DNA from: a virus | Virus record (IMG/VR): IMGVR_UViG_3300040751_002535 | DNA: 64,000 nucleotides | Reading direction: 5' to 3' (one strand) | Part shown: positions 1-64,000 of the stretch, piece after piece | Layout of the letters: each line of letters starts with the position of its first letter | How positions within the stretch are numbered: position 1 is the stretch's first letter | Translations under genes and position numbers: made by a program | The notes under the pieces: model-generated | What the model was told of the DNA's origin: nothing | Databases searched by the model: none | Seen by the model: the letters and a program-made list of their open reading frames with translations, nothing else

Positions 1-153
1 AGACACACTTGGTGTGGTAAAACATACAATCCTGAGAAAGTAAGCTACTGGGATCTTCCTTGGGAGATCGAAGCACACGGACGAGAAACTGGATTGTTTG
101 TACGCTGGGCAGAAAAAGAACGTGTTGCTCACTTAAAATGGACACAACTATAG
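1..153 (+). CDS. partial CDS (3' end), putative phage zincin-like metallopeptidase C-terminus
   Basis: Frame 1 reads ...KVSYWDLPWEIEAHGRE...KWTQL* ; YxxxPWEIEA is typical of the tail of phage HExxH-type proteins; 5' part lies outside the window. Confidence 0.45.
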   Translation, partial: RHTWCGKTYNPEKVSYWDLPWEIEAHGRETGLFVRWAEKERVAHLKWTQL

Positions 154-154
154 G

Positions 155-182
155 TTGACGTTAAATCAAAATACACTATATT
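155..182 (+). promoter_or_regulatory. sigma70-like promoter for the R-M pair
   Basis: TTGACG (155-160), 16 nt, TATATT (177-182). Confidence 0.6.
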
Positions 183-211
183 AATACTAAGGCAAAACAG
201 AAAGGTACCAC

Positions 212-718
212 ATGTCACAACGTGTAAACAACTTTAAAGGCGGCATCCAATCAGGTACAACTGCATTAGATGCAGATAGTTCCAAACTTGATAAACAACT
301 TAAAGAATCTAGAGATAATATTCGAGTACCTGATCTTAAGATGATCAAACAGTTTTCTTATGAAGATAAAATAAAATATGTTGGCGACAACTGTTTTGGA
401 TTTGCACCAGATGGCGGCGCATGGTTCAAAGGCGACAAACTAGTAGCAGTATTTGAAGCCAAGAAACAAGGACTTGGCGGCAATGCATACGAACGTTGGT
501 GGGACAATGCTTGTACAGCAAAACATATTAATCCAGATGTAGTATATGTAACATTTTGCAGCGGCCCGGGCTCTGCACAAGGACAATGTTTAGATAATCT
601 CCGGCGCAAAGCAAACATTATGTTAGGCGAAAACTTCAAGTTTTATATGTCACCCGAAGGCTTTACATTTGATCAAGTTAGTGCTATAATGCAAGAAACA
701 TTGGAAGGAACGTTATGA
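212..718 (+). CDS. EcoRI/MunI-like type II restriction endonuclease (PD-(D/E)XK), compact
   Basis: PDGG...FEAKKQG...GNAYER matches EcoRI PDGG...AEAKHQG...GNAIER; ATGA overlap with the MTase gene. Confidence 0.75.
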   Translation: MSQRVNNFKGGIQSGTTALDADSSKLDKQLKESRDNIRVPDLKMIKQFSYEDKIKYVGDNCFGFAPDGGAWFKGDKLVAVFEAKKQGLGGNAYERWWDNACTAKHINPDVVYVTFCSGPGSAQGQCLDNLRRKANIMLGENFKFYMSPEGFTFDQVSAIMQETLEGTL

Positions 719-1653
719 AACCATTATACATGTGGGCAGGCGGAAAAAACAAAATGATACCCAAATATTTGGATAACCCAGGTATTCCAACTAGTGGCTA
801 CGACACATTTGTTGAGCCATTTTTTGGTGGCGGAGCAATGACTATTTGGGTATATGAAAACTGTCCGGATGTAAAAAGGTTTGTTATCAATGATGTTAAA
901 GAAGAACTAGTTGGTATTTACAACGCTATTAAAAATGATGTTGATAACTTTATTAAACGTATGGATGCACTCGAAGCACAATATATTCCTTTAGATAAAG
1001 CCAAACGCAAAGAATGGTTTTACAATCTTCGTACACCATATGCAACCAATGTACACAACTGGACTACTACAGAAGAAAGTGCTACACTTTACTTCCTAAT
1101 GAAAACAGCATTTAATGGTATTTGGCAAACTACCAAACGTGCAAATGGTAGATTTGATACACCATTTGGATTAGGTAATCAAAAGACAACAGTGTATGAC
1201 AAAGAAAATGTAATAGAATGGCATACATTTTTACAGAAAGTAGATGTTTATTGTGGAGACTGGAAAGTGGCAAGCGATGCAGTAGCAGGCGAACGTGCGT
1301 TTTTCTTTTATGATCCGCCATATAGAGATAGCTTTACAAGTTATGGTGAAGGATTTACAGATGCAGATCATCAAACTTTAATCGAGTATTGTGTACAAAA
1401 AGATCTACAAGGCGATATTGTATTTTATTGTAATAGAGATGATGCACAAGACGGATTCTTTGATACACACAAAGCACATTTGAACGATAGTTACTTTGAT
1501 ATAAAATATACAGCTGGACGTAGAGCTACTGAAAAAGACGAAGATGGCAACGACACTCGTACAGCAAAAGCAGCCAAAGAGATACTATTGCATTCAACAA
1601 TAGTAAAATCTGCTGATGTATTTGCCAATGGATTATGTGAAGTAGTTGGTTGA
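715..1653 (+). CDS. N6-adenine DNA methyltransferase, Dam/D12 (alpha) family
   Basis: WAGGK, EPFFGGG (motif I), IND, FNG...F.TPFG hairpin, DPPY (motif IV). Confidence 0.92.
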   Translation: MKPLYMWAGGKNKMIPKYLDNPGIPTSGYDTFVEPFFGGGAMTIWVYENCPDVKRFVINDVKEELVGIYNAIKNDVDNFIKRMDALEAQYIPLDKAKRKEWFYNLRTPYATNVHNWTTTEESATLYFLMKTAFNGIWQTTKRANGRFDTPFGLGNQKTTVYDKENVIEWHTFLQKVDVYCGDWKVASDAVAGERAFFFYDPPYRDSFTSYGEGFTDADHQTLIEYCVQKDLQGDIVFYCNRDDAQDGFFDTHKAHLNDSYFDIKYTAGRRATEKDEDGNDTRTAKAAKEILLHSTIVKSADVFANGLCEVVG

Positions 1654-1678
1654 CAAGTGTGTGCCTGTATGCTATAAA
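1650..1678 (+). promoter_or_regulatory. sigma70-like early promoter
   Basis: TTGACA, 17 nt, TATAAA with TGn extension. Confidence 0.7.
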
Positions 1679-1710
1679 AGTGTATAGGCACAAACACACA
1701 GAGGCACACC

Positions 1711-2457
1711 ATGTTCGCAGAAGTTAAAAACGGATACGTACACAAGGACGCAGTTCCAATGAAAACTGTTAAACTTACAGAAGCACTTGCTGTCGCATAT
1801 GCAGCTTACCGTATCAACAACAACACTTATACCAAAGACACTCGTCGCTTTAGCTGTGACGAAAACAAGACACAGTTTGACAACAAGAGTCTTGTGCGTT
1901 ACTATTGGGAAAAGAAGCTGGATACCGCAGACGCAAAGTATCTTCCTACAGACTTTGAAATGTTCGAACCTACTGAAGAAGACTATGCAAGTGTGCAAGA
2001 AGCACTCAAGTGGATGAAACGTTATGTGATGCTTGGACTAGGCGAGCTAGACAGCTTCAAAGCAGACATGGTAAAAGAACTGTCGCAAGATGAAGTGCCA
2101 TTCAAAGGCATGGGTCGTATTGCTTTTGCTCCAGAGTTTATTGCTCGCGATCAACACGAAAGCAATCTTAAGAAAGAGATCCGTGTAGAGTATCGCGACA
2201 GCAAACATCTAGGTGCAGAGAAAGATAGTGTAGAAGCAGTGATTGCTATCCTTGACAAGCGTTACAGCGCACAGTGGGAGAGCTACAACTACACTGCGGT
2301 TACTACAGAAGGTAACCTAGTGAGCTTTATGAACAAGTTTGCATACGATGTAGGTGCTATGCTACGTTGTAAGGCTAAGGTAAAAGCACAGACTAAGAAC
2401 AAGTTGTTCGAAGCAAACGAAACTCGTCTAAACTATGTAAGACTCTATAAGGTATAA
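1711..2457 (+). CDS. hypothetical phage protein, possible C-terminal OB-fold
   Basis: 248-aa ORF with GAGG RBS; beta-rich C-terminus ending ETRLNYV. Confidence 0.6.
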   Translation: MFAEVKNGYVHKDAVPMKTVKLTEALAVAYAAYRINNNTYTKDTRRFSCDENKTQFDNKSLVRYYWEKKLDTADAKYLPTDFEMFEPTEEDYASVQEALKWMKRYVMLGLGELDSFKADMVKELSQDEVPFKGMGRIAFAPEFIARDQHESNLKKEIRVEYRDSKHLGAEKDSVEAVIAILDKRYSAQWESYNYTAVTTEGNLVSFMNKFAYDVGAMLRCKAKVKAQTKNKLFEANETRLNYVRLYKV

Positions 2458-2478
2458 AAATATGAAGGACGATTACTA

Positions 2479-2691
2479 ATGGATTTTTTTACAGCGGCAC
2501 ACGGTATTCTATTACTAACAGCAGTGGTTTTTACTGTATTCGGTGCCTACGTTGGTCGTAGATCTCAAACAGAAGAGATTGTAGAAGCTACACTTGATAG
2601 CTTGATCGAAGATGGTTATATTAAAACAGAAGGCCGCGGTGCCAACATGGAAATCATTAGATGGCAAGAATGGTGCAACAAAAATGATTAA
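2479..2691 (+). CDS. small membrane protein
   Basis: N-terminal hydrophobic helix; AAGGA RBS. Confidence 0.6.
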   Translation: MDFFTAAHGILLLTAVVFTVFGAYVGRRSQTEEIVEATLDSLIEDGYIKTEGRGANMEIIRWQEWCNKND

Positions 2692-3280
2692 ACTGCAAGG
2701 TAAACTTCCTCGTAGGGTGTATCTAGCCTGTAGTGGTGGTGTTGACAGCATGGCTGCACTAGACTTTCTAAGACGCAATCACGATGTACATGTACTACAT
2801 TTTGATCACGGAACCGAACATGGTCGACAAGCAAAGGAGTTTGTAGAACAATACTGTATGCGTAGAGGTATTCCTATTACCACAGGCGAAATACATGGTA
2901 CAGTACCTCCGGGTCCTAGCAGAGAAGAATGGTGGAGAGAACAGCGTTATGCTTTCCTCGACAAGTTTTCTGGAAACACCATTATTACTTGTCATCACTT
3001 GGATGATTGTGTGGAAACTTGGGTGTGGAGCAGTATGCATGGCACAGGCAAATGGATCCCGTATCGTCGAAACTATGTAGTACGACCGTTTCGTCTCACT
3101 CGCAAAAGAGATTTAGAAATGTGGTGTCGTTTAAACAATGTACCGTGGATTGAGGATGACAGTAATGAAGATATCCATTATACTCGTAACTATATTCGAC
3201 ATGAAATGATGCCAAACGTATTAAGAGTTAATCCAGGTATTCATAAAACTATTGCAAAAAAGGTTAAGGAAGATGAGTAA
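2684..3280 (+). CDS. tilS: tRNA(Ile)-lysidine synthetase-like PP-loop ATPase (catalytic domain only)
   Basis: ACSGGVDSM PP-loop, HFDHG, RY, HHLDD..ET, D.SN...Y.RN.IRH; start refined to ATG 2684. Confidence 0.85.
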   Translation: MIKLQGKLPRRVYLACSGGVDSMAALDFLRRNHDVHVLHFDHGTEHGRQAKEFVEQYCMRRGIPITTGEIHGTVPPGPSREEWWREQRYAFLDKFSGNTIITCHHLDDCVETWVWSSMHGTGKWIPYRRNYVVRPFRLTRKRDLEMWCRLNNVPWIEDDSNEDIHYTRNYIRHEMMPNVLRVNPGIHKTIAKKVKEDE

Positions 3281-3283
3281 AAG

Positions 3284-3490
3284 TTGTGGAGAAGAAGCGT
3301 GTACGCAGTAATGGTATGTCTTGACGGCAAAGATGATTGGATTTATGTTACGAAACAAACAGAGCATTGCTGGGACTTACAGCCCGAACTGTTTGAAGAT
3401 GCACATGAAGCAATGGAGTTTGCACAAAGATTTCAACTCCCAGATAAACCTGAAAACGTAATGGTGGTAGATTATTATGAAGATCCATAA
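3284..3490 (+). CDS. hypothetical protein
   Basis: ORF within the gene string; true start may be GTG 3299. Confidence 0.5.
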   Translation: MWRRSVYAVMVCLDGKDDWIYVTKQTEHCWDLQPELFEDAHEAMEFAQRFQLPDKPENVMVVDYYEDP

Positions 3491-3506
3491 GGTTATCGCA
3501 AACGAG

Positions 3507-3512
3507 TAAATA
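3507..3512 (+). promoter_or_regulatory. T4-like late promoter core (TAAATA)
   Basis: Intergenic TAAATA upstream of GGGAG RBS and ATG 3539. Confidence 0.5.
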
Positions 3513-3538
3513 CAAGTCATAACATAGGGAGTACTAAT

Positions 3539-3748
3539 ATGGCACGACATGACTATATGGGCTTTTCAGAAACGCTCGAAGAAGACGACTATGGACTTAT
3601 TATAGACAAGAATGGAAATATAAAAGGCATCTGGGTGCCAAAACATTTGGAAGATGTAGAACAGCTTCCTTCAAGTATTGTACATGCTTGTAAACTTTAT
3701 TTTGATGTTGACCCAAATGACGAAAGCAACTATCAAACATTACATTAG
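3539..3748 (+). CDS. hypothetical acidic protein
   Basis: GGGAG RBS, 69 aa. Confidence 0.6.
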   Translation: MARHDYMGFSETLEEDDYGLIIDKNGNIKGIWVPKHLEDVEQLPSSIVHACKLYFDVDPNDESNYQTLH

Positions 3749-3756
3749 AGGTTTTA

Positions 3757-3996
3757 ATGACACCACAAGAAATAGCTGAATACAAACAGCGTTGGATGAG
3801 CACAGGAAATACCAATCCTGTGCGACTTCACAGTGACTTGGATACACAAGGTAAAACTTGGTGTAGAAGGAACTTGGAGAGACATCAATGGAGCATGACA
3901 ACATGGACAGATGTTTACGAACATACTTTCTTTTTTGAAAGCAAAGAACATGCATTACAGTTCGAACAACAATGGCCAAGATTTATCAATCAATAG
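3757..3996 (+). CDS. hypothetical protein
   Basis: GAGG RBS, 79 aa. Confidence 0.65.
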   Translation: MTPQEIAEYKQRWMSTGNTNPVRLHSDLDTQGKTWCRRNLERHQWSMTTWTDVYEHTFFFESKEHALQFEQQWPRFINQ

Positions 3997-4025
3997 TTGA
4001 CAAATATAAAAATAAAAGTTATAAT
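3997..4025 (+). promoter_or_regulatory. consensus sigma70 promoter
   Basis: Perfect TTGACA, 17 nt, TATAAT. Confidence 0.85.
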
Positions 4026-4054
4026 GATTAGTAATAACAAGGAGTGCATTCCAT

Positions 4055-4342
4055 ATGGAAGAAAACTTAACTAAGACAGAAGCAGTCGGTAGATTAATCA
4101 GCTTGGCCAAAGAAGTTGAGATTAGAGATCCTATTGACTGGAAGAGAATGAAGGTAACCGAAGAGCAAGTATTTGAAGTAATGGCAGCAAATGTCATTGA
4201 TCAACTTTTTAGTATACCAGAAGACCATCGAACAACAGTAGCAATGGCTACTATGACAAAGTTACTTGTAGAAAACTTTGTATTATCAACTAAACTAGCA
4301 GAAGAAAGAGAAAAAAATGCCATTAGTACCAATCGTAGTTGA
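4055..4342 (+). CDS. hypothetical protein
   Basis: AAGGAG RBS, 95 aa, predicted helical. Confidence 0.65.
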
Positions 4343-4934
4343 ATCAGAAGCAAAAGGCGAACGTTCATACGACATTTACAGCCGTTTGATGAAAGACCGT
4401 ATTATTATGTTAAACGGTGTAGTAGAAGACAACATGGCTAACTTGATTGTAGCACAGATGTTGTATCTTGAAAGCGTTAATCCTGACAAAGACATTAACT
4501 TGTATATCAACTCGCCGGGCGGTGCCGTAACAGCAGGACTTGCTATTTACGACACTATGCAGTTTATCAAATGTGATGTGCGTACTATTGTAATGGGTCA
4601 GGCATGTAGTATGGGTAGTTTCCTTGCACAAGCAGGTACAGCAGGAAAACGTACTGTACTGCCAGAGTCACGCACAATGATCCATAGAGTGTCAAGTGGC
4701 ACACGAGGAACCAGCGGAAGTGTACACGTACAAGAACTACAGTTTGAAGATGCAAAACGAGCATACGAAGAGTCGCAAAAGATCAACAAGCGCCTTACAG
4801 AGCTTTATGTTAAGCATAACACCGCCGGTAAGCAGTACGACGAACTATTTGAAACTATGAAGTTTGATACATTCCTTACAGCACAAGAAGCTGTTGAACA
4901 CGGACTTGCTGATAAGGTAGTTGAGCATAGATGA
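4317..4934 (+). CDS. clpP: ATP-dependent Clp protease proteolytic subunit
   Basis: [25 protein letters not shown] (catalytic Ser), MIH (His), DTFLTA (Asp). Confidence 0.95.
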
Positions 4935-5554
4935 AGTTTAGCTGTCCAATAGATTTTCATTTACCAACACAGAAGTTGCATGATATCTATTGGAATGAGT
5001 TTGGATACAAGCTCGATGACAGAACACTTTACAAAGACGACAAAAGAATAATGCCAGTGGTTACAGGATTTTTAATCACTGGCAAAGACATCAAATGGCC
5101 AGTGCAATCATTGTTGGATGCTCTTGATATTGAGTTACAAACTGCTAGACTATTTGTAACCAATCCACACTGTAAGTTACAGATACACAAAGATTGTTTA
5201 GCTCAATCAAAAGAACTTCGTTCGTGGGCTATTAATATTCCTATTGCAAACTGCGACTTGGGTATAAATGAATGGTTTGAAGATCACAACAACGACTTTG
5301 GTACAGAGCAGTTTGCACCAGGCGGCAGTTCTATAATGCCAGAATACTTTGACAACAACTACATTGTAAGTGAGTCAATGGTGTTAAATAGCATACAACT
5401 GATTAAAACAGATGTATTTCACAGAAGCAACAACACAGGCAATGATAACCGTAGAGTTGTTTTAAGTTTAAGAGGAAAGCCCGATGTAACTTGGGCAGAT
5501 ATATTGGAGAAAGTAAATGTCTACAACAGAAGACGTGCAGAAGACAATAGCTGA
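4931..5554 (+). CDS. 2OG-Fe(II) oxygenase/cupin-like protein
   Basis: IHKD...AINIP...FH...R.VLSLR double-stranded beta-helix pattern. Confidence 0.55.
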
Positions 5555-5867
5555 TTTAAAAGGTGTGCCCACACGTCAAGAACTACTTGACCTATTAGGT
5601 GACGAAATAGTAAATGTAACATTTGACAAACTCAGCGGCGATGAGCGTACTATGAAGTGTACACTTATACCCAGCATGTTACCAGCAGCACAGCGTGAAG
5701 ACAAACTAAGTCAAACTAAGATACGCAACTTGGAAGACAAGGTGTTTGTGGTATGGGCTATAGATATTGAGCCTAATGCTTGGCGTAGCTTCCGTTATGA
5801 CAGGGTTAAAAAGGTTGAAGTTGATTTTCTGTTTGGCAACGGAACCGAGGATGGAGCAAACTACTAA
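5517..5867 (+). CDS. WYL_2/Sm-like SH3 beta-barrel protein
   Basis: VTFDK.SGDERTMKCTL...WRSFR motif. Confidence 0.7.
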   Translation: MSTTEDVQKTIADLKGVPTRQELLDLLGDEIVNVTFDKLSGDERTMKCTLIPSMLPAAQREDKLSQTKIRNLEDKVFVVWAIDIEPNAWRSFRYDRVKKVEVDFLFGNGTEDGANY

Positions 5868-6403
5868 TGTTAAATCCTGTAAAACTTGACTACGACTTTG
5901 ACGTATTTTTAAATGCCGACTACAGTGTACACGAAGGCAGTTGTATTGCACACCAAGTACATGAGCTACAGGATGTTCACGAAGAACACGGTGGCTTTCC
6001 AGACAGTTACGAACGCAGCAACACATTGATTAGACAGTTGTGGTTTGACGAAACGCAAGTGGACTACAAAGAGTTTGAACGCCAGTTGGGCATTGAAGTT
6101 GTAACAGTTAGCACAGTACTACAACCACCCGGTAATGTTATTCCTATTCACAGAGATACATTCTTCCAAATCAACAAACGTTATCCGGATGATACACGTT
6201 TAAAGGTTCGTGCTAATATGTACTTGCAAGATTGGAAAGTTGGACATCTTATACAATATCAAGAGCATGATAAAACTTGGCACAACAGCACACATTGGAG
6301 TGCAGGAGATGGATATATTTGGGATCACAACCATTTGCATCTAAGTGCCAATGCTGGAATGGCTGACAAATACACTCTACAAATCTCAGGTTTTTTAAAA
6401 TAA
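5867..6403 (+). CDS. 2OG-Fe(II) oxygenase/cupin-like protein
   Basis: PGNVIPIHRD...W.AGD...HLSANAG...YTLQISG. Confidence 0.6.
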   Translation: MLNPVKLDYDFDVFLNADYSVHEGSCIAHQVHELQDVHEEHGGFPDSYERSNTLIRQLWFDETQVDYKEFERQLGIEVVTVSTVLQPPGNVIPIHRDTFFQINKRYPDDTRLKVRANMYLQDWKVGHLIQYQEHDKTWHNSTHWSAGDGYIWDHNHLHLSANAGMADKYTLQISGFLK

Positions 6404-6407
6404 TAGG

Positions 6408-6443
6408 TTGACATCTTATTAAGAGTAATGTATATTATAAATA
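6408..6443 (+). promoter_or_regulatory. overlapping sigma70 and T4-like late promoter
   Basis: TTGACA, 17 nt, TATATT (6431-6436), plus TATAAATA (6436-6443). Confidence 0.7.
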
Positions 6444-6468
6444 TAGGCACACAGAGAAAGGCACTATC

Positions 6469-6969
6469 ATGAAAAACTTATTACTTGCTACAACTATTGC
6501 TATTGTAACTTCATCTGCTGCGGTAGCTGATGTTGTAAGAGCACGTATTACACATGTTGAACCACGCTACGAAACAGTTTACAATAATGTACCCACAACA
6601 CAATGTCAAGACGTTGAAGTTCCGGTTTATGGACGCACAGGCGGCGGTGCTACAGGTGGTGATGTACTAGGTGGTATGATCATTGGTGGATTGCTTGGCA
6701 AAGGTGCTACTGGTAAGGATGATGGCGCAGCTATTGGCGCTATTCTCGGAGGTATGGTAGCAGCTGACAACAACAACGGTCGAAGAGTTATCACAGGATA
6801 TCAGATTCAACGTCAGTGCAACGAAGTGTATGAAACACGTCAAGTACGCCAGATAAAAAACTATCTTATTAGGTTTGAATGGAACGGCCATTACGGACAA
6901 GCATACACATACAACAACTATCGTGTAGGTGATCGTATTGATGCAACTGTTAGTGTAACAGCAAACTAA
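6469..6969 (+). CDS. exported glycine-zipper 2TM protein (YcfJ-like)
   Basis: Signal peptide; GxxxG zipper LGGMIIGGLLG...GAAIGAILGG flanked by a Cys pair. Confidence 0.75.
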   Translation: MKNLLLATTIAIVTSSAAVADVVRARITHVEPRYETVYNNVPTTQCQDVEVPVYGRTGGGATGGDVLGGMIIGGLLGKGATGKDDGAAIGAILGGMVAADNNNGRRVITGYQIQRQCNEVYETRQVRQIKNYLIRFEWNGHYGQAYTYNNYRVGDRIDATVSVTAN

Positions 6970-7181
6970 TGAGTAGTTTTAAAATAGATGAAATGCTGGA
7001 GTTGTTGTACAAGATTGACAGTCGCTTGGATATCATTGAAAAATATCTTCACTTTGAAGATGAAGAAGTTGCAAGTATTCTAGATGAACTTATACAAGAA
7101 GAGCAAGACAACATAAACTCTAAACCAAAACTTGTTATTGTTGAGAATGATAAGATTGTAGAGTTTCCAACGAACGACTAA
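6969..7181 (+). CDS. hypothetical acidic protein
   Basis: TAATG translational coupling, 70 aa. Confidence 0.55.
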   Translation: MSSFKIDEMLELLYKIDSRLDIIEKYLHFEDEEVASILDELIQEEQDNINSKPKLVIVENDKIVEFPTND

Positions 7182-7932
7182 GACAGTTACGTTTGTTGTT
7201 GTCTAGCCCAAAAAGAACACAGTCGCTCTGAGTTAGATTGTGTTCTTCACAAAGTTTTATTTGATTGATCCTATATTTTTGAAATATCCAATCACTTGTA
7301 AACTTGTTCATTAGGTCAAGATGTAAAAGCATACTTGAATGATTTAGATAAAAATGTTTGTTTGTGACACTTGCAGGTGATGAATATGGCTCAGTTGTAT
7401 ACACAACTCCACATCTTATATGTCCTGTGTTGAATGCTTTGCTAAAACTAAATGCTACATGAGTAATGCAAGAATGTGTTAGATCAAGTTTACCCAAACT
7501 CACACCTGCTAAACAAGCATCAACAAATACATCTATACCCCATTTTATACAATGCTGGATAATATCATTCCAATCTTTGTGCGGATTACCTGTGGCAGCA
7601 AATGGATAGCTTATGATAAGTCTACTACCAAACGGAATATCTTTGTAGTTGGATATTGGAATACCAATATCCTTATGATAACTGTATTCTCCGTTTAGCA
7701 CATAACACCGTTCTCTATACACTTCGTTGAATGCTTCAGTTACACCAGCAGTTACATAACCGTATTTGAATGAGTCTAGACCAACTAATCTAAATGTGGT
7801 ATTTTTAATCCATTCTCGATGCTGTTTTACAAAAACTTGCGGCGCATATATTTTATTTAGATGTATCTCTCTAGCATTAATAAACTCTTTGATTGAGTTA
7901 TCATGTATAGGTATTGCTTTACTACTAAACAT
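7135..7932 (-). CDS. PLP-dependent transferase-like protein (fold type I)
   Basis: GVTEAF, ISYPF...GN, VDAC, FSFSKAF...RCG (Schiff-base Lys motif). Confidence 0.65.
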   Translation of the reverse strand: MFSSKAIPIHDNSIKEFINAREIHLNKIYAPQVFVKQHREWIKNTTFRLVGLDSFKYGYVTAGVTEAFNEVYRERCYVLNGEYSYHKDIGIPISNYKDIPFGSRLIISYPFAATGNPHKDWNDIIQHCIKWGIDVFVDACLAGVSLGKLDLTHSCITHVAFSFSKAFNTGHIRCGVVYTTEPYSSPASVTNKHFYLNHSSMLLHLDLMNKFTSDWIFQKYRINQIKLCEEHNLTQSDCVLFGLDNNKRNCLSRSLETLQSYHSQQ

Positions 7933-8632
7933 CTACCACCTGCGCTTTGAAAAAGTTAAAGAACCCTGTGAGTGTTAATCTTACATTCTCACCAGCATCC
8001 TTGTCTACCCTAGTTATACCATGTACTACGTTCTTGTTTATCAACACAAGTCTATTGGGTTTGGGTGCTACAAAATAGCCCATGCCGTGTTCAATCAACC
8101 CTTTTTGTTTTTCTGCTTGCTCAAACATTTCCAATGTGCCTGTATTACGATACGTATCTTGTTGTTTAGTACCTGGTAACTTGCGCATGATTTGTTTGTA
8201 TTCTACACTGTCTTTGGGTAACACCAACAACATACTGTCCCAGTTGATTTGCCAATGTTTGTGCAAGTAATAACTGTAAGTTACCCCGCCCATATCTGTA
8301 TGCCACGGATTTTTACTGCCTACAGGGTAACCATGACATCGCATAGCAATGTCTGTGTAGCCTGCTGTATAATCTTGAGCTTCTTCGCTGTCTGCAAATG
8401 TCTTTATAGCATCTGCCCATATGTCGTAGTTGTCGTTAAATGGCGCATCTCGGAGAAAGCGTTTGCTGGCTTTGTAGTTTGCACCATCGGTAATATGCCA
8501 ATATTTGTCGTCAGTCTGACTCTGTGTCCATTCGTCACACTGCACTTGATTGAACAATCTATCCCAACTCTCTTGTGGCAAGAAATCATCTACCACAAGC
8601 ACTTCGGGTGTTTTCATTACAACTTTATACAT
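7925..8632 (-). CDS. 2OG-Fe(II) oxygenase (prolyl-hydroxylase-like)
   Basis: VVDDFLP, WHTD, PKPNRLV, VHGITRV, R.TLTGF. Confidence 0.8.
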   Translation of the reverse strand: MYKVVMKTPEVLVVDDFLPQESWDRLFNQVQCDEWTQSQTDDKYWHITDGANYKASKRFLRDAPFNDNYDIWADAIKTFADSEEAQDYTAGYTDIAMRCHGYPVGSKNPWHTDMGGVTYSYYLHKHWQINWDSMLLVLPKDSVEYKQIMRKLPGTKQQDTYRNTGTLEMFEQAEKQKGLIEHGMGYFVAPKPNRLVLINKNVVHGITRVDKDAGENVRLTLTGFFNFFKAQVVDV

Positions 8633-9623
8633 ATGTTTCACATTTGCCTTCTCTAGTTAAATCTAATGTTACACAATGCAATCCACCATCCCAAAAGAAC
8701 TTGTGTCTAAAGTCAAAAGGAACCATTTCCACACCATGCTTTTTAAGTTGTGCTGCTACACCTGCATCGTATCCATTTGTAATAACCAACTCTGGCGATA
8801 CACTAACAACATTAACATCAAATATAGTTTCGTCTACATGTCCAATCCAGCTGTCTAACCATGTTGCTACATTTTTAGCACGTAATGGTTGCATACTTGC
8901 TTGCCAAAACTGTTCTGGAACGTTTTGCTTGGGTACTTGTATATAGTCCCAATGCTTGAGTTCGTCTGGTATCATTTCAGGTAACCAACACATAAGCAGC
9001 CCTGGTTTGATTAATGCTATTTTGCCATCAGCATGTCCGCTTTCGTGTAGTTGTATCCATTTAGCATCTATTTCATTCTTCATCCAATCTAGCCCTGCAT
9101 AGGTACCTCTACCAAACTGCCTTGTCATTGGATAACTGGTATCGTTGTATGGTGCAGTGTGTATCAGTGTGTCTCCGCATTTGAGTATGTTAGCAGCGTG
9201 ATACAGCGGAGTGCCTTCGTGTGCTACATAAGGTTGATAGAAACTTCCTAGCGTAGGAGTTGGCATAGCATTGTATTTTCTATCTAAACCAAATACGATA
9301 TCGTTGTAGTGCTCACGCTCGTAAAACCTATTAGGATCTCCTCCTATAGTGCCTACAACCTGATCACCGTATACAACATGCATATCACGTGGACACACAG
9401 CAGGATAACGGAAGTCGCCTTTGTATTCACATTTTGGTCTGTGTACTTTTACATCATAACTTTCAAATAACTCAGTTAACTTTACAAAGTCTTCTTCTGA
9501 TTCTTCAAAAATACGTTGTAGTCCGTTGCGAAACTCTATATCTTCTATGTGTGCTATATCATTTGGATCGTATACACGCCCAACAATGATTTCTTTTAGG
9601 GGATCCCATTCTGTCCATATCAT
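8625..9623 (-). CDS. amidinotransferase (glycine/inosamine-phosphate amidinotransferase family, pentein fold)
   Basis: TEWDPLKEIIVG, CPRD, GHADG, WDGGLHCVT (catalytic Cys). Confidence 0.85.
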   Translation of the reverse strand: MIWTEWDPLKEIIVGRVYDPNDIAHIEDIEFRNGLQRIFEESEEDFVKLTELFESYDVKVHRPKCEYKGDFRYPAVCPRDMHVVYGDQVVGTIGGDPNRFYEREHYNDIVFGLDRKYNAMPTPTLGSFYQPYVAHEGTPLYHAANILKCGDTLIHTAPYNDTSYPMTRQFGRGTYAGLDWMKNEIDAKWIQLHESGHADGKIALIKPGLLMCWLPEMIPDELKHWDYIQVPKQNVPEQFWQASMQPLRAKNVATWLDSWIGHVDETIFDVNVVSVSPELVITNGYDAGVAAQLKKHGVEMVPFDFRHKFFWDGGLHCVTLDLTREGKCETYV

Positions 9624-9628
9624 AATAT

Positions 9629-9634
9629 TATTTA
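9629..9634 (-). promoter_or_regulatory. T4-like late promoter (leaderless) for the amidinotransferase operon
   Basis: TAAATA, 5 nt, ATG on the minus strand. Confidence 0.6.
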
Positions 9635-9655
9635 CAAAAAACTTGCATTCAGCGG

Positions 9656-9684
9656 TTGACTTCTGGTAAATAGACTGCTATATT
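9656..9684 (+). promoter_or_regulatory. sigma70-like promoter of the tRNA cluster
   Basis: TTGACT, 17 nt, TATATT with TGn. Confidence 0.7.
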
Positions 9685-9743
9685 ATACAAGTAAGCAGAG
9701 ACACTTACAACGCTATTTGAAAATTAAGTTTTGTTATTATGAG

Positions 9744-9833
9744 GGGCAGCTGGCTGAGTGGTCGAAAGCACCGGTCTACTAAACCGACGAGGGTGAAAGT
9801 CCTCCCAGGGTTCGAATCCCTGGCTGCCCGCCA
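9744..9833 (+). tRNA. tRNA-Ser(ACT), class II
   Basis: Acceptor GGGCAGC/GCTGCCC, G73, encoded CCA, long variable arm, loop CT-ACT-AA (anticodon 9778-9780), TTCGAAT. Confidence 0.85.
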
Positions 9834-9846
9834 TAATAACAAACAT

Positions 9847-9931
9847 GCAGGTGCGATACAGTTGGAGAGGTATGCTGGTCTCCAAAACCAGTGCGTTAGC
9901 TCAGCGAGTTCGAATCTCGCCACCTGTGCCA
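9847..9931 (+). tRNA. tRNA-Trp(CCA), atypical (12-nt variable region, C8)
   Basis: Acceptor GCAGGTG/CACCTGT, stem CTGGT/ACCAG, loop CT-CCA-AA, G73, encoded CCA. Confidence 0.8.
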
Positions 9932-9938
9932 AAACAAT

Positions 9939-10012
9939 GCGGGTATCGTATAATGGTATTATTACAGATTTCCAATCTGAAGACAGGAGTTCGATTCTCC
10001 TTACCCGCTCCA
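9939..10012 (+). tRNA. tRNA-Gly(TCC)
   Basis: GCGGGTA/TACCCGC, loop TT-TCC-AA, U73, CCA. Confidence 0.9.
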
Positions 10013-10018
10013 AATAAC

Positions 10019-10094
10019 GCTCCTATAGCTCAGTTGGTAGAGCAACTGATTTGTAATCAGTAGGTCCGCGGTTCGAGTCCGTGTAGGAGCACCA
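10019..10094 (+). tRNA. tRNA-Thr(TGT)
   Basis: GCTCCTA/TAGGAGC, loop TT-TGT-AA, CCA. Confidence 0.95.
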
Positions 10095-10098
10095 CTAT

Positions 10099-10174
10099 TC
10101 TTCCTTAGCTCAGTTGGTAGAGCAATTGACTGTTAATCAATTTGTCGCTGGTTCGAGCCCAGCAGGAAGAGCCA
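10099..10174 (+). tRNA. tRNA-Asn(GTT)
   Basis: TCTTCCT/AGGAAGA, loop CT-GTT-AA, G73, CCA. Confidence 0.95.
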
Positions 10175-10184
10175 ATATAATATA

Positions 10185-10268
10185 GCCCTGGTGGTGGAAT
10201 GGTAGACACGCAGGTTTTAGGTACCTGTGCTTTACGGCGTGAGAGTTCGAGTCTCTCCCAGGGCACCA
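10185..10268 (+). tRNA. tRNA-Leu(TAG)
   Basis: GCCCTGG/CCAGGGC, loop TT-TAG-GT, long variable arm, A73, CCA. Confidence 0.92.
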
Positions 10269-10285
10269 AATATAAAGGGACGTAA

Positions 10286-10513
10286 ATGTTCACAAACGAG
10301 TTTGATCATGACTTAACAACTATTACAATAATAGATGAAACAGGTGAACACAGTGATTTGATTATTGATGCATTTGATGATGTAGTATACATACGTCAGT
10401 ACGATGAAGACTGGGATACTGATACTATACTTGAAATAACAACAGATATGTTCAACGATTTAATCAATGCTATTCATTCGACAGAAGGGTCGTTTCGTAC
10501 AGTTAATAAATAG
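10286..10513 (+). CDS. hypothetical acidic protein
   Basis: AGGGA RBS, 75 aa. Confidence 0.65.
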   Translation: MFTNEFDHDLTTITIIDETGEHSDLIIDAFDDVVYIRQYDEDWDTDTILEITTDMFNDLINAIHSTEGSFRTVNK

Positions 10514-10517
10514 TTTT

Positions 10518-10679
10518 ATGTTTACAGCAGTTAAAGAAACTATTTGGCATCTAACTTGTATTAAGTGTAAAAACTGGTTTACATATGCAACCATGGAGGA
10601 TAAAATGTGTATTGACAGATATAACTTTCATTGTCCGCATTGTGGGTCAAAAGGACGTTGTGCAATAGATGACAAATAA
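10518..10679 (+). CDS. small zinc-ribbon protein (leaderless)
   Basis: CIKC...CPHCG; ATG 5 nt after TAAATA (10507-10512). Confidence 0.65.
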   Translation: MFTAVKETIWHLTCIKCKNWFTYATMEDKMCIDRYNFHCPHCGSKGRCAIDDK

Positions 10680-11148
10680 CGAAGACATTCTAGTCTTTGA
10701 TTATGATTTTGATAAGTCAGCATTACTTGATTTTTGGAATCAGAATCAAGACAACTCTCAACCCTATACAGACAAACGTTTTGGCAAGTTTGTAATGAAC
10801 AACTGGCGCATTCTCAACGACATCGAGTTGGAGTATGCAGACAAACTAAACAAATATTTTGATATAGATACTTTACCCAAGTTTTATATTTTAAAAGCCA
10901 ATACAAAACTACTTCCACATATAGACTATGATACAACGTGCAGCATCAACTTTTTATTAAGTGATGGAGCTGCTCCTGTACGATTTGGTGACAATGAATA
11001 TTATTATCGTACAGCATTATTAAACACAACTCGTAAACATTCTGTTGACAAACACCCTGCTGACCGTTTACTGTTTAAACTGAGTGTTAAATATGAAAGT
11101 TTTGACAGTGTGAAGCAAAAGATACTAAATACTATATCAAGGAGTTAA
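10669..11148 (+). CDS. 2OG-Fe(II) oxygenase/cupin-like protein
   Basis: LPHID...CSINF...HSV...RLLFKLS. Confidence 0.55.
   Translation: MTNNEDILVFDYDFDKSALLDFWNQNQDNSQPYTDKRFGKFVMNNWRILNDIELEYADKLNKYFDIDTLPKFYILKANTKLLPHIDYDTTCSINFLLSDGAAPVRFGDNEYYYRTALLNTTRKHSVDKHPADRLLFKLSVKYESFDSVKQKILNTISRS
11126..11131 (+). promoter_or_regulatory. T4-like late promoter for the nucleotidyltransferase operon
   Basis: TAAATA upstream of AGGAG RBS and ATG 11150. Confidence 0.55.
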
Positions 11149-11149
11149 T

Positions 11150-11908
11150 ATGGGTGGTAAGGTATTTGATGGCACTAGTGATTTTGATCACAATGCTATA
11201 GAACAACTATTAGATGATGTGAACAATAAAGTTCTCAAAGGAACAGGCATTGAATGTATTCCAGTCGGTAGTGCTGCTACTCCTACACCCGGCAAACGTT
11301 CAGGTGACTTAGATGTTATTGTGGATGAAAATGCTGTTATTAGTTTTTTCAACAGTAAAAATGTCAAAGAAGCAAAACAAGCACTCAGTGATTATATTGC
11401 AAAAGCTGGATACAACACAAAGGTTATTGGCACAAACGTACACGTACAAATGCCGCTTGGTACAGAAAGTCATCAGCTGGATATTATGGTTGTTTCTGAT
11501 GCAGCAAACACTGCCAAGTTTCACACACATGATATTCCTCAAGGGTCTCCGTATAAAGGTATTCACAAACAACTTGCAATAAGCAAGATTGCAAAAGTGA
11601 AAGGCTTGTTGTGGAGTGCGTGGAAAGGCTTGTTCAAACGCAACGAGCAAGGCAAAGCCGGTGAATTTATTACAAATGATCTCAACGAAATAGCAAAAAT
11701 ACTATTAGGTGATAATCGTAGTGCAGCAGACTTGGGCAGTTTAGAAAGCATACTTGCTACAATGCCACAGAACGTGCAAGACAAACTAATGGCAGAATTA
11801 GAACAAGACAGAAACTGGGGTCCTAAGACAGAAAGTGTTATCACACTAGCTGATAAAAACCACAATCGTATTGTTGAACTAATGAATAGATTGGCCGACA
11901 GTAGATGA
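11150..11908 (+). CDS. Pol-beta superfamily nucleotidyltransferase
   Basis: VGS...SGDLDVIV and third acidic residue in QLDIM. Confidence 0.75.
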   Translation: MGGKVFDGTSDFDHNAIEQLLDDVNNKVLKGTGIECIPVGSAATPTPGKRSGDLDVIVDENAVISFFNSKNVKEAKQALSDYIAKAGYNTKVIGTNVHVQMPLGTESHQLDIMVVSDAANTAKFHTHDIPQGSPYKGIHKQLAISKIAKVKGLLWSAWKGLFKRNEQGKAGEFITNDLNEIAKILLGDNRSAADLGSLESILATMPQNVQDKLMAELEQDRNWGPKTESVITLADKNHNRIVELMNRLADSR

Positions 11909-13038
11909 GATACAGTGAATTTAAACTAGTAGAAGCAAAGCAACTTGGTCGTGCATTCAACCACCTCGAAGACTTGGTTTTCTTTTATGGCAGTGACGGA
12001 ACTATTGAAGCACTAGAGCATTTAAAAGATGTTGCTACTGATAGCGGCAGTCAAAGTATACGTATGAAGTGGGACGGCAATCCTCAAATCTATTGGGGAC
12101 GTGAGCGTAAAGGTGGACCACTTATACTTGCTGGCCACAATGCGTGGAGCAAGGGTGTAGCTGCTACTAGTGAAGAAGAAGTAGCAGACTTTATATCCAA
12201 CAAAAGTGGCAATCCTAAAACACCAGAAGAAAAAGCAGCAAGAAGTCAGTTTGCACAGAAGTTTGCAAGCATGTATGATTACTTTGATAGAGCTACTCCA
12301 AAAGACTTTGAAGGATTTGTATATGCTGATGGATTGTTTTTAGATCCACCTCAAGAGAAAGATGGAGTGTACACATTCTGTCCAAATCCAAAATCACAAA
12401 CTTGTTATCATGTACGTGCAAACAGCGAACTAGGCAAACGAATTGATAGAGCAACTATAATGGTGGTTGGACATGCGTTCTTTCCAAAGTTTGGTATGCC
12501 AGATAGTGAGCAACAACCAATGCAAGACTTTAGTATGTTTGACAACGATCCTAGTATTGTTGTGCTGGGACCAGTTTACAACGACAAACCAGTACAAGTT
12601 GATACAAGTGCTATCGATGCTGTAGAAAACTTTGTTTCACAAAACAAACAAGCCATTGATGGATTTTTAGCAGGTGTCCCGGGACTTGCAGATTTAAAAA
12701 ATATCATTTACACATATGTTAATCAGACTGCTAAAGCCAAACGCTTGGATAGCTTGAGTGCTGAAGATTTTTCAAACTGGTTACAAAACAGCAAAGTAAG
12801 CACAGGAAAGCAAGCAAAGATCGCCGAGTTGGATTTACAGTTTAAGGGTGCTACTAGTGCTATTTTTGAACTAGTAAAAATGATACAACGTATGAAAGAT
12901 GAAGTTATTGATCAAATAGAAGGTGAACAAGGCGACATTTGGGACACCAATGGTGAAGGTCGTGTACGCTATGCAGACCCTAATAAAAAGTTCGGCAACG
13001 TAAAACTTGTTCCAAGAAAAAGGTGGACCCCAGCATGA
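11905..13038 (+). CDS. RNA-ligase-like covalent nucleotidyltransferase (DUF6267-like)
   Basis: HLED; KWDG (motif I KxDG); EGRV (motif IV); VKLV (motif V). Confidence 0.65.
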   Translation: MRYSEFKLVEAKQLGRAFNHLEDLVFFYGSDGTIEALEHLKDVATDSGSQSIRMKWDGNPQIYWGRERKGGPLILAGHNAWSKGVAATSEEEVADFISNKSGNPKTPEEKAARSQFAQKFASMYDYFDRATPKDFEGFVYADGLFLDPPQEKDGVYTFCPNPKSQTCYHVRANSELGKRIDRATIMVVGHAFFPKFGMPDSEQQPMQDFSMFDNDPSIVVLGPVYNDKPVQVDTSAIDAVENFVSQNKQAIDGFLAGVPGLADLKNIIYTYVNQTAKAKRLDSLSAEDFSNWLQNSKVSTGKQAKIAELDLQFKGATSAIFELVKMIQRMKDEVIDQIEGEQGDIWDTNGEGRVRYADPNKKFGNVKLVPRKRWTPA

Positions 13039-13622
13039 GACTAAGACAACTATTTGAAGCACCTGGCGAAACAGTAGGACTTATATTTGGAAGATTCAAT
13101 CCTCCACACAAAGGTCACAAAAATGCATGGGAAATGGCCAGTCGAGAAACACACTGGTATGTAGGCACTAATCAAAGCACAGTTGGTCCTAAAGATCCAT
13201 TGCCTGCACAAGCAAAAGTTGTTGCAATGGAAACTATTTGGCCTGAAGTAAAAGGACATATTGTATTCAGTCAAAGTTGGCTAACACTTGCTAGTGAGCT
13301 ATATGCAAAGCATCCTGATGCTACATTAAAACTTTACACAGACGAAGCATGGGTTCCTAAAACTATACAGCAGTATAATGGTGCAGAAGGCCCGCACGGT
13401 AGTTACAACTTCAAAGACATAGAATGGGTAAAGCCGCCAAGACTTGCAAGTGCAACAGATCTACGTGCAGCAGTGTTAAATGATGATCCAGAAGCATTTG
13501 GCAAAGCAGCAGGAGTTCCTGCTGATACTGTAGTTGATATTCCAGGCGAGAATGTAACATTCTTTGAACTAGTTAAAAAGTATTTAGATCCACATCGCGA
13601 AAAACTTCTTGCTAAAAAATAA
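13035..13622 (+). CDS. HxGH cytidyltransferase/NMNAT-like nucleotidyltransferase
   Basis: FGRFNPPHKGH, KDPL, SAT..R motifs; ATGA coupling. Confidence 0.8.
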   Translation: MRLRQLFEAPGETVGLIFGRFNPPHKGHKNAWEMASRETHWYVGTNQSTVGPKDPLPAQAKVVAMETIWPEVKGHIVFSQSWLTLASELYAKHPDATLKLYTDEAWVPKTIQQYNGAEGPHGSYNFKDIEWVKPPRLASATDLRAAVLNDDPEAFGKAAGVPADTVVDIPGENVTFFELVKKYLDPHREKLLAKK

Positions 13623-13637
13623 AATCTATAGTATACT
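13609..13637 (+). promoter_or_regulatory. sigma70-like promoter (leaderless) for the radical SAM cluster
   Basis: TTGCTA, 17 nt, TATACT; ATG at 13644, no SD. Confidence 0.55.
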
Positions 13638-13643
13638 ATAACA

Positions 13644-14834
13644 ATGTACAAATGTTATTTCCTATTGGACGAGATTCTAGAATCTCCGTATGAGCCAATC
13701 TCTATAAAGTTGCCTGGTTCAAGGCTTCACTCAATGCCGCTGGACTATCTGCTAGGACATTTTGACGATTTTAACTACAGAAACTTTTTTCATATAAGTC
13801 GAATAGAACTATTAGATACACAGACACCAAAGTTTATTGTTAATGTAATACATATGCCCAACTGGGTAGATACAAATCTATCAAAAGATGGCATTGATTT
13901 ATTAAAAAATGATCCTAATGTTTATTTGTGCTTGATAACTACATTAGAATGTGTATTAGATACAAAGGCACTAGCAAATGAGTTAAACAGTAAAGAAATA
14001 CCATTACACAAAGTTGTTGTTATGACTAGTAATATGCAGGCTCACGGAAATAAACTGGATGGTGTAAACTATATTTGTGTTAACTTTTGGGAAAGTATTA
14101 CTAGGCTTCATCATCAGACGTTGCCCGATATTAGTGTAACTACACCTAAGCAACTTTCAATAAATACAGCAGAAAAAAAGTTTTTGTGTTTGAATAGGAA
14201 TATAAAGCCTCATCGTATATGGCTAATGTACAGCCTATTGCGTAGTGATATAATCAAAGAAGGACATGTAAGTTTTAACCTTCCTAGTGTCGATCGTAGA
14301 GCATTTTATGTGTGTGCTAGATCGCATCATACACTAAAACGTATTCCTGAATCTCTACACGATGATTATAAGATGGCATTGGTTAGAGAAATGTATAATC
14401 GTAAACTAGATCCATTGCACAATCACCATGTAATAAACTATAACTCTAGTATCAAGTCTTACTACAATGACAGTTTGTTGAGTGTAATAACCGAAAGCGA
14501 TACTAGTCTTAACTTTATTACAGAAAAAACTTACAAGGCTATAATGAATCTTCATCCGTTTTTTATTGTTGGCAATCCTGATCAACATGCATTACTTCGA
14601 GCTAGAGGCTATCATACTTTTGAAGATTTGTTTGGAGTTGATCAGATTACCAACTATGCAGAAGCATCGAAAATGTGGAAACACATCGGTAGTAAAAATA
14701 TAGATGTATTAAAACAAAACATCAAGAAAAAATATTTAGATAAATTAATACATAACCAGCAGTTATTTCTTTCAAGGAAGATTAGTTGGAACGATATAAC
14801 AAATAATCTTATAACAGCAGTAGGTGATACTTGA
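13644..14834 (+). CDS. putative glycosyltransferase-like protein (GT-B-type C-terminus)
   Basis: FLCLNR..PHR and FITEKTYKAI...PFFIVG...GY.TF, reminiscent of the GT10 fucosyltransferase nucleotide-sugar motif. Confidence 0.45.
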   Translation: MYKCYFLLDEILESPYEPISIKLPGSRLHSMPLDYLLGHFDDFNYRNFFHISRIELLDTQTPKFIVNVIHMPNWVDTNLSKDGIDLLKNDPNVYLCLITTLECVLDTKALANELNSKEIPLHKVVVMTSNMQAHGNKLDGVNYICVNFWESITRLHHQTLPDISVTTPKQLSINTAEKKFLCLNRNIKPHRIWLMYSLLRSDIIKEGHVSFNLPSVDRRAFYVCARSHHTLKRIPESLHDDYKMALVREMYNRKLDPLHNHHVINYNSSIKSYYNDSLLSVITESDTSLNFITEKTYKAIMNLHPFFIVGNPDQHALLRARGYHTFEDLFGVDQITNYAEASKMWKHIGSKNIDVLKQNIKKKYLDKLIHNQQLFLSRKISWNDITNNLITAVGDT

Positions 14835-16042
14835 CCCAAGATTTTAAAAAACATTTTTGCATGGCGCCATGGACACACATGAGCGTATGGCAAAACGGTG
14901 ATGCATATCCTTGTTGTATATACCACTGGGATATGCCTATTGGTAACATCAACGAAGCTGGGTTTAAAGGTGCATGGAACAGTGAAAAGATGCGTGACTT
15001 GCGTATGCGTATGTTAAACAACGAACCAAGCGAAGGATGCAAAAAGTGTATCAACTATGACGACCAAGGTATTATCAGTTATAGACACAAGTTCAATACC
15101 GAATACGATCATCATTACAACTTAGTAGAAACAACCAGCGACGACGGCAGTGTAGAACAAATGAACCTTGCTTACTTTGATGTAAGGTTTAGTAATCTAT
15201 GCAACATGAAATGCCGTAGTTGTGGTCCACATTTCAGCAGCAAGTGGGCAGAAGATATTTCAGGTAAGCCCGAAGTTGTAGAAATCAATCATCCAGAAAT
15301 GTGGGACGAGATTGAAGAAATGTTGCCCACTATAGAAGAAGTTTATTTTACTGGCGGCGAAAGCCTGTTTATGGAGCAGCATTATAGGCTGCTGGATATG
15401 CTTATAGAGCGTGGACTCAAACCGAGATTAACATACAACAGCAATGCTAGTAGATTGAGCCTCAAAGGCAAACACATAAAAGATTACTGGCAGCACTTTG
15501 ATAAAATATTCTTTTGTGTGAGTTGTGATCAAATAGGCATCAAAGCTGAATACACACGGGCTGGACAAAAGTGGAGTACAGTATTTGATAACTTGTGCTG
15601 GATACGTGATAACTTTGAACACAGCTATGACAAGGGTGTAGTTATACAACCTAATCCAACTATCAGTGTATTGAACATATTAGATTTGCGTAAGATTATC
15701 AACTTCTTGTTTGAACACAATATACCCACTGACTACGATATCAATCTCAGCAACTTGCTAGTTGGACCTGACTGGCTTAGTATTACAATACTACCTGATC
15801 ACATAAAACAACTGGCTAAAGAAAACATAATATTATTAAAAGAAGATATTGATAAGTTGAATATGTATCCACAACGTAAAGAGTTTTTGCACACAGGACT
15901 AGACAATATCATAAACTTCATGTATAGTAAAGATGACAGTCATCTGATTCCTGCATTTAGGAATGAAATGCAGAAAATAGATTTAAAACGTGGTGAAAAC
16001 TTTCTCAACGTATTTCCAGAACTAAAGGACTTGTATGTCTAA
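14831..16042 (+). CDS. radical SAM protein with N-terminal Twitch/SPASM domain
   Basis: FCMAPW...PCC...CKKC, then CNMKCRSC and GGE. Confidence 0.9.
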   Translation: MTQDFKKHFCMAPWTHMSVWQNGDAYPCCIYHWDMPIGNINEAGFKGAWNSEKMRDLRMRMLNNEPSEGCKKCINYDDQGIISYRHKFNTEYDHHYNLVETTSDDGSVEQMNLAYFDVRFSNLCNMKCRSCGPHFSSKWAEDISGKPEVVEINHPEMWDEIEEMLPTIEEVYFTGGESLFMEQHYRLLDMLIERGLKPRLTYNSNASRLSLKGKHIKDYWQHFDKIFFCVSCDQIGIKAEYTRAGQKWSTVFDNLCWIRDNFEHSYDKGVVIQPNPTISVLNILDLRKIINFLFEHNIPTDYDINLSNLLVGPDWLSITILPDHIKQLAKENIILLKEDIDKLNMYPQRKEFLHTGLDNIINFMYSKDDSHLIPAFRNEMQKIDLKRGENFLNVFPELKDLYV

Positions 16043-17243
16043 ACAACTTAAAAACAGCAAACACTTTTGTATGATGCCGTGGACGCATATGCATTTGTGG
16101 CCTGCTGGCACAACATATCCTTGCTGTATGAGTGATCCAGAGTTTCCTATTGGAAATACACAAGAGCAGAGTTTGCAAGAAATATGGAACGGCAAAGAAC
16201 TACGCAATATACGTATGAACATGCTACAGGACAAGCCAAGCAAAGAATGTAGACGTTGCTACGAACTAGAAGAAAACGGCATGAGTACATTGCGTACCGG
16301 TAGTATTGGAAACTATGCACACCATTGGGACAAAGTTGAAGCAACCAGCGATGATGGTAGTGCAGGCGATGTTAACATGGCATATATGGACATACGCTTT
16401 AGTAATCTTTGCAATCTTAAATGTCGCAGTTGTGGTCCACAGTTTAGCAGCAGTTGGTTTGAAGATCACAAAGTAACACACGGTGATCCAGGACATCCTA
16501 AGATACTCCAAGTACGTGATGAAATGAAAAGTTTTATGGACGAGCTTGATCCGTTGTTGGAAAGTGTAGAACGTGTGTACTGGGCCGGCGGAGAACCGCT
16601 TATTACCAAAGAGCATTACAACATACTTGACAAATGGATTGCTATGGGCAAACGTGATGTTAGTATGGATTATACTACAAACTTTACACAAATGTATTAC
16701 AAAAAGAAAACAGCATTTGATTATTGGAATAAGTTTGAAAATGTTAGAGTAGCTGGTAGTTTAGATGCCAATCATGCTAGAGGTGAATACTTGCGTAAAA
16801 ATATGGTGTGGAGTGAAGTTGTACAAAACAGACGCACAATGATAGAACAATGCCCACATGTGTATTTTGAACTAACACCTACTGTGAGTGTGTACAACGT
16901 GCTTAACCTGCCTGACTTTCACAAGGAATGGATTGAAGAAGGATTGTTAGAGCCTTCTAATATACGTATCAACATATTGTTGGATCCTACATATATGCGT
17001 TTGAGTATATTGCCTCCGTGGATTAAATCTAAAGTTGCTGAAAGATATTCAGAACATATTGCATACCTAAAGCAGTTTGATAATATTGCAGGTGTCATAA
17101 ACGATTATGAAAGTATTTTAAACTTTATGGAAAAAGACCGCACAAACGAAATAAAAATGTTTAAGTTTAAAACACAACGTATAGACACTCTAAGACAGGA
17201 AAACTTGTTAGATGTGTTTCCCGAACTGGAGGGTATTTGGTAA
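16035..17243 (+). CDS. radical SAM protein with N-terminal Twitch/SPASM domain
   Basis: FCMMPW...PCC...CRRC, CNLKCRSC, GGEP. Confidence 0.9.
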   Translation: MSKQLKNSKHFCMMPWTHMHLWPAGTTYPCCMSDPEFPIGNTQEQSLQEIWNGKELRNIRMNMLQDKPSKECRRCYELEENGMSTLRTGSIGNYAHHWDKVEATSDDGSAGDVNMAYMDIRFSNLCNLKCRSCGPQFSSSWFEDHKVTHGDPGHPKILQVRDEMKSFMDELDPLLESVERVYWAGGEPLITKEHYNILDKWIAMGKRDVSMDYTTNFTQMYYKKKTAFDYWNKFENVRVAGSLDANHARGEYLRKNMVWSEVVQNRRTMIEQCPHVYFELTPTVSVYNVLNLPDFHKEWIEEGLLEPSNIRINILLDPTYMRLSILPPWIKSKVAERYSEHIAYLKQFDNIAGVINDYESILNFMEKDRTNEIKMFKFKTQRIDTLRQENLLDVFPELEGIW

Positions 17244-19411
17244 TGGGATTTTTTGAAAAAAGAGATATTGATCCAAACAGAGAAATGCCTATAAAGCCAA
17301 CGGGTACATTAGCCGAAGATAAACACACTGCTACACTTGCTGCTATTGCAAAGTACAGCAAACCTGTACAAAAAGGTTTAGAAAATCTTGAAATAGAATA
17401 CAAAGTTAATAGACAGACTAGACTGTGTATGTGTTTGTTGCCAGAATGGGATCCTAGTTTTCCACCTTACAATACAGCAAAACTTGCTAGTGCTGTAAAA
17501 CGTGCAGGTTATGCTTGTAAAAGTTTTGATATAAATGTAGAAGCATACAATAGATTTCACAATGAAAAATGGCCTATTGATTTTGATCCTTGGGATCCAC
17601 TACGTGACTGGCACTGGCTTGAAGAACATTATTACAAAGATATTCACCCACATCTAAAACCTATACTAGATGAAAAGATCGATGAGATAGTTGAGTTTGC
17701 ACCAGATGTGGTTGGGTTTACATTGTACTATTGCAACGAAGCGCCTACAAAGTATGTAGCAGAACAACTGAAAAAGCGTATGCCAAATGTTCTAATCATG
17801 GTGGGCGGCCCTAGTACTCATGCTAGTTATTACAAGGGCGATGATTTATTTGATTATGTAGTAAACGGCGAAGGTGAACAACCATTATTGCTTGCACTAG
17901 AAAGCATAGAAAAAAAGCAAGGTGTTCAATACAACGAAAAAGAAAAAAGTATGATTATCCGGCAGCCTGAAAATCAGCGCTATAATCTAAGTACGTTGCC
18001 ACTGCCTGACTACAGCGATTTTGACTTTAGCAAGTATAAGTTTCCAAATGGTGCGCTATGTGAAATATCAAGAGGCTGTATTGCCAAGTGTACGTTCTGC
18101 GAAGAAACACACTTTTGGAAATATAGGCAGCGTAATGCACTTAGCACACTCGATGAGATTGAACATATGTACTATGAACATGGTACTAATGTATTTTGGT
18201 TTATTGATAGTTTGGTAAATGGTAATCTAAATGAACTGCGTGGATTTGTAAAAGGAGTTGCCGAAAAAGGACTAGAGATACATTGGACTGGTTATTGTAG
18301 ATGTGATGGTAGAATGGATGCTGAATACTACAAAGATCTAAAAGCAGGCGGATGCGAAGTTCTTAACTATGGTATTGAAAGCGGCAGTCAAGTTGTACTA
18401 GATGCTATGGATAAAAAAGTTACTGTACCAGAAATGGAAGCCAACTTTAGAGATGGCTATGCAGCTGGCATTGATGCAATGACCAACTGGATTGTAGGCT
18501 ATCCTAACGAAGGACATAAAGAACTTGAAGACACTCTTACTTTTATGTATAGAGTACGCAATCAAGGACTTATTGCAATCAGTCAAGGTACAGGATTTAG
18601 TGTAGGTGTAGACACCATTGTAGGACAAAACTTTGACAAGTTTAATCTGTCACCGTTTTACTATTACGATCATTGGATTACAAAAGATTATAAAATGAGT
18701 ATTGTACACAAACTCATACGTATGAAAACTTTTAGTATTTTTACAGACTTACTAAAAACAGAAAAAGTTTGCAGCAAGCCAACTCGTCCTAACTTGGCCA
18801 AGTTTCATTATGATATCAAGTTTGATAATCCTGATAACGAGTTTGATATTGAATACGATTATGATGACTTTGATTATAATATTATCAAGCCAGGCATTAG
18901 TAACTTTGCTGATAGTTTGGTAAATGAGATTTGGCCATTTTTAAGAATAGTATGGCGCACAAAAGGTGCATATAAACTACATTTAAAGTTCCGCAAAGAA
19001 TGGGAATATGAAGAATGGGGAGAGCGTAATGCTGCTCCATTGGATGCTGACTATATATTTGAAATAACAGATGATGGCAAATGGACTGCTGACTTTAAAT
19101 GGAAATATCAACAAGACGAATACAGTGATTGGGAAGACAAGTACTGGATTGAAAATGGTGCAATGCAAATGAGTCCAGATCCTTCGAGCCCTGTTTGGAG
19201 TATTATGGATTTCACCCGAGATAATAGCAATGCAGTTATTAGAGCACGTAAACTTGCATGGAAAGGTGATGCAGAGAAAAAGTCTAAAGATCCTTATAAT
19301 GCTTATGATTTTAAAAAGTTTAAGCAAGACGAAAAAGACTTTATAAGTGTACGTAATATAGACTTTAGTTTTGAATATGAATGGCAGGGCAAAGGAGACT
19401 GGAGTGAGTAA
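17243..19411 (+). CDS. B12-binding radical SAM protein (class B methyltransferase-like)
   Basis: VGGP...GEGE cobalamin-binding domain; SRGCIAKCTFC; GIESGS; long acidic/aromatic C-terminal extension. Confidence 0.9.
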   Translation: MGFFEKRDIDPNREMPIKPTGTLAEDKHTATLAAIAKYSKPVQKGLENLEIEYKVNRQTRLCMCLLPEWDPSFPPYNTAKLASAVKRAGYACKSFDINVEAYNRFHNEKWPIDFDPWDPLRDWHWLEEHYYKDIHPHLKPILDEKIDEIVEFAPDVVGFTLYYCNEAPTKYVAEQLKKRMPNVLIMVGGPSTHASYYKGDDLFDYVVNGEGEQPLLLALESIEKKQGVQYNEKEKSMIIRQPENQRYNLSTLPLPDYSDFDFSKYKFPNGALCEISRGCIAKCTFCEETHFWKYRQRNALSTLDEIEHMYYEHGTNVFWFIDSLVNGNLNELRGFVKGVAEKGLEIHWTGYCRCDGRMDAEYYKDLKAGGCEVLNYGIESGSQVVLDAMDKKVTVPEMEANFRDGYAAGIDAMTNWIVGYPNEGHKELEDTLTFMYRVRNQGLIAISQGTGFSVGVDTIVGQNFDKFNLSPFYYYDHWITKDYKMSIVHKLIRMKTFSIFTDLLKTEKVCSKPTRPNLAKFHYDIKFDNPDNEFDIEYDYDDFDYNIIKPGISNFADSLVNEIWPFLRIVWRTKGAYKLHLKFRKEWEYEEWGERNAAPLDADYIFEITDDGKWTADFKWKYQQDEYSDWEDKYWIENGAMQMSPDPSSPVWSIMDFTRDNSNAVIRARKLAWKGDAEKKSKDPYNAYDFKKFKQDEKDFISVRNIDFSFEYEWQGKGDWSE

Positions 19412-20612
19412 TACATATTGCGTATACCCGTTTATAAACGTACACACTAACACCGATGGTAGATGTAAACTATGCTGCCATGTGTACAGTGAAGACTATA
19501 TTCAAGTAGATGGCAAAGATGCTGTACTAGGTAAAACTGACTGGTGGAACATTTGGAACGGGCAATACATGCTGGATGTTCGTGCAAAGATGCTGGCCGG
19601 TGGCAAAGTTAAAGAATGCAATCGCTGCTACGAACACGAAGAAAAAGGTTTAGAAAGCAGCAGACAATGGGCCAACAAAACATATCGTGCATCTGTAACA
19701 CACGGCAACCCTACACACTTAGAACTACGATTGGGCAACCATTGTAACCTAAAATGCAATAGTTGTTGGAGTGTGAGCAGTGATCAGATTTACAAAGAAC
19801 GTAAGAAGATACTTGCTAAAGAGTCTGTACCTAAGTGGTTAGATGACCAATGGCAACACGAGATTAAAAGTGTAGAGGAACACGATTGGGCATGGTACGA
19901 GACTCAGGAGTTTCGTGACTTTGTAGATCAAGTTGCACCTACATTAGAACGACTGTACATGACAGGTGGTGAGCCTACACTGATACAAGCAAATCAGTAT
20001 GTATTGGACAAACTAGTAGAAGCTGGTAATACAAAATGTCATGTAGCATGGACAACCAATATGACTACATGGCCAGAAGGGTTTTATGACAAACTAGATT
20101 TTTTTGACACTAGTGAAATACAGATGAGCATCGACGGTTATGGTGATCATAACATGTACATACGCTATCCAACTGATTGGAACAAGGTAGAAGAAAACTT
20201 TGACAAAGCAATGCGGTTGCCTGAAAAAGTACAACTAAAGATTTACTTTGTGTATCAAGCATGGAATGTGTTTGATGTTGACAAACTAATACGTTGGCTA
20301 GAACAAAAGCAAACAAGGCGTGTGGACTTTGTTCCTATTTTCTTAGAACATCCTGATCAACTGCACAGTTGTGTATGGCCTAGAGAACTACAGCATAATA
20401 TCATTGGAAAACTAATGATGCTGGATACAAAGCTACACCAAGATGCTGTTCAAAGAATCATTAACTACACACAGAATACTAATAAATATTCAGCAGAGAA
20501 CCTCATGAGAATGAAACAGTTCATTAGTATCAATGATAGATATCGCAAGTATAAGTTTGCAGATATTTTTCCATTACTAAATGACATATTGGAAACAGAA
20601 TGCAAGAAATAA
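19404..20612 (+). CDS. radical SAM protein with N-terminal Twitch/SPASM domain
   Basis: YCVYPF...LCC...CNRC, CNLKCNSC, GGEP; GTG start after AGGAG. Confidence 0.9.
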   Translation: MSNTYCVYPFINVHTNTDGRCKLCCHVYSEDYIQVDGKDAVLGKTDWWNIWNGQYMLDVRAKMLAGGKVKECNRCYEHEEKGLESSRQWANKTYRASVTHGNPTHLELRLGNHCNLKCNSCWSVSSDQIYKERKKILAKESVPKWLDDQWQHEIKSVEEHDWAWYETQEFRDFVDQVAPTLERLYMTGGEPTLIQANQYVLDKLVEAGNTKCHVAWTTNMTTWPEGFYDKLDFFDTSEIQMSIDGYGDHNMYIRYPTDWNKVEENFDKAMRLPEKVQLKIYFVYQAWNVFDVDKLIRWLEQKQTRRVDFVPIFLEHPDQLHSCVWPRELQHNIIGKLMMLDTKLHQDAVQRIINYTQNTNKYSAENLMRMKQFISINDRYRKYKFADIFPLLNDILETECKK

Positions 20613-21592
20613 AAGCTATTTTACCAGCTAAAGACAAATGGGTAAGCCTAGTATGGCAAGTCAACGATTGGTGCAACTTTCGTTGTACATATTGCAGCGA
20701 ATGGAACTGGGCAGGACGTAATAAAAACGATACAGATATTCCGTTGATTGTTGATACACTTGAGCGTATTATGTTACATTATAAAGCCAAAGGTTACAAG
20801 TATTTTAAACTGTATCTCAGCGGAGGCGAACCTACATTTTGGAAGGCACTTATTCCTGTTGTAGAAAAGTTTAGAGAACATGCAGAATGGCCTGGCAGTT
20901 GTGTAGGTATCAACACCAACTTTAGTAAGCCACTAAGCTGGTGGAAGGATCATCATCACTTGTTTGAAGATGTTGTTGCTAGTTATCATGCAGAATGGAG
21001 CAAAGACGACAAGTACATGGATGTTTACAAGTTCTTACAAGATAAGAAAAACTATTTGTGTAGTCGTATTATGATGCATCACGATCATTTTGAACAGTGT
21101 ATGGCATTTGGCGACAGAATAAAAAATGAGTGTGACAACTATATGATTGAGTATGCACCAGTCTATGACGAGTTACGTCCTAGCACAGATCCGTATCATT
21201 ATGACGAACCGTGGCAGATGGAGTTTTTTCAAACTAATAGTACAGTACAACAGCAGAGTATTCCTATAAAAAAAGATCCTAGTTATGCTTGGGCAAAAGT
21301 ACAATACGAAGATGATACTATAGAACCTATTGATACAAACGGCATCATTACAAACGGTAAAAACTTCTTTAAAGGTTGGTTGTGCAATATACACGAAAGT
21401 TTGCACATTCATCCTAATGGTAAAATACAACAAGCAAGTTGTGGAGTAGGACCAGTTGTTGGAAATATTGTACAAGGCGAGTTTAATACTACAATGAGTG
21501 AAGGAGTGTGGTGTCCTAAATCACATTGTCATTGTGCAGCAGACTTTAATATTAGTAAAGCAAGGCCAGAATATGCAAAACAAATTAGATAA
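20600..21592 (+). CDS. radical SAM protein with C-terminal SPASM-like domain
   Basis: CNFRCTYC, GGEP, C-terminal C...C...CP...CHC. Confidence 0.9.
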   Translation: MQEIKAILPAKDKWVSLVWQVNDWCNFRCTYCSEWNWAGRNKNDTDIPLIVDTLERIMLHYKAKGYKYFKLYLSGGEPTFWKALIPVVEKFREHAEWPGSCVGINTNFSKPLSWWKDHHHLFEDVVASYHAEWSKDDKYMDVYKFLQDKKNYLCSRIMMHHDHFEQCMAFGDRIKNECDNYMIEYAPVYDELRPSTDPYHYDEPWQMEFFQTNSTVQQQSIPIKKDPSYAWAKVQYEDDTIEPIDTNGIITNGKNFFKGWLCNIHESLHIHPNGKIQQASCGVGPVVGNIVQGEFNTTMSEGVWCPKSHCHCAADFNISKARPEYAKQIR

Positions 21593-22910
21593 ACTACCAA
21601 AAAACTTTTGTTACTTTAGTATGCAAGGATACAGCACACATTCGCATGGACGTACTAGACCATGTTGTTTTAGTAGAGTAGAAACTAATGCATACATGCC
21701 AGGTGTTGATGTAGATTCAGTTCCTTATTGGAAGGAACATCATAACTGGAATAGTCCTGATCTTGAAGATTTTATCAACGATCCAAAAGCCAAAGAAATA
21801 CGCAAGCAACTACTAAATGACGAAGTTCCAGACGGATGTCGTAGTTGTTTCGAACTTGAAGATCAAGGCATACGCAGTTTTAGACAAACATGGAATGAAA
21901 TATACGAAGATCAAATAGACACAACTTTAAAGCATGTTGATAATGAAGGACATTTAGATGCACAGGCTGTTACGTACTTGGATATCAGTTTGGGAAATAT
22001 TTGTAACCTAAAGTGTAGAAGTTGCAATCCGTGGGCAAGTCATCGATGGATAGAAGAAGGACCTACAGTGCCACACACTGATTGGGATGACACAGCATAT
22101 ATGATTGCCAAAATGAGCAGTGACAAGCCTTGGTTTATTAAAGCATTTGCTGAAGGATTTTTTGATGAAGTACTGCCTAATGTAAAAGTTATTAACTTTA
22201 TTGGTGGCGAACCGTTAGTGGTTGAAGAACATTATGCTTGGTTAGAACACATAGTAGACCAAGGTTGGAGTAAGGATATTGAGCTCCATTATAATACTAA
22301 TGGTACAACTATACCCGATAGACTATTAGCTATCTGGGATAAGTTTAAAGGTGTTATATTAAGTTTGAGTATAGATGCTATAGGTGATCTTGCATACTAT
22401 GTTAGACATCCTACCAAATGGAAAATAATAGAAAAGAATACAAAAAAACTAGCAGAGTTTAGTCGCACACGCAAAGGTGTTCTTGTGCATACACACGTTA
22501 CACTTAGTTTGCTAAACTTGCATGACTTGCCCAACTTGTTGGATTGGTGCAAACACCAATATGATACGTGGCACTATGAATGGGATTGGGGCAACTATGG
22601 TTATCAAAACTGTCTGCCGCATTTTAACATTGTAGATTTTCCACGTCACTTGAATATACGAAACTTACCCGAAGATCGCAAAGTGTTGATGAACAAAATG
22701 TTGGAAGAGCAACATCTCAAATACAAAAATGCCAAGTTGCCGGATTGGGAGCAGTGGGCAGTTGAAAACATTATCAACTTAAAAAATATTCTAAATCAGC
22801 CACAAGATGAAACAGACTGGAAACACTTTATTGATAATACCAATGCTAGTGACAAGTTTAGAAAACTCGACATTGTTGAATATATTCCGTGGATGGAGAA
22901 ATATTTTTGA
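21573..22910 (+). CDS. radical SAM protein with N-terminal Twitch/SPASM domain
   Basis: FCYF...PCC...CRSC, CNLKCRSC, GGEP, TNGT. Confidence 0.9.
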   Translation: MQNKLDKLPKNFCYFSMQGYSTHSHGRTRPCCFSRVETNAYMPGVDVDSVPYWKEHHNWNSPDLEDFINDPKAKEIRKQLLNDEVPDGCRSCFELEDQGIRSFRQTWNEIYEDQIDTTLKHVDNEGHLDAQAVTYLDISLGNICNLKCRSCNPWASHRWIEEGPTVPHTDWDDTAYMIAKMSSDKPWFIKAFAEGFFDEVLPNVKVINFIGGEPLVVEEHYAWLEHIVDQGWSKDIELHYNTNGTTIPDRLLAIWDKFKGVILSLSIDAIGDLAYYVRHPTKWKIIEKNTKKLAEFSRTRKGVLVHTHVTLSLLNLHDLPNLLDWCKHQYDTWHYEWDWGNYGYQNCLPHFNIVDFPRHLNIRNLPEDRKVLMNKMLEEQHLKYKNAKLPDWEQWAVENIINLKNILNQPQDETDWKHFIDNTNASDKFRKLDIVEYIPWMEKYF

Positions 22911-23497
22911 AACTAGTAAGTTTTGGCGATGAACTAACTATAACTAAAAATAACCATGTTGACTTGTTGGCAAAGCAACTGGGCATGTCTGTGGTGAACA
23001 AAGGACTGGAAGATACCAGCAATGAAAGAATATTCAACGATGTTGTAAAGTTTATATGTGAAAACAACACAAGTGAATATTTTTTTTTAATAGGCTGGAC
23101 ATCGCAGGCAAGGCAAGATATATTCTGGAAGGATGAATACTTTACGTATCGTCCTGACAAACGTGTGTACAATGATAACACTATTAATGGAATGCACAGA
23201 GGAGATGAAATATTATTCAATCCTATATTAAATTCTGGACAATGGGCTACTATGGCATTGTCCTTACAACAAACATTTGAGTTTCATGATTGTAAATATT
23301 TTATGTACAATACACAAGATTGTATTCATATTAGTGATTACAATGCAAAAAATATTAAAAGTTTAAAAACAACAAACTATCATAATCCGTTGAATAAAAG
23401 CAGTAGTATGAAATACTATTTAGAACAACAAAGTTTACAATCGCACACTTGGGCAGATTTTCTTTATCGTAAAATAAATGCAGGAGGTGTGCTTTGA
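22907..23497 (+). CDS. SGNH/GDSL-like protein, degenerate catalytic site
   Basis: FGDELT in place of FGxS.T, SN.RI, IGWT; no clear catalytic Ser. Confidence 0.5.
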   Translation: MKLVSFGDELTITKNNHVDLLAKQLGMSVVNKGLEDTSNERIFNDVVKFICENNTSEYFFLIGWTSQARQDIFWKDEYFTYRPDKRVYNDNTINGMHRGDEILFNPILNSGQWATMALSLQQTFEFHDCKYFMYNTQDCIHISDYNAKNIKSLKTTNYHNPLNKSSSMKYYLEQQSLQSHTWADFLYRKINAGGVL

Positions 23498-24225
23498 AAT
23501 ATCTAGTTGCATTTGGATGTAGTCATACCAATGGCAGCATGTTAGACGGAAAAAACAGTGCCAGTGAATACAATGTGCGCAACGGGTTTCCAGCTATGCT
23601 TGCAAAGCGTCATGGATATGAGCTGATTAATATAAGCAAACCCGGTGGCAGCAATCAACACATATTTCGTACAGTATTAGACTTTGTAAATAATCATATG
23701 GAAGACCAATATGATTATTTGTTTTTAATAAACTGGTCGGGTGCTAATAGAATAGAACTACGCTATCCTGAAAAGAATGATCTACACAACTATGTACATT
23801 ATGGAGATCATCTTGACTTTAAAAGTGTTCCATTTACTGTAGGTATTAAACCTAGTATCTATACATATAAACCTATTGTGCATTTAATCAAATACATTCC
23901 TTATTTGTTTGATGACAATATGATGTTTGATAAATGGGCAACTTATGCTTACAGTTTGCAATGTATTCTAAAGAAAAATAATATACAATATCTAATGAGC
24001 AACACATGTGAAGGACTAAAATCAACAGAATACAATGCTAATGTTATAAACAAGTTGGATACATTACACTATCCACATATCAGCAGCGAAAAAGATGCAA
24101 TGGTTACATGGTTGTTGAATCAAGGTGTTAAAAAAACACCTTGTTGGCATTTTAGAGAAGATGGACATGCATTGTGGGCAGATAGATTAGAAACATATCT
24201 CAAGGAGCTAGGGTATGTTGAATAG
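23494..24225 (+). CDS. SGNH/GDSL hydrolase/acyltransferase-like protein
   Basis: AFGCSHT, GGSN, WHF...GH..WA. Confidence 0.7.
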   Translation: MKYLVAFGCSHTNGSMLDGKNSASEYNVRNGFPAMLAKRHGYELINISKPGGSNQHIFRTVLDFVNNHMEDQYDYLFLINWSGANRIELRYPEKNDLHNYVHYGDHLDFKSVPFTVGIKPSIYTYKPIVHLIKYIPYLFDDNMMFDKWATYAYSLQCILKKNNIQYLMSNTCEGLKSTEYNANVINKLDTLHYPHISSEKDAMVTWLLNQGVKKTPCWHFREDGHALWADRLETYLKELGYVE

Positions 24226-25204
24226 AAATATAGTAAGCAAAAACTTTAGATATCGTAGTAATGAGTTTAACTTTCGATTGGGCTTTCCTGAAGAAAAAAC
24301 TGTAAAAATAGGATCATTATACACTCGTATTGATTATTGGAAAAATGTTTACTTCAATCTCTTAAAACTCAAACCATTTGATAATATAATGTTCTATATG
24401 AATCAAAGTGGATTTGATACATTTGCAATGATATTGGCTGCTACCGAACTTGATTTAAACATAGTTTCATCAAATCCTGATTTACTAATACACACACTTC
24501 CTGATACAACACTAGATACCAAAGGATTTAATAAGCATCGAAACTATAGTTATCATGATTTGTCAGATCATAAGTTTGACAGTGTTGTAGAATATACACA
24601 AACAGGAACTTCAACAATACTAGGTAAGACAAAAATACCAACAATAACTATACACGGAAATGTTCTGCACACAAAATATGATATTCAACCTGAGCTAATT
24701 ATAGACTTTATGCTGCCGGCATTGATGAATGATGCTGTTGAAACACACACCTGCCTAGGATTCAATGATGTCGTCGAAGGTATGCATCGGATATTAAAAG
24801 TTGTGCAAATGCAAGGCATCAACTGTGTTCTTGTGCCATCTATTGAAACTTGCTATAGTTTTGTTGAAGTAGCATTGTTAAAAAGTATTAACATTAATAA
24901 CTTGCGCATCAACTGTTGGGACAATGGCCTTATAACACCTGTTGTTAATCCTGAAACTATCAACTACAACGATCTCGATGACTTGCCCAGTAAATATCGC
25001 ATCAAAGGAAAAATATTAAGAGATGTCACCGAAGATAAAATATATTTTCAGTTTGTAAAGCCTGTTGATAAAAGTATAGCCAAAATAAAAGTTTCTGCTA
25101 TGAATGCCGAAGTCAAACGTAGAACAGGAAAAAAAATAAGCAAGTGGGCATATGCACAAGGGCCCGATGACGAAACATTAATTTTGTTTAGGAATCTAGA
25201 ATGA
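24215..25204 (+). CDS. hypothetical protein (possibly a degenerate adenylate-forming enzyme)
   Basis: 329-aa coupled ORF; only a weak Thr/Gly-rich loop (YTQTGTST) suggests the ANL fold. Confidence 0.4.
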   Translation: MLNRNIVSKNFRYRSNEFNFRLGFPEEKTVKIGSLYTRIDYWKNVYFNLLKLKPFDNIMFYMNQSGFDTFAMILAATELDLNIVSSNPDLLIHTLPDTTLDTKGFNKHRNYSYHDLSDHKFDSVVEYTQTGTSTILGKTKIPTITIHGNVLHTKYDIQPELIIDFMLPALMNDAVETHTCLGFNDVVEGMHRILKVVQMQGINCVLVPSIETCYSFVEVALLKSININNLRINCWDNGLITPVVNPETINYNDLDDLPSKYRIKGKILRDVTEDKIYFQFVKPVDKSIAKIKVSAMNAEVKRRTGKKISKWAYAQGPDDETLILFRNLE

Positions 25205-26004
25205 TTAAAATAATCTACAATGACGGATGTAGTTTAGGTGCCGGCGCAGAACACAAGAGTTGGGAAATGTTGCCCGAAGGTGAGGAAATCTGTGATAGTA
25301 CTTGGACAGATATTATTAAAACCAAATATTACCCAAATGCTAAAAAAATAACCAAAGCCACAACTGGCTCAAGCAATCGAGGCATACGCAGACGAACTAT
25401 ACACAATGTACTAGAACTATTAGAAACATACAAATCTGATGAAATACTAGTGTTTATAATGTGGACTAGTTTTTATAGACGAGAGTTTTTATTATCTAAT
25501 CCTAAACTTGACAGAGGAAATAAGTATTTTACACTATTACCCAGTGACACTGCTAGAGGATTAAAATCTCCTACAGGAAAACTAGTAAACAGTGACGAAC
25601 GTAGAACTATATTAAAAGACAATCATTTAGATATAATTGCTGATGAAATCTATACACATCATAACAAGCCTCTAAATCACTTATATGAATCATTAGCAGA
25701 TGTTGAAGCAACTAATATGTTTTTAAAGTTGCATAGTATAAGAAGTGTACAATGTTTTGGATTTGGATCTGATGTCAACCCTAATCTAGTATTAGATTTA
25801 GATGACGTATACACAAACTCAATAGTTAAACGAGTATTAAAATATAATATATATTATATTCCTACTTCACCTCCTCAAGGATTTTATGAGTACTCTGTTG
25901 GACAGCATTTCGAACTTGGCCCTGGTTTACATCCTTTGGAATCAGCACATAGAGCTTGGGCTAATATTATTCCAAGACATTTTAGGTTGACACCTGAAAA
26001 GTAG
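25201..26004 (+). CDS. SGNH/GDSL hydrolase/acyltransferase-like protein
   Basis: NDGCSLG, GSSN..I, MWT...R.E, LHP...AH..WA. Confidence 0.7.
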   Translation: MIKIIYNDGCSLGAGAEHKSWEMLPEGEEICDSTWTDIIKTKYYPNAKKITKATTGSSNRGIRRRTIHNVLELLETYKSDEILVFIMWTSFYRREFLLSNPKLDRGNKYFTLLPSDTARGLKSPTGKLVNSDERRTILKDNHLDIIADEIYTHHNKPLNHLYESLADVEATNMFLKLHSIRSVQCFGFGSDVNPNLVLDLDDVYTNSIVKRVLKYNIYYIPTSPPQGFYEYSVGQHFELGPGLHPLESAHRAWANIIPRHFRLTPEK

Positions 26005-26015
26005 TATGCTATATT
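25987..26015 (+). promoter_or_regulatory. sigma70-like promoter
   Basis: TTGACA, 17 nt, TATATT with TGn. Confidence 0.75.
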
Positions 26016-26041
26016 GGTAATATAAACAAGAGGGCAATGTT

Positions 26042-27361
26042 ATGAGAACACAACCACAAGATGTAATCAAAAAACTTGAAGCAGACAACAGTCGCCTTGC
26101 TAAAGAAGCAGTATTGCTAGAAGCAATGGAAGAAGGACTAGACGAGTTCTTTGAAGGTGTACGCATGGCACTCGATGCTCTTGTTACTTTTGGTGTTAAG
26201 CAAGTACCTGAGCGTTCAGACATACTAACCGGACAAGGTCTTTCGTGGCCAGTGTTCAAAGAGCTTGCTGACAAACTTGCTAATCGTGAACTAACAGGAC
26301 ATGCGGCACGTGATGCTATTGAACTTGCAATGGGCATTGCTACCACAGAACAGTGGAATGGGTTTTATCGTCGTATCTTAATCAAAGATTTACGATGCGG
26401 AATGAGCGAAAAGACTGTTAACAAAGTTGCTAAACAGTTTCCACAATATGCTGTTCCTGTATTTACTTGCGCTCTTGCTCATGATAGTGCCAAGCACGAA
26501 AAGAAGATGACTGGTGTAAAGCAGATTGAAATCAAACTGGATGGCGTGCGTGTTATCACAATCATTCGTGGCAACAAAGTAGAAATGTTTAGTCGTAACG
26601 GAAAACAGTTTCACAACTTTGGACATATTATCAAAGAACTGGAAACAGTACTAAAAACTAATCCTGCACCTTATGACTTGATGTTGGATGGAGAAGTAAT
26701 GAGTGCTAACTTCCAAGACCTTATGAAGCAAGTACATCGCAAGGAAAGTGTAGAAGCAAACGATGCTGTATTGCATTTGTTTGACTTAGCACCTCTAGCA
26801 GATTTTCAAAACGGTGGCTGGACAAAACCACAAGCATTTAGAAGTGCCGCAGTTAAAGCATGGGTAAACCAGCATACAGATATCTTACAGCACGTTACAG
26901 CGTTGGATTGGGAAGAAGTTAACCTAGACACACCAAAAGGTGAAGCTCGCTTTGTAGAGCTTAATAAGGCGGCTGTAGACGGGGGATACGAAGGTGTAAT
27001 GATCAAAGACGTTGATGCACCATATGAATGTAAGCGTACACACGCTTGGCTCAAAGCCAAGCCTTTTATTGAAGTAACATTGGAGGTAGTAGATGTCGAA
27101 GAAGGAACAGGACGAAACAAAGGACGCCTTGGAGCGTTGGTATGCGCTGGAGAAGACGATGGACGAATGGTCCAAGTCAACTGCGGAAGTGGGTTTAGTG
27201 ACGCTAATCGTGATGATTTTTGGAATAGCCGTAGCAGTCTTATTGGCCAGCTTGTAGAAGTAAGAGCAGACGCTCTTACACAAAATCAAGACGGCACATA
27301 CAGTTTGCGCTTCCCACGCTTTAAAACATTCCGTGGATTCGAAGTCGGCGAAAAATTATGA
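26042..27361 (+). CDS. lig: ATP-dependent DNA ligase
   Basis: KLDGVR, DGEV, FD, EGVMIK, WLKAK, SLRFPRF. Confidence 0.95.
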   Translation: MRTQPQDVIKKLEADNSRLAKEAVLLEAMEEGLDEFFEGVRMALDALVTFGVKQVPERSDILTGQGLSWPVFKELADKLANRELTGHAARDAIELAMGIATTEQWNGFYRRILIKDLRCGMSEKTVNKVAKQFPQYAVPVFTCALAHDSAKHEKKMTGVKQIEIKLDGVRVITIIRGNKVEMFSRNGKQFHNFGHIIKELETVLKTNPAPYDLMLDGEVMSANFQDLMKQVHRKESVEANDAVLHLFDLAPLADFQNGGWTKPQAFRSAAVKAWVNQHTDILQHVTALDWEEVNLDTPKGEARFVELNKAAVDGGYEGVMIKDVDAPYECKRTHAWLKAKPFIEVTLEVVDVEEGTGRNKGRLGALVCAGEDDGRMVQVNCGSGFSDANRDDFWNSRSSLIGQLVEVRADALTQNQDGTYSLRFPRFKTFRGFEVGEKL

Positions 27362-27377
27362 TAAAGGAGAACGAACA

Positions 27378-27602
27378 ATGGCATATGTAACAGTTGATGT
27401 AGAGTTAAACGAGTTCAATGACGAAGAGATTGTATACGAACTTAAAGCCCGCGGATATTACGTGCAGAAAGAATCATTCGAATTTAACAAACTAGACAAG
27501 TATGATCTTGATTTCATGCTAGACTTGGTTGACAAGAACAACACAGACTTGTATACTAATAGAGTAAGAGATAAACTTTATAACCTAAGGCACGGATTAT
27601 GA
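27378..27602 (+). CDS. hypothetical protein
   Basis: AAGGAG RBS; start refined to ATG 27378. Confidence 0.6.
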   Translation: MAYVTVDVELNEFNDEEIVYELKARGYYVQKESFEFNKLDKYDLDFMLDLVDKNNTDLYTNRVRDKLYNLRHGL

Positions 27603-28045
27603 ACATACAACACGAACCACTGTTTGATACAGCAAAGGTAGAAAAGATTTACTCAGAAAAAGATGGTGTAGATGTAAAGTACGTTTGTACCTCTGCTACT
27701 AACGAACATGCCGCACAGGCCGCTGACATCTTCTATCGTGAGATACCGCATCCAGAATTTGGCAATCGTTACTTTGGTATATTCCGCGCTACTGGGTATG
27801 GTGCTGCGTTAGAGCCTCAAATCATGATCACAAATGCTGATGTTGTAGAGTCATTTGTGTTTGGTATGATTGAAGGTCCTAATGGTTGGGAGTATTCACA
27901 GCATAGACATGACTATCGTATTGTAGGCGATTGTGCCGTTGATGGCGGTCGATCATACTTTAAACGTGCGGGTGATTTGAGTGTGCCTACTAAGTTTATG
28001 AAAATTGTTAATGGTGAGTTTGTAGATGAAAAGCAAGATCTCTAA
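27599..28045 (+). CDS. conserved hypothetical phage protein
   Basis: HPEFGNRYFG...YS..RHDY...DGGRSY. Confidence 0.65.
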   Translation: MNIQHEPLFDTAKVEKIYSEKDGVDVKYVCTSATNEHAAQAADIFYREIPHPEFGNRYFGIFRATGYGAALEPQIMITNADVVESFVFGMIEGPNGWEYSQHRHDYRIVGDCAVDGGRSYFKRAGDLSVPTKFMKIVNGEFVDEKQDL

Positions 28046-28059
28046 AGATGACAGCAAAA

Positions 28060-28120
28060 AACTTGTGCGTGGCAGATCAACTACACTCCTATCAATATTG
28101 AGGAACTAAGGATTGTATAA
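28060..28120 (+). pseudogene. possible relic of a metallophosphoesterase C-terminus
   Basis: With one frameshift reads NLCV-QINYTPINIEELRIV*. Confidence 0.35.
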
Positions 28121-28272
28121 TGTCCAAGAATGTACGCAGGCCTCAGGCACCCAAGAGGCGCAACTTTGAAGCAAAGGCGGTAAGGGATCCACAAGGTCCC
28201 TTCCGTCCGCAAGTGATCAAGAATAAGATCAAAAAGAAACCCAAGTACAATAAGATTGAGTGGGACGAATAA
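28120..28272 (+). CDS. ArfA-like small basic protein (50 aa, not in ORF track)
   Basis: MSKNVRRPQAPKRRNFEAKAVRDPQGPFRPQVIKNKIKKKPKYNKIEWDE; AGGA RBS. Confidence 0.55.
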   Translation: MSKNVRRPQAPKRRNFEAKAVRDPQGPFRPQVIKNKIKKKPKYNKIEWDE

Positions 28273-28273
28273 A

Positions 28274-28486
28274 ATGAAACGCAAATACGACCTTCCAAAA
28301 AAATATGAATTAGATAACGAAACAGTAGATCAGATGGCTATTCACAGTCTTAAAGAACACTACAACTATACTGTAGAAGACATGGACAACTTTGTGCTGC
28401 ATCAAAAAGGACATCCAGATGACTATGAACGCAACATAGAACTAAAAAGTGCTTTCAAAATAGTTCTTGACTATTACGGAGAATAA
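28274..28486 (+). CDS. hypothetical protein
   Basis: ATG immediately after the previous stop. Confidence 0.55.
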   Translation: MKRKYDLPKKYELDNETVDQMAIHSLKEHYNYTVEDMDNFVLHQKGHPDDYERNIELKSAFKIVLDYYGE

Positions 28487-28521
28487 CTGTATATTAGTTT
28501 TAAACCAAGTAAGAGGCACAC

Positions 28522-28722
28522 ATGGCAAAGTATGGACCAAAAGTTTTTCCTAGTGACATTATTAATACTAAAAAACATTGGGCAATAGGCACAATTTGGA
28601 ACGCCGAAGGCTCAAAAGGCATATATAATATTGAAATGGTGGACAAAGGCTTTACATGTGATTGCCCAGCATTTAAAAAGTGCAAGCACATTAAACAAGT
28701 AGAGGAAGCATTCAATGGCTAA
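28522..28722 (+). CDS. SWIM zinc-finger protein
   Basis: GSKG..Y...FTCDCPAF..CKH. Confidence 0.8.
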   Translation: MAKYGPKVFPSDIINTKKHWAIGTIWNAEGSKGIYNIEMVDKGFTCDCPAFKKCKHIKQVEEAFNG

Positions 28723-29914
28723 AGCAAACAAAGCAGCAGCAAAACCTAAGAAAAAAACAGTACGGGCAGTGCGCCGAGGCGCCAATATGATGCCATTGAT
28801 GCCAACAAAAGGATTAACTTGGAATAAGGCCAAGTACTACACACATTATGAAGTAGAATCAAAGGAGTGGCTAACAACTGTTAAAACATACATTAAAAAT
28901 CATTACGACAAGAAGGTTGTTAGTTCAATCAACCGGCTACCAGATTGGAAAGTTGGTGGGAAAAGTCATTGGACTTGTGCGGCGTATTGTTTAGATAATT
29001 ATCCAGAGATTGTTCCGCCAGCATACAGTGAAGGACTAAACAAGTGGATTCTTGAACTTGCCGAAGAAGGCGCTGCTCTTGTAGAAGAAAAGAAGGCAGA
29101 AGAAAAAACCAAAAAGAATGTATATGTTCCTAGTATACAAGAACGTATTACAGAACAGGCACAAGAGGCTTGTGATGCAATCGAAGAATGGCTTGAAGGA
29201 TTTATCACCAACAAGAAAAATTTTGATCCAAAGGGTTTTGACTTTACTGCACACTTTGCTAAAATGAAAGTGTCGCAAGCCCATGCCCGCAAGATCAAAG
29301 GGTATTACGCAGGCGAACTTGCTGAAGCACAGTTGATTCAAAAGTTGCCTACTCCTGGCGAAATCAATCGTGAGAAGGACGAACACAAAGCTGACATGCT
29401 ACAGCAGCTACGCGAAGGCTACAGCCATCTAACTAAAAAGGATGCAGCAACATACTTGGAAGCACTAGAGACGCTACACGGCGCTTGTGACCTTGTTATA
29501 GACGCTGCTAAAGCCACACGCAAGCCGCGTACAAAAAAGGCGCCAAGCAAAGAAAAATTGGTTGCTAAGTTGAAGTATCTTGAGCGTGATGATAAACTAC
29601 AGCTAGTTAGTGTAAACCCATTGGATGTATTGGATGCCAAAGAAGTTTGGGTGTACAACACAAAGACACGCAAACTTGGCAAATATATTGCAGACGATCA
29701 TGCTACAATACAAGTGAAAGGCACAACGCTGTTGCACTATGATGAAAAGAACAGTGTACAAAAAACATTACGCAAGCCAGACGAAACTCTTAAATCATTT
29801 AAAAAAGCCGGTAAGGTGCAACTACGCAAGTTTATGGATGAGATTAAAACAACTGATATCAAACTCAACGGACGTTTAAATAGTGATACTATTATTCTAA
29901 AATGTACACAATAA
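28715..29914 (+). CDS. conserved hypothetical protein of large T4-like phages
   Basis: 399-aa Lys-rich ORF; C-terminal VYNTKTRKLG..SVQKTLRKP..NGRLN. Confidence 0.6.
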   Translation: MAKANKAAAKPKKKTVRAVRRGANMMPLMPTKGLTWNKAKYYTHYEVESKEWLTTVKTYIKNHYDKKVVSSINRLPDWKVGGKSHWTCAAYCLDNYPEIVPPAYSEGLNKWILELAEEGAALVEEKKAEEKTKKNVYVPSIQERITEQAQEACDAIEEWLEGFITNKKNFDPKGFDFTAHFAKMKVSQAHARKIKGYYAGELAEAQLIQKLPTPGEINREKDEHKADMLQQLREGYSHLTKKDAATYLEALETLHGACDLVIDAAKATRKPRTKKAPSKEKLVAKLKYLERDDKLQLVSVNPLDVLDAKEVWVYNTKTRKLGKYIADDHATIQVKGTTLLHYDEKNSVQKTLRKPDETLKSFKKAGKVQLRKFMDEIKTTDIKLNGRLNSDTIILKCTQ

Positions 29915-29922
29915 ATAAGTAT

Positions 29923-30222
29923 ATGAATAATAAGAATAGAATTGAAAAACAAGTAGCACGTTGGGACTTATATGCAAAAATAGCCCCAACGTTTTTTTTA
30001 GTTGTAGCAACAATAGCACTTACCTACGGTATAACAAGTTTTGATACACTGTTTAATATAGGAATGGTGCTATTTGCGTTTACTGCGGTAACTTGGTGGT
30101 TCTGGACTATTTTTACAATACGATATATTATTAACATAATGTCAGTGGCAACACAGGACTTGATAGATGTTAAACAAGATCTTAAAGAGATCAGAGAGGA
30201 GTACGTAGATGACTCCAAGTAG
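29923..30222 (+). CDS. 2-TM membrane protein (leaderless late)
   Basis: Two hydrophobic helices plus coiled tail; ATG 5 nt after TAAATA (29912-29917). Confidence 0.6.
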   Translation: MNNKNRIEKQVARWDLYAKIAPTFFLVVATIALTYGITSFDTLFNIGMVLFAFTAVTWWFWTIFTIRYIINIMSVATQDLIDVKQDLKEIREEYVDDSK

Positions 30223-30688
30223 AATAGTAATACTTAATATAATAAGCGGGCTGAGTTTGGCAACATGCATTATATTTGGTGTAACATACATGAGTTTCAA
30301 AAACGCCAATGTATTCCAAGATATAAAGATTGAAATAATAAATAACCCTGTTACCGGAAGTAGTGATATTGAATTTTCAATGATAGGATACAAGAGATAT
30401 GAGTGCAACAGTACACGAATATACGGAGTTGCATATGCAGAAGACGGCAGTCATTCACACCAGTTAGATGCTTTTACAAGACAGTATACACGCAACGTGC
30501 GTCCGGGCGAAATAGTGCCAAACACGTGGAGTATGGAACGACCTGCAGATATGGACCACAATGCTCGCTATAGAGTAACTATGTACGGAGACTTTGTTTG
30601 CAATCACTGGGTATTCAAAGTTCCTAAAACAGCAGAGTATAGTAATATATTATTAATTGTAGAACCAGTTGACAATAACACAGAATAG
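30209..30688 (+). CDS. membrane-anchored periplasmic protein
   Basis: N-terminal TM helix, Cys pair, GAGGAG RBS. Confidence 0.6.
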   Translation: MTPSRIVILNIISGLSLATCIIFGVTYMSFKNANVFQDIKIEIINNPVTGSSDIEFSMIGYKRYECNSTRIYGVAYAEDGSHSHQLDAFTRQYTRNVRPGEIVPNTWSMERPADMDHNARYRVTMYGDFVCNHWVFKVPKTAEYSNILLIVEPVDNNTE

Positions 30689-30697
30689 TAGTATTAT
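30669..30697 (+). promoter_or_regulatory. sigma70-like promoter of queD
   Basis: TTGACA, 17 nt, TATTAT. Confidence 0.7.
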
Positions 30698-30706
30698 AAG
30701 TAATAC

Positions 30707-30764
30707 AGTGGACTAAGTGTTCGACCCACTTTAAATATTCCGCACACTCCATTAACAAAGGAGT
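30707..30764 (+). promoter_or_regulatory. candidate cis-regulatory RNA (H-type pseudoknot / anti-SD switch) in the queD leader
   Basis: P1 AGTGG/CCACT; loop AGTGT pairs with ACACT; overlapping ACTCC pairs with the SD GGAGT. Confidence 0.45.
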
Positions 30765-30770
30765 ATACTA

Positions 30771-31223
30771 ATGGCTTATTATTCGACTAAAACATACGGA
30801 CACCAAATTGGCTTATCAGCAGTGTTCCGTCAACCACATGCAGATCATTCACACTGCAAATTCTTACATGGCTATAGCTTGGGTTTCAGGTTCACATTTG
30901 GCTGTGAAGAACTAGACAACAAAAACTGGGCAGTAGACTTTGGTGGCCTCAAACCTCTCAAAGCATGGCTTGAAGATACATTTGATCACAAGACAGTCAT
31001 TGACAGAGATGATCCGTTCTTGTACAAGTTTGCAGAGCTTGAAAACATGGGCTTGTGTGAAATCACAGTGCTAGACGGAGTTGGTGCAGAGAAGTTCGCA
31101 TATCATGCTTGGCGTTTTGCCGACAAACTGATACGTGAAGCAACAGACAATCGTTGCTGGTGTGCAGAAGTAGAATGTTCAGAGCATGGAGCAAACAGTG
31201 CAATCTACAAAGCAGTGGACTGA
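30771..31223 (+). CDS. queD: 6-carboxy-5,6,7,8-tetrahydropterin synthase (6-PTPS family)
   Basis: HCKFLHGY, VDFGGLK, FDH, GAEKFA, E.GANSA. Confidence 0.85.
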   Translation: MAYYSTKTYGHQIGLSAVFRQPHADHSHCKFLHGYSLGFRFTFGCEELDNKNWAVDFGGLKPLKAWLEDTFDHKTVIDRDDPFLYKFAELENMGLCEITVLDGVGAEKFAYHAWRFADKLIREATDNRCWCAEVECSEHGANSAIYKAVD

Positions 31224-32016
31224 GACTAAAGCAGAACGCAAAGCAAGGAAGGCCCGCGACAAAGCGGGTCTGCCTGTTGTTCCTGTACCAAACCCTAATG
31301 TTGAAACAATATCAACTCCTAAAAGATATGTAGCGTGTCTAAAATGGGGTGACAAATATTCTGCTGAGTACGTAAACAAGTTATACAATATGGTGGATAG
31401 GAATATCACTATTGATTATGAGTTTGTATGCTTTACAGAAAACACAACAGGATTGAACAAAAATATCACAACCTATCCACTGCCAAAAATAAGAGCCGAT
31501 GGTTGGTGGTACAAACCTATGTTTGTTGGTGCAGACTTGCCAATAAAAGGAACACTGTTATTTTTAGATTTAGATGTTGTAGTTTTTAAAAACATTGACA
31601 AGCTGTTTACACATCAACCTAATAGATTTTGTATCATACGTGACTTCAATCGTAGTCAACGCAAAGATTGGAACCGTATGAACAGTAGTGTGTTTAGAAT
31701 AAACATTGGAGCATACGATAATATTTGGCAGCAATTCAAACAAAATCCTCTGGCGCACATGCAACGATTGCGTGGAGATCAAGATTGGATGTTTAAACAC
31801 ATTACTGATCATCAATTCTGGCCTGACGAATGGATAATGAGTTACAAGTGGGAAATGAGAGACAGGAGAGATCTCAAACTTGATCCTGTAAGAAAACGTA
31901 ACTTTGTAATAGACGCACCACCTAAAATAGATCCTAATACATGTATTGCTGTATTTCACGGAGAACCAAATCCAGAAGATGCAAATGACAGTTGGGTAAA
32001 GGAACATTGGCAATGA
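31186..32016 (+). CDS. GT-A fold glycosyltransferase (GT8-like)
   Basis: CLKWGDKY, FLDLDV (DxD), NSSV, GDQDW, VFHGEPNP. Confidence 0.75.
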   Translation: MEQTVQSTKQWTETKAERKARKARDKAGLPVVPVPNPNVETISTPKRYVACLKWGDKYSAEYVNKLYNMVDRNITIDYEFVCFTENTTGLNKNITTYPLPKIRADGWWYKPMFVGADLPIKGTLLFLDLDVVVFKNIDKLFTHQPNRFCIIRDFNRSQRKDWNRMNSSVFRINIGAYDNIWQQFKQNPLAHMQRLRGDQDWMFKHITDHQFWPDEWIMSYKWEMRDRRDLKLDPVRKRNFVIDAPPKIDPNTCIAVFHGEPNPEDANDSWVKEHWQ

Positions 32017-32231
32017 CAACAACTAACATTTATGTAGTACATACCTATAATAAAACTTCACAAGAATCAAACTATAGATATCACGGAGTATATAGCAGTA
32101 AAGAACTTGCTGATGCCGCGGGCAAAGAATACTGCGAAACATGGGGCGAAGATTCACTATGTTATACAGTAAATATAAGTGCATTGGACGATATCATTAA
32201 TGGTGTACACAGGAGCGAGCTTAGTGGTTGA
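32013..32231 (+). CDS. hypothetical protein
   Basis: IYVV...GVYSSKELA; AAGGA RBS. Confidence 0.55.
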   Translation: MTTTNIYVVHTYNKTSQESNYRYHGVYSSKELADAAGKEYCETWGEDSLCYTVNISALDDIINGVHRSELSG

Positions 32232-32256
32232 CAAACTAGTTAAAATCTAGTATAGT
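32228..32256 (+). promoter_or_regulatory. sigma70-like promoter (leaderless)
   Basis: TTGACA, 17 nt, TATAGT; ATG at 32263. Confidence 0.7.
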
Positions 32257-32262
32257 AGTTGT

Positions 32263-32436
32263 ATGATTAGAACTTATATGATGTATGCAGGTCTTACTTT
32301 TCTCGGCTACGAGTATGGCGAGACCGAAGAGGCAGTGGTTTTTAGGACGGTTGGCAAGTTTGGCCCTCCCCAAAACTGGAACGAAACCAAATATACAGCA
32401 ACACTTATCAAGTTGCCCGAACTGGACCTAGTATGA
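32263..32436 (+). CDS. hypothetical 57-aa protein (not in ORF track)
   Basis: MIRTYMMYAG...LPELDLV*, ATGA-coupled to uvsE. Confidence 0.55.
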   Translation: MIRTYMMYAGLTFLGYEYGETEEAVVFRTVGKFGPPQNWNETKYTATLIKLPELDLV

Positions 32437-33467
32437 CAAAACGCATCGGCTTTGCCTGCAAGTATCTACATTACAATCAATCACAGCCTAAGAAGCTGTT
32501 AGAAGAACTACAGCGACCTCTTACAGAGCGCAGCACCACAGTTGCTTGGCTAAATAGACAAACAACGGCAGTTGCAGAAGAACGCATGTGGGATATCATG
32601 GTTCATAATGCTGCCGCAGCAAAAAGGTTAGTTGAATATGTGGGAAGCCTTCCTCCAGAGCTTAGAATGGTCCGACTGGGTAGTAATCAGCTTCCTTGTT
32701 ATACCCAGCGTGACTGGAGTTATTTTTGGCAGCGTCCTGACGTTATTGCACATGGTGAGAGAGAATATGCAAAAGTCGGTGAAGCGGCAAGAGCCCTTGA
32801 TGTGCGACTATCAATGCATCCAGGACAATTCTGTGTACTCGCAAGTGACAATGACGAAATCGTCGAAAGGAGCATAGAAGAATTTGAATATCACGCCACT
32901 CTCATACGGTGGATGGGCTACGGAAAACGCTTCCAAGACTTCAAGTGCAACGTACACATCTCAGGCCGCAAAGGTCCAGCCGGTATCCGCGACACGCTTA
33001 AACGCCTCTCGCCAGAAGCAAGAAACACTATTACAATCGAAAACGACGAAAACAAATGGGGAATTGGAGACAGTCTTGAGCTTGCAAACGATCTCGCTCT
33101 GGTGCTAGACATCCACCATCACTGGTGTCGTGAAGGAGAATATATTCAACCCGATGATGACCGTATTAAACGTATTGTCGATAGCTGGCGTGGCGAGCGT
33201 CCTGCTATGCATTACAGTTGTAGCCGCGAGGATGTACTACAAGAATTTGATCCAGGTGTACGACCAGACATGGCAACACTGCTTGAAAGTGGATACAAAA
33301 AAGGAAAACTAAGAGCACACAGTGATTACATGTGGAATAATGCAGTCAATGAATGGGCATTGTCGCATTGGGAGTGGGCAGACATTATGGTCGAGGCTAA
33401 GATGAAAAACTTGGCAAGTGGACAACTTTATAGCATGACCGAAGAGTCCAAGCAAATGGCAGCATAA
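32433..33467 (+). CDS. uvsE: UV damage endonuclease
   Basis: RIGFAC, RLSMHPGQF, IENDE, LDIHHHW, AHSD, MVEAK.K. Confidence 0.92.
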   Translation: MTKRIGFACKYLHYNQSQPKKLLEELQRPLTERSTTVAWLNRQTTAVAEERMWDIMVHNAAAAKRLVEYVGSLPPELRMVRLGSNQLPCYTQRDWSYFWQRPDVIAHGEREYAKVGEAARALDVRLSMHPGQFCVLASDNDEIVERSIEEFEYHATLIRWMGYGKRFQDFKCNVHISGRKGPAGIRDTLKRLSPEARNTITIENDENKWGIGDSLELANDLALVLDIHHHWCREGEYIQPDDDRIKRIVDSWRGERPAMHYSCSREDVLQEFDPGVRPDMATLLESGYKKGKLRAHSDYMWNNAVNEWALSHWEWADIMVEAKMKNLASGQLYSMTEESKQMAA

Positions 33468-33474
33468 ATACAGC

Positions 33475-33783
33475 ATGGAGAACAACATGAGAAGCAACTT
33501 TATACAAACGATGTATGCACGTACACAAGCGCCTACACAGTCACAGGATAAAAATCCTAACAGAGTGCTGGGCGGACTCAAGGGCGCAGGCGTAAATAGT
33601 TTTACCATGCTTGGCGAAGATGGTATGGAAAAACAAATACCAACTCAAGCATATGTTTTTGCACTTGAAGAAAAGTTAAGTAGATTAGAACAACAACTAA
33701 AAGAACAAGACAAACGTATTAGGAGATTATCAAATGATCAAAAACTGGATAGAAACACGATTACGGGAGCGGTCAACCGTTGA
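33475..33783 (+). CDS. hypothetical coiled-coil protein
   Basis: Follows TAAATA (33465-33470); alternative start ATG 33487 with GGAG. Confidence 0.6.
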   Translation: MENNMRSNFIQTMYARTQAPTQSQDKNPNRVLGGLKGAGVNSFTMLGEDGMEKQIPTQAYVFALEEKLSRLEQQLKEQDKRIRRLSNDQKLDRNTITGAVNR

Positions 33784-33898
33784 CGGAGTGCTAATGGTAG
33801 CAGCAGGCGCAGCTATTATTATCTTTTCCCCATTAACTAAACTTATTGCTTATGGTGCTATTGCATACGGAGCATGGACTATTTGGCGCAAAGGTTAA
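33734..33898 (+). CDS. 54-aa 2-TM membrane protein (not in ORF track)
   Basis: MIKNWIETRLRERSTVDGVLMVAAGAAIIIFSPLTKLIAYGAIAYGAWTIWRKG; AGGAG RBS. Confidence 0.65.
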   Translation: MIKNWIETRLRERSTVDGVLMVAAGAAIIIFSPLTKLIAYGAIAYGAWTIWRKG

Positions 33899-34578
33899 AA
33901 GTTGCAGCCATTGGATGTAGTTTTACAAACTACATTTGGCCTACATATGCAGATGTACTTCAAGCAGACAAGTTTGGTCAAGCAGGTATTGGCAACGAGC
34001 GCATCTTCTACATATTATGTCACTTATACAAAACACAGCAGTTGTATCTTTATGATGCAATTATTATTCAATGGACTGGTCCTTTTAGATTTGATTACTT
34101 GAAAAAAGACGGATGGACACACAATGACGGCAATATTGCCCATAGTGTAGAAAATAGGTATATTTGGAAGAAAATTAAAGAGTGGTACAATGAAGATTTT
34201 GAAACTGAAAAAAGTGAAAATTATATTTTAGCAACAAAAGCAATTTGCGATAAGATAGGAATAAAACAATATCATATGTCCATGACTGATTTTATAGACT
34301 ATGTAGACCTACCTGAACTAAGTGATAATTTTAAAGGAAGGTATCAAATACAAAGTGCTAAATGGTCAAAAACACCATTTGAAGATGGGCATCCTGATAT
34401 TCCTTCTCATATTTCAATAGCAGAAAAAGCCGCAGAATATTTACAAACTAACATTAGTCCTATTATGACAAACAAGTGTAACGATTTTCACAAACAGATT
34501 TTAAAAGGAATGACGTTTGAAGATATAGATAATGATTACAAGCTATATTTTTCCAATAGGCATATTACTGCTTGCTGA
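33874..34578 (+). CDS. SGNH/GDSL hydrolase-like protein
   Basis: AIGCSFT, GIGN..I, QWT...RFD, DGHP...H. Confidence 0.7.
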   Translation: MDYLAQRLKVAAIGCSFTNYIWPTYADVLQADKFGQAGIGNERIFYILCHLYKTQQLYLYDAIIIQWTGPFRFDYLKKDGWTHNDGNIAHSVENRYIWKKIKEWYNEDFETEKSENYILATKAICDKIGIKQYHMSMTDFIDYVDLPELSDNFKGRYQIQSAKWSKTPFEDGHPDIPSHISIAEKAAEYLQTNISPIMTNKCNDFHKQILKGMTFEDIDNDYKLYFSNRHITAC

Positions 34579-34830
34579 CATTTTCCATACTTGCTTTGCA
34601 TTCACTCCACGCTGTTGTGCAAAACGTTTTGCATCGCAGTTTTCGCATACATGGAAATAGTTGTTGCTGAGTCTTTTTGGATCCATACTTCCTCGCTCTC
34701 TAGCAAACTCTTCGTTGCAGTTATCGCAACGTAGCAGTACCATTGTTTTTTTACGATTATACGTGTGTTGTTTGCCGAGTTTACTGCGGCGCATGTGCCA
34801 CGTATCAATTAAATATTCTTTTAGAAACAT
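34543..34830 (-). CDS. zinc-binding hypothetical protein (leaderless late)
   Basis: CDNC...CENC; ATG 5 nt after TAAATA (34836-34841, minus strand). Confidence 0.65.
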   Translation of the reverse strand: MFLKEYLIDTWHMRRSKLGKQHTYNRKKTMVLLRCDNCNEEFARERGSMDPKRLSNNYFHVCENCDAKRFAQQRGVNAKQVWKMSASSNMPIGKI

Positions 34831-34876
34831 AAGTATATTTACCACTGATTTACATTAAGATTATAAAATACAACGA

Positions 34877-34882
34877 TAAATA
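34877..34882 (+). promoter_or_regulatory. T4-like late promoter (iscA and tail operon)
   Basis: TAAATA upstream of AAGGA RBS; divergent from 34836-34841. Confidence 0.6.
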
Positions 34883-34897
34883 TTAGAAAGGAACACT

Positions 34898-35260
34898 ATG
34901 AGCATACTAACATTAACTCCAGCAGCAGAGAAACAAATCGATCTTCTAAGTGAAGAAAACAACTGCTACGGCATTACACTAAACATCAAGGGTGGTGGAT
35001 GTGCTGGATTTGAATACGAATGGGGTACAGTAGCTACTCCAGCAGACTTAGCAGCAGATGACGAAGTTGTAAAAACAACAAATGGATGTGCGTTTGTAGT
35101 AGGCGCTCACAGTTTAATGTTTCTAATAGGAACCGAAGTGGATTATGTAAAAAGTTTAGTTGGTGCTAACTTTGAAATAAACAATCCAAATGCACAGAGT
35201 TCATGCGGATGTGGCGTAAGCGTCAACTTCGATATGGATAATTTAGTACCACAGTTTTAA
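34898..35260 (+). CDS. iscA: A-type Fe-S carrier (HesB/IscA family)
   Basis: GGGCAGFEY, GTEVDY, NPNA..SCGCG.S. Confidence 0.9.
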   Translation: MSILTLTPAAEKQIDLLSEENNCYGITLNIKGGGCAGFEYEWGTVATPADLAADDEVVKTTNGCAFVVGAHSLMFLIGTEVDYVKSLVGANFEINNPNAQSSCGCGVSVNFDMDNLVPQF

Positions 35261-35271
35261 AGGATAAAGAA

Positions 35272-38200
35272 ATGGCAAGACAAGAAGTTGATATTGGTAT
35301 CGAGGGTAATGACGGCACAGGCGATAGCATCCGTGAAAGTTTCAAAAAAGTAAATACAAACTTTACTGAACTATATGCTGTATTTGGGCTTGGCGGTGCA
35401 ATATCATTTAAAAATATCGACGATGTTCCTGATTCATATTTAGGAAACACAGGTGCTATCACAGCAGTTAACAGTACAGAAACTGGGTTAAACTTTTATA
35501 AGTTTGTTAGTGATACTGGCAATAACGGCTCGGATAAAGCAGTTAATACTATTAATAATAGTGTCGTTGTTGAGTTTGATGATGTAGATCCTGCTACGCC
35601 TAATCAAAGCGGCACAGTCAAGATTATCATCAATGATCCACATATTGAACGTGATCCTGATCCGGTATTAAATGCTCCCTTAAACGCTCAAGCAGTAACA
35701 GCATATAGTAATGCTATTAATACAACACTAAGAAATACCGGAGCAGGTGATGATATTAATACACTTGTTACCAACTGGGCAACTACACATCCTGGATCAG
35801 CAGCTATTTCTACTGACAATGTTATCATCAGTAAGGGTTATGCAGATGATAACTATGTAAATGTAGCAGGCGATACCATGACTGGTGCTTTGAATGTTCC
35901 AGCAAGTGCTACTGGTACACAAGTTCCACAAACACAAGAAGTTATTACACGAGCAGGTAGCGAAACCAACAGACGTATGTTAGACACACTTTACCTAGCG
36001 GATCACCCAAATCCTCTCGAAGGGTTCGGCGCTCCAAATGGTAAAGATGATTTACAAGCTGTTACAAAACTTTATGTTGATACACAGGGCTATGCTAGTG
36101 CAACAAACATTTATGTTTCAACATCTGGCGATGATTCACAAAAAGCAGCTCCAGCTGGCCAAGAAGGTAGGTCGCCACAGTATGCTTACAAATCTGTTAA
36201 TGCTGCTATGATTAAAGCAGAATCGATTATTGAAGCTACTCCATACGAACCTGGTCCTTATGTACAGCAAGTAACATACGACAATGGCGCTGTTAATAGT
36301 ATTATTGATAGTATTACAGGATATACCAGTCCAGCAACCGCAGTAGCAGCTAGTAACTTAGCTGTGTCTAATACAAACTCTATACAAGAATTTGTACAAG
36401 ATTACATTGAAGTTAACTTTGCAGACTTAACATACGATATACAACTTTGTAAACGTGATGTACAACTAATGATCGATTCTGTAAGACTTGATGTTAATGC
36501 AGGATTAACAGTAAACTATCTATCACGTTGGGCAGGCCTAAGATACAATGCAAACCCAAGTGCAATTAAAGCACAAGTAGATCAAGGAGCAGCTACACGA
36601 GCATCAATTGCTGTGGTTAGAGCACAGTTGGTTAGTGCATTTAATGACGCTAATACAGCAGCACCGGGCACAATCTCAGCAAGTGTTATTACAGCCTACA
36701 CTGATCGTTTTAATGAAATCATTGACATTTTGTCAGGAACAGATGTTGCCCTTGCAGCTACAGGCGCAGGATATACATTTGCATTTACTAATGGTACAAA
36801 CGCAGCAGTTGATCAAGGTGGTGAAGGCAATCCTGATCTTATTGAAGGTAAAATCATTGTAGGGAAACTATCAGGTGCAAAAGGTATTATTACTGATTAC
36901 ACTCGTAGCGCAAGTGTTACTACTGATAGTATAGTAGTTGACCTAGTTGAACCTATTGAGTTTATTGCAGGTGAAGAACTAGAATTTGGTAATATTACTA
37001 GAAACAACCAAATCACAGTAAGAATTGAAAGTGGTATTTATTACGAACACCTTCCTATTAAGTTACCTGAAAACGTAAGTATCAAAGGCGATGAGTTTAG
37101 ACGAGTTGTTCTACGTCCAAAGCCTGGTGTTTCGCAGAGTAAATGGAATCATACATATTTCTATAGAGATATTGTAACTGATGGACTTATATCAGCATAT
37201 TCACCAGCTGCAACACTAACAAATGTGTCTGCTGATGATCCGGCACGTACACTAGGAACATATCAGATAGGTGTAGATGATTGGGGATCTAATGGTGCCG
37301 GCGTAAAAGCTACATTCCAGGTTATTGTTTTATCAGGTGGAGCCTGTACTGTAACCATTACAAGTGGCGGCGATGGATTTATTGTTGGCGAAACAATAAC
37401 TATTAACGACAGTAAAATTGGTGCTGGTGGCGGAGCAGACTTAACGTTTGATATTGCAACTACAGGCGGCGGCTATCACTTTACACACCCAGTTAGTGGC
37501 AAGCAAGGAAAATATGGATATCATTATGTTTCTGATCCTAGTAAAATAGCAGATGTAGGCACCGATGCTACATCCAATCCTGGAAACTTTAAAGAAGCTG
37601 CAAGATTGATTGAACTCAACAAAGCCTATTTGGTAGAAGAAACAATCGAATATGTTAATGCAACATATCCTTCCTTGGTTTACAACGAAACCAAATGTCG
37701 TAGAGATACTGGATTGATTGTTGACGGTATTGTTAAAGATTTACGTGTAGGTGGAAGAGAAAACACTCTTACAAATCAAGGCGCATACTATGCAGGTGCC
37801 GTTGCAGGACAAGAAACAGAAACTGCCGCAGCAATAACAAATCTAAAAGCTATTATCACAAACGTACTAGCCAACGATTCAGGCAATGGTTATGCAGGAA
37901 CAGGAAGTGTTGCTCAGATATTTGATGAAGATTATACAGCAGAAACCGAATCAAATACACAATCTACTGCGTTGGTCGATTGTGTTGCATATTTTAATAA
38001 TGTAAACTATAATCCTCCATTAAACAACAGTGAAATGGATGTTCTACTGTGTAATGATGGTACTATTGTAAGAAACATTACTGTACAAAGACAAGGCGGA
38101 TTTATGATGGTGCTTGACCCAGAAGGTCAAATATTAACACGTTCGCCTTATTGTCAAACAGGATCAAGTTTTGCACAATCAAAAGGAACAAACAGAAACT

Positions 38201-41200
38201 TTGCAGGCGGATTGTTTGTTGACGGATATGCAGGTAATATGCCTGCAACTATTGACACAGTAAATAGTGCATTTAGTATTAGTGTAAGTTCACCGACTGA
38301 TCAAGGTTTATTTGTAAGAAGACCTCCTACACCGTTTCCGTTCTTTATCAACGGTGCAAGATATCAAGTTAACACAATATCTGCATACGATAAAGCTGCC
38401 GGAACTGCTACATTTATTTTAGATGAAACCAGTAATCCAAGCGAAAGTACATCACGCAACATAGATAATATTACACAGGCAGCAACCGCTGTGCTGCGCA
38501 CAACTACTGCACATCCATACTCAGATGCAGATCGTATTACAATCAGTAATGTAAATGGTATGGTTGAAATAAACAGTGCTACGTTGTATGTTAAAACCAC
38601 AATCAATCCAAATGAAGTCGAACTATATACCGATGCAGCTCTAACAGCAGGTTATAATACTAGTGCATTTAGTGCATACACAGGCAGCGGCCTTGCTCAA
38701 ACGTTTGTAGTTGGTCGAGGGTATACTGGCAGCACTGGTGTTGACATATTTGTACAAAGTGGTGGTAACAGAAGTATGTTAGCAAACGACTTTACACAAA
38801 TCAACGATTTAGGGTTTGGTGCATTATGTGTTAACAACGCACTAGCAGAACTTGTTAGTATGTTTACATACTATTGTCATACTGGATATCTTGCACTAGA
38901 CGGATCTCAAATACGTAGTCTTGGAGGCAACAACAGTTATGGTATTTACGGACTGGTTTCGGCAGGCGCAGATCCAGATGAAGTTGCTACAGATGTTACA
39001 CTAGGTGCTAATATGGTATTTCCTGGAAAAACATTTAGAGCAGATGGCATATTAGATTTTTCAGCTGCGGCACCGTCTACAGGAAATATTAGTGCAGGAC
39101 AAACACTAACACAAGGCTTGATCAATGCTACTATTACCGCTGTTACACAAGCAAGTCCAGCATCAGTTACTGCAACTGGACATGGGCTAACCAATGCCGA
39201 TCTAGTTACAATATCTGGAGTTGTTGGTATGACAGAACTAAATGGCTTGCAGTTTTATGTAAGTGTAACAAATGTTAACGAATTTACATTGTACACTGAC
39301 GCTGGATTAAGTTCTGCATATGATTCTTCAACCAACACTGCATACACTAGTGGAGGTGTTGCAACTAGAGCAGCTAATGCGACAGGTATACTAAGTTTCA
39401 CAGGTGAAGAAGATGGTAGTGGAGATCCTACTAGATTGTATGTACATACCACAACAGGAACATTCAACACAACTGCAACTATTACTTCACCTACAAGTAC
39501 AAATGTTGGTATTCCGGCAACAGTTACAACACTAGACAATGATGCACCAGAAGATTCGTTGTTTATGTATGTTTATGATTTAAAAGAATATCCTCATAAC
39601 GTAAGTGAAGTTGAAATACTACACAATACTGGATTGTATCAACCATATGAAATAACAAACGCAAGTGATGCTAACTTTACATTAAGTAGTTACGATATTG
39701 ACACTAGTAGTGCAGTCGGACTTACAGGTACATACACTGCCGATACAGCTATTTTTAAAGTCAAGAAAACACGAGCTGACAACTACAGTGTTGATATTAC
39801 AGGAGGCGGCAGTGGAGCAGGTGCAGCCGGCGAGACAATCATTATTCCAGGTACACTGCTTGGCGGTGCTACACCTGCTAACGATGCTACTATTACAACA
39901 ACAGATGTAGACGGTGGAGTAATAACGGCTGCTAGTATTGCAGGTACTCCGAGATTTGATGATAGTACTCCTGTGCGTGATGGTAAAGTATGGAAGTTAA
40001 ACTTTGGTACTGGACTCGAAGGAACAGCATCAAATGGTTTACAAGAAAATACTGATCACGATACCAAACTTGTAATACGTCACAAGCAAAACTTCTTACT
40101 CGATGACTTTGGTACAGAAGAACTACCAACTCGTCCAAGTACAGCATTTACTTTCACGCAAGATACTACAGAGTATGTGTATCGTACTATTCTATTCGGC
40201 AATCAAATCACAGATGGAGTAACTACAGCGGCTAGCCAGCGTATGGTAACATTTGATAGTAACTTTAGATACACTGATTTAAGCGTTAATCAAAGTATAA
40301 TAACCGCTACTGAAAGTTTCTTTAGTGCTAACAGTACTGTAGATTCAAACTATACTGATATTGTAGCTGCTGCCACACCAAGTGCAACTATTACAATGGG
40401 TGCTACTGCTGCAACTACAAGCACAGACGGGAGTAGATTTATTGCAATCGGGCAACTAGATGCTACTGAAAGAACACGTTTAGCAAATGCTGATATGATT
40501 GTTACATGGGGCGGCAAAACCTATCAGATAGATGACTATGCAGAATACTCATACACAGGTGGCAGCGGTACTGTTGCAATGGCTGTAATACAGATTTCTG
40601 ATGTTGCTAATACAGATATTCACTGGCCTGCATTGAATCCTGGACTTGCTAAGACATTGGTCAACAGTGGTGGTATAACACTAAAAGCTGGATTATCATC
40701 TGGAGAAGCAGCAGAGATTACTGTTAACATTAGTACCAACAGAGCAACAGGACACGATATGCTTGACATTGGTACAGGTGGATTTAACACCAGTAACTAT
40801 CCAGAACGTATTTACGGTTCACCATTTGGATTTGCTCCTGTTTCATCCGGCGATGCAATCGACAGTACTGGTAATGCAAGTGCAGCACAAGTACAAGAAC
40901 GCAACAAAGGTCGTGTTTTTGCTACACTTACTGACCAAGATGGTTTCTTCCGTGTAGGTAGATTCTTTACAGTCGACCAAGGTACTGGTAGTGTTACATT
41001 CAATGCTGCACTTGTTCTTACAAACATTGATGGTATTGGATTTAAGCGTGGTGTGCGTGTTAACGAGTTTAGCAACGACGATACGTTTACTGATGCCAAA
41101 GGCGATGCAGTACCAACACAGACTGCAACAGAAGGTTACATAGATCAGCGTTTAGGATTTGATAGAGATGGCGCTACAGGCGGTACAGTTATCGGTCCAG

Positions 41201-42363
41201 GCGTAATGAGTTTAGGTGGTCCAGGGTTTAGTCAAACTATTATGAACAGTGACATGAACTTGGGTAGTAATCGTATTACTAACTTAGGAACACCAACTGC
41301 TTCAAGTGATGCTACAACAAAACAATATGTTGATCAAAAAACAGATCAACTAAATGATATCGGCGATGTAACTATTACAGGAACAGGCGCTCCTATCACT
41401 AGCAACATTTTAGCATTTGTAGGAACTAATCAACAAAGTGTAAATGTTGAAGTAACTGGCGATATTGGACTTACATATACAAGTGGTAATAGTATTACAG
41501 CAAATATCAATACTGGTGTTATTGTTAACAATGATATTAATGCTAGTGCTGCAATAGATCAAAGCAAACTTAATATGAATGCTGCGACTACAAGAGTAAA
41601 TGCAGTTGGTATTACACAAGCAGACTTAGGGTTGGCGAGTTTCCATAGTACACAGTTTACATCAACCAATGGCTGGATAGAGCTTGAAGACTTGGGTGTT
41701 GTAAATGCTAAACTAGCAAATGATGATGTAACTATTGGTGGCACTAGTATTGCACTTGGTGCAACAAGTACAAGTATTACAGGCTTAACAGGTCTTACAT
41801 TTGATAGTGGTACTATTAGTGGTACCGTTGGTATAAACATCACAGGTAGCATTACACATACAGGTAATATTGTAGGTCCAGCAAACAGCGGCGCAGACAA
41901 TGGTGTGAGTATTGGTAGTAGTACAAATAGATACAACACTGTATGGGCAACAACATTTAATGGTGAAGCAACCGCAGCACTATATGCCGACCTTGCAGAG
42001 AACTATTTAGGTGATGCAGCATATGAACCAGGAACAGTACTTGTATTTGGCGGTGATGAAGAAGTTACTGCATGTACTGCTAAAGGACAAACTAGTGCAG
42101 CAGGTGTTGTTACAACCAATCCAGCACACTTAATGAATAGTGCATTGCAAGGCGAACATGTAGTAGGTGTAGCACTACAAGGGAGAGTCCCTTGTAAAGT
42201 TATTGGTAAGGTTGCCAAAGGTGACATGCTTGTTACAAGTGCTGTACCAGGTTATGCTATTGTCAACAACACACCAAATGTCGGACAAGTTATTGGTAAG
42301 GCAGTTGGAACAAAGGACGACAGCGAACGTGGTGTTGTTGAAGTAGTAGTAGGGAGAGTATAA
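35272..42363 (+). CDS. giant virion structural protein (tail fibre/baseplate, 2363 aa)
   Basis: gp9/10-like N-terminus GNDGTGDSIRESF.KVN.NF.ELY; TKxYVD fibre motifs; beta-helix-like segments; C-terminal ADLAENY...GRVPCKVIG domain. Confidence 0.8.
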   Translation: MARQEVDIGIEGNDGTGDSIRESFKKVNTNFTELYAVFGLGGAISFKNIDDVPDSYLGNTGAITAVNSTETGLNFYKFVSDTGNNGSDKAVNTINNSVVVEFDDVDPATPNQSGTVKIIINDPHIERDPDPVLNAPLNAQAVTAYSNAINTTLRNTGAGDDINTLVTNWATTHPGSAAISTDNVIISKGYADDNYVNVAGDTMTGALNVPASATGTQVPQTQEVITRAGSETNRRMLDTLYLADHPNPLEGFGAPNGKDDLQAVTKLYVDTQGYASATNIYVSTSGDDSQKAAPAGQEGRSPQYAYKSVNAAMIKAESIIEATPYEPGPYVQQVTYDNGAVNSIIDSITGYTSPATAVAASNLAVSNTNSIQEFVQDYIEVNFADLTYDIQLCKRDVQLMIDSVRLDVNAGLTVNYLSRWAGLRYNANPSAIKAQVDQGAATRASIAVVRAQLVSAFNDANTAAPGTISASVITAYTDRFNEIIDILSGTDVALAATGAGYTFAFTNGTNAAVDQGGEGNPDLIEGKIIVGKLSGAKGIITDYTRSASVTTDSIVVDLVEPIEFIAGEELEFGNITRNNQITVRIESGIYYEHLPIKLPENVSIKGDEFRRVVLRPKPGVSQSKWNHTYFYRDIVTDGLISAYSPAATLTNVSADDPARTLGTYQIGVDDWGSNGAGVKATFQVIVLSGGACTVTITSGGDGFIVGETITINDSKIGAGGGADLTFDIATTGGGYHFTHPVSGKQGKYGYHYVSDPSKIADVGTDATSNPGNFKEAARLIELNKAYLVEETIEYVNATYPSLVYNETKCRRDTGLIVDGIVKDLRVGGRENTLTNQGAYYAGAVAGQETETAAAITNLKAIITNVLANDSGNGYAGTGSVAQIFDEDYTAETESNTQSTALVDCVAYFNNVNYNPPLNNSEMDVLLCNDGTIVRNITVQRQGGFMMVLDPEGQILTRSPYCQTGSSFAQSKGTNRNFAGGLFVDGYAGNMPATIDTVNSAFSISVSSPTDQGLFVRRPPTPFPFFINGARYQVNTISAYDKAAGTATFILDETSNPSESTSRNIDNITQAATAVLRTTTAHPYSDADRITISNVNGMVEINSATLYVKTTINPNEVELYTDAALTAGYNTSAFSAYTGSGLAQTFVVGRGYTGSTGVDIFVQSGGNRSMLANDFTQINDLGFGALCVNNALAELVSMFTYYCHTGYLALDGSQIRSLGGNNSYGIYGLVSAGADPDEVATDVTLGANMVFPGKTFRADGILDFSAAAPSTGNISAGQTLTQGLINATITAVTQASPASVTATGHGLTNADLVTISGVVGMTELNGLQFYVSVTNVNEFTLYTDAGLSSAYDSSTNTAYTSGGVATRAANATGILSFTGEEDGSGDPTRLYVHTTTGTFNTTATITSPTSTNVGIPATVTTLDNDAPEDSLFMYVYDLKEYPHNVSEVEILHNTGLYQPYEITNASDANFTLSSYDIDTSSAVGLTGTYTADTAIFKVKKTRADNYSVDITGGGSGAGAAGETIIIPGTLLGGATPANDATITTTDVDGGVITAASIAGTPRFDDSTPVRDGKVWKLNFGTGLEGTASNGLQENTDHDTKLVIRHKQNFLLDDFGTEELPTRPSTAFTFTQDTTEYVYRTILFGNQITDGVTTAASQRMVTFDSNFRYTDLSVNQSIITATESFFSANSTVDSNYTDIVAAATPSATITMGATAATTSTDGSRFIAIGQLDATERTRLANADMIVTWGGKTYQIDDYAEYSYTGGSGTVAMAVIQISDVANTDIHWPALNPGLAKTLVNSGGITLKAGLSSGEAAEITVNISTNRATGHDMLDIGTGGFNTSNYPERIYGSPFGFAPVSSGDAIDSTGNASAAQVQERNKGRVFATLTDQDGFFRVGRFFTVDQGTGSVTFNAALVLTNIDGIGFKRGVRVNEFSNDDTFTDAKGDAVPTQTATEGYIDQRLGFDRDGATGGTVIGPGVMSLGGPGFSQTIMNSDMNLGSNRITNLGTPTASSDATTKQYVDQKTDQLNDIGDVTITGTGAPITSNILAFVGTNQQSVNVEVTGDIGLTYTSGNSITANINTGVIVNNDINASAAIDQSKLNMNAATTRVNAVGITQADLGLASFHSTQFTSTNGWIELEDLGVVNAKLANDDVTIGGTSIALGATSTSITGLTGLTFDSGTISGTVGINITGSITHTGNIVGPANSGADNGVSIGSSTNRYNTVWATTFNGEATAALYADLAENYLGDAAYEPGTVLVFGGDEEVTACTAKGQTSAAGVVTTNPAHLMNSALQGEHVVGVALQGRVPCKVIGKVAKGDMLVTSAVPGYAIVNNTPNVGQVIGKAVGTKDDSERGVVEVVVGRV
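38461..39366 (+). repeat. two-copy ~80-aa internal domain repeat in the tail protein
   Basis: ITQA...H...ITISNVNGMVEIN...ELYTDAAL...AYT (~38461-38700) vs VTQA...H...VTISGVVGMTELN...TLYTDAGL...AYT (~39121-39366). Confidence 0.75.
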
Positions 42364-42662
42364 TGGCACAACAAACAATAAATGTAGGCACTGGAGCAAA
42401 TACAGGAGGGGGAGATCCCCTCCGCAATGCAATGATAAAAATCAATGAAAACTTTACAGAGTTATATGCAGATATAGCAGCACTAGAAGATGGTGACATT
42501 ACTACGGATATCAAAGGCAGTGTGTTTGCTGATGATAGTACATTATTAGTAGATGCTGTAAATGGTGTTATTCCGGGTTATGTAAGTTTAGCAACATTGC
42601 AATCTGAAGTAGCAGCAAGCGCAGACTTTGCTGACTTTCAAGCAAGAATAGCAGCATTGTAA
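42363..42662 (+). CDS. small baseplate/tail protein with gp9/10-like N-terminus
   Basis: INVGTGANTGGGDPLRNAMIKINENFTELY. Confidence 0.7.
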   Translation: MAQQTINVGTGANTGGGDPLRNAMIKINENFTELYADIAALEDGDITTDIKGSVFADDSTLLVDAVNGVIPGYVSLATLQSEVAASADFADFQARIAAL

Positions 42663-42676
42663 ATATACGATAAATA
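42660..42676 (+). promoter_or_regulatory. tandem T4-like late promoter cores
   Basis: TAAATA at 42660-42665 and 42671-42676. Confidence 0.55.
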
Positions 42677-42699
42677 TAAAAAAGAACAGGATTTAGAGA

Positions 42700-44064
42700 A
42701 TGGCAAATAGATTTCCACTAGTAGTAGACACAAATGACGGTAACAGACTGAAAGAAATCCCTAGTGGCGACTCATTAGATTTTTCAAGTGTTGGCATTGC
42801 TAACCTAACTAGTCTAAGTGTAAGCGGATCACTAAGCGGTAGTACATTATCTACCACCGGAAACGTTTCCTTAGGCGGCACATTAAATGTAACCGGTGCT
42901 AGTACAATAACTACACTGTCAGCAACTACAATGACTGCAACTTCGCTAACACTCAATGGGAATCTTGTTGTTCCGCAAGTACAAAGTGATTGGACTGAAA
43001 CAGATACAAACAGTGCTGCATTTATTCTCAACAAACCAGATCTTCAAGCTATTGACAACCTAGACGATATCGGAGACGTTTTTGTTTCCGATGCTGTTTT
43101 AAATGATGTATTAAAATATGACGGAACAAGTTGGCAAGCATCGCCGGAAGCAGGCGGTATAGGATTTGCTGATTTTAGTGTTGTAACCAATCCAGCAAGC
43201 GGTCAAGGTAGTTTGATATATAATGCTGCTGGTGTGTTTACATTTACTCCTGCCGATGCACTAACTGCAGGTTCTAATATTAGTTTACTAACCAATGATA
43301 GTGAATTTACAACCATTGCTGAGATTAATACAAACAACTATTTACAACAAGGCGATGTTATTGGTAGCGGAAGAATTACAGCTACAGCAGCAAGTGGGCA
43401 AGTTACACTTACATTTGATGCAACAGGTTTGTTAACAATTGAAACTGACACACTTGCAACTGTTACAGGCAGAGGTGCAACCACTACAACGGCGCTCGAA
43501 GCAGATGCATTTAATCAAGCACCTACAAGTACAAGCACCAACACACTAAAAGATGTAAGCATAGAAACACTTGATATTTTAACAAGTATTACAAGTACAG
43601 CAGCCAACTTTAGTACAGGCGGCAGTATAAGTGCAACCACAGGCACCGTTACTGGAAATACAGTAACAGCTTCAAGTACATTAAATACACCACTGATTGC
43701 AGGAGTTGGATCTATAACGAATACTGCTACAATTTCGGTAAACCCAGGAACAAACAATGCTCTTAAGATCGAAAGCGGGAGGCTAGAACTACTAGCAACC
43801 TCGTTACCACCGGCTTCGCCAGTAGCAGGACAAATTTTCTATGATGGCAGTGCATTCTACGGATATGTAGGCGACAACGGCAGCGGAAGTGCTGGCGCTG
43901 TAATGTTTCCAGCGTTTTACTCAATACTTGGATTACAACTTCCTGCATTTGAAAATGCTGATTTGCCAAGCGCAGCAGATGGATCCAATGAAGGAATGAT
44001 AGCATGGGATTTAACAAATAGTAGTGTTGTAGTATTTAATGGAACAAGTTGGTCAAACGTATAA
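42700..44064 (+). CDS. virion structural/tail fibre protein
   Basis: Thr/Ser/Gly-rich; QSDW..TD..S.AFILNKP; LDDIGDV; L.TVTGRG. Confidence 0.7.
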   Translation: MANRFPLVVDTNDGNRLKEIPSGDSLDFSSVGIANLTSLSVSGSLSGSTLSTTGNVSLGGTLNVTGASTITTLSATTMTATSLTLNGNLVVPQVQSDWTETDTNSAAFILNKPDLQAIDNLDDIGDVFVSDAVLNDVLKYDGTSWQASPEAGGIGFADFSVVTNPASGQGSLIYNAAGVFTFTPADALTAGSNISLLTNDSEFTTIAEINTNNYLQQGDVIGSGRITATAASGQVTLTFDATGLLTIETDTLATVTGRGATTTTALEADAFNQAPTSTSTNTLKDVSIETLDILTSITSTAANFSTGGSISATTGTVTGNTVTASSTLNTPLIAGVGSITNTATISVNPGTNNALKIESGRLELLATSLPPASPVAGQIFYDGSAFYGYVGDNGSGSAGAVMFPAFYSILGLQLPAFENADLPSAADGSNEGMIAWDLTNSSVVVFNGTSWSNV

Positions 44065-44077
44065 TACTAGTTTCTGA

Positions 44078-44083
44078 TAAATA
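44078..44083 (+). promoter_or_regulatory. T4-like late promoter
   Basis: TAAATA upstream of AGGAG RBS. Confidence 0.6.
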
Positions 44084-44102
44084 TGTATAACAGGAGACTA
44101 AC

Positions 44103-44804
44103 ATGGCAATTCAAGATATTAATGTAGGATTACTTGCTAACGACGGCACAGGCGATGATTTACGAGAAGCATTTATTAAGGTAAATCAAAACTTTGACGA
44201 GCTAGATTTAAAAGTATCAGCCGTCACAGAAATCTCAGCAGAAAATATTGGCGATGCCGGTTACGGAATATTTGCACAAGAAGTTTCAAATACGTTCCAG
44301 TTTAGAAAACTATTAGTCGATCCATTATATTCAGATACAATGAGTATACGTATTAGTGATGACGGCAACAATGTTTATCTAGCTAGTGCAACTGGGTATA
44401 CTAGAATAACTGACGGAACTACAAGTGCTGTTGTATCTCCAACGACTTTTATTACAATCAATGGTACTGGTGCTGCACAAGCAACAGTAGCAGGCGGCGT
44501 TGCTCCTAGTATAACAATAGATAGTTTGCTTTCGAGAGAAACAACTCCAACACTTAATGCAACACTAAATGCTAATAGTAATCCTATTACTAACATTACT
44601 TCTCTTAATGATATTACTATGGCAGAACTCGAACAAGCGTTTGAATGGGACTTTGGAGACCTAACAAGAAATAGAACTAGCATCATTGATTTTATTTTGA
44701 AATCAGTAGATGTTGACTTTGGTACATCTCAAGATGTATTCTCTCCTGCAGATGGCACTGCTGATTTTGGAAATAGTAACGCAACATTCGATGAAGCTTT
44801 GTAA
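44103..44804 (+). CDS. baseplate/tail protein with gp9/10-like N-terminus
   Basis: INVG..ANDGTGDDLREAFIKVNQNF. Confidence 0.7.
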   Translation: MAIQDINVGLLANDGTGDDLREAFIKVNQNFDELDLKVSAVTEISAENIGDAGYGIFAQEVSNTFQFRKLLVDPLYSDTMSIRISDDGNNVYLASATGYTRITDGTTSAVVSPTTFITINGTGAAQATVAGGVAPSITIDSLLSRETTPTLNATLNANSNPITNITSLNDITMAELEQAFEWDFGDLTRNRTSIIDFILKSVDVDFGTSQDVFSPADGTADFGNSNATFDEAL

Positions 44805-44814
44805 GGGGATATAA

Positions 44815-47800
44815 ATGGCACTACCAAGCTGGACTAAAATATCAGGATCAGAACTTGCAAGTATACAAGAAAGAACTGATGTTAGCATTGCATTACCGCT
44901 AGAAGAAACAAGTGGTATAACAGTTACGCTGATATCTGGTGCATTGCCAACTGGACTTCGTATTAATGATTATCGTATAAAAGGTGTTGCAGTCGAAGTT
45001 AGTAAAACCACTGAGTTTGAGTTTGTTTTGAGAGCAAGTAATATTGAAGGAATAGCTGACAGAACTTACAAAATCGTAGTTGAAGGAGCCGATGCTCCTG
45101 TGTGGCAAACACCCGAAGGTGAACTAGGATTAACTAGAAGTTTCAGAAATCAATACTGGGTCGATACTCTTAATACCGAGTGGGGAATATATGAATCAAA
45201 TGCTGGTAGCAGTTGGTTGGCTGTTGATGTTGATGTGTACGAAACTATTCCGAGTAGAGAAACAGGTAATAGTGGCGACTATGCTTATGTAAGCAGTTTA
45301 AAACAGTTTTGGTATAAAGTCGATACACGCTGGTATAGAATAAACACAACACAAATACAAGGCATACTTGGTAATGATAAAACACTTGCTATTTCAAGTA
45401 CTGTGCCTAATCCTAACATAGATGATTTTTGGTTCAACACCAATAAAAGCAACGACGGATTAAATCTAGTATTAAGATATTGGGACGAAGTTGCAATGGT
45501 ATGGAAGCCACTAGATTATGTTGTAAGTAAAACACCTCCAATATCACCGTTTGAAGATCAGATATGGGTTCACATTTTTGATGATACATTTGACTTTCAA
45601 ATAAAAGTTTATAATGACAGCGAAAATATTTGGGAACTGGTTGATGCTACTTATAGTACAACTCCTCCAGATAGACTTAATATTGCTTACTTTATTTTAG
45701 ACAGCAGCATAGTTGACTTTCAGTTAGAAGCAATAGATAGAGATTTAACAACTGGACAAAGTCTAAGATATTTTATTGCAGATGAAGACGGAGAGTTGCC
45801 TCCAGGTCTGAAACTTACAGAGGATGGAAAAATATCAGGTATTGTTGATCCATTATTATCTTTGGATGTGGATGACGCAGCAGGGTATGACACCGGCGAG
45901 TACGATACTGTACCATTGGACTTGGTTGTATTGGACGACGATGGCTACGATAGTTATTTTTATGACACTACATTTTATGGATTTAGTACACCAACAAGAC
46001 GTCCAACAAAACTAAATCGCAAGTATACCTTTTCTGTAACAGTCGAAGATGATACTAGTTTTAGCAAACGTGAGTTTAGTATTTTTGTTGTAGGAGATGA
46101 CTTCTTGCGTTCAGACAATACTATTATGAAAGCTGCTACAGGATTATTTACAGCAGACAACACATATCTACGCAAACCAGTATGGCTAACATCTGGAAAT
46201 CTTGGAGTCAAGAGAGCAGAAAACTATGTTACCATCTTCTTGGATGTATACGATCCAAACTCCTTACTAGGTCAAATAAGCTACAATCAACAACCATTTA
46301 ATGACGATGGCACTCCAAGTGTGCTGCCTCCAGGGTTAGTACTCGATGGAATCACAGGAGAACTAGCAGGAACAATACCATATCAACCAGCTGTTAATAG
46401 AGAATACAAGTTTACTGTCGAAGCATTGAGACAAGAAGTAGATAGCGATGATGTAGTAGAAATAAATATCGGTGTATATGAAGATACACTCACCGGCACA
46501 TCTCAAATAAAAATAAACAAACTTCCTATTAATAGAGACGACGGTGTCGACGATCTATTAAGTCTCATTGAGCAAGACATAGTTATTGATAATCTAAGTT
46601 ACACTGTAAGAAGTGTTAACAATGAAAATTCTGAATACGACTTATTAAATCTTAGTAGACCTTTGGAGCCAACATACAAAGCTAAACGTATTAAAACTGC
46701 ATATAATAATGCCATTGGGCAGGATTATATATACATACTTGATGACGGCGATAATAGAGTAGATGCTTGGAAAAATAAAACACTAAAATATAGTGCATCT
46801 GAAGCATATACTTTAGTAGATAATGATAAACAAAACATTCTTGGAACAACTATTACACGCAAATGGCATACTATGGTAAGATACACTATCGATGCTGGTG
46901 ATAGTTCGGGAAACTTAGATTTAAACTACGGTGTTGCTAATATAGTTGATACGGGCGATTATGTAGCAGATTTTGAAACTTGGCTAGCAGGCAAAGGTAT
47001 TGATACTACATACTTGTACAAAAGAGTAAGCTCAACACCTACACAACTAATATTTGATATCCCACGTAACTCTATTGTTGAAAATACTATTATGAATCAA
47101 AACCTGTTTCATACCGATGACAGTGTGTATGGAAACTTGGAAATAACTCGTGGGCAACAGTTCTTTAAAGTATTTTTAGATAACACACTGCAACGTGCAT
47201 TTAATCTATCAAATACGTTAGACGAACAATCAGGTCCGCAGATTACATTAGGAGTGTTTAAAGATACACTGATTACTAAAAAAATCGGTGTAACAAATGT
47301 TGATACTATAAGCACTATAAAAACATTCACTGTAAATATATTAGGAGAAGTTGATAGTACAGTAGCATGGATAACCAAGCCAGACTTGGGTACTATTCCT
47401 GCTAATAGAACAAGTTACTTACAACTAGTGGCTAATACTACGTTGGCAGGTAGTAATTTAAGATATGATTTAGTTGGAGGAAAGTTGCCCAACGGATTAA
47501 CACTAAAACGTGATGGCGAAATAGTTGGAAAGCCCAATCAGTATACAACTGGAACAACATTAGGGTTGACCACCATTGATACTAGAACAACAACATTCGA
47601 TAATAGCACTACAACCATTGATAGAAAATATGTATTCAAAGTTCTAGTACGTGATTTGTTTGGTTATAGTAATAGTATACAAGAGTTTACACTAAATGTT
47701 ACAGATACAGATGATAAAGTATATTCAAATGTGTTTATCAAGCCATACTTAAAACCATCACAGCGTACAGTTTTTAACAACTTTATCAACGATTACACAA

Positions 47801-48738
47801 TATTTACACCTGAAAGTATATATCGTCCCTACGATGAAAACTTTGGTCTTAAGAAAGACTTAACAACGTTGGTATATGCAGGCGTCGAATCTAAAAAGTT
47901 AGCTAACTTTGTTGCTAGTACAGCATTAAATCATAAACGCAAACGTTTTGTATTTGGAAACTTAAAAAGCGCAGTTGCTAAAAAAGAAGGAACAAATGAA
48001 GTTTTATATGAAGTTGTGTATGTCGAAATAACAGACCCACAACAGCCAACCAAAGGTAATACAGCAGTATCAATAACATCGCCTACTGCAAACGATTTAA
48101 AAATAAATCAAGTTAAACTTGAAGTTAAAGATGATCAAAGTTCAGCAGAGGTTGGACTTGATACGTTTCGTATAACAATGCGTGAAGGTGATCCAGTAAG
48201 AATAGCTGCTAGTAGTGGTAGTATTTCTATTACGACACGAAGTGGTGAAGTTGATGTTCCAGCACTTGGACAACTTGAAATAGTTTTAAACTCAGGACTA
48301 GTGGTTGTTGTTAGAAGCAGTTCAACCACATCAACATCAAGTGGAGACCCATTTAGATTTAGGCCAAAAACAAATGTACTAACAGTTGACAATGTTGGTG
48401 TAAAAACAAGTCAAACTCAAAATGTAAAAAGATTTATTAGTAACATAGGAAATATGAGAAAACGTATTGCTGATATTGGTGCAAATGATAGACAGTTTTT
48501 ACCTTTATGGATGAGAAGCAGTCAAACAACTACTGGACAAGAGCTTGATTATATAACAGCAATGCCTATATGTTATTGCAAACCAGGAACAAGTGCAAGT
48601 ATTATTGAGAATATTCAAAATGCAAACTTTGATTTTAGTCAGCTAGATTATGACATAGATAGATATATAGTTGATAGAACAGAAAATAACGAAAACCAAC
48701 AGTTCATTCTGTTTAATGATTACAAACTAAATGTATAA
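44815..48738 (+). CDS. large baseplate wedge-like protein with Ig-like (He_PIG-type) modules
   Basis: Four G.LP.GL.L...G.I.G-type modules; 1307 aa within the structural block. Confidence 0.65.
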   Translation: MALPSWTKISGSELASIQERTDVSIALPLEETSGITVTLISGALPTGLRINDYRIKGVAVEVSKTTEFEFVLRASNIEGIADRTYKIVVEGADAPVWQTPEGELGLTRSFRNQYWVDTLNTEWGIYESNAGSSWLAVDVDVYETIPSRETGNSGDYAYVSSLKQFWYKVDTRWYRINTTQIQGILGNDKTLAISSTVPNPNIDDFWFNTNKSNDGLNLVLRYWDEVAMVWKPLDYVVSKTPPISPFEDQIWVHIFDDTFDFQIKVYNDSENIWELVDATYSTTPPDRLNIAYFILDSSIVDFQLEAIDRDLTTGQSLRYFIADEDGELPPGLKLTEDGKISGIVDPLLSLDVDDAAGYDTGEYDTVPLDLVVLDDDGYDSYFYDTTFYGFSTPTRRPTKLNRKYTFSVTVEDDTSFSKREFSIFVVGDDFLRSDNTIMKAATGLFTADNTYLRKPVWLTSGNLGVKRAENYVTIFLDVYDPNSLLGQISYNQQPFNDDGTPSVLPPGLVLDGITGELAGTIPYQPAVNREYKFTVEALRQEVDSDDVVEINIGVYEDTLTGTSQIKINKLPINRDDGVDDLLSLIEQDIVIDNLSYTVRSVNNENSEYDLLNLSRPLEPTYKAKRIKTAYNNAIGQDYIYILDDGDNRVDAWKNKTLKYSASEAYTLVDNDKQNILGTTITRKWHTMVRYTIDAGDSSGNLDLNYGVANIVDTGDYVADFETWLAGKGIDTTYLYKRVSSTPTQLIFDIPRNSIVENTIMNQNLFHTDDSVYGNLEITRGQQFFKVFLDNTLQRAFNLSNTLDEQSGPQITLGVFKDTLITKKIGVTNVDTISTIKTFTVNILGEVDSTVAWITKPDLGTIPANRTSYLQLVANTTLAGSNLRYDLVGGKLPNGLTLKRDGEIVGKPNQYTTGTTLGLTTIDTRTTTFDNSTTTIDRKYVFKVLVRDLFGYSNSIQEFTLNVTDTDDKVYSNVFIKPYLKPSQRTVFNNFINDYTIFTPESIYRPYDENFGLKKDLTTLVYAGVESKKLANFVASTALNHKRKRFVFGNLKSAVAKKEGTNEVLYEVVYVEITDPQQPTKGNTAVSITSPTANDLKINQVKLEVKDDQSSAEVGLDTFRITMREGDPVRIAASSGSISITTRSGEVDVPALGQLEIVLNSGLVVVVRSSSTTSTSSGDPFRFRPKTNVLTVDNVGVKTSQTQNVKRFISNIGNMRKRIADIGANDRQFLPLWMRSSQTTTGQELDYITAMPICYCKPGTSASIIENIQNANFDFSQLDYDIDRYIVDRTENNENQQFILFNDYKLNV

Positions 48739-48741
48739 ATA
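48734..48741 (+). promoter_or_regulatory. T4-type late promoter
   Basis: Perfect TATAAATA. Confidence 0.7.
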
Positions 48742-48763
48742 CTGTTGCTAGAGAGGAAATAAC

Positions 48764-49354
48764 ATGGCAAGTAATATTGTACCCGATACAATCGACGATA
48801 CATATCCAGTCGCTGGACAGGATAATAATAGTCAAGGATTTAGAGATAACTTCAACATTATAAAAACAAACTTCACGAGTGCAAAAAGTGAAATTGAAAC
48901 CTTGCAGAATAACACTGCTAAAACAAATGCAGACAACGTATTTTTTGAAAACACTCTTTCTAGATATACCAAGCTACAAGAAACTACAACACACGTTGGT
49001 CCTACTAATGTCAGTAGTGCTACACCATTGAGTTTTGATGCTGGACATTTTTATACCATAGTAGCTTCAAACGATGTTACATTAACACTTGAAGATTGGC
49101 CTACAAATAATGAATATGCCGAAATGTTAATACAAGTGTATGGCGATGGCGCTGTTAATAGAACAGTAACTTTTGCATCAACTTATAGTGCAGGTGCAAG
49201 TCAAATGAGAGTTGACGGAAGCACTGAGTTTGGTGGTGGTGCAGCTATTACAACAAATACAGTATTAACTCGTAGTCATCTTGTCAAGGCATTTACATAT
49301 GACAATGGAACAAATGTTTTCCTACAATATTTAGGAACATTTGCAAACGTATGA
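48764..49354 (+). CDS. virion structural protein
   Basis: YPVAGQDNNSQGFRDNF N-terminus, beta-rich C-terminus, late promoter. Confidence 0.6.
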   Translation: MASNIVPDTIDDTYPVAGQDNNSQGFRDNFNIIKTNFTSAKSEIETLQNNTAKTNADNVFFENTLSRYTKLQETTTHVGPTNVSSATPLSFDAGHFYTIVASNDVTLTLEDWPTNNEYAEMLIQVYGDGAVNRTVTFASTYSAGASQMRVDGSTEFGGGAAITTNTVLTRSHLVKAFTYDNGTNVFLQYLGTFANV

Positions 49355-49587
49355 TACATCCTCATCAGCCTGATTTAAGTGAGTTTACAGAAACACAACT
49401 TGAAGAAAAGTTACTCAAGTTGAATCATATGTATTTCATAACCGATAATCCTGATGTAAGACAGCAGATGATTTTGTTAATAGATGGCTACAAACTTGAA
49501 ATAGAAGCTCGTAGAGCAGCAGCTAGAAGAAAACAAATTGAAGATCAAGAAGATAATTCACTTGACGATTTAATAAATGTAAGTTAA
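49351..49587 (+). CDS. hypothetical protein
   Basis: 78 aa, ATGA coupling. Confidence 0.6.
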   Translation: MIHPHQPDLSEFTETQLEEKLLKLNHMYFITDNPDVRQQMILLIDGYKLEIEARRAAARRKQIEDQEDNSLDDLINVS

Positions 49588-49590
49588 ACT
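49562..49590 (+). promoter_or_regulatory. sigma70-like promoter (leaderless)
   Basis: TTGACG, 17 nt, TAAACT; ATG at 49597 without SD. Confidence 0.6.
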
Positions 49591-49596
49591 TACTGT

Positions 49597-50118
49597 ATGC
49601 TAATGAAAACAGACACTCTCGGTATCCCACGGTTTACAAACAAAGACTTAATCGATATGATCTATAGTGGTCATGCGGATAAAATGCATGTGGTATTGTG
49701 CGATGCTAACGACGATGTAGACAAGTTCAATGTCGCCATGGAAGAGCAAGGCTTTGATAAACTACAAAAGTATATCCCCTTAGATGTAGACCAAAAGACT
49801 TTTGACGGTGCGTTACAGAGTGAATGGTTTATGCCAGATGAATATAAAGAACTCAGTGTGTCTGCACATGTTTTAGATCGTTGTACAACTGATGCACAGC
49901 GACAGCGAGTAGAAGAAGAACTTACAGCGTTCAATGAACGAGGACTAGTTCCTTTACTACAATATATGATCTATCTTGTAGACTTTATGCGTGAGAATGA
50001 TATTGTATGGGGTGTAGGACGTGGATCGAGTGTAGCAAGTTATGTACTGTATTTGATTGGTGTGCATCGTATTGACAGTATTAAATACGATTTAGACTGG
50101 CGTGAATTCTTACGATGA
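49597..50118 (+). CDS. DNA polymerase III alpha (DnaE)-like fragment
   Basis: RVEEEL...YLVDF......VWGVGRGSSVASYVLYLIGVHRID..KYDL...EFL; ends before the PDxDxD motif. Confidence 0.8.
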   Translation: MLMKTDTLGIPRFTNKDLIDMIYSGHADKMHVVLCDANDDVDKFNVAMEEQGFDKLQKYIPLDVDQKTFDGALQSEWFMPDEYKELSVSAHVLDRCTTDAQRQRVEEELTAFNERGLVPLLQYMIYLVDFMRENDIVWGVGRGSSVASYVLYLIGVHRIDSIKYDLDWREFLR

Positions 50119-51992
50119 ATATTTACTTGGTTCAAGCAAGTGATAATCATGGACCAAATAAGTTTTTACCACTTGCAATAGGGTATCAATGGTGCTATGG
50201 TAAAAACGATAACTGGACTCTTAAAGACGTTCTTATAGAAAAAATTAATCCTATAGATTATGTAGCAACTATGCAACAACCTAAACTAGTTGCAATGAGT
50301 AGTTATGTATGGAACTGGGAATACAACAGAGAACTTGCCATACAAATCAAACGTAAGTTTAGACAATGCAAGATTATTACAGGCGGCCCGCAAATAAACA
50401 AGTACGATCCTGATTTCTTTGACAAGCATCCTATGTTTGATGCGTTTGTACACGGCGAGGGCGAAGAAGCATTTAAGCGCATACTTGCAGGTGATGACTG
50501 GAAAGATATTCCCAACGTACAAACATTGTATCATATGCCAGAGCCAGCAGTGCGTAGGAAAAACATAAATGATATACCTTCGCCTATACTAGAAGGCTTT
50601 TATGAACCTATTATGGCAAAGTATCCTGAGGACACCATGTTTCAAGTTACTTGGGAAAGTTTGCGGGGCTGCCCATACCATTGCAGCTTTTGTGATATAG
50701 GGGAAAGTTACTGGAATAAACTTACACTGTTTGATATGGAACGTTGTAAAGCAGAAATAGAATGGATGGGTAAAAACCGTATTGAATATGTTAGCGTGTG
50801 CGATAGCAACTGGGGCATGTTGGATAGAGATTATGAACTAACACAACACGTATTAGAAACAAAGAAAAAATACGGATACCCCAAATGGTGGGATGCAACT
50901 TGGAGTAAAAATAATCACGATAAAAACTATGCGATAGCAAAATATGCACACGATAGTGGCGTTGATATTTTCAAAGGTATTACAGTAGCATTACAAAGTT
51001 TTAACGATGATACATTAGAACATGTAGATAGATTTAATTTGGACTTTGACGAACTTAAAAAATATTTTGATCAGTATAAAAAAGATGGTATTAAAACTTA
51101 TAGCGAACTTATATGGCCATTGCCTGGAGAAACATTCGATAGTTTAAAGTCTGGTATACAGCAACTTATAGATGCAGGACAAGACAACTATCTCATGATA
51201 CACCCATTAGTTGTTACTGACAACTCTCCAATGGGTAACAAAACATATCAAGAGCAGCATGGTTTAGATGTGCGTAAGATAGCATTAGACACTGTGTATT
51301 TAGATGCAGATGAAAAATATATTACGGAATACACTGATGTAATATACGCTACAGACACAGCAGACCACGATACAGTTATCGAAGGGCACATGTATAGTTG
51401 GTTAGTAATATTAATGTATTACTATGGTTGGGGACATTATCTTGCTAAGTACATGCGTAAGCAAAATATTTTAGAAACTGACCTGTATTATAAACTATTT
51501 GAATGGATCAAACACAATCCGGGATTATTACATGACGAATACATAGAAACTAAAAAAAGTTTTGAAGATGTATATGCAAAACGTGCATTGTGGGGTAGAC
51601 AAGCATTTGGTGGAGACGATATGCTTTGGGAATACAAAGGCGCAAGTAGTGCAAGGATAAGTAAAGCAGTATATAGACTAGAAACAGATTTATATAACTT
51701 TTTATTAAGTACAAAACTAATATCGGAATGGAAAGTACGTGATATTGTTGCTCTCAATCTTAGAATGTGCAGAGAAAAAGATATGGAATATCCTATTACT
51801 GTAACTGTTTTAAAAGAAGTTGCACGTGATATGGTAGGTATTGATGCAGATCGTATACATATCGATCATTTTGATAAAACAACACCAACAAACGATTGGC
51901 ACAGAAAAGCATATCATTATCAAAGAAAAATAGGATACTGGAAATGCAATGCATCAAAAAGTAAAAAACCACTTGACATATGTCATAAGTAG
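50115..51992 (+). CDS. B12-binding radical SAM protein
   Basis: SSYVWN, GGPQ, HGEGE, RGCPYHCSFC, DSNWG, LPGET. Confidence 0.9.
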   Translation: MNIYLVQASDNHGPNKFLPLAIGYQWCYGKNDNWTLKDVLIEKINPIDYVATMQQPKLVAMSSYVWNWEYNRELAIQIKRKFRQCKIITGGPQINKYDPDFFDKHPMFDAFVHGEGEEAFKRILAGDDWKDIPNVQTLYHMPEPAVRRKNINDIPSPILEGFYEPIMAKYPEDTMFQVTWESLRGCPYHCSFCDIGESYWNKLTLFDMERCKAEIEWMGKNRIEYVSVCDSNWGMLDRDYELTQHVLETKKKYGYPKWWDATWSKNNHDKNYAIAKYAHDSGVDIFKGITVALQSFNDDTLEHVDRFNLDFDELKKYFDQYKKDGIKTYSELIWPLPGETFDSLKSGIQQLIDAGQDNYLMIHPLVVTDNSPMGNKTYQEQHGLDVRKIALDTVYLDADEKYITEYTDVIYATDTADHDTVIEGHMYSWLVILMYYYGWGHYLAKYMRKQNILETDLYYKLFEWIKHNPGLLHDEYIETKKSFEDVYAKRALWGRQAFGGDDMLWEYKGASSARISKAVYRLETDLYNFLLSTKLISEWKVRDIVALNLRMCREKDMEYPITVTVLKEVARDMVGIDADRIHIDHFDKTTPTNDWHRKAYHYQRKIGYWKCNASKSKKPLDICHK

Positions 51993-52001
51993 TTATAGTA
52001 T
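51973..52001 (+). promoter_or_regulatory. sigma70-like promoter
   Basis: TTGACA, 17 nt, TAGTAT. Confidence 0.6.
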
Positions 52002-52022
52002 AATAATTGGAGATATTAAAAC

Positions 52023-52439
52023 ATGGGAACTAGACAAAAAGGTCGTAAAACATACAGAAGTATGCAAGGTAGAGTTGTAGACTTAGATATGTTGATTAAA
52101 AGAAATGAACTTACTCCTGCCGTCGGCAATGCTAGAGTAAATGCTAGAGGCGACGAGCTAGGACCAGGTGGAAAAATTATCCGTAAACGAGAAGAAGTTG
52201 TAAAGGATTATTATAGTACAGGAAGTGAACCTGTACAACATGAAAAAAGTGCAGCTCAAACTGAAGAGCTAACACAAGCAGAACAAGAAGAGTTGATGGC
52301 GTTTGATGAAGAAGTTGTTCCCGCAAAACCAAAAGCATCGCCTCCTAAATCAACTCCAACTCCTAAACCCATAACAGCCCAGACTCAAGATGAATGGGTT
52401 GAAGACGAAGATGGCAATTTTATAAAAAAAGGTGATTAA
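52023..52439 (+). CDS. conserved hypothetical phage protein
   Basis: YRSMQG..VD...NE..AVGN.RVNARGDELGPGG; Pro-rich linker. Confidence 0.65.
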   Translation: MGTRQKGRKTYRSMQGRVVDLDMLIKRNELTPAVGNARVNARGDELGPGGKIIRKREEVVKDYYSTGSEPVQHEKSAAQTEELTQAEQEELMAFDEEVVPAKPKASPPKSTPTPKPITAQTQDEWVEDEDGNFIKKGD

Positions 52440-52846
52440 TGGCATTAAACATGAATACAATAAAAGGTACTCTAACTCCTATTAATGATAGAGTAATTGT
52501 AAGCAATATGTACTTTGGAGAGCAAACTCTTAAAAGTGGACTTATTATTAGTGATGATAACGGATCAACTCGTGGTATCTATCCACGCTGGGGACAGGTA
52601 CATGCAAAAGGTCCTAAAAATGATTCAGCATATCAGATTGGAGATTGGGTATTGATTGAACACGGACGCTGGACTCGAAGTGTAAAGATTGATGAAGGTA
52701 CAGGCGAGCTAGAGCTACGTATGGTAGATGCAGATTGTATATTAGCATTTAGTAATGAAAAACCCACTGGTGTACAGTTTGGTAAAGAATACAACGATGG
52801 TGATCATGCAACGATTAGTCCAGAATCATTTGGAGCCGGCGCATAA
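52439..52846 (+). CDS. groES: co-chaperonin GroES-like protein
   Basis: LTPINDRVIV...KSGLII...G.V.A.GP...GDWVL. Confidence 0.8.
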   Translation: MALNMNTIKGTLTPINDRVIVSNMYFGEQTLKSGLIISDDNGSTRGIYPRWGQVHAKGPKNDSAYQIGDWVLIEHGRWTRSVKIDEGTGELELRMVDADCILAFSNEKPTGVQFGKEYNDGDHATISPESFGAGA

Positions 52847-53202
52847 TGACAAACCCATTTAAAGATATTGACACGTTTGCAACAGCGTGTGACCAACCGC
52901 CTAGTGAAGCAAACTACAAAATGTACCTCAGTCTCATTGACGAAGAATACGATGAACTGTTAGATGCTGTAGTAGCACAAGATCGTGTAGAACAGCTTGA
53001 TGCACTAGTAGATATTCTTGTTGTAACTATGGGCGCTATTCGTGCAGCTGGCTGGGACGGCGAAGCGGCTTGGAAAGAAGTAATGGACACGAACTTTGCA
53101 AAGATTGATCCAACTACAGGCAAAGTACGCAAACGTGAAGATGGTAAAGTACTCAAGCCAGAAGGCTGGAAAGCACCTGAACTAGCACAGTTTGTAGGCT
53201 AA
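52846..53202 (+). CDS. all-alpha NTP pyrophosphohydrolase (MazG/PRA-PH-like)
   Basis: EEYDEL...DALVD...EV..TN.AK...REDGKVLKP.GW. Confidence 0.85.
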   Translation: MTNPFKDIDTFATACDQPPSEANYKMYLSLIDEEYDELLDAVVAQDRVEQLDALVDILVVTMGAIRAAGWDGEAAWKEVMDTNFAKIDPTTGKVRKREDGKVLKPEGWKAPELAQFVG

Positions 53203-53205
53203 ATA
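53200..53205 (+). promoter_or_regulatory. T4-like late promoter
   Basis: TAAATA upstream of AAGGAG and GTG 53224. Confidence 0.55.
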
Positions 53206-53223
53206 CTACAAAGGAGAACTGCT

Positions 53224-53847
53224 GTGAATAAATCTGATATCAAAAAAGCAATTATTAGAAGTCAACATTGTCAACGTAACTGGGATTTAAGTAAAACTAT
53301 TCCAGATGAGGATATCGAGGTTATTAGAACAGCCGTTGCCGATTGTCCTAGTAAACAAAATGTAGCATATTACAAAGTTATATTTGTTACAGATAGAGAT
53401 AAGATTGAACGTATATATCAAACAACCAACGGTTTTATCTCTAACTTTCAAACAAATGAAACTGTCACAAACAGTCAGGTATTAGCAAATTTATTGGTCG
53501 TATTTGCTGAATCAAACGAAGAACCAAAAGAAAATATTTTTGGAGATGTATTTGTTCCAAGCAAGGATTTAGAAAAGCCTGAAGACTTGCTCAAAGACAA
53601 ACACATGGCAGTGGGTATTGCAGCAGGATATGCAAATATTACAGCAAGTATGCTAGGTTATAGCACAGGTTGTTGCGCATGTTTTGATCCTGCACAAGTT
53701 GCAGAAATATTAGATATTGATACACATGTACATTTGTTGATGGGTATAGGATTCAAAGACGAAACTCGTCCACGACGTGAACATCACGCAGAGGATTTTG
53801 TTTTTCCCACCAAGAAGAAACAAAAAATACAAGTGGATAAATGCTAA
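53224..53847 (+). CDS. nitroreductase-family flavoprotein
   Basis: CQRNWD...PSKQN...A..LGY.TG...L.MGIG. Confidence 0.75.
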   Translation: MNKSDIKKAIIRSQHCQRNWDLSKTIPDEDIEVIRTAVADCPSKQNVAYYKVIFVTDRDKIERIYQTTNGFISNFQTNETVTNSQVLANLLVVFAESNEEPKENIFGDVFVPSKDLEKPEDLLKDKHMAVGIAAGYANITASMLGYSTGCCACFDPAQVAEILDIDTHVHLLMGIGFKDETRPRREHHAEDFVFPTKKKQKIQVDKC

Positions 53848-54749
53848 ACGGTAGAATACTTAAAAACGAAAAAATACTAGTTCATGCATTACAATGGTAT
53901 ATCGGTCATAGTTGTAACTTAACTTGTACAAACTGTAGTAACTTTAATAACTTTGCTATTAGTGGACAAGAAAAGTTTAGTGACTTTGCAAGAGAAGCAC
54001 AGAGATGGAGTGAAAAACTTCATGTAAATGATTTTGGTATTATTGGTGGCGAACCTTTTACAAACAATGATTTAGATAACTGGGTTCACGGATTACGTGA
54101 TGTATTCACTTGTAGAGATTTTAGAGTGGTAACAAACGGGACTTTATTATCTAAACATGCAGATAAAATGAAAGCCTGGTTTGACAGAGGAGTTACTGTA
54201 GAACTTAGTTTTCATTCGCAGGATCATGTTCCTAAAGCATTTAAAATCATTGACGAAGTTCTAGATGGCAAATACGAAAAGTACAAGGTAACAAAAAACA
54301 ACTTTATCAAAGATCAAGCACGCCATGCTGGATGCTATTACGAAGAAGCTATTCTTGTAGGTGATCATCCAGCATTTATAATAAACTACAAAGACAAGTT
54401 TATGCCATGGGGTGTAAAAAGTATCGACAACGGTGTTTATAACTTTTATGAAAGTGATAGAGAGCAAGCACACACTGCATGTTGGCACAATGATTGTCCG
54501 TATATATACAAAGGTAAAATGTACAAATGCGGCACTGTTGTAGGAGCACAAGCGTTTGTTAAGAAATATCCTGTAAGAAAACAGGATAAAGATCTATATG
54601 AAAGCTATAAACCCATTGATGCATTTTCAAATACACTAGAAGAACAGGTATCTGCACTTTCAAATAGTGTACCACAATGTGTATTATGTCCTATTAACTC
54701 TGGTAGTGTAGAAAAGATTTCACTTGACAAAAAGAAAATTATGCCGTAG
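53841..54749 (+). CDS. radical SAM protein
   Basis: CNLTCTNC, GGEP, TNG, C-terminal C...C...G..YKC...QC.LCP. Confidence 0.85.
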   Translation: MLNGRILKNEKILVHALQWYIGHSCNLTCTNCSNFNNFAISGQEKFSDFAREAQRWSEKLHVNDFGIIGGEPFTNNDLDNWVHGLRDVFTCRDFRVVTNGTLLSKHADKMKAWFDRGVTVELSFHSQDHVPKAFKIIDEVLDGKYEKYKVTKNNFIKDQARHAGCYYEEAILVGDHPAFIINYKDKFMPWGVKSIDNGVYNFYESDREQAHTACWHNDCPYIYKGKMYKCGTVVGAQAFVKKYPVRKQDKDLYESYKPIDAFSNTLEEQVSALSNSVPQCVLCPINSGSVEKISLDKKKIMP

Positions 54750-54752
54750 TAT
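54724..54752 (+). promoter_or_regulatory. sigma70-like promoter
   Basis: TTGACA, 17 nt, TAGTAT. Confidence 0.6.
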
Positions 54753-54782
54753 AAAATATACAAAACAACAACGAGGCATATT

Positions 54783-55307
54783 ATGATTCACGCAATGATC
54801 GACTTAGAAACACTAGATGTAACTCCACAAGCAACTGTGCTTACAGTTGGCGGTGTAAAGTTTGATCCCAACAGTGATGCTGAACCGCACAGTGAGTTTT
54901 ACTACAAACTGGATCTAGACTCACAAGATCGTAGTGTAAATGATAGCACTATTGCTTGGTGGGGTCAGCAGGATCAAAAAGTACAAGACGAAGCATTTGG
55001 CACTGAAGGACGAGAGCACGTTGATGTGTTTTTAGATAGTTTGCCAAAGTGGATGGTAGGTGTAGATGTTCTTTGGGGACACGGATACGGTTTTGATATT
55101 ACTATTATTGAAGATATGTTGCGGCAGCGTGGCAAAGGTATTCCATGGCAGTTTTGGCAGGTGCGAGATAGTAGAACATTGTTCAGCATGGCAAAAGTAG
55201 ATCCACGCAAAGCAATGCAAAGTAACTTGCACAATGCACTGGCAGATGCATATTTCCAAGCAAAAGGTGTGCAAATGGTATACAAAGAGTTAGGAATACA
55301 GCGTTGA
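54783..55307 (+). CDS. 3'-5' exonuclease, DEDDh (DexA/Rv2179c-like)
   Basis: MIDLETL, G..FD, RDSRT, HNALADA. Confidence 0.85.
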   Translation: MIHAMIDLETLDVTPQATVLTVGGVKFDPNSDAEPHSEFYYKLDLDSQDRSVNDSTIAWWGQQDQKVQDEAFGTEGREHVDVFLDSLPKWMVGVDVLWGHGYGFDITIIEDMLRQRGKGIPWQFWQVRDSRTLFSMAKVDPRKAMQSNLHNALADAYFQAKGVQMVYKELGIQR

Positions 55308-55468
55308 TACGATGGTATGATTATCCAGCAGCGTTTTTAGCCGCAGACTTAATGATGACTGCTGCATTTAGTATTCCCTGGATTGGATTCGTTGTTGCAT
55401 ATGCTATGTACGAATATGGCTGGGAAGCATATTGTAACTGGAGGCTCAAGCAAGAATATGGAAGATAG
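55304..55468 (+). CDS. 54-aa membrane protein (not in ORF track)
   Basis: TTG start after AGGA; MIRWYDYPAAFLAADLMM...WRLKQEYGR. Confidence 0.5.
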   Translation: MIRWYDYPAAFLAADLMMTAAFSIPWIGFVVAYAMYEYGWEAYCNWRLKQEYGR

Positions 55469-55736
55469 TCCTATAAACACACTGCAACAGCTGATGTGTA
55501 TTACCATGGAAGAGTGTGGAGAACTAACACAACGTTGTAGCAAGATAATGCGTAAATACGAATCTTTTGACTTGATTGAAGAAGCTCAACGTGTTAAACT
55601 AGTAGAAGAGATCGGCGATGTACATTGTATGATCGAACTAATGGTAGGACATGGCATTACAGACTGGCGTGAACTGCATGATCGTGCAGATGTAAAGAAA
55701 AACAAACTTAAAAAGTGGAGCACACTGATTAAATGA
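55458..55736 (+). CDS. MazG-like nucleotide pyrophosphohydrolase
   Basis: MEECGEL...SK..R...EEIGDV; GGAGG RBS. Confidence 0.75.
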   Translation: MEDSPINTLQQLMCITMEECGELTQRCSKIMRKYESFDLIEEAQRVKLVEEIGDVHCMIELMVGHGITDWRELHDRADVKKNKLKKWSTLIK

Positions 55737-56245
55737 AAGTGTATATAGGATCATATCCTAATCATAGGTTTTATCACAACTGGTTATACAACTGGTTTGG
55801 GTATTCACCTAAGCAACGAACAAGTATAAAGATCCACAAATACGATACGTGGAGTATGGATGATACTCTTGCTCCTATTATCTTGCCTATGCTTGTACAG
55901 CTAAGAGCTACAAAGAACGGCGCTCCTATGGTAGACATGAAAGATGTTCCAAAAGAACTACGTGCTACTAAAAAGCAACTGCACGCCGAGCAAGACGGTG
56001 AGGTAGATCCCAAGCACTTCGAACGTTGGGATTGGATCCTAGACGAAATGATTTGGGCGTTTGAACAAAAGTGCCGTGATGATTGGCAAGATGATTATTA
56101 TGGCGACTATGTTGAAGATCCAAAGAATGGACCGATGGCTGGTAGTTTTGAATGGATTGACCATGAAGGACGGAAAGTACATCAGGAAAGAATGAGCAAC
56201 GGCTTCCGTCTGTTCGGACGATACTACGAAAATTTATGGACGTAA
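55733..56245 (+). CDS. conserved hypothetical phage protein
   Basis: YDTWSMD.TLA...WDWILDEMIWAF...G.RLFG.YY.NLW. Confidence 0.7.
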   Translation: MKVYIGSYPNHRFYHNWLYNWFGYSPKQRTSIKIHKYDTWSMDDTLAPIILPMLVQLRATKNGAPMVDMKDVPKELRATKKQLHAEQDGEVDPKHFERWDWILDEMIWAFEQKCRDDWQDDYYGDYVEDPKNGPMAGSFEWIDHEGRKVHQERMSNGFRLFGRYYENLWT

Positions 56246-56255
56246 AGAGGAAGAA

Positions 56256-56354
56256 ATGATAAGTAACAAAAAATATCTTAGACTTCAGCGTATTACATTA
56301 CCACTAGTGGGTATTTTAATGTTTGTTGGAACTATCTTTATGTTGATATCTTAA
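56256..56354 (+). CDS. 32-aa single-TM peptide
   Basis: GAGGA RBS; MISNKKYLRLQRITLPLVGILMFVGTIFMLIS. Confidence 0.45.
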   Translation: MISNKKYLRLQRITLPLVGILMFVGTIFMLIS

Positions 56355-56387
56355 CACGGAGTGAAAGACTATGAGTGAAGATCTTCT

Positions 56388-56459
56388 AAAGCAACTACGC
56401 AACGTATGAGCAACGGTTTTAAGTTGTTTGGGACTTACTTTGAGAACTTGTGGGACTGA
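56388..56459 (+). pseudogene. duplicated C-terminal relic of the 55733-56245 gene
   Basis: QRMSNGFKLFGTYFENLWD* vs ERMSNGFRLFGRYYENLWT*. Confidence 0.7.
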
Positions 56460-56463
56460 TAGG

Positions 56464-56637
56464 ATGAAAAAACTTTGGAGACTGTGGGCAAAAAGCCTCG
56501 GTGAAAAAGTCGGAGAAACAGACAGCCAAGCAGACAGTGTGGCTGTTATTAGAACCATTTGGTGGTTGACACATATGGTAACTTGCTTTATGATTATTAT
56601 ACATAATGGCGCAAAATTAGGATGGTGGTTAAATTGA
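56464..56637 (+). CDS. small membrane protein
   Basis: MKKLWRLWAKSLGEK...AD.VA.IRT, hydrophobic C-terminus. Confidence 0.6.
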   Translation: MKKLWRLWAKSLGEKVGETDSQADSVAVIRTIWWLTHMVTCFMIIIHNGAKLGWWLN

Positions 56638-57548
56638 AAGAACTCTGGGTAGAAAAATATAGACCTAAAACAGTAGATGGGTATGTGTTTCGAGATGAAG
56701 CACAAAAAGCACAAGTAAACACTTGGATCAAAGACGCAAGCATTCCGCATTTGCTGTTTAGTGGCAATGCCGGAATTGGTAAAACAACACTTGCTAAACT
56801 GTTGTTCAACGAACTTGATGTAAATCCTCTTGATATTCTTGAGATCAACGCAAGTCGTACAAACAGCGTTGAAGATGTGCGAGACAAGATTGTTTCGTTT
56901 GTACAGATGATTCCATTTGGTGACTTTAAAGTTGTATTACTTGATGAGGCTGATTACTTGTCGCCAAACGCACAAGCAGCACTACGTGGTGTTATGGAAG
57001 AGTATCATACTACAGCACGTTTTATTCTAACATGCAACTATCCCAACAGAATCATTCCTGCGATTCACAGTCGTTGTCAAGGGTTTCATATCGCTAAAGT
57101 TGATCAAACAGAATTTACTGCCAGAGTTGCAACTATTCTTATCACAGAAGGTATTACTCCAGACTTGGACACATTGGACACTTATGTAAAAGCAACATAT
57201 CCAGACTTGCGCAAGTGTATCAACATGGTACAAATGAATTCAGTAGACGGCAAGTTGATATCACCACAAGAAGGCGACAGCGGCGAAGCTGACTGGAAAC
57301 TTGAAATGGTTGAACTGTTCAAAGCAGGCAAGATTCATGATGCAAGAAAACTGTTGTGCGGCGCGGTACGAGCAGAAGAAATGGAAGAGATTTATCGCTG
57401 GTTGTATGACAACATTGAGTTGTTCGGAACAGATGCTCAACAGGATCAAGCAGTGCTAATTATTAAGCAAGGGTTAGTTGATCATACACTAGTTGTAGAT
57501 CCAGAGATTAATCTTGCAGCAACACTTATTCGATTAGGAGCACTATGA
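56634..57548 (+). CDS. sliding-clamp loader AAA+ subunit (T4 gp44/RFC-like)
   Basis: [23 protein letters not shown]. Confidence 0.92.
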
Positions 57549-57886
57549 CTTACATTGTAAATGATGCATGTATTAAATGCAAACACATGGACTGTGTAGA
57601 AGTTTGTCCAGTAGATTGTTTTTACGAAGGTGAAAACATGTTGGTAATAAATCCGATTGAATGTATTGACTGTGGTGTTTGTGAGCCAGAATGTCCTGCA
57701 GATGCAATTCTTCCTGATACAGCACCTGGTGCAGCAGAGTGGGTTGACTTTAATCAAAAGTATGCAGACTTGTGGCCCGTGATTACAGAAATGCGTCCCG
57801 AAGACGTACCAGATGATGCAGAAGAATGGCACGGCGTAAAAAATAAAATGGAGCACTTTAGCGAGGCTCCGGGCAAAGGAGATTAA
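57545..57886 (+). CDS. fdxA: 7Fe ferredoxin (FdxA type)
   Basis: [19 protein letters not shown]...[12 protein letters not shown]...FSEAPG. Confidence 0.92.
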
Positions 57887-58075
57887 ATGTTTAGTAAACA
57901 ATGCAAAGCACACTTAGAAGAAGTAGAAATGACAGGGTGGCAGCATATGAAACACGCTCTTGGTATTGCATTTAAAATGCAACTTCTAGTACCTGTCATA
58001 ATCATACATAGTATTGCACCAAGATTTTTTAAAACTACTGCAACTGATACAATGAAACGGATAATCAATGATTAG
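57887..58075 (+). CDS. DUF6356-like small protein
   Basis: HL......QH...A...IH...P..F..TA. Confidence 0.55.
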   Translation: MFSKQCKAHLEEVEMTGWQHMKHALGIAFKMQLLVPVIIIHSIAPRFFKTTATDTMKRIIND

Positions 58076-58550
58076 AGCAATTTTAGCATGTGACGACAAC
58101 TGGGGAATCGGCAAAGACGGAACACTTCCGTGGCCACACAACCCAGCAGATCAGCAATGGTTTAAAGAATGTACTCTAAATAGTACAGTAGTTATGGGAA
58201 GAGCAACTTGGGATGATCCTGACATGCCCAAGCCTATGCCCAGACGACACAATGTTATTGTATCAAGCACCATGCGAGAAAACAGTCACGAGCGCATTGA
58301 AGTAGTACGTCCTGACATTTACAAGTCTCGTTGTGTTACTATGAACATGACAGATGATGTTTGGATCATTGGCGGCGCAAGATTGATTGCTGATAGCCTT
58401 GACATCATTGACGAGATTTGGCTTAGCCGTATTAGTGGCACATACGACTGCGATACATTCCTTCCTCGAGAATTGATTGAAACTACATTTAGTCTTGTTA
58501 GCAGCCAACGAGAAAACCATGTATATATAGATAAGTGGAGATCATATTGA
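58068..58550 (+). CDS. folA: dihydrofolate reductase
   Basis: IGKDGTLPW, VVMGR.TW, P.P.R.N, IIGGA, CDTF. Confidence 0.92.
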   Translation: MIRAILACDDNWGIGKDGTLPWPHNPADQQWFKECTLNSTVVMGRATWDDPDMPKPMPRRHNVIVSSTMRENSHERIEVVRPDIYKSRCVTMNMTDDVWIIGGARLIADSLDIIDEIWLSRISGTYDCDTFLPRELIETTFSLVSSQRENHVYIDKWRSY

Positions 58551-59413
58551 AACAGTATTTAGACGCATTAGAATATATTTTAGAGCACGGCAAAGATCGT
58601 AATGATAGGACAGGTGTAGGCACACGTGGTGTGTTTGGTTATCAAATGCGTTTTGATTTACGCAATGAGTTTCCTGCTGTCACTACAAAGAAACTTGCTT
58701 GGCGTAGTGTAGTAAGCGAACTACTATGGTTCTTAGAAGGTAGCAGTGACGAGCGCAGGCTGGCTGAAATTCATTATGGTAAGCCACGTGAAGAACTAGT
58801 AGACAAAACAACTATTTGGACTGCTAATGCAGACAATCAAGGTGCTACATTAGGATATATCAACAACGATACTACAAAAGATTTGGGTCCAGTATATGGA
58901 CACCAATGGCGCACCTGGGATGCACAACTTGGACATGTAGATCAAATTGCACAAGTGTTAGAAGGTCTTAAACACGATCCTGATAGTAGAAGGCACATTG
59001 TTTCTGCTTGGAACGCTGATCGTGTACCTGTAATGGCATTGCCACCTTGTCATACCATGTTCCAGTTTTACGTGCAGGACGGAGAACTAAGCTGTCAACT
59101 TTATCAGCGCAGTGCTGATATGTTCCTAGGTGTGCCTTTTAATATTGCAAGTTATAGTTTGCTGGTACACATGTTTGCACATCTCTTAGAATTAAAAGTA
59201 GGTGACTTTGTTTGGACTGGTGGCGATTGTCATATCTATCAAAATCACTTTGATCAAGTCAAAGAACAACTTACTCGTGAACCACGCAACGGACCAACAC
59301 TTCTGATGCCTAAGTTTAGCACATTAGAAGAACTTGTTAATACTAGTACAAATGATTATCAGTTATTAAACTACGATCCTATGCTTAGTATCAAAGCACC
59401 AATGGCAGTGTAA
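58547..59413 (+). CDS. thyA: thymidylate synthase
   Basis: DRTGVGT, ELLWFL, SRR, LPPCH, QRSADMFLGVPFN, HIY.NH. Confidence 0.95.
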   Translation: MKQYLDALEYILEHGKDRNDRTGVGTRGVFGYQMRFDLRNEFPAVTTKKLAWRSVVSELLWFLEGSSDERRLAEIHYGKPREELVDKTTIWTANADNQGATLGYINNDTTKDLGPVYGHQWRTWDAQLGHVDQIAQVLEGLKHDPDSRRHIVSAWNADRVPVMALPPCHTMFQFYVQDGELSCQLYQRSADMFLGVPFNIASYSLLVHMFAHLLELKVGDFVWTGGDCHIYQNHFDQVKEQLTREPRNGPTLLMPKFSTLEELVNTSTNDYQLLNYDPMLSIKAPMAV

Positions 59414-59670
59414 TGCCGCCAACAGTTGAAATAGATATTGAATGGACTGAAAAGTATGCATGGTGGCCAACACGCAGCAGTTGGAGTAAAAAGCGTATCT
59501 GGTTGAAAACGTATTGGAAAGGCGAAATATTCTATGACGCTATGGGTCGTCCGCCTATTAAACAAAGTAGTTGGAAACTCACCTATACTGAAAATGAGTA
59601 CTTGTTGATGTTGTTAAGAGAGGATGCTAAAAATCAACATCCTCTCGGGTTTAAAAGTGTTAGAGTTTAA
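59413..59670 (+). CDS. hypothetical protein
   Basis: Trp-rich 85 aa, TAATG coupling. Confidence 0.55.
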   Translation: MPPTVEIDIEWTEKYAWWPTRSSWSKKRIWLKTYWKGEIFYDAMGRPPIKQSSWKLTYTENEYLLMLLREDAKNQHPLGFKSVRV

Positions 59671-60404
59671 ACGTCTCCGTAAATCTCTAATACTTCTTTA
59701 ACTGCTTCATGTCTTTCGATGTCGCCTTTATGAAACACAACAGTACTAATACGTCTTGATGAGCTGTTTTCTAAATGGTTAACAAAGTCAAGTAATCCGT
59801 TATCTTTTAATCTATCTGCTTGAGCCAAATCACCTGTAACAACCATTTTTGATCCTGTGCCTATACGTGTTAACAACATTTTCATTTGGTTCGGTGTAGC
59901 ATTTTGCATTTCGTCTGCAATAATATAAGCATCTTTAAAAGTTCTTCCTCGCATATATGCAAGTGGTGATATTTCAATAACACCTTCTTTTATCATACCT
60001 TCAATTTCATTTGCATAAAAATGTTCTCTAAATACATCAAAAATAGGCCTAGTCCAAGGTGCCATTTTTTCTTCTAATGTACCTGGTAGAAAACCTAAAT
60101 CTTCATCAGCACTTACTGCCGGCCTTGTAACAACTATACGTTCTACTTCGCCATTTAAAAATGCTTTAACAGCACTCTGACATGCCAGAAGTGTTTTACC
60201 TGTACCAGCTGGACCAATACCAAAAACTATGTTTTTATCCGTATCCAGTAGTTCTAGGACGTATTCTTCTTGGTTGCGATTTCTTGGAAGTATATCAACA
60301 TTTCGTTGTTTTTTTGGAAGGAAAGTGTTTAGTTTAACAACATTATTAATGTTATTATTTGATTTAATGTGTGCTTGCCTTTTAGCGGCTCTAGCTTTAC
60401 CCAT
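59667..60404 (-). CDS. phoH: PhoH-like ATPase
   Basis: GPAGTGKT, TRP, LGFLPG, YMRGRT, DEMQN, GD..Q.D. Confidence 0.93.
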   Translation of the reverse strand: MGKARAAKRQAHIKSNNNINNVVKLNTFLPKKQRNVDILPRNRNQEEYVLELLDTDKNIVFGIGPAGTGKTLLACQSAVKAFLNGEVERIVVTRPAVSADEDLGFLPGTLEEKMAPWTRPIFDVFREHFYANEIEGMIKEGVIEISPLAYMRGRTFKDAYIIADEMQNATPNQMKMLLTRIGTGSKMVVTGDLAQADRLKDNGLLDFVNHLENSSSRRISTVVFHKGDIERHEAVKEVLEIYGDV

Positions 60405-60426
60405 GTAGTCCTCCTATGAGTTAGAA

Positions 60427-60472
60427 CAGGGGATGTTTCCTTTGCAGGAAACCTTCCCTGCACTCGTATTTA
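60427..60472 (-). promoter_or_regulatory. late promoter and 5' GCAA-tetraloop hairpin of phoH
   Basis: TAAATA (60467-60472, minus strand), then a GTTTCCT-GCAA-AGGAAAC stem extended by CAGGGA-type pairing. Confidence 0.5.
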
Positions 60473-60532
60473 CTCTTTTTATGATTGTATTATATACGTA
60501 GTGAATTATTTTATTAACATTACTATAGGTGA

Positions 60533-60538
60533 TAAATA
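60533..60538 (+). promoter_or_regulatory. T4-like late promoter
   Basis: TAAATA upstream of GAGGA RBS and ATG 60562. Confidence 0.55.
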
Positions 60539-60561
60539 GTTATAATAAAGCGAGGACAACA

Positions 60562-61137
60562 ATGCCTAATATATTAGACACTCTTGATGTGATAGAAAAT
60601 CTTAGTTCGATCTATGAAAACGATCGTGCGTTTGCAGTACTTAAAGACTTTGAAAGAGTCATTGATGAGTTAGGGTTGTATGTGTATGACAACTGGGAAG
60701 AAGGCGAACTAGCAGCTGGCCCAGAAATAGATCGTCACTGGGTCAAATGTAGTTTTATGTGGCCAAGAAAACGTATGCCTGACCCACAAGGTGGTAAGCG
60801 TTTGCTTGATTATGATTGTAAAATACAATATGAAAAATCAAGTATCATTAAACCACGTCAAATAAAAAAACCAGGAGATATTCGTCCTGGAACTAAAAAA
60901 GGTAAACTTGATAAAGTTCCAGTATGGTTAGTGCATATAACTATGCCTAAAAAACTAATCATTAGTATTTTTGGTGGAGATGTTGAAACTATCGATCTAC
61001 CAGATACTGAAAGTAAAAATGCAGCAGGTGCACCAGCACCAGCAGGTGGAGCAATGCCAGCACCAATAGCAGCACCAGCACCAGTAGGTGGAGCAGCACC
61101 AGCCGCTGTCGCTGCGCCAGCACCAGGAGCAGTATAA
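60562..61137 (+). CDS. conserved hypothetical phage protein with Ala/Pro-rich tail
   Basis: LKDFERVID...NW..GEL..GP...MPDP.GG.RL. Confidence 0.65.
   Translation: MPNILDTLDVIENLSSIYENDRAFAVLKDFERVIDELGLYVYDNWEEGELAAGPEIDRHWVKCSFMWPRKRMPDPQGGKRLLDYDCKIQYEKSSIIKPRQIKKPGDIRPGTKKGKLDKVPVWLVHITMPKKLIISIFGGDVETIDLPDTESKNAAGAPAPAGGAMPAPIAAPAPVGGAAPAAVAAPAPGAV
61030..61095 (+). repeat. 24-bp near-perfect direct repeat (42-nt period) encoding APAP(A/V)GGA
   Basis: GCACCAGCACCAG(C/T)AGGTGGAGCA at 61030-61053 and 61072-61095. Confidence 0.8.
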
Positions 61138-61856
61138 TGGGATTAAGAGCCAACGATTTACACGACTTAGTAAAACCAGTTTTTGAAGTAGATAGTTTTC
61201 AAAGTAAAATGGGAACAGATGAGGATATTGTAGTAGTAAGTTTTAGTGTATTAGATGAACAAGCTGCAAAAGATCTTGTAGATTTTATTGAAAAAGGTTA
61301 TGGATTTGTATTAGATGCAGATGCAACACCTGGCGAAATTGAAAATAATGTTTATAAAGTATTTGTAGAAATGGAAAGAAATGCCAAAGTTCCTGCAAAT
61401 ATTTCAAACTTGTTAGACGGAGTTGGAAAATTAGCAGAAATCGAAAACTTTAGATTTCGCTATCATAAAAGTTTTACAAGTTACGAAGCAAATGTAACAA
61501 ATCTATCAGAAATGATACCAGCGGATCAATTTATCTACAACGATACTATTGTACAAGAAAATAATATGAATCACTTTAAAGACTTTTTTAGCAAGAGCTT
61601 TATGGAAAATATTGAAATATTTGGAGATGATTTAATTCTTAAAAGACCGTTTGGCGATGCTATTGGACTTACTATAAAAGATTTTAACACTACTCATTAT
61701 ATAAATAAAAATTTAACTGAAAAAATAAACATGAATGATTATGCAGAAATATTATTTTTAACTAAATATCTTGGTGATTACAATGTTACTAAATTTGGTA
61801 AAAATACACTAACGTTTGAAAACGAAGGACACACACTTGTCGTTGAAAGACTTTAA
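61137..61856 (+). CDS. conserved hypothetical phage protein
   Basis: GL...DL...D.F.SKMG.D.D.VV.SF...GY.FVLDAD..PGE. Confidence 0.65.
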   Translation: MGLRANDLHDLVKPVFEVDSFQSKMGTDEDIVVVSFSVLDEQAAKDLVDFIEKGYGFVLDADATPGEIENNVYKVFVEMERNAKVPANISNLLDGVGKLAEIENFRFRYHKSFTSYEANVTNLSEMIPADQFIYNDTIVQENNMNHFKDFFSKSFMENIEIFGDDLILKRPFGDAIGLTIKDFNTTHYINKNLTEKINMNDYAEILFLTKYLGDYNVTKFGKNTLTFENEGHTLVVERL

Positions 61857-62007
61857 TAAGAATCACTGCAACAACTGCGGACGTCCATCACATTGTGGCG
61901 TTCCATACTATCAAGACTTACAAGACTATAATCAGCCGCCAGTTACAACTAAAATATGTGACCATTGTAGATGCGGACGCTGTACTAATATAGAGGATAA
62001 CAAATAA
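61837..62007 (+). CDS. small Cys-rich zinc-binding protein
   Basis: CNNCG..SHCG...CDHCRC..C. Confidence 0.6.
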   Translation: MSLKDFNKNHCNNCGRPSHCGVPYYQDLQDYNQPPVTTKICDHCRCGRCTNIEDNK

Positions 62008-62870
62008 TGGCTAAAGAAGATTTCGACTTTGATTTTGAGCCTTGGATGGCTGAAGAACTAATCCACAGAAGCGACTGGGAAGAATGGTATGAAGCTATGC
62101 TTGAAATACTTCCACTATGGGATGTAAACACAATACCAAGAGTTGCAGGATTTATTGCACAATGCGGACACGAATCAGGCGGTTTTAGGGTACTAAGTGA
62201 AAACTTAAACTATAGTGCTAAGGCACTCAACACAATCTTTCCAAAATATTTTAAACGTGCAGGAAGAGATGCAAATGAATATCATAGACAACCTGAAAAA
62301 ATTGCGAACGTTATTTACGCAAACAGAATGGACAACGGCGATACCGACAGTGGTGATGGCTGGAGATTTAGGGGCGGCGGCATTCTGCAACTTACCGGCA
62401 GATACAACTATACCGAGTTCGCCGAAGACGTAGAAATGACACCAGAAGAAGCAGTAGATTATGTGCGTACTAAAAAAGGTGCGTTGGATAGTGCTTGCTG
62501 GTTCTGGGATGAAAACAACATCAACAAACACTGCGATGCTATGGACATACTAAAAATGACCAAACGTATCAACGGCGGCACTATTGGACTGGAAGATCGT
62601 AAAAAGCATTGGGCACACGCATTAGATGTGCTAGGTGGCGATATGGAAATTGAACCGGAAGAAGAAAAAGAGTTAAACACAAATCAAACAATACGTCAAG
62701 GTTCACGTGGTCCATTAGTACAAGAAGTACAAGAAATACTGGGCATTGCACCAGCTGATGGCATCTTTGGACCAGGCACTGCTAGACTTGTCAAAGAATG
62801 GCAAGCAGCAAACGGCTTAGTTGCAGATGGTATTGTAGGACCAAACACGCTGGGAAAGTTATTAGGGTAG
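62007..62870 (+). CDS. endolysin: GH19 domain plus C-terminal peptidoglycan-binding domain
   Basis: FIAQCGHES, ENLNYS, FRGGG..QLTG..NY, RINGG..GL; ADGIFGPGT...ADGIVGP.T. Confidence 0.9.
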   Translation: MAKEDFDFDFEPWMAEELIHRSDWEEWYEAMLEILPLWDVNTIPRVAGFIAQCGHESGGFRVLSENLNYSAKALNTIFPKYFKRAGRDANEYHRQPEKIANVIYANRMDNGDTDSGDGWRFRGGGILQLTGRYNYTEFAEDVEMTPEEAVDYVRTKKGALDSACWFWDENNINKHCDAMDILKMTKRINGGTIGLEDRKKHWAHALDVLGGDMEIEPEEEKELNTNQTIRQGSRGPLVQEVQEILGIAPADGIFGPGTARLVKEWQAANGLVADGIVGPNTLGKLLG

Positions 62871-62881
62871 GTGGTATTGGT

Positions 62882-63370
62882 ATGGGCATGAAACTTGCAG
62901 GAGTAATGTTTTTAGTGATGTGTATTATGGGTGGCATAGGCTACTGGTATTACAATGACACACAGGAACGTATGGCCATACTACAAGAAAACAATGCTAA
63001 ACTTGAAATAGCTGTAGAAACAAACGAAGCAGCATTAGAAAGTTTGCAAACAAGTTATGCAAGTGCCCAAGCAGAAAATACTAGATTGAATGATGCATAT
63101 GCAAGTATACGCAGACAGAATCAAGCACTAGCAGACAAACTACAACAGATTGATTTAACAGCAGCAGCAATAGCAAATGCGGAAGGCATTGAACGTGCTG
63201 TAAACAGAGGCACTGAAAATGCAGGTAGATGTTTTGAACTTCTATCAGGAGCAGAACTAACGGACAAAGAAAGGAACGCAGAAAATGACATCGCTTTTAA
63301 CAAAGAGTGTCCTTGGCTTTACGATACTTATAAGTCTCGCGGCTTGCTCAACGAAGCCACAGGTAATTGA
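62882..63370 (+). CDS. i-spanin-like protein
   Basis: N-terminal TM helix plus long coiled coil, directly after the endolysin. Confidence 0.7.
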   Translation: MGMKLAGVMFLVMCIMGGIGYWYYNDTQERMAILQENNAKLEIAVETNEAALESLQTSYASAQAENTRLNDAYASIRRQNQALADKLQQIDLTAAAIANAEGIERAVNRGTENAGRCFELLSGAELTDKERNAENDIAFNKECPWLYDTYKSRGLLNEATGN

Positions 63371-63674
63371 AATAAGTGCAAAACCGATTGAAAAACCTAC
63401 ACTAACTCTGCCTCCTGTTGACGAACTAAACATGCGCAAACTAGAGTGGATTGTTATCAACGAAGCAAATGTTGATACTGTAATAGCAAGGCTTGCAGCA
63501 AGTGGAAAGCCGTTTGCTATATACGGATTAAGTGGTGACGGGTACGGAGACTTAGGGCTAAACTTTAGTGATATTCGTGCATTAGTACAGCAACAGCAAG
63601 CAATCATAGCAGCATACGAAGGTTATTATGAACAGGCTGAACAAGCAATGGATAATGCTGTTGTAAACGAATAA
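63285..63674 (+). CDS. o-spanin-like lipoprotein
   Basis: Lipobox LAAC, Pro-rich segment, overlaps the i-spanin 3' end. Confidence 0.75.
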   Translation: MTSLLTKSVLGFTILISLAACSTKPQVIEISAKPIEKPTLTLPPVDELNMRKLEWIVINEANVDTVIARLAASGKPFAIYGLSGDGYGDLGLNFSDIRALVQQQQAIIAAYEGYYEQAEQAMDNAVVNE

Positions 63675-63701
63675 ATACACACATAATAAGAGGGCTTTTA
63701 T

Positions 63702-64000
63702 ATGTGGGAAATGATACAAAACATGGCGGGAGATCGCACATGGATTTATACTAGTATAGCAGGCAGTATTTTGGGCGCCGTAGTACTAGCATATTTAAGT
63801 ACAACAAGAATAGGATTATGGGGCTACGCTAAGTTTGACTTAGCTGTAGACTATCTTGTTGAGCGTTGGGGTCTTACATGGCTCGAACAACCAGAGGATG
63901 CATGGAGAAAAAAGTATCCTAAAATCACGGCAAAAATAGACGATCTAGAGAGCAGATTACAAAAATTGGAGGGTAACAATGCCACGAAGAAAACCGGAAG
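63702..64000 (+). CDS. membrane protein, 3'-truncated by the window end
   Basis: After TAAATA (63672-63677) and GAGGG; MWEMIQNMAGDRTWIYTSIAGSILGAVVLAYL... Confidence 0.6.
   Translation, partial: MWEMIQNMAGDRTWIYTSIAGSILGAVVLAYLSTTRIGLWGYAKFDLAVDYLVERWGLTWLEQPEDAWRKKYPKITAKIDDLESRLQKLEGNNATKKTG

Follow-up and report, generated by a model that had tools for sequence, protein, structure and literature searches.

The window analyzed here is a 64,000-nt stretch of DNA from a large uncultured phage, a PA5oct-related jumbo phage, and near its left end lie two adjacent, co-oriented genes. The first, R (212–718, forward strand), encodes a 168-aa protein whose family profile, structural model and motifs identify it as a minimal EcoRI-fold PD-(D/E)XK nuclease and a probable AATT-specific endonuclease. 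The second, M (715–1653, forward strand), overlaps R by 4 nt and encodes a 312-aa N6-adenine DNA methyltransferase of the D12/Dam family, the probable cognate AATT methylase. A weak sigma-70-like promoter match (TTGACG-16-TATATT, 155–182, forward strand, 10 of 12 positions) lies 30 nt upstream of R, and a second weak promoter-like match (TTTACA-17-TATAAT with a TG, 662–690, forward strand, 11 of 12 positions) lies inside R, 25 nt upstream of the start of M. Such matches are no commoner than in shuffled sequences, and the second one only weakly suggests that M could be expressed independently.

The R sequence by itself yielded chance matches only in a phmmer search of PDB sequences, no nuclease family in NCBIfam and Pfam searches, and no match to the Pfam EcoRI or MunI model even at an E-value of 10. 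The profile of the R family has EcoRI as its best PDB match, at a marginal E-value of 0.03, with the PDGG, EAK.Q and GNAIER..KN segments aligned. When an AlphaFold2 model of R (pLDDT 88) was submitted to Foldseek, the top five matches were all EcoRI, and VIA-align superimposed 140 of the 168 residues on EcoRI (Z = 11.5, rmsd 2.8 Å, 21% identity), with a Z of 7.5 for MunI. All 18 invariant residues of the family are kept in the window's R. Its catalytic P66-D67, E82 and K84, which are invariant or nearly so across 43 homologues (at least 90% have P66), align with the PD..EAK of EcoRI, and G90-N91-A92-x-E94-R95 aligns with GNAIER, the EcoRI recognition segment.

EcoRI (Type IIP, G^AATTC; PDB 1ERI, 1CKQ, 2OXV) and MunI (C^AATTG; PDB 1D02) share the alpha-class PD-(D/E)XK fold with R, and crystallography has shown that the GNAxER segment of both enzymes reads the inner AATT. 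R differs from EcoRI in its length (168 versus 277 aa), since about 90 EcoRI residues have no counterpart, including the stretch from EAKHQGK to GNAIER, and in its partner, a Dam-family methylase where EcoRI has one of the M.EcoRI type. R most likely recognizes the bare tetramer AATT, rather than a 6-bp site as EcoRI and MunI do, and its targets are presumably host DNA or rival phages. The R family is known from phages; a search of the genomes of 185,579 prokaryote species produced one match, on a 3-kb MAG contig, and so no host source is visible.

The methylase assignment is supported by matches to PF02086 (E = 1e-32) and TIGR00571 (145 bits, cutoff 114.85) and by a DPPY motif. M reaches 54 bits with the Dam equivalog NF008152, whose cutoff is 441. 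DpnM and E. coli Dam both carry a conserved Lys ahead of WxGGK and an Arg in the NGL.R motif (K9 and R124 in Dam), which recognize the G:C pairs of GATC; in the alignments, M has Met at the first of these positions and Gln at the second. The same Met/Gln signature occurs in 66 of the 69 R-linked methylases in which both motifs are readable, and the target-recognition signature of this clade, NG[IV][WYF]Q, differs from those of other D12 methylases in the same genomes. M has most likely been re-tuned away from GATC, and would methylate and protect AATT. The linkage of the two genes is conserved: in 65 of 90 loci a methylase of the same clade comes directly after R, and an insertion of 0.9–1.4 kb lies between them in 13 more.

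We then quantified AATT in the window by exact count. There are 93 sites in all, of which 13 fall within a tract of near-total avoidance at 1–27,350 and none within 1–9,721. Base composition predicts 248 sites in this tract. A maximal-order Markov model predicts 161, giving an observed-to-expected ratio (O/E) of 0.081 (z = −15.7), the lowest of the 256 tetramers, with the runner-up at z = −5.5. Three hundred synonymous-codon shuffles predict 204 ± 10 (O/E 0.064, z = −19.3), and the lowest shuffle still holds 177. AATT is thus the strongest outlier under both corrections, and its density of 0.48 per kb compares with 9.2 per kb in nuclease-free relatives. Controls of equal composition are normal under the Markov model (TTAA 1.03, ATAT 1.00, TATA 0.85). 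These results agree with a preliminary description of the sequence, which had reported the same 13 sites (9722 to 25635, with the exact count matching at every coordinate), none in 1–9720, and abundant TTAA, ATAT and TATA. Its statement that GATC is not depleted also holds (O/E 0.89, Markov), but its extension to other palindromes does not, as CGCG (0.35), AGCT (0.67) and CATG (0.73) are mildly low. Depletion extends to all ten NAATTN flank classes, which identifies the 4-bp core as the target; the 6-bp targets GAATTC, CAATTG and RAATTY were rejected on this evidence.

Sites have been removed almost wholly through synonymous, context-dependent codon choice. An Asn codon that precedes a T-initial codon is AAT once and AAC 91 times, compared with 261 and 160 elsewhere; Lys, Glu and Gln codons preceding TTN end in AA 6 times and in AG 83 times (1048 and 289 elsewhere); and Ile codons following an A-ending codon are ATT, ATC and ATA 4, 27 and 68 times (209, 67 and 138 elsewhere). 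These context counts bear out the codon preferences that the preliminary description had noticed at Asn-Phe, Lys-Phe, Glu-Phe and similar pairs. It had also proposed that some surviving sites are doubly constrained, and this is true of three: those at 10124 and 10139 belong to the anticodon stem of a tRNA-Asn(GTT) (10099–10174, forward strand), and the one at 21583–21586 (forward strand) falls where two radical-SAM ORFs (20600–21592 and 21498–22910) overlap by 95 nt.

The avoidance first described for 1–27,350 is real there and is not confined to it. A tract of moderate avoidance, with 80 sites, covers 27,351–64,000, where AATT is still the bottom tetramer (O/E 0.345 and z = −13.7 by the Markov model; 0.283 and −17.8 by shuffling). 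The best single change point in AATT density lies near 24.6–27.3 kb, and the limit at 27,350 marks a shift in degree, with avoidance continuing beyond. The moderate level is the baseline of the genome: in genome-wide figures for the window phage, drawn from the near-identical IMG/VR fragments G047, G049 and G001, the 96% identical strain G047 has an O/E of 0.33 across 57 kb upstream of the R-M pair. Because this flank is not near zero, a symmetric gradient set by linkage to the cassette was rejected. Recent recombination or import in the window strain was likewise rejected as the reason for the weaker purge at 27–64 kb, since identity to R-free relatives is even (75–85%) without high-identity tracts, and since the depleted relatives L300 and L302 share the left/right asymmetry (3 and 7 sites versus 17 and 19).

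We next compared about 90 R-bearing phage loci with 76 close relatives and 65 nuclease-free cyanomyophage loci. A megablast search with 16 kb found no match among cultured phages, and a 67-bp match in G022 is not syntenic. R-bearing loci of at least 8 kb have a median O/E of 0.32, and in 31 of 49 of them AATT ranks below every other tetramer. The 76 contigs with a clamp loader 87–94% identical to the window's have a median of 0.94. Most relatives called R-free are genome fragments 7–32% complete, and the absence of R is seen directly only in the R-M slot of relative G013, which holds a different, GIY-YIG-like gene, and in cultured cyanophages. R was searched for in the records of 40 relatives and none was found, a result that is informative for these fragments, 7–32% complete, only where the slot is spanned. 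Orthologous segments and genes in R-free relatives hold 18 and 11 AATT sites where the window has none.

The same association is found in cyanomyophages. At helicase-anchored loci, O/E is 0–0.13 with R and has a median of 0.85 at the 65 loci without it, and the two ranges do not overlap (Mann–Whitney P = 9e-4). Among cyanophages of Synechococcus WH7803, S-RIM2 (0.27) and S-BM1 (0.25) carry R, while S-PM2 (0.98) and S-RIM8 (0.86) do not; the R-free Syn9, whose isolation host was Synechococcus WH 8012, stands at 0.97. The complete 190-kb genome G042, which carries R and an unlinked cognate-type M, has an O/E of 0.16 (z = −39), even over its whole length. The 112-kb contig G050 has an intact R and no AATT at all against 339 expected, and no D12, N6_N4 or EcoRI-type methylase was found in its 112 kb. 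Weakly depleted R-bearing loci also exist (O/E 0.7–0.86), and the G046 genome stands at 0.69. Of about 140 R-free loci of at least 8 kb, an O/E of 0.5 or less occurs only in L093 (the window phage itself), L112 and L221, all fragments whose R could sit off the contig. The presence of R tracks AATT loss tightly in several unrelated phage lineages, and the near-normal AATT content of relatives without the 212–1653 locus supports the preliminary description, which had tied the avoidance to an R-M-like pair there.

We therefore consider it likely that a phage-encoded Type II-like system at 212–1653, composed of R and M, drives the purge of AATT. By this mechanism, R would expose replicating phage DNA to cutting in every infection, each AATT would become a liability, and selection would delete sites through synonymous codons. 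M would cover the few sites that remain, which would leave R to attack foreign DNA rich in AATT, whether that of the host chromosome or that of co-infecting phages without the system. If M protected fully, the need for avoidance would not be obvious, and the explanation consequently requires that methylation be incomplete during rapid replication.

The leading alternative, which we judge unlikely, is that a host AATT-cutting enzyme of the MluCI/Tsp509I type drives the avoidance, and that the phage captured its pair and retains it chiefly for the protection that the methylase gives. Avoidance of host Type II enzymes is the textbook explanation when lytic phages lose palindromes (PMC6286503), and cyanophages deplete CCGG, GGCC and AGCT with or without R, as host enzymes would have them do. 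However, S-PM2 and S-RIM8 are undepleted despite sharing their isolation host with S-RIM2, as are the relatives with 87–94% identical clamp loaders; both comparisons point away from a host enzyme and towards a nuclease of the phage itself. The association also recurs in the jumbo phage lineage and in cyanomyophages, whose hosts differ, G050 has R and zero sites with no methylase found, and the R family is nearly absent from the genomes of the 185,579 prokaryote species searched.

Association alone gives no direction, and an AATT-poor genome could tolerate acquiring R. AATT might have been lost first for another reason, permitting the gain of an AATT-cutting nuclease as a weapon, and the pair does behave as a mobile cassette, as it occupies a variable slot that holds the GIY-YIG-like gene in a relative. 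This order of events is quite improbable, as O/E is graded among R-bearing genomes (0.69, 0.3, 0.16, 0), as expected of an ongoing purge after acquisition, and as strong depletion among R-free loci is limited to the three fragments. It is very improbable that the methylase is itself the liability, with m6A-AATT attracting host methyl-dependent nucleases (Type IV or DpnI-like) so that carriers of M lose their sites: M does accompany R in most depleted genomes, but G050 combines the most complete purge and an intact R with no detectable methylase, and S-PM2 and Syn9 carry other D12 methylases, lack R and are undepleted. A cause other than a nuclease, whether DNA structure (AnTn-type bending, a narrow minor groove), a host protein or small molecule that binds the minor groove, or mutational bias, is scarcely plausible in spite of the distinctive minor-groove geometry of AATT, as it would not follow one gene family from lineage to lineage, AAATTT-type contexts show no preferential loss, TTAA, ATAT and TATA are normal, and none of the loci compared belongs to an AATT-depleted lineage demonstrably without both R and a host AATT-specific enzyme.

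The reading in which the phage's own nuclease drives the purge leaves the much stronger purge of 1–27 kb unaccounted for, and this counts against it. A broader interpretation is possible, and we offer it tentatively: the missing four-letter word would serve as a self-marker, with AATT erased stepwise after the gain of a mini-EcoRI cassette and M then discarded, and the cassette may also act as a drive. As a self-marker system, O/E would fall from 0.7 through 0.3 and 0.16 to 0 after the cassette is gained; with no sites left, M could be lost, and a solitary R would shred host or rival-phage DNA without modification-based immunity. As a drive, R would cut AATT in R-free co-infecting relatives, and the purged genome would template the repair. 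Through such repair the cassette would spread together with AATT-free alleles, which could explain the near-total purge of the adjoining 27 kb.

Several known systems share parts of this arrangement. Phage T4 degrades host DNA with EndoII and EndoIV, and its own DNA is protected by hydroxymethylcytosine. R would similarly be a nuclease directed against unmodified DNA, possibly including the host's, from a phage whose own DNA is immune; the immunity of T4 is chemical, a modified base, whereas here it would be informational, a missing four-letter word, together with methylation. Gelfand and Koonin reportedly described in 1997 that bacteria avoid the recognition sites of their own R-M systems. 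Bacterial avoidance of own sites (Rusinov et al. 2015, PMC4687349) and phage avoidance of host R-M sites (Rusinov et al. 2018, PMC6286503) resemble the present case, in that a short palindrome is lost to occasional cleavage and the degree of loss follows the residence time of the system. Here, in contrast, the avoider is a lytic phage, the enzyme is its own and not its host's, and some lineages (G050) reach completeness with loss of the methylase. Chloroviruses (for example, CviAI/M.CviAI) and clade A marseilleviruses also encode R-M systems, with an adjacent restriction enzyme and m6A methylase; the chlorovirus enzyme degrades host DNA, a role in competition has been proposed for marseilleviruses, and genome-wide site purging is unreported for these viruses in that work (PMC7253447). 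They are giant viruses of eukaryotes, with GATC and other specificities and self-protection by methylation, whereas the carriers here are bacteriophages and the nuclease belongs to a different, EcoRI-like family.

Our literature search turned up no description of cyanophages or other phages that avoid AATT or carry an R-family nuclease. The system would be a clear case of an offensive restriction enzyme in a bacteriophage that protects itself mainly by deleting the recognition word, and so of self/non-self discrimination without base modification. It may also answer how T4-like phages whose cytosine is ordinary could break down the DNA of the host or shut out competitors. R belongs to a widespread, phage-only family whose members are the smallest EcoRI-fold enzymes known; they probably cut at 4-bp sites, which makes them of practical interest. 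Among its carriers, depletion ranges from weak to zero sites left and the methylase from linked to absent, a natural gradient in which the pace of genome-wide codon rewriting can be followed. Because S-RIM2 and S-BM1 are in culture on Synechococcus WH7803, and S-PM2 and S-RIM8 can serve as controls, the proposal is directly testable.

An exact count finds 93 AATT sites in the 64-kb window, of which 13 lie in 1–27,350, agreeing with every coordinate listed in the preliminary description, and none in 1–9,721 (the description had claimed this for 1–9,720). With a window G+C content of 38%, base composition predicts 248 sites in 1–27,350, and a maximal-order Markov model predicts 161 (O/E = 0.081, z = −15.7); under this model, AATT ranks lowest among the 256 tetramers, followed by a runner-up with a z of −5.5. 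We also predicted 80 ORFs, which span 95% of the window, and permuted the synonymous codons of each gene in 300 replicates. The shuffled sequences contain 204 ± 10 sites in 1–27,350 (minimum 177), compared to the 13 observed (O/E = 0.064, z = −19.3), and AATT is thus an outlier under both null models. GATC is not depleted, as proposed; its frequency is normal under both nulls, as are those of TTAA, ATAT and TATA. The preliminary description was right about the avoidance in 1–27,350, but not about its limit. Because the remaining 27,351–64,000 is depleted too, with 80 sites (O/E = 0.345, z = −13.7 by Markov model; O/E = 0.283, z = −17.8 by shuffling), the boundary at 27,350 is a shift in degree, and avoidance continues beyond it. 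A single change point in AATT density fits best near 24.6–27.3 kb. Across the whole window, the sole other markedly low tetramer is CGCG (15 versus 44 expected), and those G/C-containing palindromes that cyanophages have purged occur at normal levels. GGCG is about two-fold over-represented in 27,351–64,000 (124 versus 57 expected, z = +10.9).

The avoidance is written into codon choice, again as first described, through context-dependent switching in the genes of 1–27,361. Before a T-initial codon, Asn is encoded once by AAT and 91 times by AAC, compared to 261 and 160 times in other contexts. Before TTN, Lys, Glu and Gln use NAA 6 times and NAG 83 times (1048 and 289 in other contexts), and when the preceding codon ends in A, Ile is encoded by ATT, ATC and ATA 4, 27 and 68 times (209, 67 and 138 in other contexts). 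Two of the 13 survivors were correctly placed inside the tRNA-Asn anticodon stem and one within a two-ORF overlap, which is 95 nt long; another is directly upstream of the tRNA cluster. ARAGORN predicts a 90-nt tRNA-Ser (anticodon ACT) and an 85-nt tRNA-Trp(CCA) at 9744–9931, both unusual. When sites are classified by their flanking nucleotides, all ten NAATTN classes are depleted, to 0.08–0.34 of their density in nuclease-free relatives. Therefore, the avoided word is the 4-bp core, and GAATTC, CAATTG and RAATTY are ruled out. The most strongly purged tract also carries tandem radical-SAM/SPASM enzymes (13644–22910), one with a B12-binding domain, and downstream of them an ATP-dependent DNA ligase (26042–27361).

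The preliminary description tied the avoidance to the locus at 212–1653, which encodes R (212–718, + strand), a 168-aa candidate nuclease with a predicted EcoRI fold, and M (715–1653, + strand), a D12/Dam-family m6A methyltransferase and candidate partner whose ORF overlaps that of R by 4 nt. Pfam and NCBIfam give no family for R. Its homologues are unannotated proteins of about 170 aa, in 120 clusters, and their invariant or nearly invariant residues include P66-D67-G68-G69, E82, K84, Q86 and G90-N91-A92-x-E94-R95-W96. Searching the PDB with a 43-member profile of the family returned EcoRI as the only meaningful match (E = 0.03), with PDGG, EAK.QG and GNAIER..KN in register, although about 20 residues of EcoRI between the latter two motifs have no counterpart in R. 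In the crystal structures of EcoRI and MunI, the inner AATT is read by GNAxER. With an AlphaFold2 model of R (pLDDT 88), the top five Foldseek matches are EcoRI, and MunI appears at rank 13; VIA-align superimposes the model onto EcoRI across 140 of 168 residues (Z = 11.5, rmsd 2.8 Å, 21% identity), and onto MunI with a Z of 7.5. A pattern-plus-tblastn scan of one genome each from 185,579 prokaryotic species, with a pre-filter requiring the conserved motifs, found one homologue, on a 3-kb MAG contig; the family looks phage-specific. Sigma-70-like matches are located upstream of R and, within R, upstream of M, at a frequency no higher than in shuffles.

Alignments show that M has Met and Gln at two positions where DpnM and E. 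coli Dam, both GATC methylases, carry Lys (before WxGGK) and Arg (NGL.R). A hydrophobic residue and Gln occupy these two positions in 66 of the 69 R-linked methylases with both motifs readable; the other D12 methylases of the same genomes, and the Dam of S-PM2, have different target-recognition regions. The same methylase clade directly follows R in 65 of 90 R-bearing loci, comes after an inserted gene of 0.9–1.4 kb in 13, including S-RIM2, and is missing from the locus in 10. The inserted gene, SWTG_00031 in S-RIM2 (L009:20635–21690, with a weak DUF6551 match) and found likewise in 12 other loci, may be a mobile element splitting the pair.

CheckV completeness implies a genome of about 350 kb for the window phage; among cultured phages, its clamp loader is closest to those of Pseudomonas jumbo phage PA5oct (56%) and Agrobacterium phage Atu_ph07 (46%). 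Across its lineage, R-free relatives do not lack AATT. With the clamp loader as anchor (87–100% identity), 80 IMG/VR loci have a median O/E of 0.94, and the only depleted ones are the two 100%-identical contigs plus two others, L112 (0.28) and L103 (0.63). Anchoring on ORF 28715–29914 reveals a depleted sub-clade (O/E = 0.16–0.39) amid undepleted relatives with at most 83% identity (O/E = 0.82–1.08). In one R-free relative, G013 (96 kb, O/E = 0.96), the place of the pair between the same flanking genes is taken by a GIY-YIG-like ORF of 264 aa (L179:692–1486, − strand), and the site acts like a hotspot of mobile nuclease genes. The ORF's GIY-YIG-like N-terminus is followed by a long tandem KEKIAEYQKQY-type repeat. 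Segments orthologous to AATT-free parts of the window contain 18 sites in the relative G004 (2.55 kb, 72% identity) and 11 in G013 (1.27 kb, 66% identity). A more distant relative, the 381,886-bp contig L331 (IMGVR_UViG_3300043399_000877; 52% identity on ORF 28715–29914, O/E = 0.96), might be used as a near-complete reference for this group of jumbo phages.

The same association is found in other phages. Across 49 R-bearing loci of at least 8 kb, the median O/E is 0.32; 78% of them fall under 0.5, and in 31 no tetramer ranks lower than AATT. A search of 50,697 phage records located R only in S-RIM2 (O/E = 0.27), S-BM1 (O/E = 0.25) and one further Synechococcus phage record; the gene is SWTG_00030 in S-RIM2 and SBM1_00185 in S-BM1. 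S-PM2 (O/E = 0.98) and S-RIM8 (O/E = 0.86) were isolated on the same host, Synechococcus WH7803, and Syn9 has an O/E of 0.97. In 80 cyanomyophage loci anchored on the helicase that adjoins the pair in S-RIM2, O/E is 0–0.13 with R (n = 4) and 0.50–1.16 without it (n = 65, median 0.85), with no overlap (Mann–Whitney p = 9e-4). Among larger genomes, G042 (190 kb, complete) carries R and, at a distance of 18 kb, a cognate-type methylase; its 186 sites, versus 1155 expected, are spread evenly along its length (O/E = 0.16, z = −39). G046 (194 kb, adjacent pair) has an O/E of 0.69. G050 (111,864 bp, 63% complete, 46% G+C) encodes an intact R followed by a 2OG oxygenase; we found no D12, N6_N4 or EcoRI-type methylase in this sequence, and it contains zero AATT sites versus 339 expected (z = −23).

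Cyanomyophages show complete or strong purges of other words irrespective of the AATT nuclease. Depletion of CCGG, GGCC and AGCT is common to S-RIM2, S-BM1, S-PM2, S-RIM8 and Syn9 and looks host-driven; CCGG counts are 0/30, 0/29, 0/21, 0/145 and 0/154 in S-RIM2, S-BM1, S-PM2, G042 and G050, where GGCC and AGCT are also strongly low. Syn9 is poor in GAAC/GTTC (31/201 and 13/163), and S-RIM8 in GATC (14/103). A TARA scaffold of 20.5 kb around an R-M pair (L001) lacks CATG (0 versus 69 expected, z = −10.6) and has 45 AATT versus 118, suggesting a second, separate site purge.

The purge has two levels: O/E is 0.06–0.08 over the 27 kb lying downstream of R and M, and about 0.3 both in the remaining window and, in a strain with 96% identity, over the 57 kb that lie upstream of them. 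A recent import into the window phage does not account for the contrast, as identity to R-free relatives is even and depleted relatives are asymmetric in the same way. The strongly purged tract contains accessory genes with lower nucleotide identity to relatives (66–72%, compared to 75–85%); candidate causes are a higher synonymous rate in this tract, or less reintroduction of sites through recombination with R-free relatives, which are abundant. Many survivors in 44–64 kb are position-matched in relatives (for example, 35/45 and 25/35), which fits ancestral sites still awaiting removal.

Phages are known to avoid host restriction sites (PMC6286503), and bacteria the sites of their own R-M systems (PMC4687349). 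A host enzyme is one potential selective agent, but the depletion is absent in close relatives and same-host phages, and recurs with R across phage groups that are unrelated and differ in host; both observations point to the phage's own nuclease. The depletion also persists, at its most extreme, where the methylase is missing, which speaks against the methylase as the agent. Virus-encoded R-M pairs exist in chloroviruses, where host DNA is degraded, and in marseilleviruses (PMC7253447); our literature search turned up no description of phages that avoid AATT or carry the R nuclease family. Taking the nuclease as the agent, we consider the following mechanism, as a whole, probable. R would cut unmethylated AATT, and M would cover the sites still present; methylation would be unreliable during rapid phage replication, and sites would consequently be purged. 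R would then act on AATT-rich foreign DNA, either the host chromosome or competing phages. With about 9 AATT per kb, R-free relatives would be highly sensitive to it.

Follow-up and report, generated by a model that had tools for sequence, protein, structure and literature searches.

Virus-borne Type II restriction-modification (R-M) systems, with both enzymes encoded in one virus, are carried by chloroviruses. In the Eco29kI operon the restriction (R) gene precedes the methylase (M) gene and partly overlaps it (PMC3113576). The endonuclease EcoRI (G^AATTC; PF02963; PDB 1ERI, 1CKQ, 2OXV) has the catalytic residues D91, E111 and K113 (PMC4081073). Within its site the inner A-T pairs are bonded by the main chain of N141/A142 and the side-chain of R145, the adenines are read by E144 and R145, Q115 is critical for the inner thymine and A142 forms a wedge at the central AATT step; the outer guanine is read by R200, and outside the site the backbone is contacted by two arms (PMC4081073; PMC3806743). 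A review groups 'EcoRI, MunI and MluCI' as related or mosaic (PMC4081073); MunI cuts C^AATTG, and MluCI, like Tsp509I and Sse9I, is a bacterial enzyme that cuts ^AATT. For Sse9I, MluCI and TspEI our literature searches turned up no papers beyond those in which the enzymes serve as reagents, and those on GNAxER as a motif name and on a link between cyanophages and AATT methylation returned nothing.

The adenine methylase of Escherichia coli (EcoDam), T4 Dam and DpnM belong to class D12 and recognize GATC. In EcoDam, Y119 lies intercalated between the inner A-T pairs, which are handled by N120, L122 and P134, base pair 1 is read by K9 and Y138, and R124 makes contact with the guanine in base pair 4 (Horton et al., 2015; PMC4417163). 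The R124A mutant has lost the requirement for C:G at position 4 and methylates GATT and GATG faster than GATC; how the first pair is contacted is not conserved in the Dam family at large (PMC4417163).

The window analysed here, a stretch of 64,000 nucleotides from IMG/VR virus record IMGVR_UViG_3300040751_002535, encodes a pair of enzymes related to EcoRI and to Dam. We consider it probable that the pair is a mobile two-gene Type IIP R-M cassette, in which a minimal EcoRI-type nuclease is combined with a Dam-type methylase re-targeted to AATT; for this specificity we draw on homology and composition. Since the grouping of MluCI with EcoRI and MunI (PMC4081073) already places a known AATT cutter in the lineage of the nuclease, and Dam-like methylases are commonplace in phages, the pair is not a new kind of system. 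It resembles the Eco29kI operon in gene order, but Eco29kI and the chlorovirus systems belong to other enzyme families and have other sites, whereas here a tailed phage appears to have purged its own genome of the predicted target.

The gene pair and its EcoRI-type nuclease

The window opens with the 3' end of another gene, followed by two overlapping ORFs on the plus strand (Table 1). An earlier note on this DNA had described a 168-aa nuclease coupled through ATGA to a Dam-family m6A methylase, and the ORFs and their overlap (stop of ORF1, start of ORF2) were recovered, with scores that place ORF2 in the Dam family (see below); the motifs it quoted (PDGG, EAKKQG, GNAYER, YMWAGGK and FNGIWQ) could each be located in ORF1 or ORF2. 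The R and M genes are adjacent, co-oriented and kept as a unit, which is a feature of Type IIP systems. As the R gene comes first and overlaps the M gene, both enzymes would be made together, and they are predicted to function as such a system. The note had also placed a sigma70-like promoter in front of the pair. The hexamers are present, but we rejected them as evidence and give them no weight as a promoter, because matches of this quality are equally frequent in shuffles of this AT-rich stretch (six within positions 1-2000 versus 6.2 ± 2.3 in shuffled sequence).

Table 1. Positions of the gene pair and of the sequence features discussed in the text (window coordinates).
Feature	Position	Strand	Remarks
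Promoter-like hexamers, TTGACG-16 nt-TATATT	155-182	+	10/12 positions match; upstream of ORF1; not significant
ORF1	212-718	+	168 aa; minimal EcoRI-lineage PD-(D/E)XK nuclease, predicted AATT restriction endonuclease
Catalytic motif PD67...E82-A-K84 (ORF1)	410-463	+	D67 410-412, E82 455-457, K84 461-463
Q86 and GNAYER (ORF1)	467-496	+	Equivalents of the inner-AATT readers; GNAYER 479-496; from hhalign
ATGA, ORF1 stop/ORF2 start	715-718		Overlap of the two ORFs
ORF2	715-1653	+	312 aa; Dam-family (D12, alpha-class) N6-adenine DNA methyltransferase, predicted product A(m6A)TT
M6 in YMWAGGK (ORF2)	730-732	+	Opposite EcoDam K9; phmmer alignment to 2g1p/4gol
Motif I, FFGGG (FxGxG) (ORF2)	820-834	+	
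F133-N-G-I-W-Q138 (ORF2)	1111-1128	+	Opposite EcoDam Y119-N-G-L-C-R124; phmmer alignment
Catalytic DPPY, motif IV (ORF2)	1312-1323	+	

ORF1 is a true but minimal homologue of EcoRI that shares common ancestry with it, as judged from the fold, the profile alignment and the motifs. The AlphaFold (AF2) model (pLDDT 88, pTM 0.81) retrieved EcoRI for all of the top five PDB hits in Foldseek (prob 1.0), with MunI at rank 9. VIA-align placed EcoRI first among 48,161 chains with a Z-score of 11.5 and an rmsd of 2.8 Å over 140 of the 168 residues (21% identity); MunI is likewise a structural match (Z 7.2), and Can2 and other nucleases are found among the mid-range Z matches. In ORF1 one helix starts at E94/R95 and another near residue 126, which resembles the recognition helices that make up the four-helix bundle of EcoRI. 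Alignment of the 56-member ORF1 family with the EcoRI family, the latter represented by three natural members taken from Bacteroidota genomes (Pfam E-values of 1e-121 to 1e-150), gave a probability of 94% and an E-value of 1.4e-7 over 161 columns (hhalign).

In this alignment the catalytic residues D67, E82 and K84 correspond to D91, E111 and K113 of EcoRI, Q86 to Q115, and G90-N91-A92-Y93-E94-R95 to G140-N141-A142-I143-E144-R145, so that both proteins share the pattern PDGG...EAKxQG...GNAxER. The 56 sequences show no variation at D67, G68, E82, K84, Q86, G90, N91, A92, R95 and W96, and column 94 is E in 54 and D in two. The premise that the GNAxER segment of EcoRI reads the inner A-T pairs agrees with the published roles of N141, A142, E144 and R145 (PMC4081073; PMC3806743).

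EcoRI residues 118-138, comprising the inner arm, M137 and A138, are missing from ORF1 between Q86 and GNAYER, and the residues of about 176-192 that form the outer arm are missing as well. The outer G:C readers (R200, M137/A138) and both arms, features of GAATTC isoschizomers, are thus absent, and ORF1, at 168 aa versus 277 aa, keeps exactly the inner-AATT apparatus. With both arms and M137/A138 gone, it most likely reads the bare tetranucleotide AATT, a predicted site of 4 bp versus the 6 bp of EcoRI. R200 itself is replaced by N129. K or R stands at this column in 51 of the 56 relatives, so that some family members could read more than 4 bp. The protein would retain a Mg-dependent PD...ExK centre together with the Gln/GNAxER readers, and most likely recognizes AATT as a homodimer and cuts it; by analogy with EcoRI, we would expect a dimeric enzyme that cuts at ^AATT and leaves 5' overhangs. 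If this is confirmed, ORF1 would be among the smallest enzymes of the EcoRI lineage, a natural 'core only' version that shows which parts of EcoRI suffice for reading and cutting AATT. It would also offer insight into how a 4-bp core is extended to a specificity of 6 bp, and might serve as a compact 4-cutter.

Curated collections do not recognize this relationship. The only family match of ORF1 is phrog_2400 (function unknown). It does not reach the gathering score of the Pfam EcoRI family (PF02963), gave no match in NCBIfam or PADLOC and misses every curated family threshold; sequence searches against PDB chains with ORF1, its core segment and the family profile returned no match. Among the relatives of ORF1, Pfam EcoRI is nevertheless the one family with repeated sub-threshold matches, in five of 56 with E-values of at least 0.017 (best P0253, 20.1 bits against a cut-off of 22); it was not found in 14 control genomes. 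GenBank lists the homologue in Synechococcus phage S-CREM2 as 'restriction endonuclease EcoRI', and the language-model neighbours of ORF1 include a MunI-family cluster. The ORF1 family (about 120 clusters at 90% identity, 212 representatives at 50%) is almost confined to phages, in contrast to the bacterial MluCI, Tsp509I and Sse9I, whose site is the one predicted for the pair. About 185,000 cellular species genomes yielded one match to the family, on a 3-kb MAG contig, with strict peptide patterns that distant relatives could escape.

A Dam-type methylase with altered outer-base readers

ORF2 scores well above the cut-offs of PF02086 (113.9 bits against 22; 1.3e-32) and TIGR00571 (145.1 against 114.85 bits), and PADLOC assigns it as a Type II MTase. 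It shares these family assignments, motif I and the DPPY motif with EcoDam, T4 Dam and DpnM. Its score on the GATC equivalog NF008152 is 54.5 bits, far short of the cut-off of 441.

The residues that intercalate and handle the inner pairs in EcoDam (Y119, N120, L122 and P134) are represented by F, N, I and P in ORF2. Unlike in the GATC enzymes, the three outer readers are replaced: Met stands at the position of K9, Gln at that of R124, and the EcoDam segment P134-F-G-R137-Y138 faces P-F-G-L-G, with no R-Y after PFG (phmmer, 2g1p/4gol). Met and Gln at the K9 and R124 positions had been pointed out before; M6 and Q138 are confirmed by the phmmer alignment to EcoDam (2g1p) and extend to the whole subfamily, since all 80 viral relatives that we retrieved have FNGI[W/F]Q, and nearly all have M, I or V where EcoDam has K9. 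That K9 and R124 read the outer G:C pairs agrees with the EcoDam literature (PMC4417163), although the change of K9 to Met says little by itself because the contact to the first pair is not conserved in the Dam family. Taken with the roles known from EcoDam, the mapped residues indicate that ORF2 keeps the central A-T machinery and has lost every outer G:C reader. We suggest that a Dam scaffold has been re-targeted by keeping the inner A-T residues and replacing the outer readers (K9 to M, R124 to Q, changes in the Y138 region), and that the base modified by ORF2 is most likely the second adenine of AATT, at which methylation blocks EcoRI. If confirmed, ORF2 would illustrate how a swap of outer-base readers moves a Dam scaffold from GATC to AATT.

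AATT avoidance follows the partner nuclease across related loci

AATT occurs 93 times in the window versus 393 expected under a maximal-order Markov model (ratio 0.24, z -20.5), which bears out the genome-wide depletion reported in the earlier note; it is the lowest of all 256 tetramers, and the first 8 kb contain no site. The ratios of other words are 0.94 for GATC, which is not avoided, 0.79 for TATA and 0.73 for CATG. A general avoidance of AT-rich palindromes was rejected, TTAA and ATAT being at 1.03 and 1.04. All ten NAATTN contexts are depleted (0.07-0.30 under an order-1 model, 0.10-0.41 under an order-2 model), and since no flanking context is spared, the selected word is 4 bp long.

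We compared about 130 related viral loci and found that AATT depletion tracks carriage of a partner nuclease, not lineage, host or methylase alone; the partner in depleted loci is either of the ORF1 type or an unrelated protein of 290 aa (see below). This is the pattern that self-avoidance by an AATT-cutting enzyme predicts. Lineage was controlled with 43 contigs that share the downstream gene (60-89% aa identity) and have the same GC. Forty of them have neither methylase nor partner in the syntenic 20 kb, and their AATT ratios are 0.74-1.05 (the 38 for which 40 or more sites are expected have a median of 0.93); depletion in this set is confined to cassette carriers (0.17-0.36). As a control for the host strain, the cassette carriers S-RIM2 and S-BM1 have ratios of 0.35 (z -16) and 0.25 (rank 1), whereas S-PM2, which has the same host, Synechococcus WH7803, and no ORF1 anywhere in its genome, has 0.98 over 130 kb. 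Depletion of AGCT, TGCA, GGCT and GGTT is common to all three phages. Within the methylase subfamily the median ratio is 0.36 with an ORF1-type partner (n = 30), 0.32 with a 290-aa partner (n = 25) and 0.81 for the methylase alone (n = 16), a comparison that holds few independent contrasts because the methylase-only class is largely one clade. L017, the one strongly depleted contig scored as 'alone', has the gene for a 290-aa partner at a distance of 90 kb; the ratio is 0.64 in a complete genome of 185 kb that lacks both partners.

Evading host Type II enzymes through site avoidance is a well-known phage strategy. The sites could accordingly have been purged by AATT-specific enzymes of the hosts, with the phage methylase acting in anti-restriction and ORF1 as a passenger, but we think this unlikely. 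It would fit the m6A methylation of AATT described in marine bacteria, namely in three Acidimicrobiia MAGs (PMC8919816), the many phages that carry the methylase without ORF1 and the mild depletion that persists in methylase-only contigs (NAATTN 0.41-0.80, order-1 model). However, the 40 close relatives, whose hosts are presumably similar, are undepleted, S-PM2 shares the strain and the other depleted words with S-RIM2 and S-BM1 but not the loss of AATT, and strong depletion goes with the partner nuclease gene rather than with the methylase alone. The comparisons make this an unusually clean case in which viral site avoidance follows the virus's own nuclease and not the host, with cassette-less relatives keeping normal AATT counts.

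D12-class enzymes with sites other than GATC exist, and the pair might recognize a different or longer target (RAATTY, a 6-bp site containing AATT, or an NATN palindrome such as TATA or CATG), the depletion of AATT being coincidental. Methylase specificities called by homology often fail (PMC8919816), most ORF1 relatives have a basic residue opposite R200 of EcoRI, and in S-CREM2, which carries a divergent homologue, the strongest depletion is that of TATA (0.48, z -17), not that of AATT. We nevertheless give a different target only a slim chance. Across 660 kb of carrier DNA all ten NAATTN contexts fall to 0.06-0.33, and in the L029 group to 0-0.12; in the pooled data (order-1 model) they are at 0.06-0.28 for the ORF1 type and 0.06-0.33 for the 290-aa type, against 0.80-1.34 for S-PM2. 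Even the carrier group whose nuclease has K129 contains almost no AATT, whatever the context. In the window TATA and CATG are far less depleted than AATT, and the conserved GNAxER/Q set is the inner-AATT reader of EcoRI. Depletion is only weak (0.6-0.9) in several loci that have an ORF1 homologue (L050-L055, L060-L062, L065, L079 and S-CREM2); these homologues are divergent or possibly recent acquisitions.

That ORF1 is an inactive or non-specific nuclease fold (a repair or recombination protein, or a selfish nuclease of the homing type) beside an orphan Dam-like methylase, as could be argued from the failure of curated families and defence models to recognize it, from the many functions of PD-(D/E)XK folds with Can2 and other nucleases among the mid-range matches, and from the hypervariable cargo slot that houses the cassette, is very improbable given the invariant catalytic triad and sequence-reading residues, the methylase overlap coupling kept across unrelated contexts and the AATT-specific depletion in carriers.

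The earlier proposal that both enzymes target AATT is thus supported in silico by homology, by the residues and by a 4-bp depletion linked to the nuclease, the specificity itself being a prediction. Under an R-M cassette directed at AATT, self-protection of the phage would be twofold, through methylation and through the purge of about three quarters of its AATT sites. The cassette may serve to degrade unmethylated DNA of the host or of rival phages, or may be maintained selfishly.

A second partner and the setting of the cassette

The comparative data point also to a second, unclassified family of partner nucleases. In about 27 loci the gene for a member of this 290-aa family (e.g. L016:9120-10004) overlaps a methylase gene of the ORF2 subfamily, and E104, D121, E134-x-K136 and a GAS motif are invariant in the family. 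Sequence searches of Pfam, PHROG, PADLOC and the PDB gave no match. The best structural matches of the predicted model (pLDDT 88.8) are weak and are monomeric restriction enzymes with 4-bp sites (HhaI, Z 4.8; HinP1I, Z 3.8; MspI, Z 3.6); Foldseek also ranks HinP1I first, at a level that is not significant. The family, which lies outside this window, is a candidate for an alternative AATT nuclease.

The window is viral DNA: copies with 98-100% identity are found in IMG/VR contigs (L012, L013), ligase- and tail-fibre-like PHROGs are encoded in it, and many estuary metagenomes contain the same stretch. The carrier is a lytic-type estuarine/marine phage; a megablast search of the first 4 kb against GenBank phages gave no match. 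Close relatives share the flanks (5-147 and about 1691-2461) and have 2-4 kb of unrelated DNA between them, and the contig of a 97% relative from salt-marsh RNA libraries matches 67-1709 and then diverges. From the conserved flanks, the varying insert and this point of divergence we conclude that the cassette sits in a hypervariable cargo slot. In the relative L017/L129 the methylase is present and ORF1 is precisely absent. An ORF1 homologue with a 4-bp overlap to a D12 methylase occurs also in S-BM1, a Tara Oceans scaffold, T4-like marine contigs and others, and the neighbours differ around each of these pairs.

A broader picture, which we offer tentatively and regard as possible rather than probable, is that AATT restriction acts as both weapon and shield among marine and estuarine phages. 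One Dam-derived methylase would have been paired independently with two unrelated nucleases; carriers, their own AATT sites purged, would shred unmethylated DNA of hosts and rival phages, those with only the methylase would ride along, immune and with no need of a purge, and the cassette would move through hypervariable cargo slots. If so, the 290-aa proteins with their E...D...ExK signature would constitute a new family of restriction enzymes.

Contigs from the RNA libraries bridge the junction between the R and M genes; DNA carry-over may explain them. The cover by RNA contigs has gaps, at about 1567-1653 in X15 and X16.

A second partner gene for the methylase

Outside the window, methylases of the same FNGIWQ subfamily as ORF2, the Dam-family m6A methyltransferase that makes up the cassette with the predicted AATT nuclease ORF1, are overlap-coupled to genes of a second, unrelated family of ∼ 290 aa. 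E...D...ExK and GAS motifs are invariant in this family, which has no match in Pfam, PHROG or PADLOC; its top fold matches are HhaI, HinP1I and MspI, all of them weak. Because AATT is equally depleted in its carriers and in carriers of ORF1, we regard the uncharacterised ∼ 290-aa family as a candidate new restriction-enzyme family.

Genes of the ∼ 290-aa partner family in related viral loci
Gene	Position	Remark
∼ 290-aa partner	L016:9120-10004	overlap-coupled to FNGIWQ methylase subfamily
∼ 290-aa partner	L019:8610-9485	
∼ 290-aa partner	L023:4415-5287	
∼ 290-aa partner	L041:9132-10004	
∼ 290-aa partner	L044:9089-9997	
∼ 290-aa partner	L076:8476-9351	
∼ 290-aa partner	L094:1489-2355	

The cassette slot and its surroundings

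Comparison of window 150-1700 with L113, L114, L117, L120, L154 and L129 shows that two conserved genes flank the hypervariable slot in which the cassette lies. The same slot contains 2-4 kb of unrelated DNA in relatives, one of which has a methylase there without ORF1. Downstream lies a PP-loop (SGGVDS) ATPase-like gene (2612-3280) that is kept in locus L017 too. Further along, large co-oriented ORFs stand in a row (13644-22910), most of them with no PHROG match; among them are radical-SAM-like proteins (phrog_14086), with a relative in the B12-binding radical SAM protein of Streptomyces phage SF3.

Tetramer depletion in the window and in related phages

AATT is unevenly spread along the window: there are no sites in 1-8000, but in the stretches 28-36 kb and 56-64 kb every 4 kb contains 11-13 of them. 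After AATT, the tetramer with the strongest depletion is CGCG (15 observed, 43.5 expected). ORF1 homologues of ∼ 280 aa, with a C-terminal extension of ∼ 110 aa, occur in L049, L052-L055, L058 and L062, and in several of these contigs AATT depletion is weak, which may reflect a longer recognition site.

The most strongly depleted tetramer in Synechococcus phage S-CREM2 (L102-L105, 80 kb sampled) is TATA (observed/expected 0.48, z -17), AATT being less depleted (0.73). Its Dam gene (L002:5474-6364) has a lysine opposite EcoDam K9, the reader of the first G:C pair in GATC, and is located at a distance of two genes from the homologue of ORF1, so the specificity may be different.

The three Synechococcus WH7803 phages S-PM2, S-RIM2 and S-BM1 (L011, L095-L101, L106-L109) share a strong depletion of AGCT, TGCA, GGCT and GGTT regardless of cassette carriage, a pattern that suggests avoidance at the level of the host or the lineage. 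A separate GATC pressure acts on L076, where the tetramer is absent from 13.7 kb, and on L037 (0.17), L051 (0.29) and L083 (0.38), where it is strongly depleted. On a Tara Oceans scaffold (L004, L005), CATG depletion exceeds that of AATT (z -10.6 versus -9.0).
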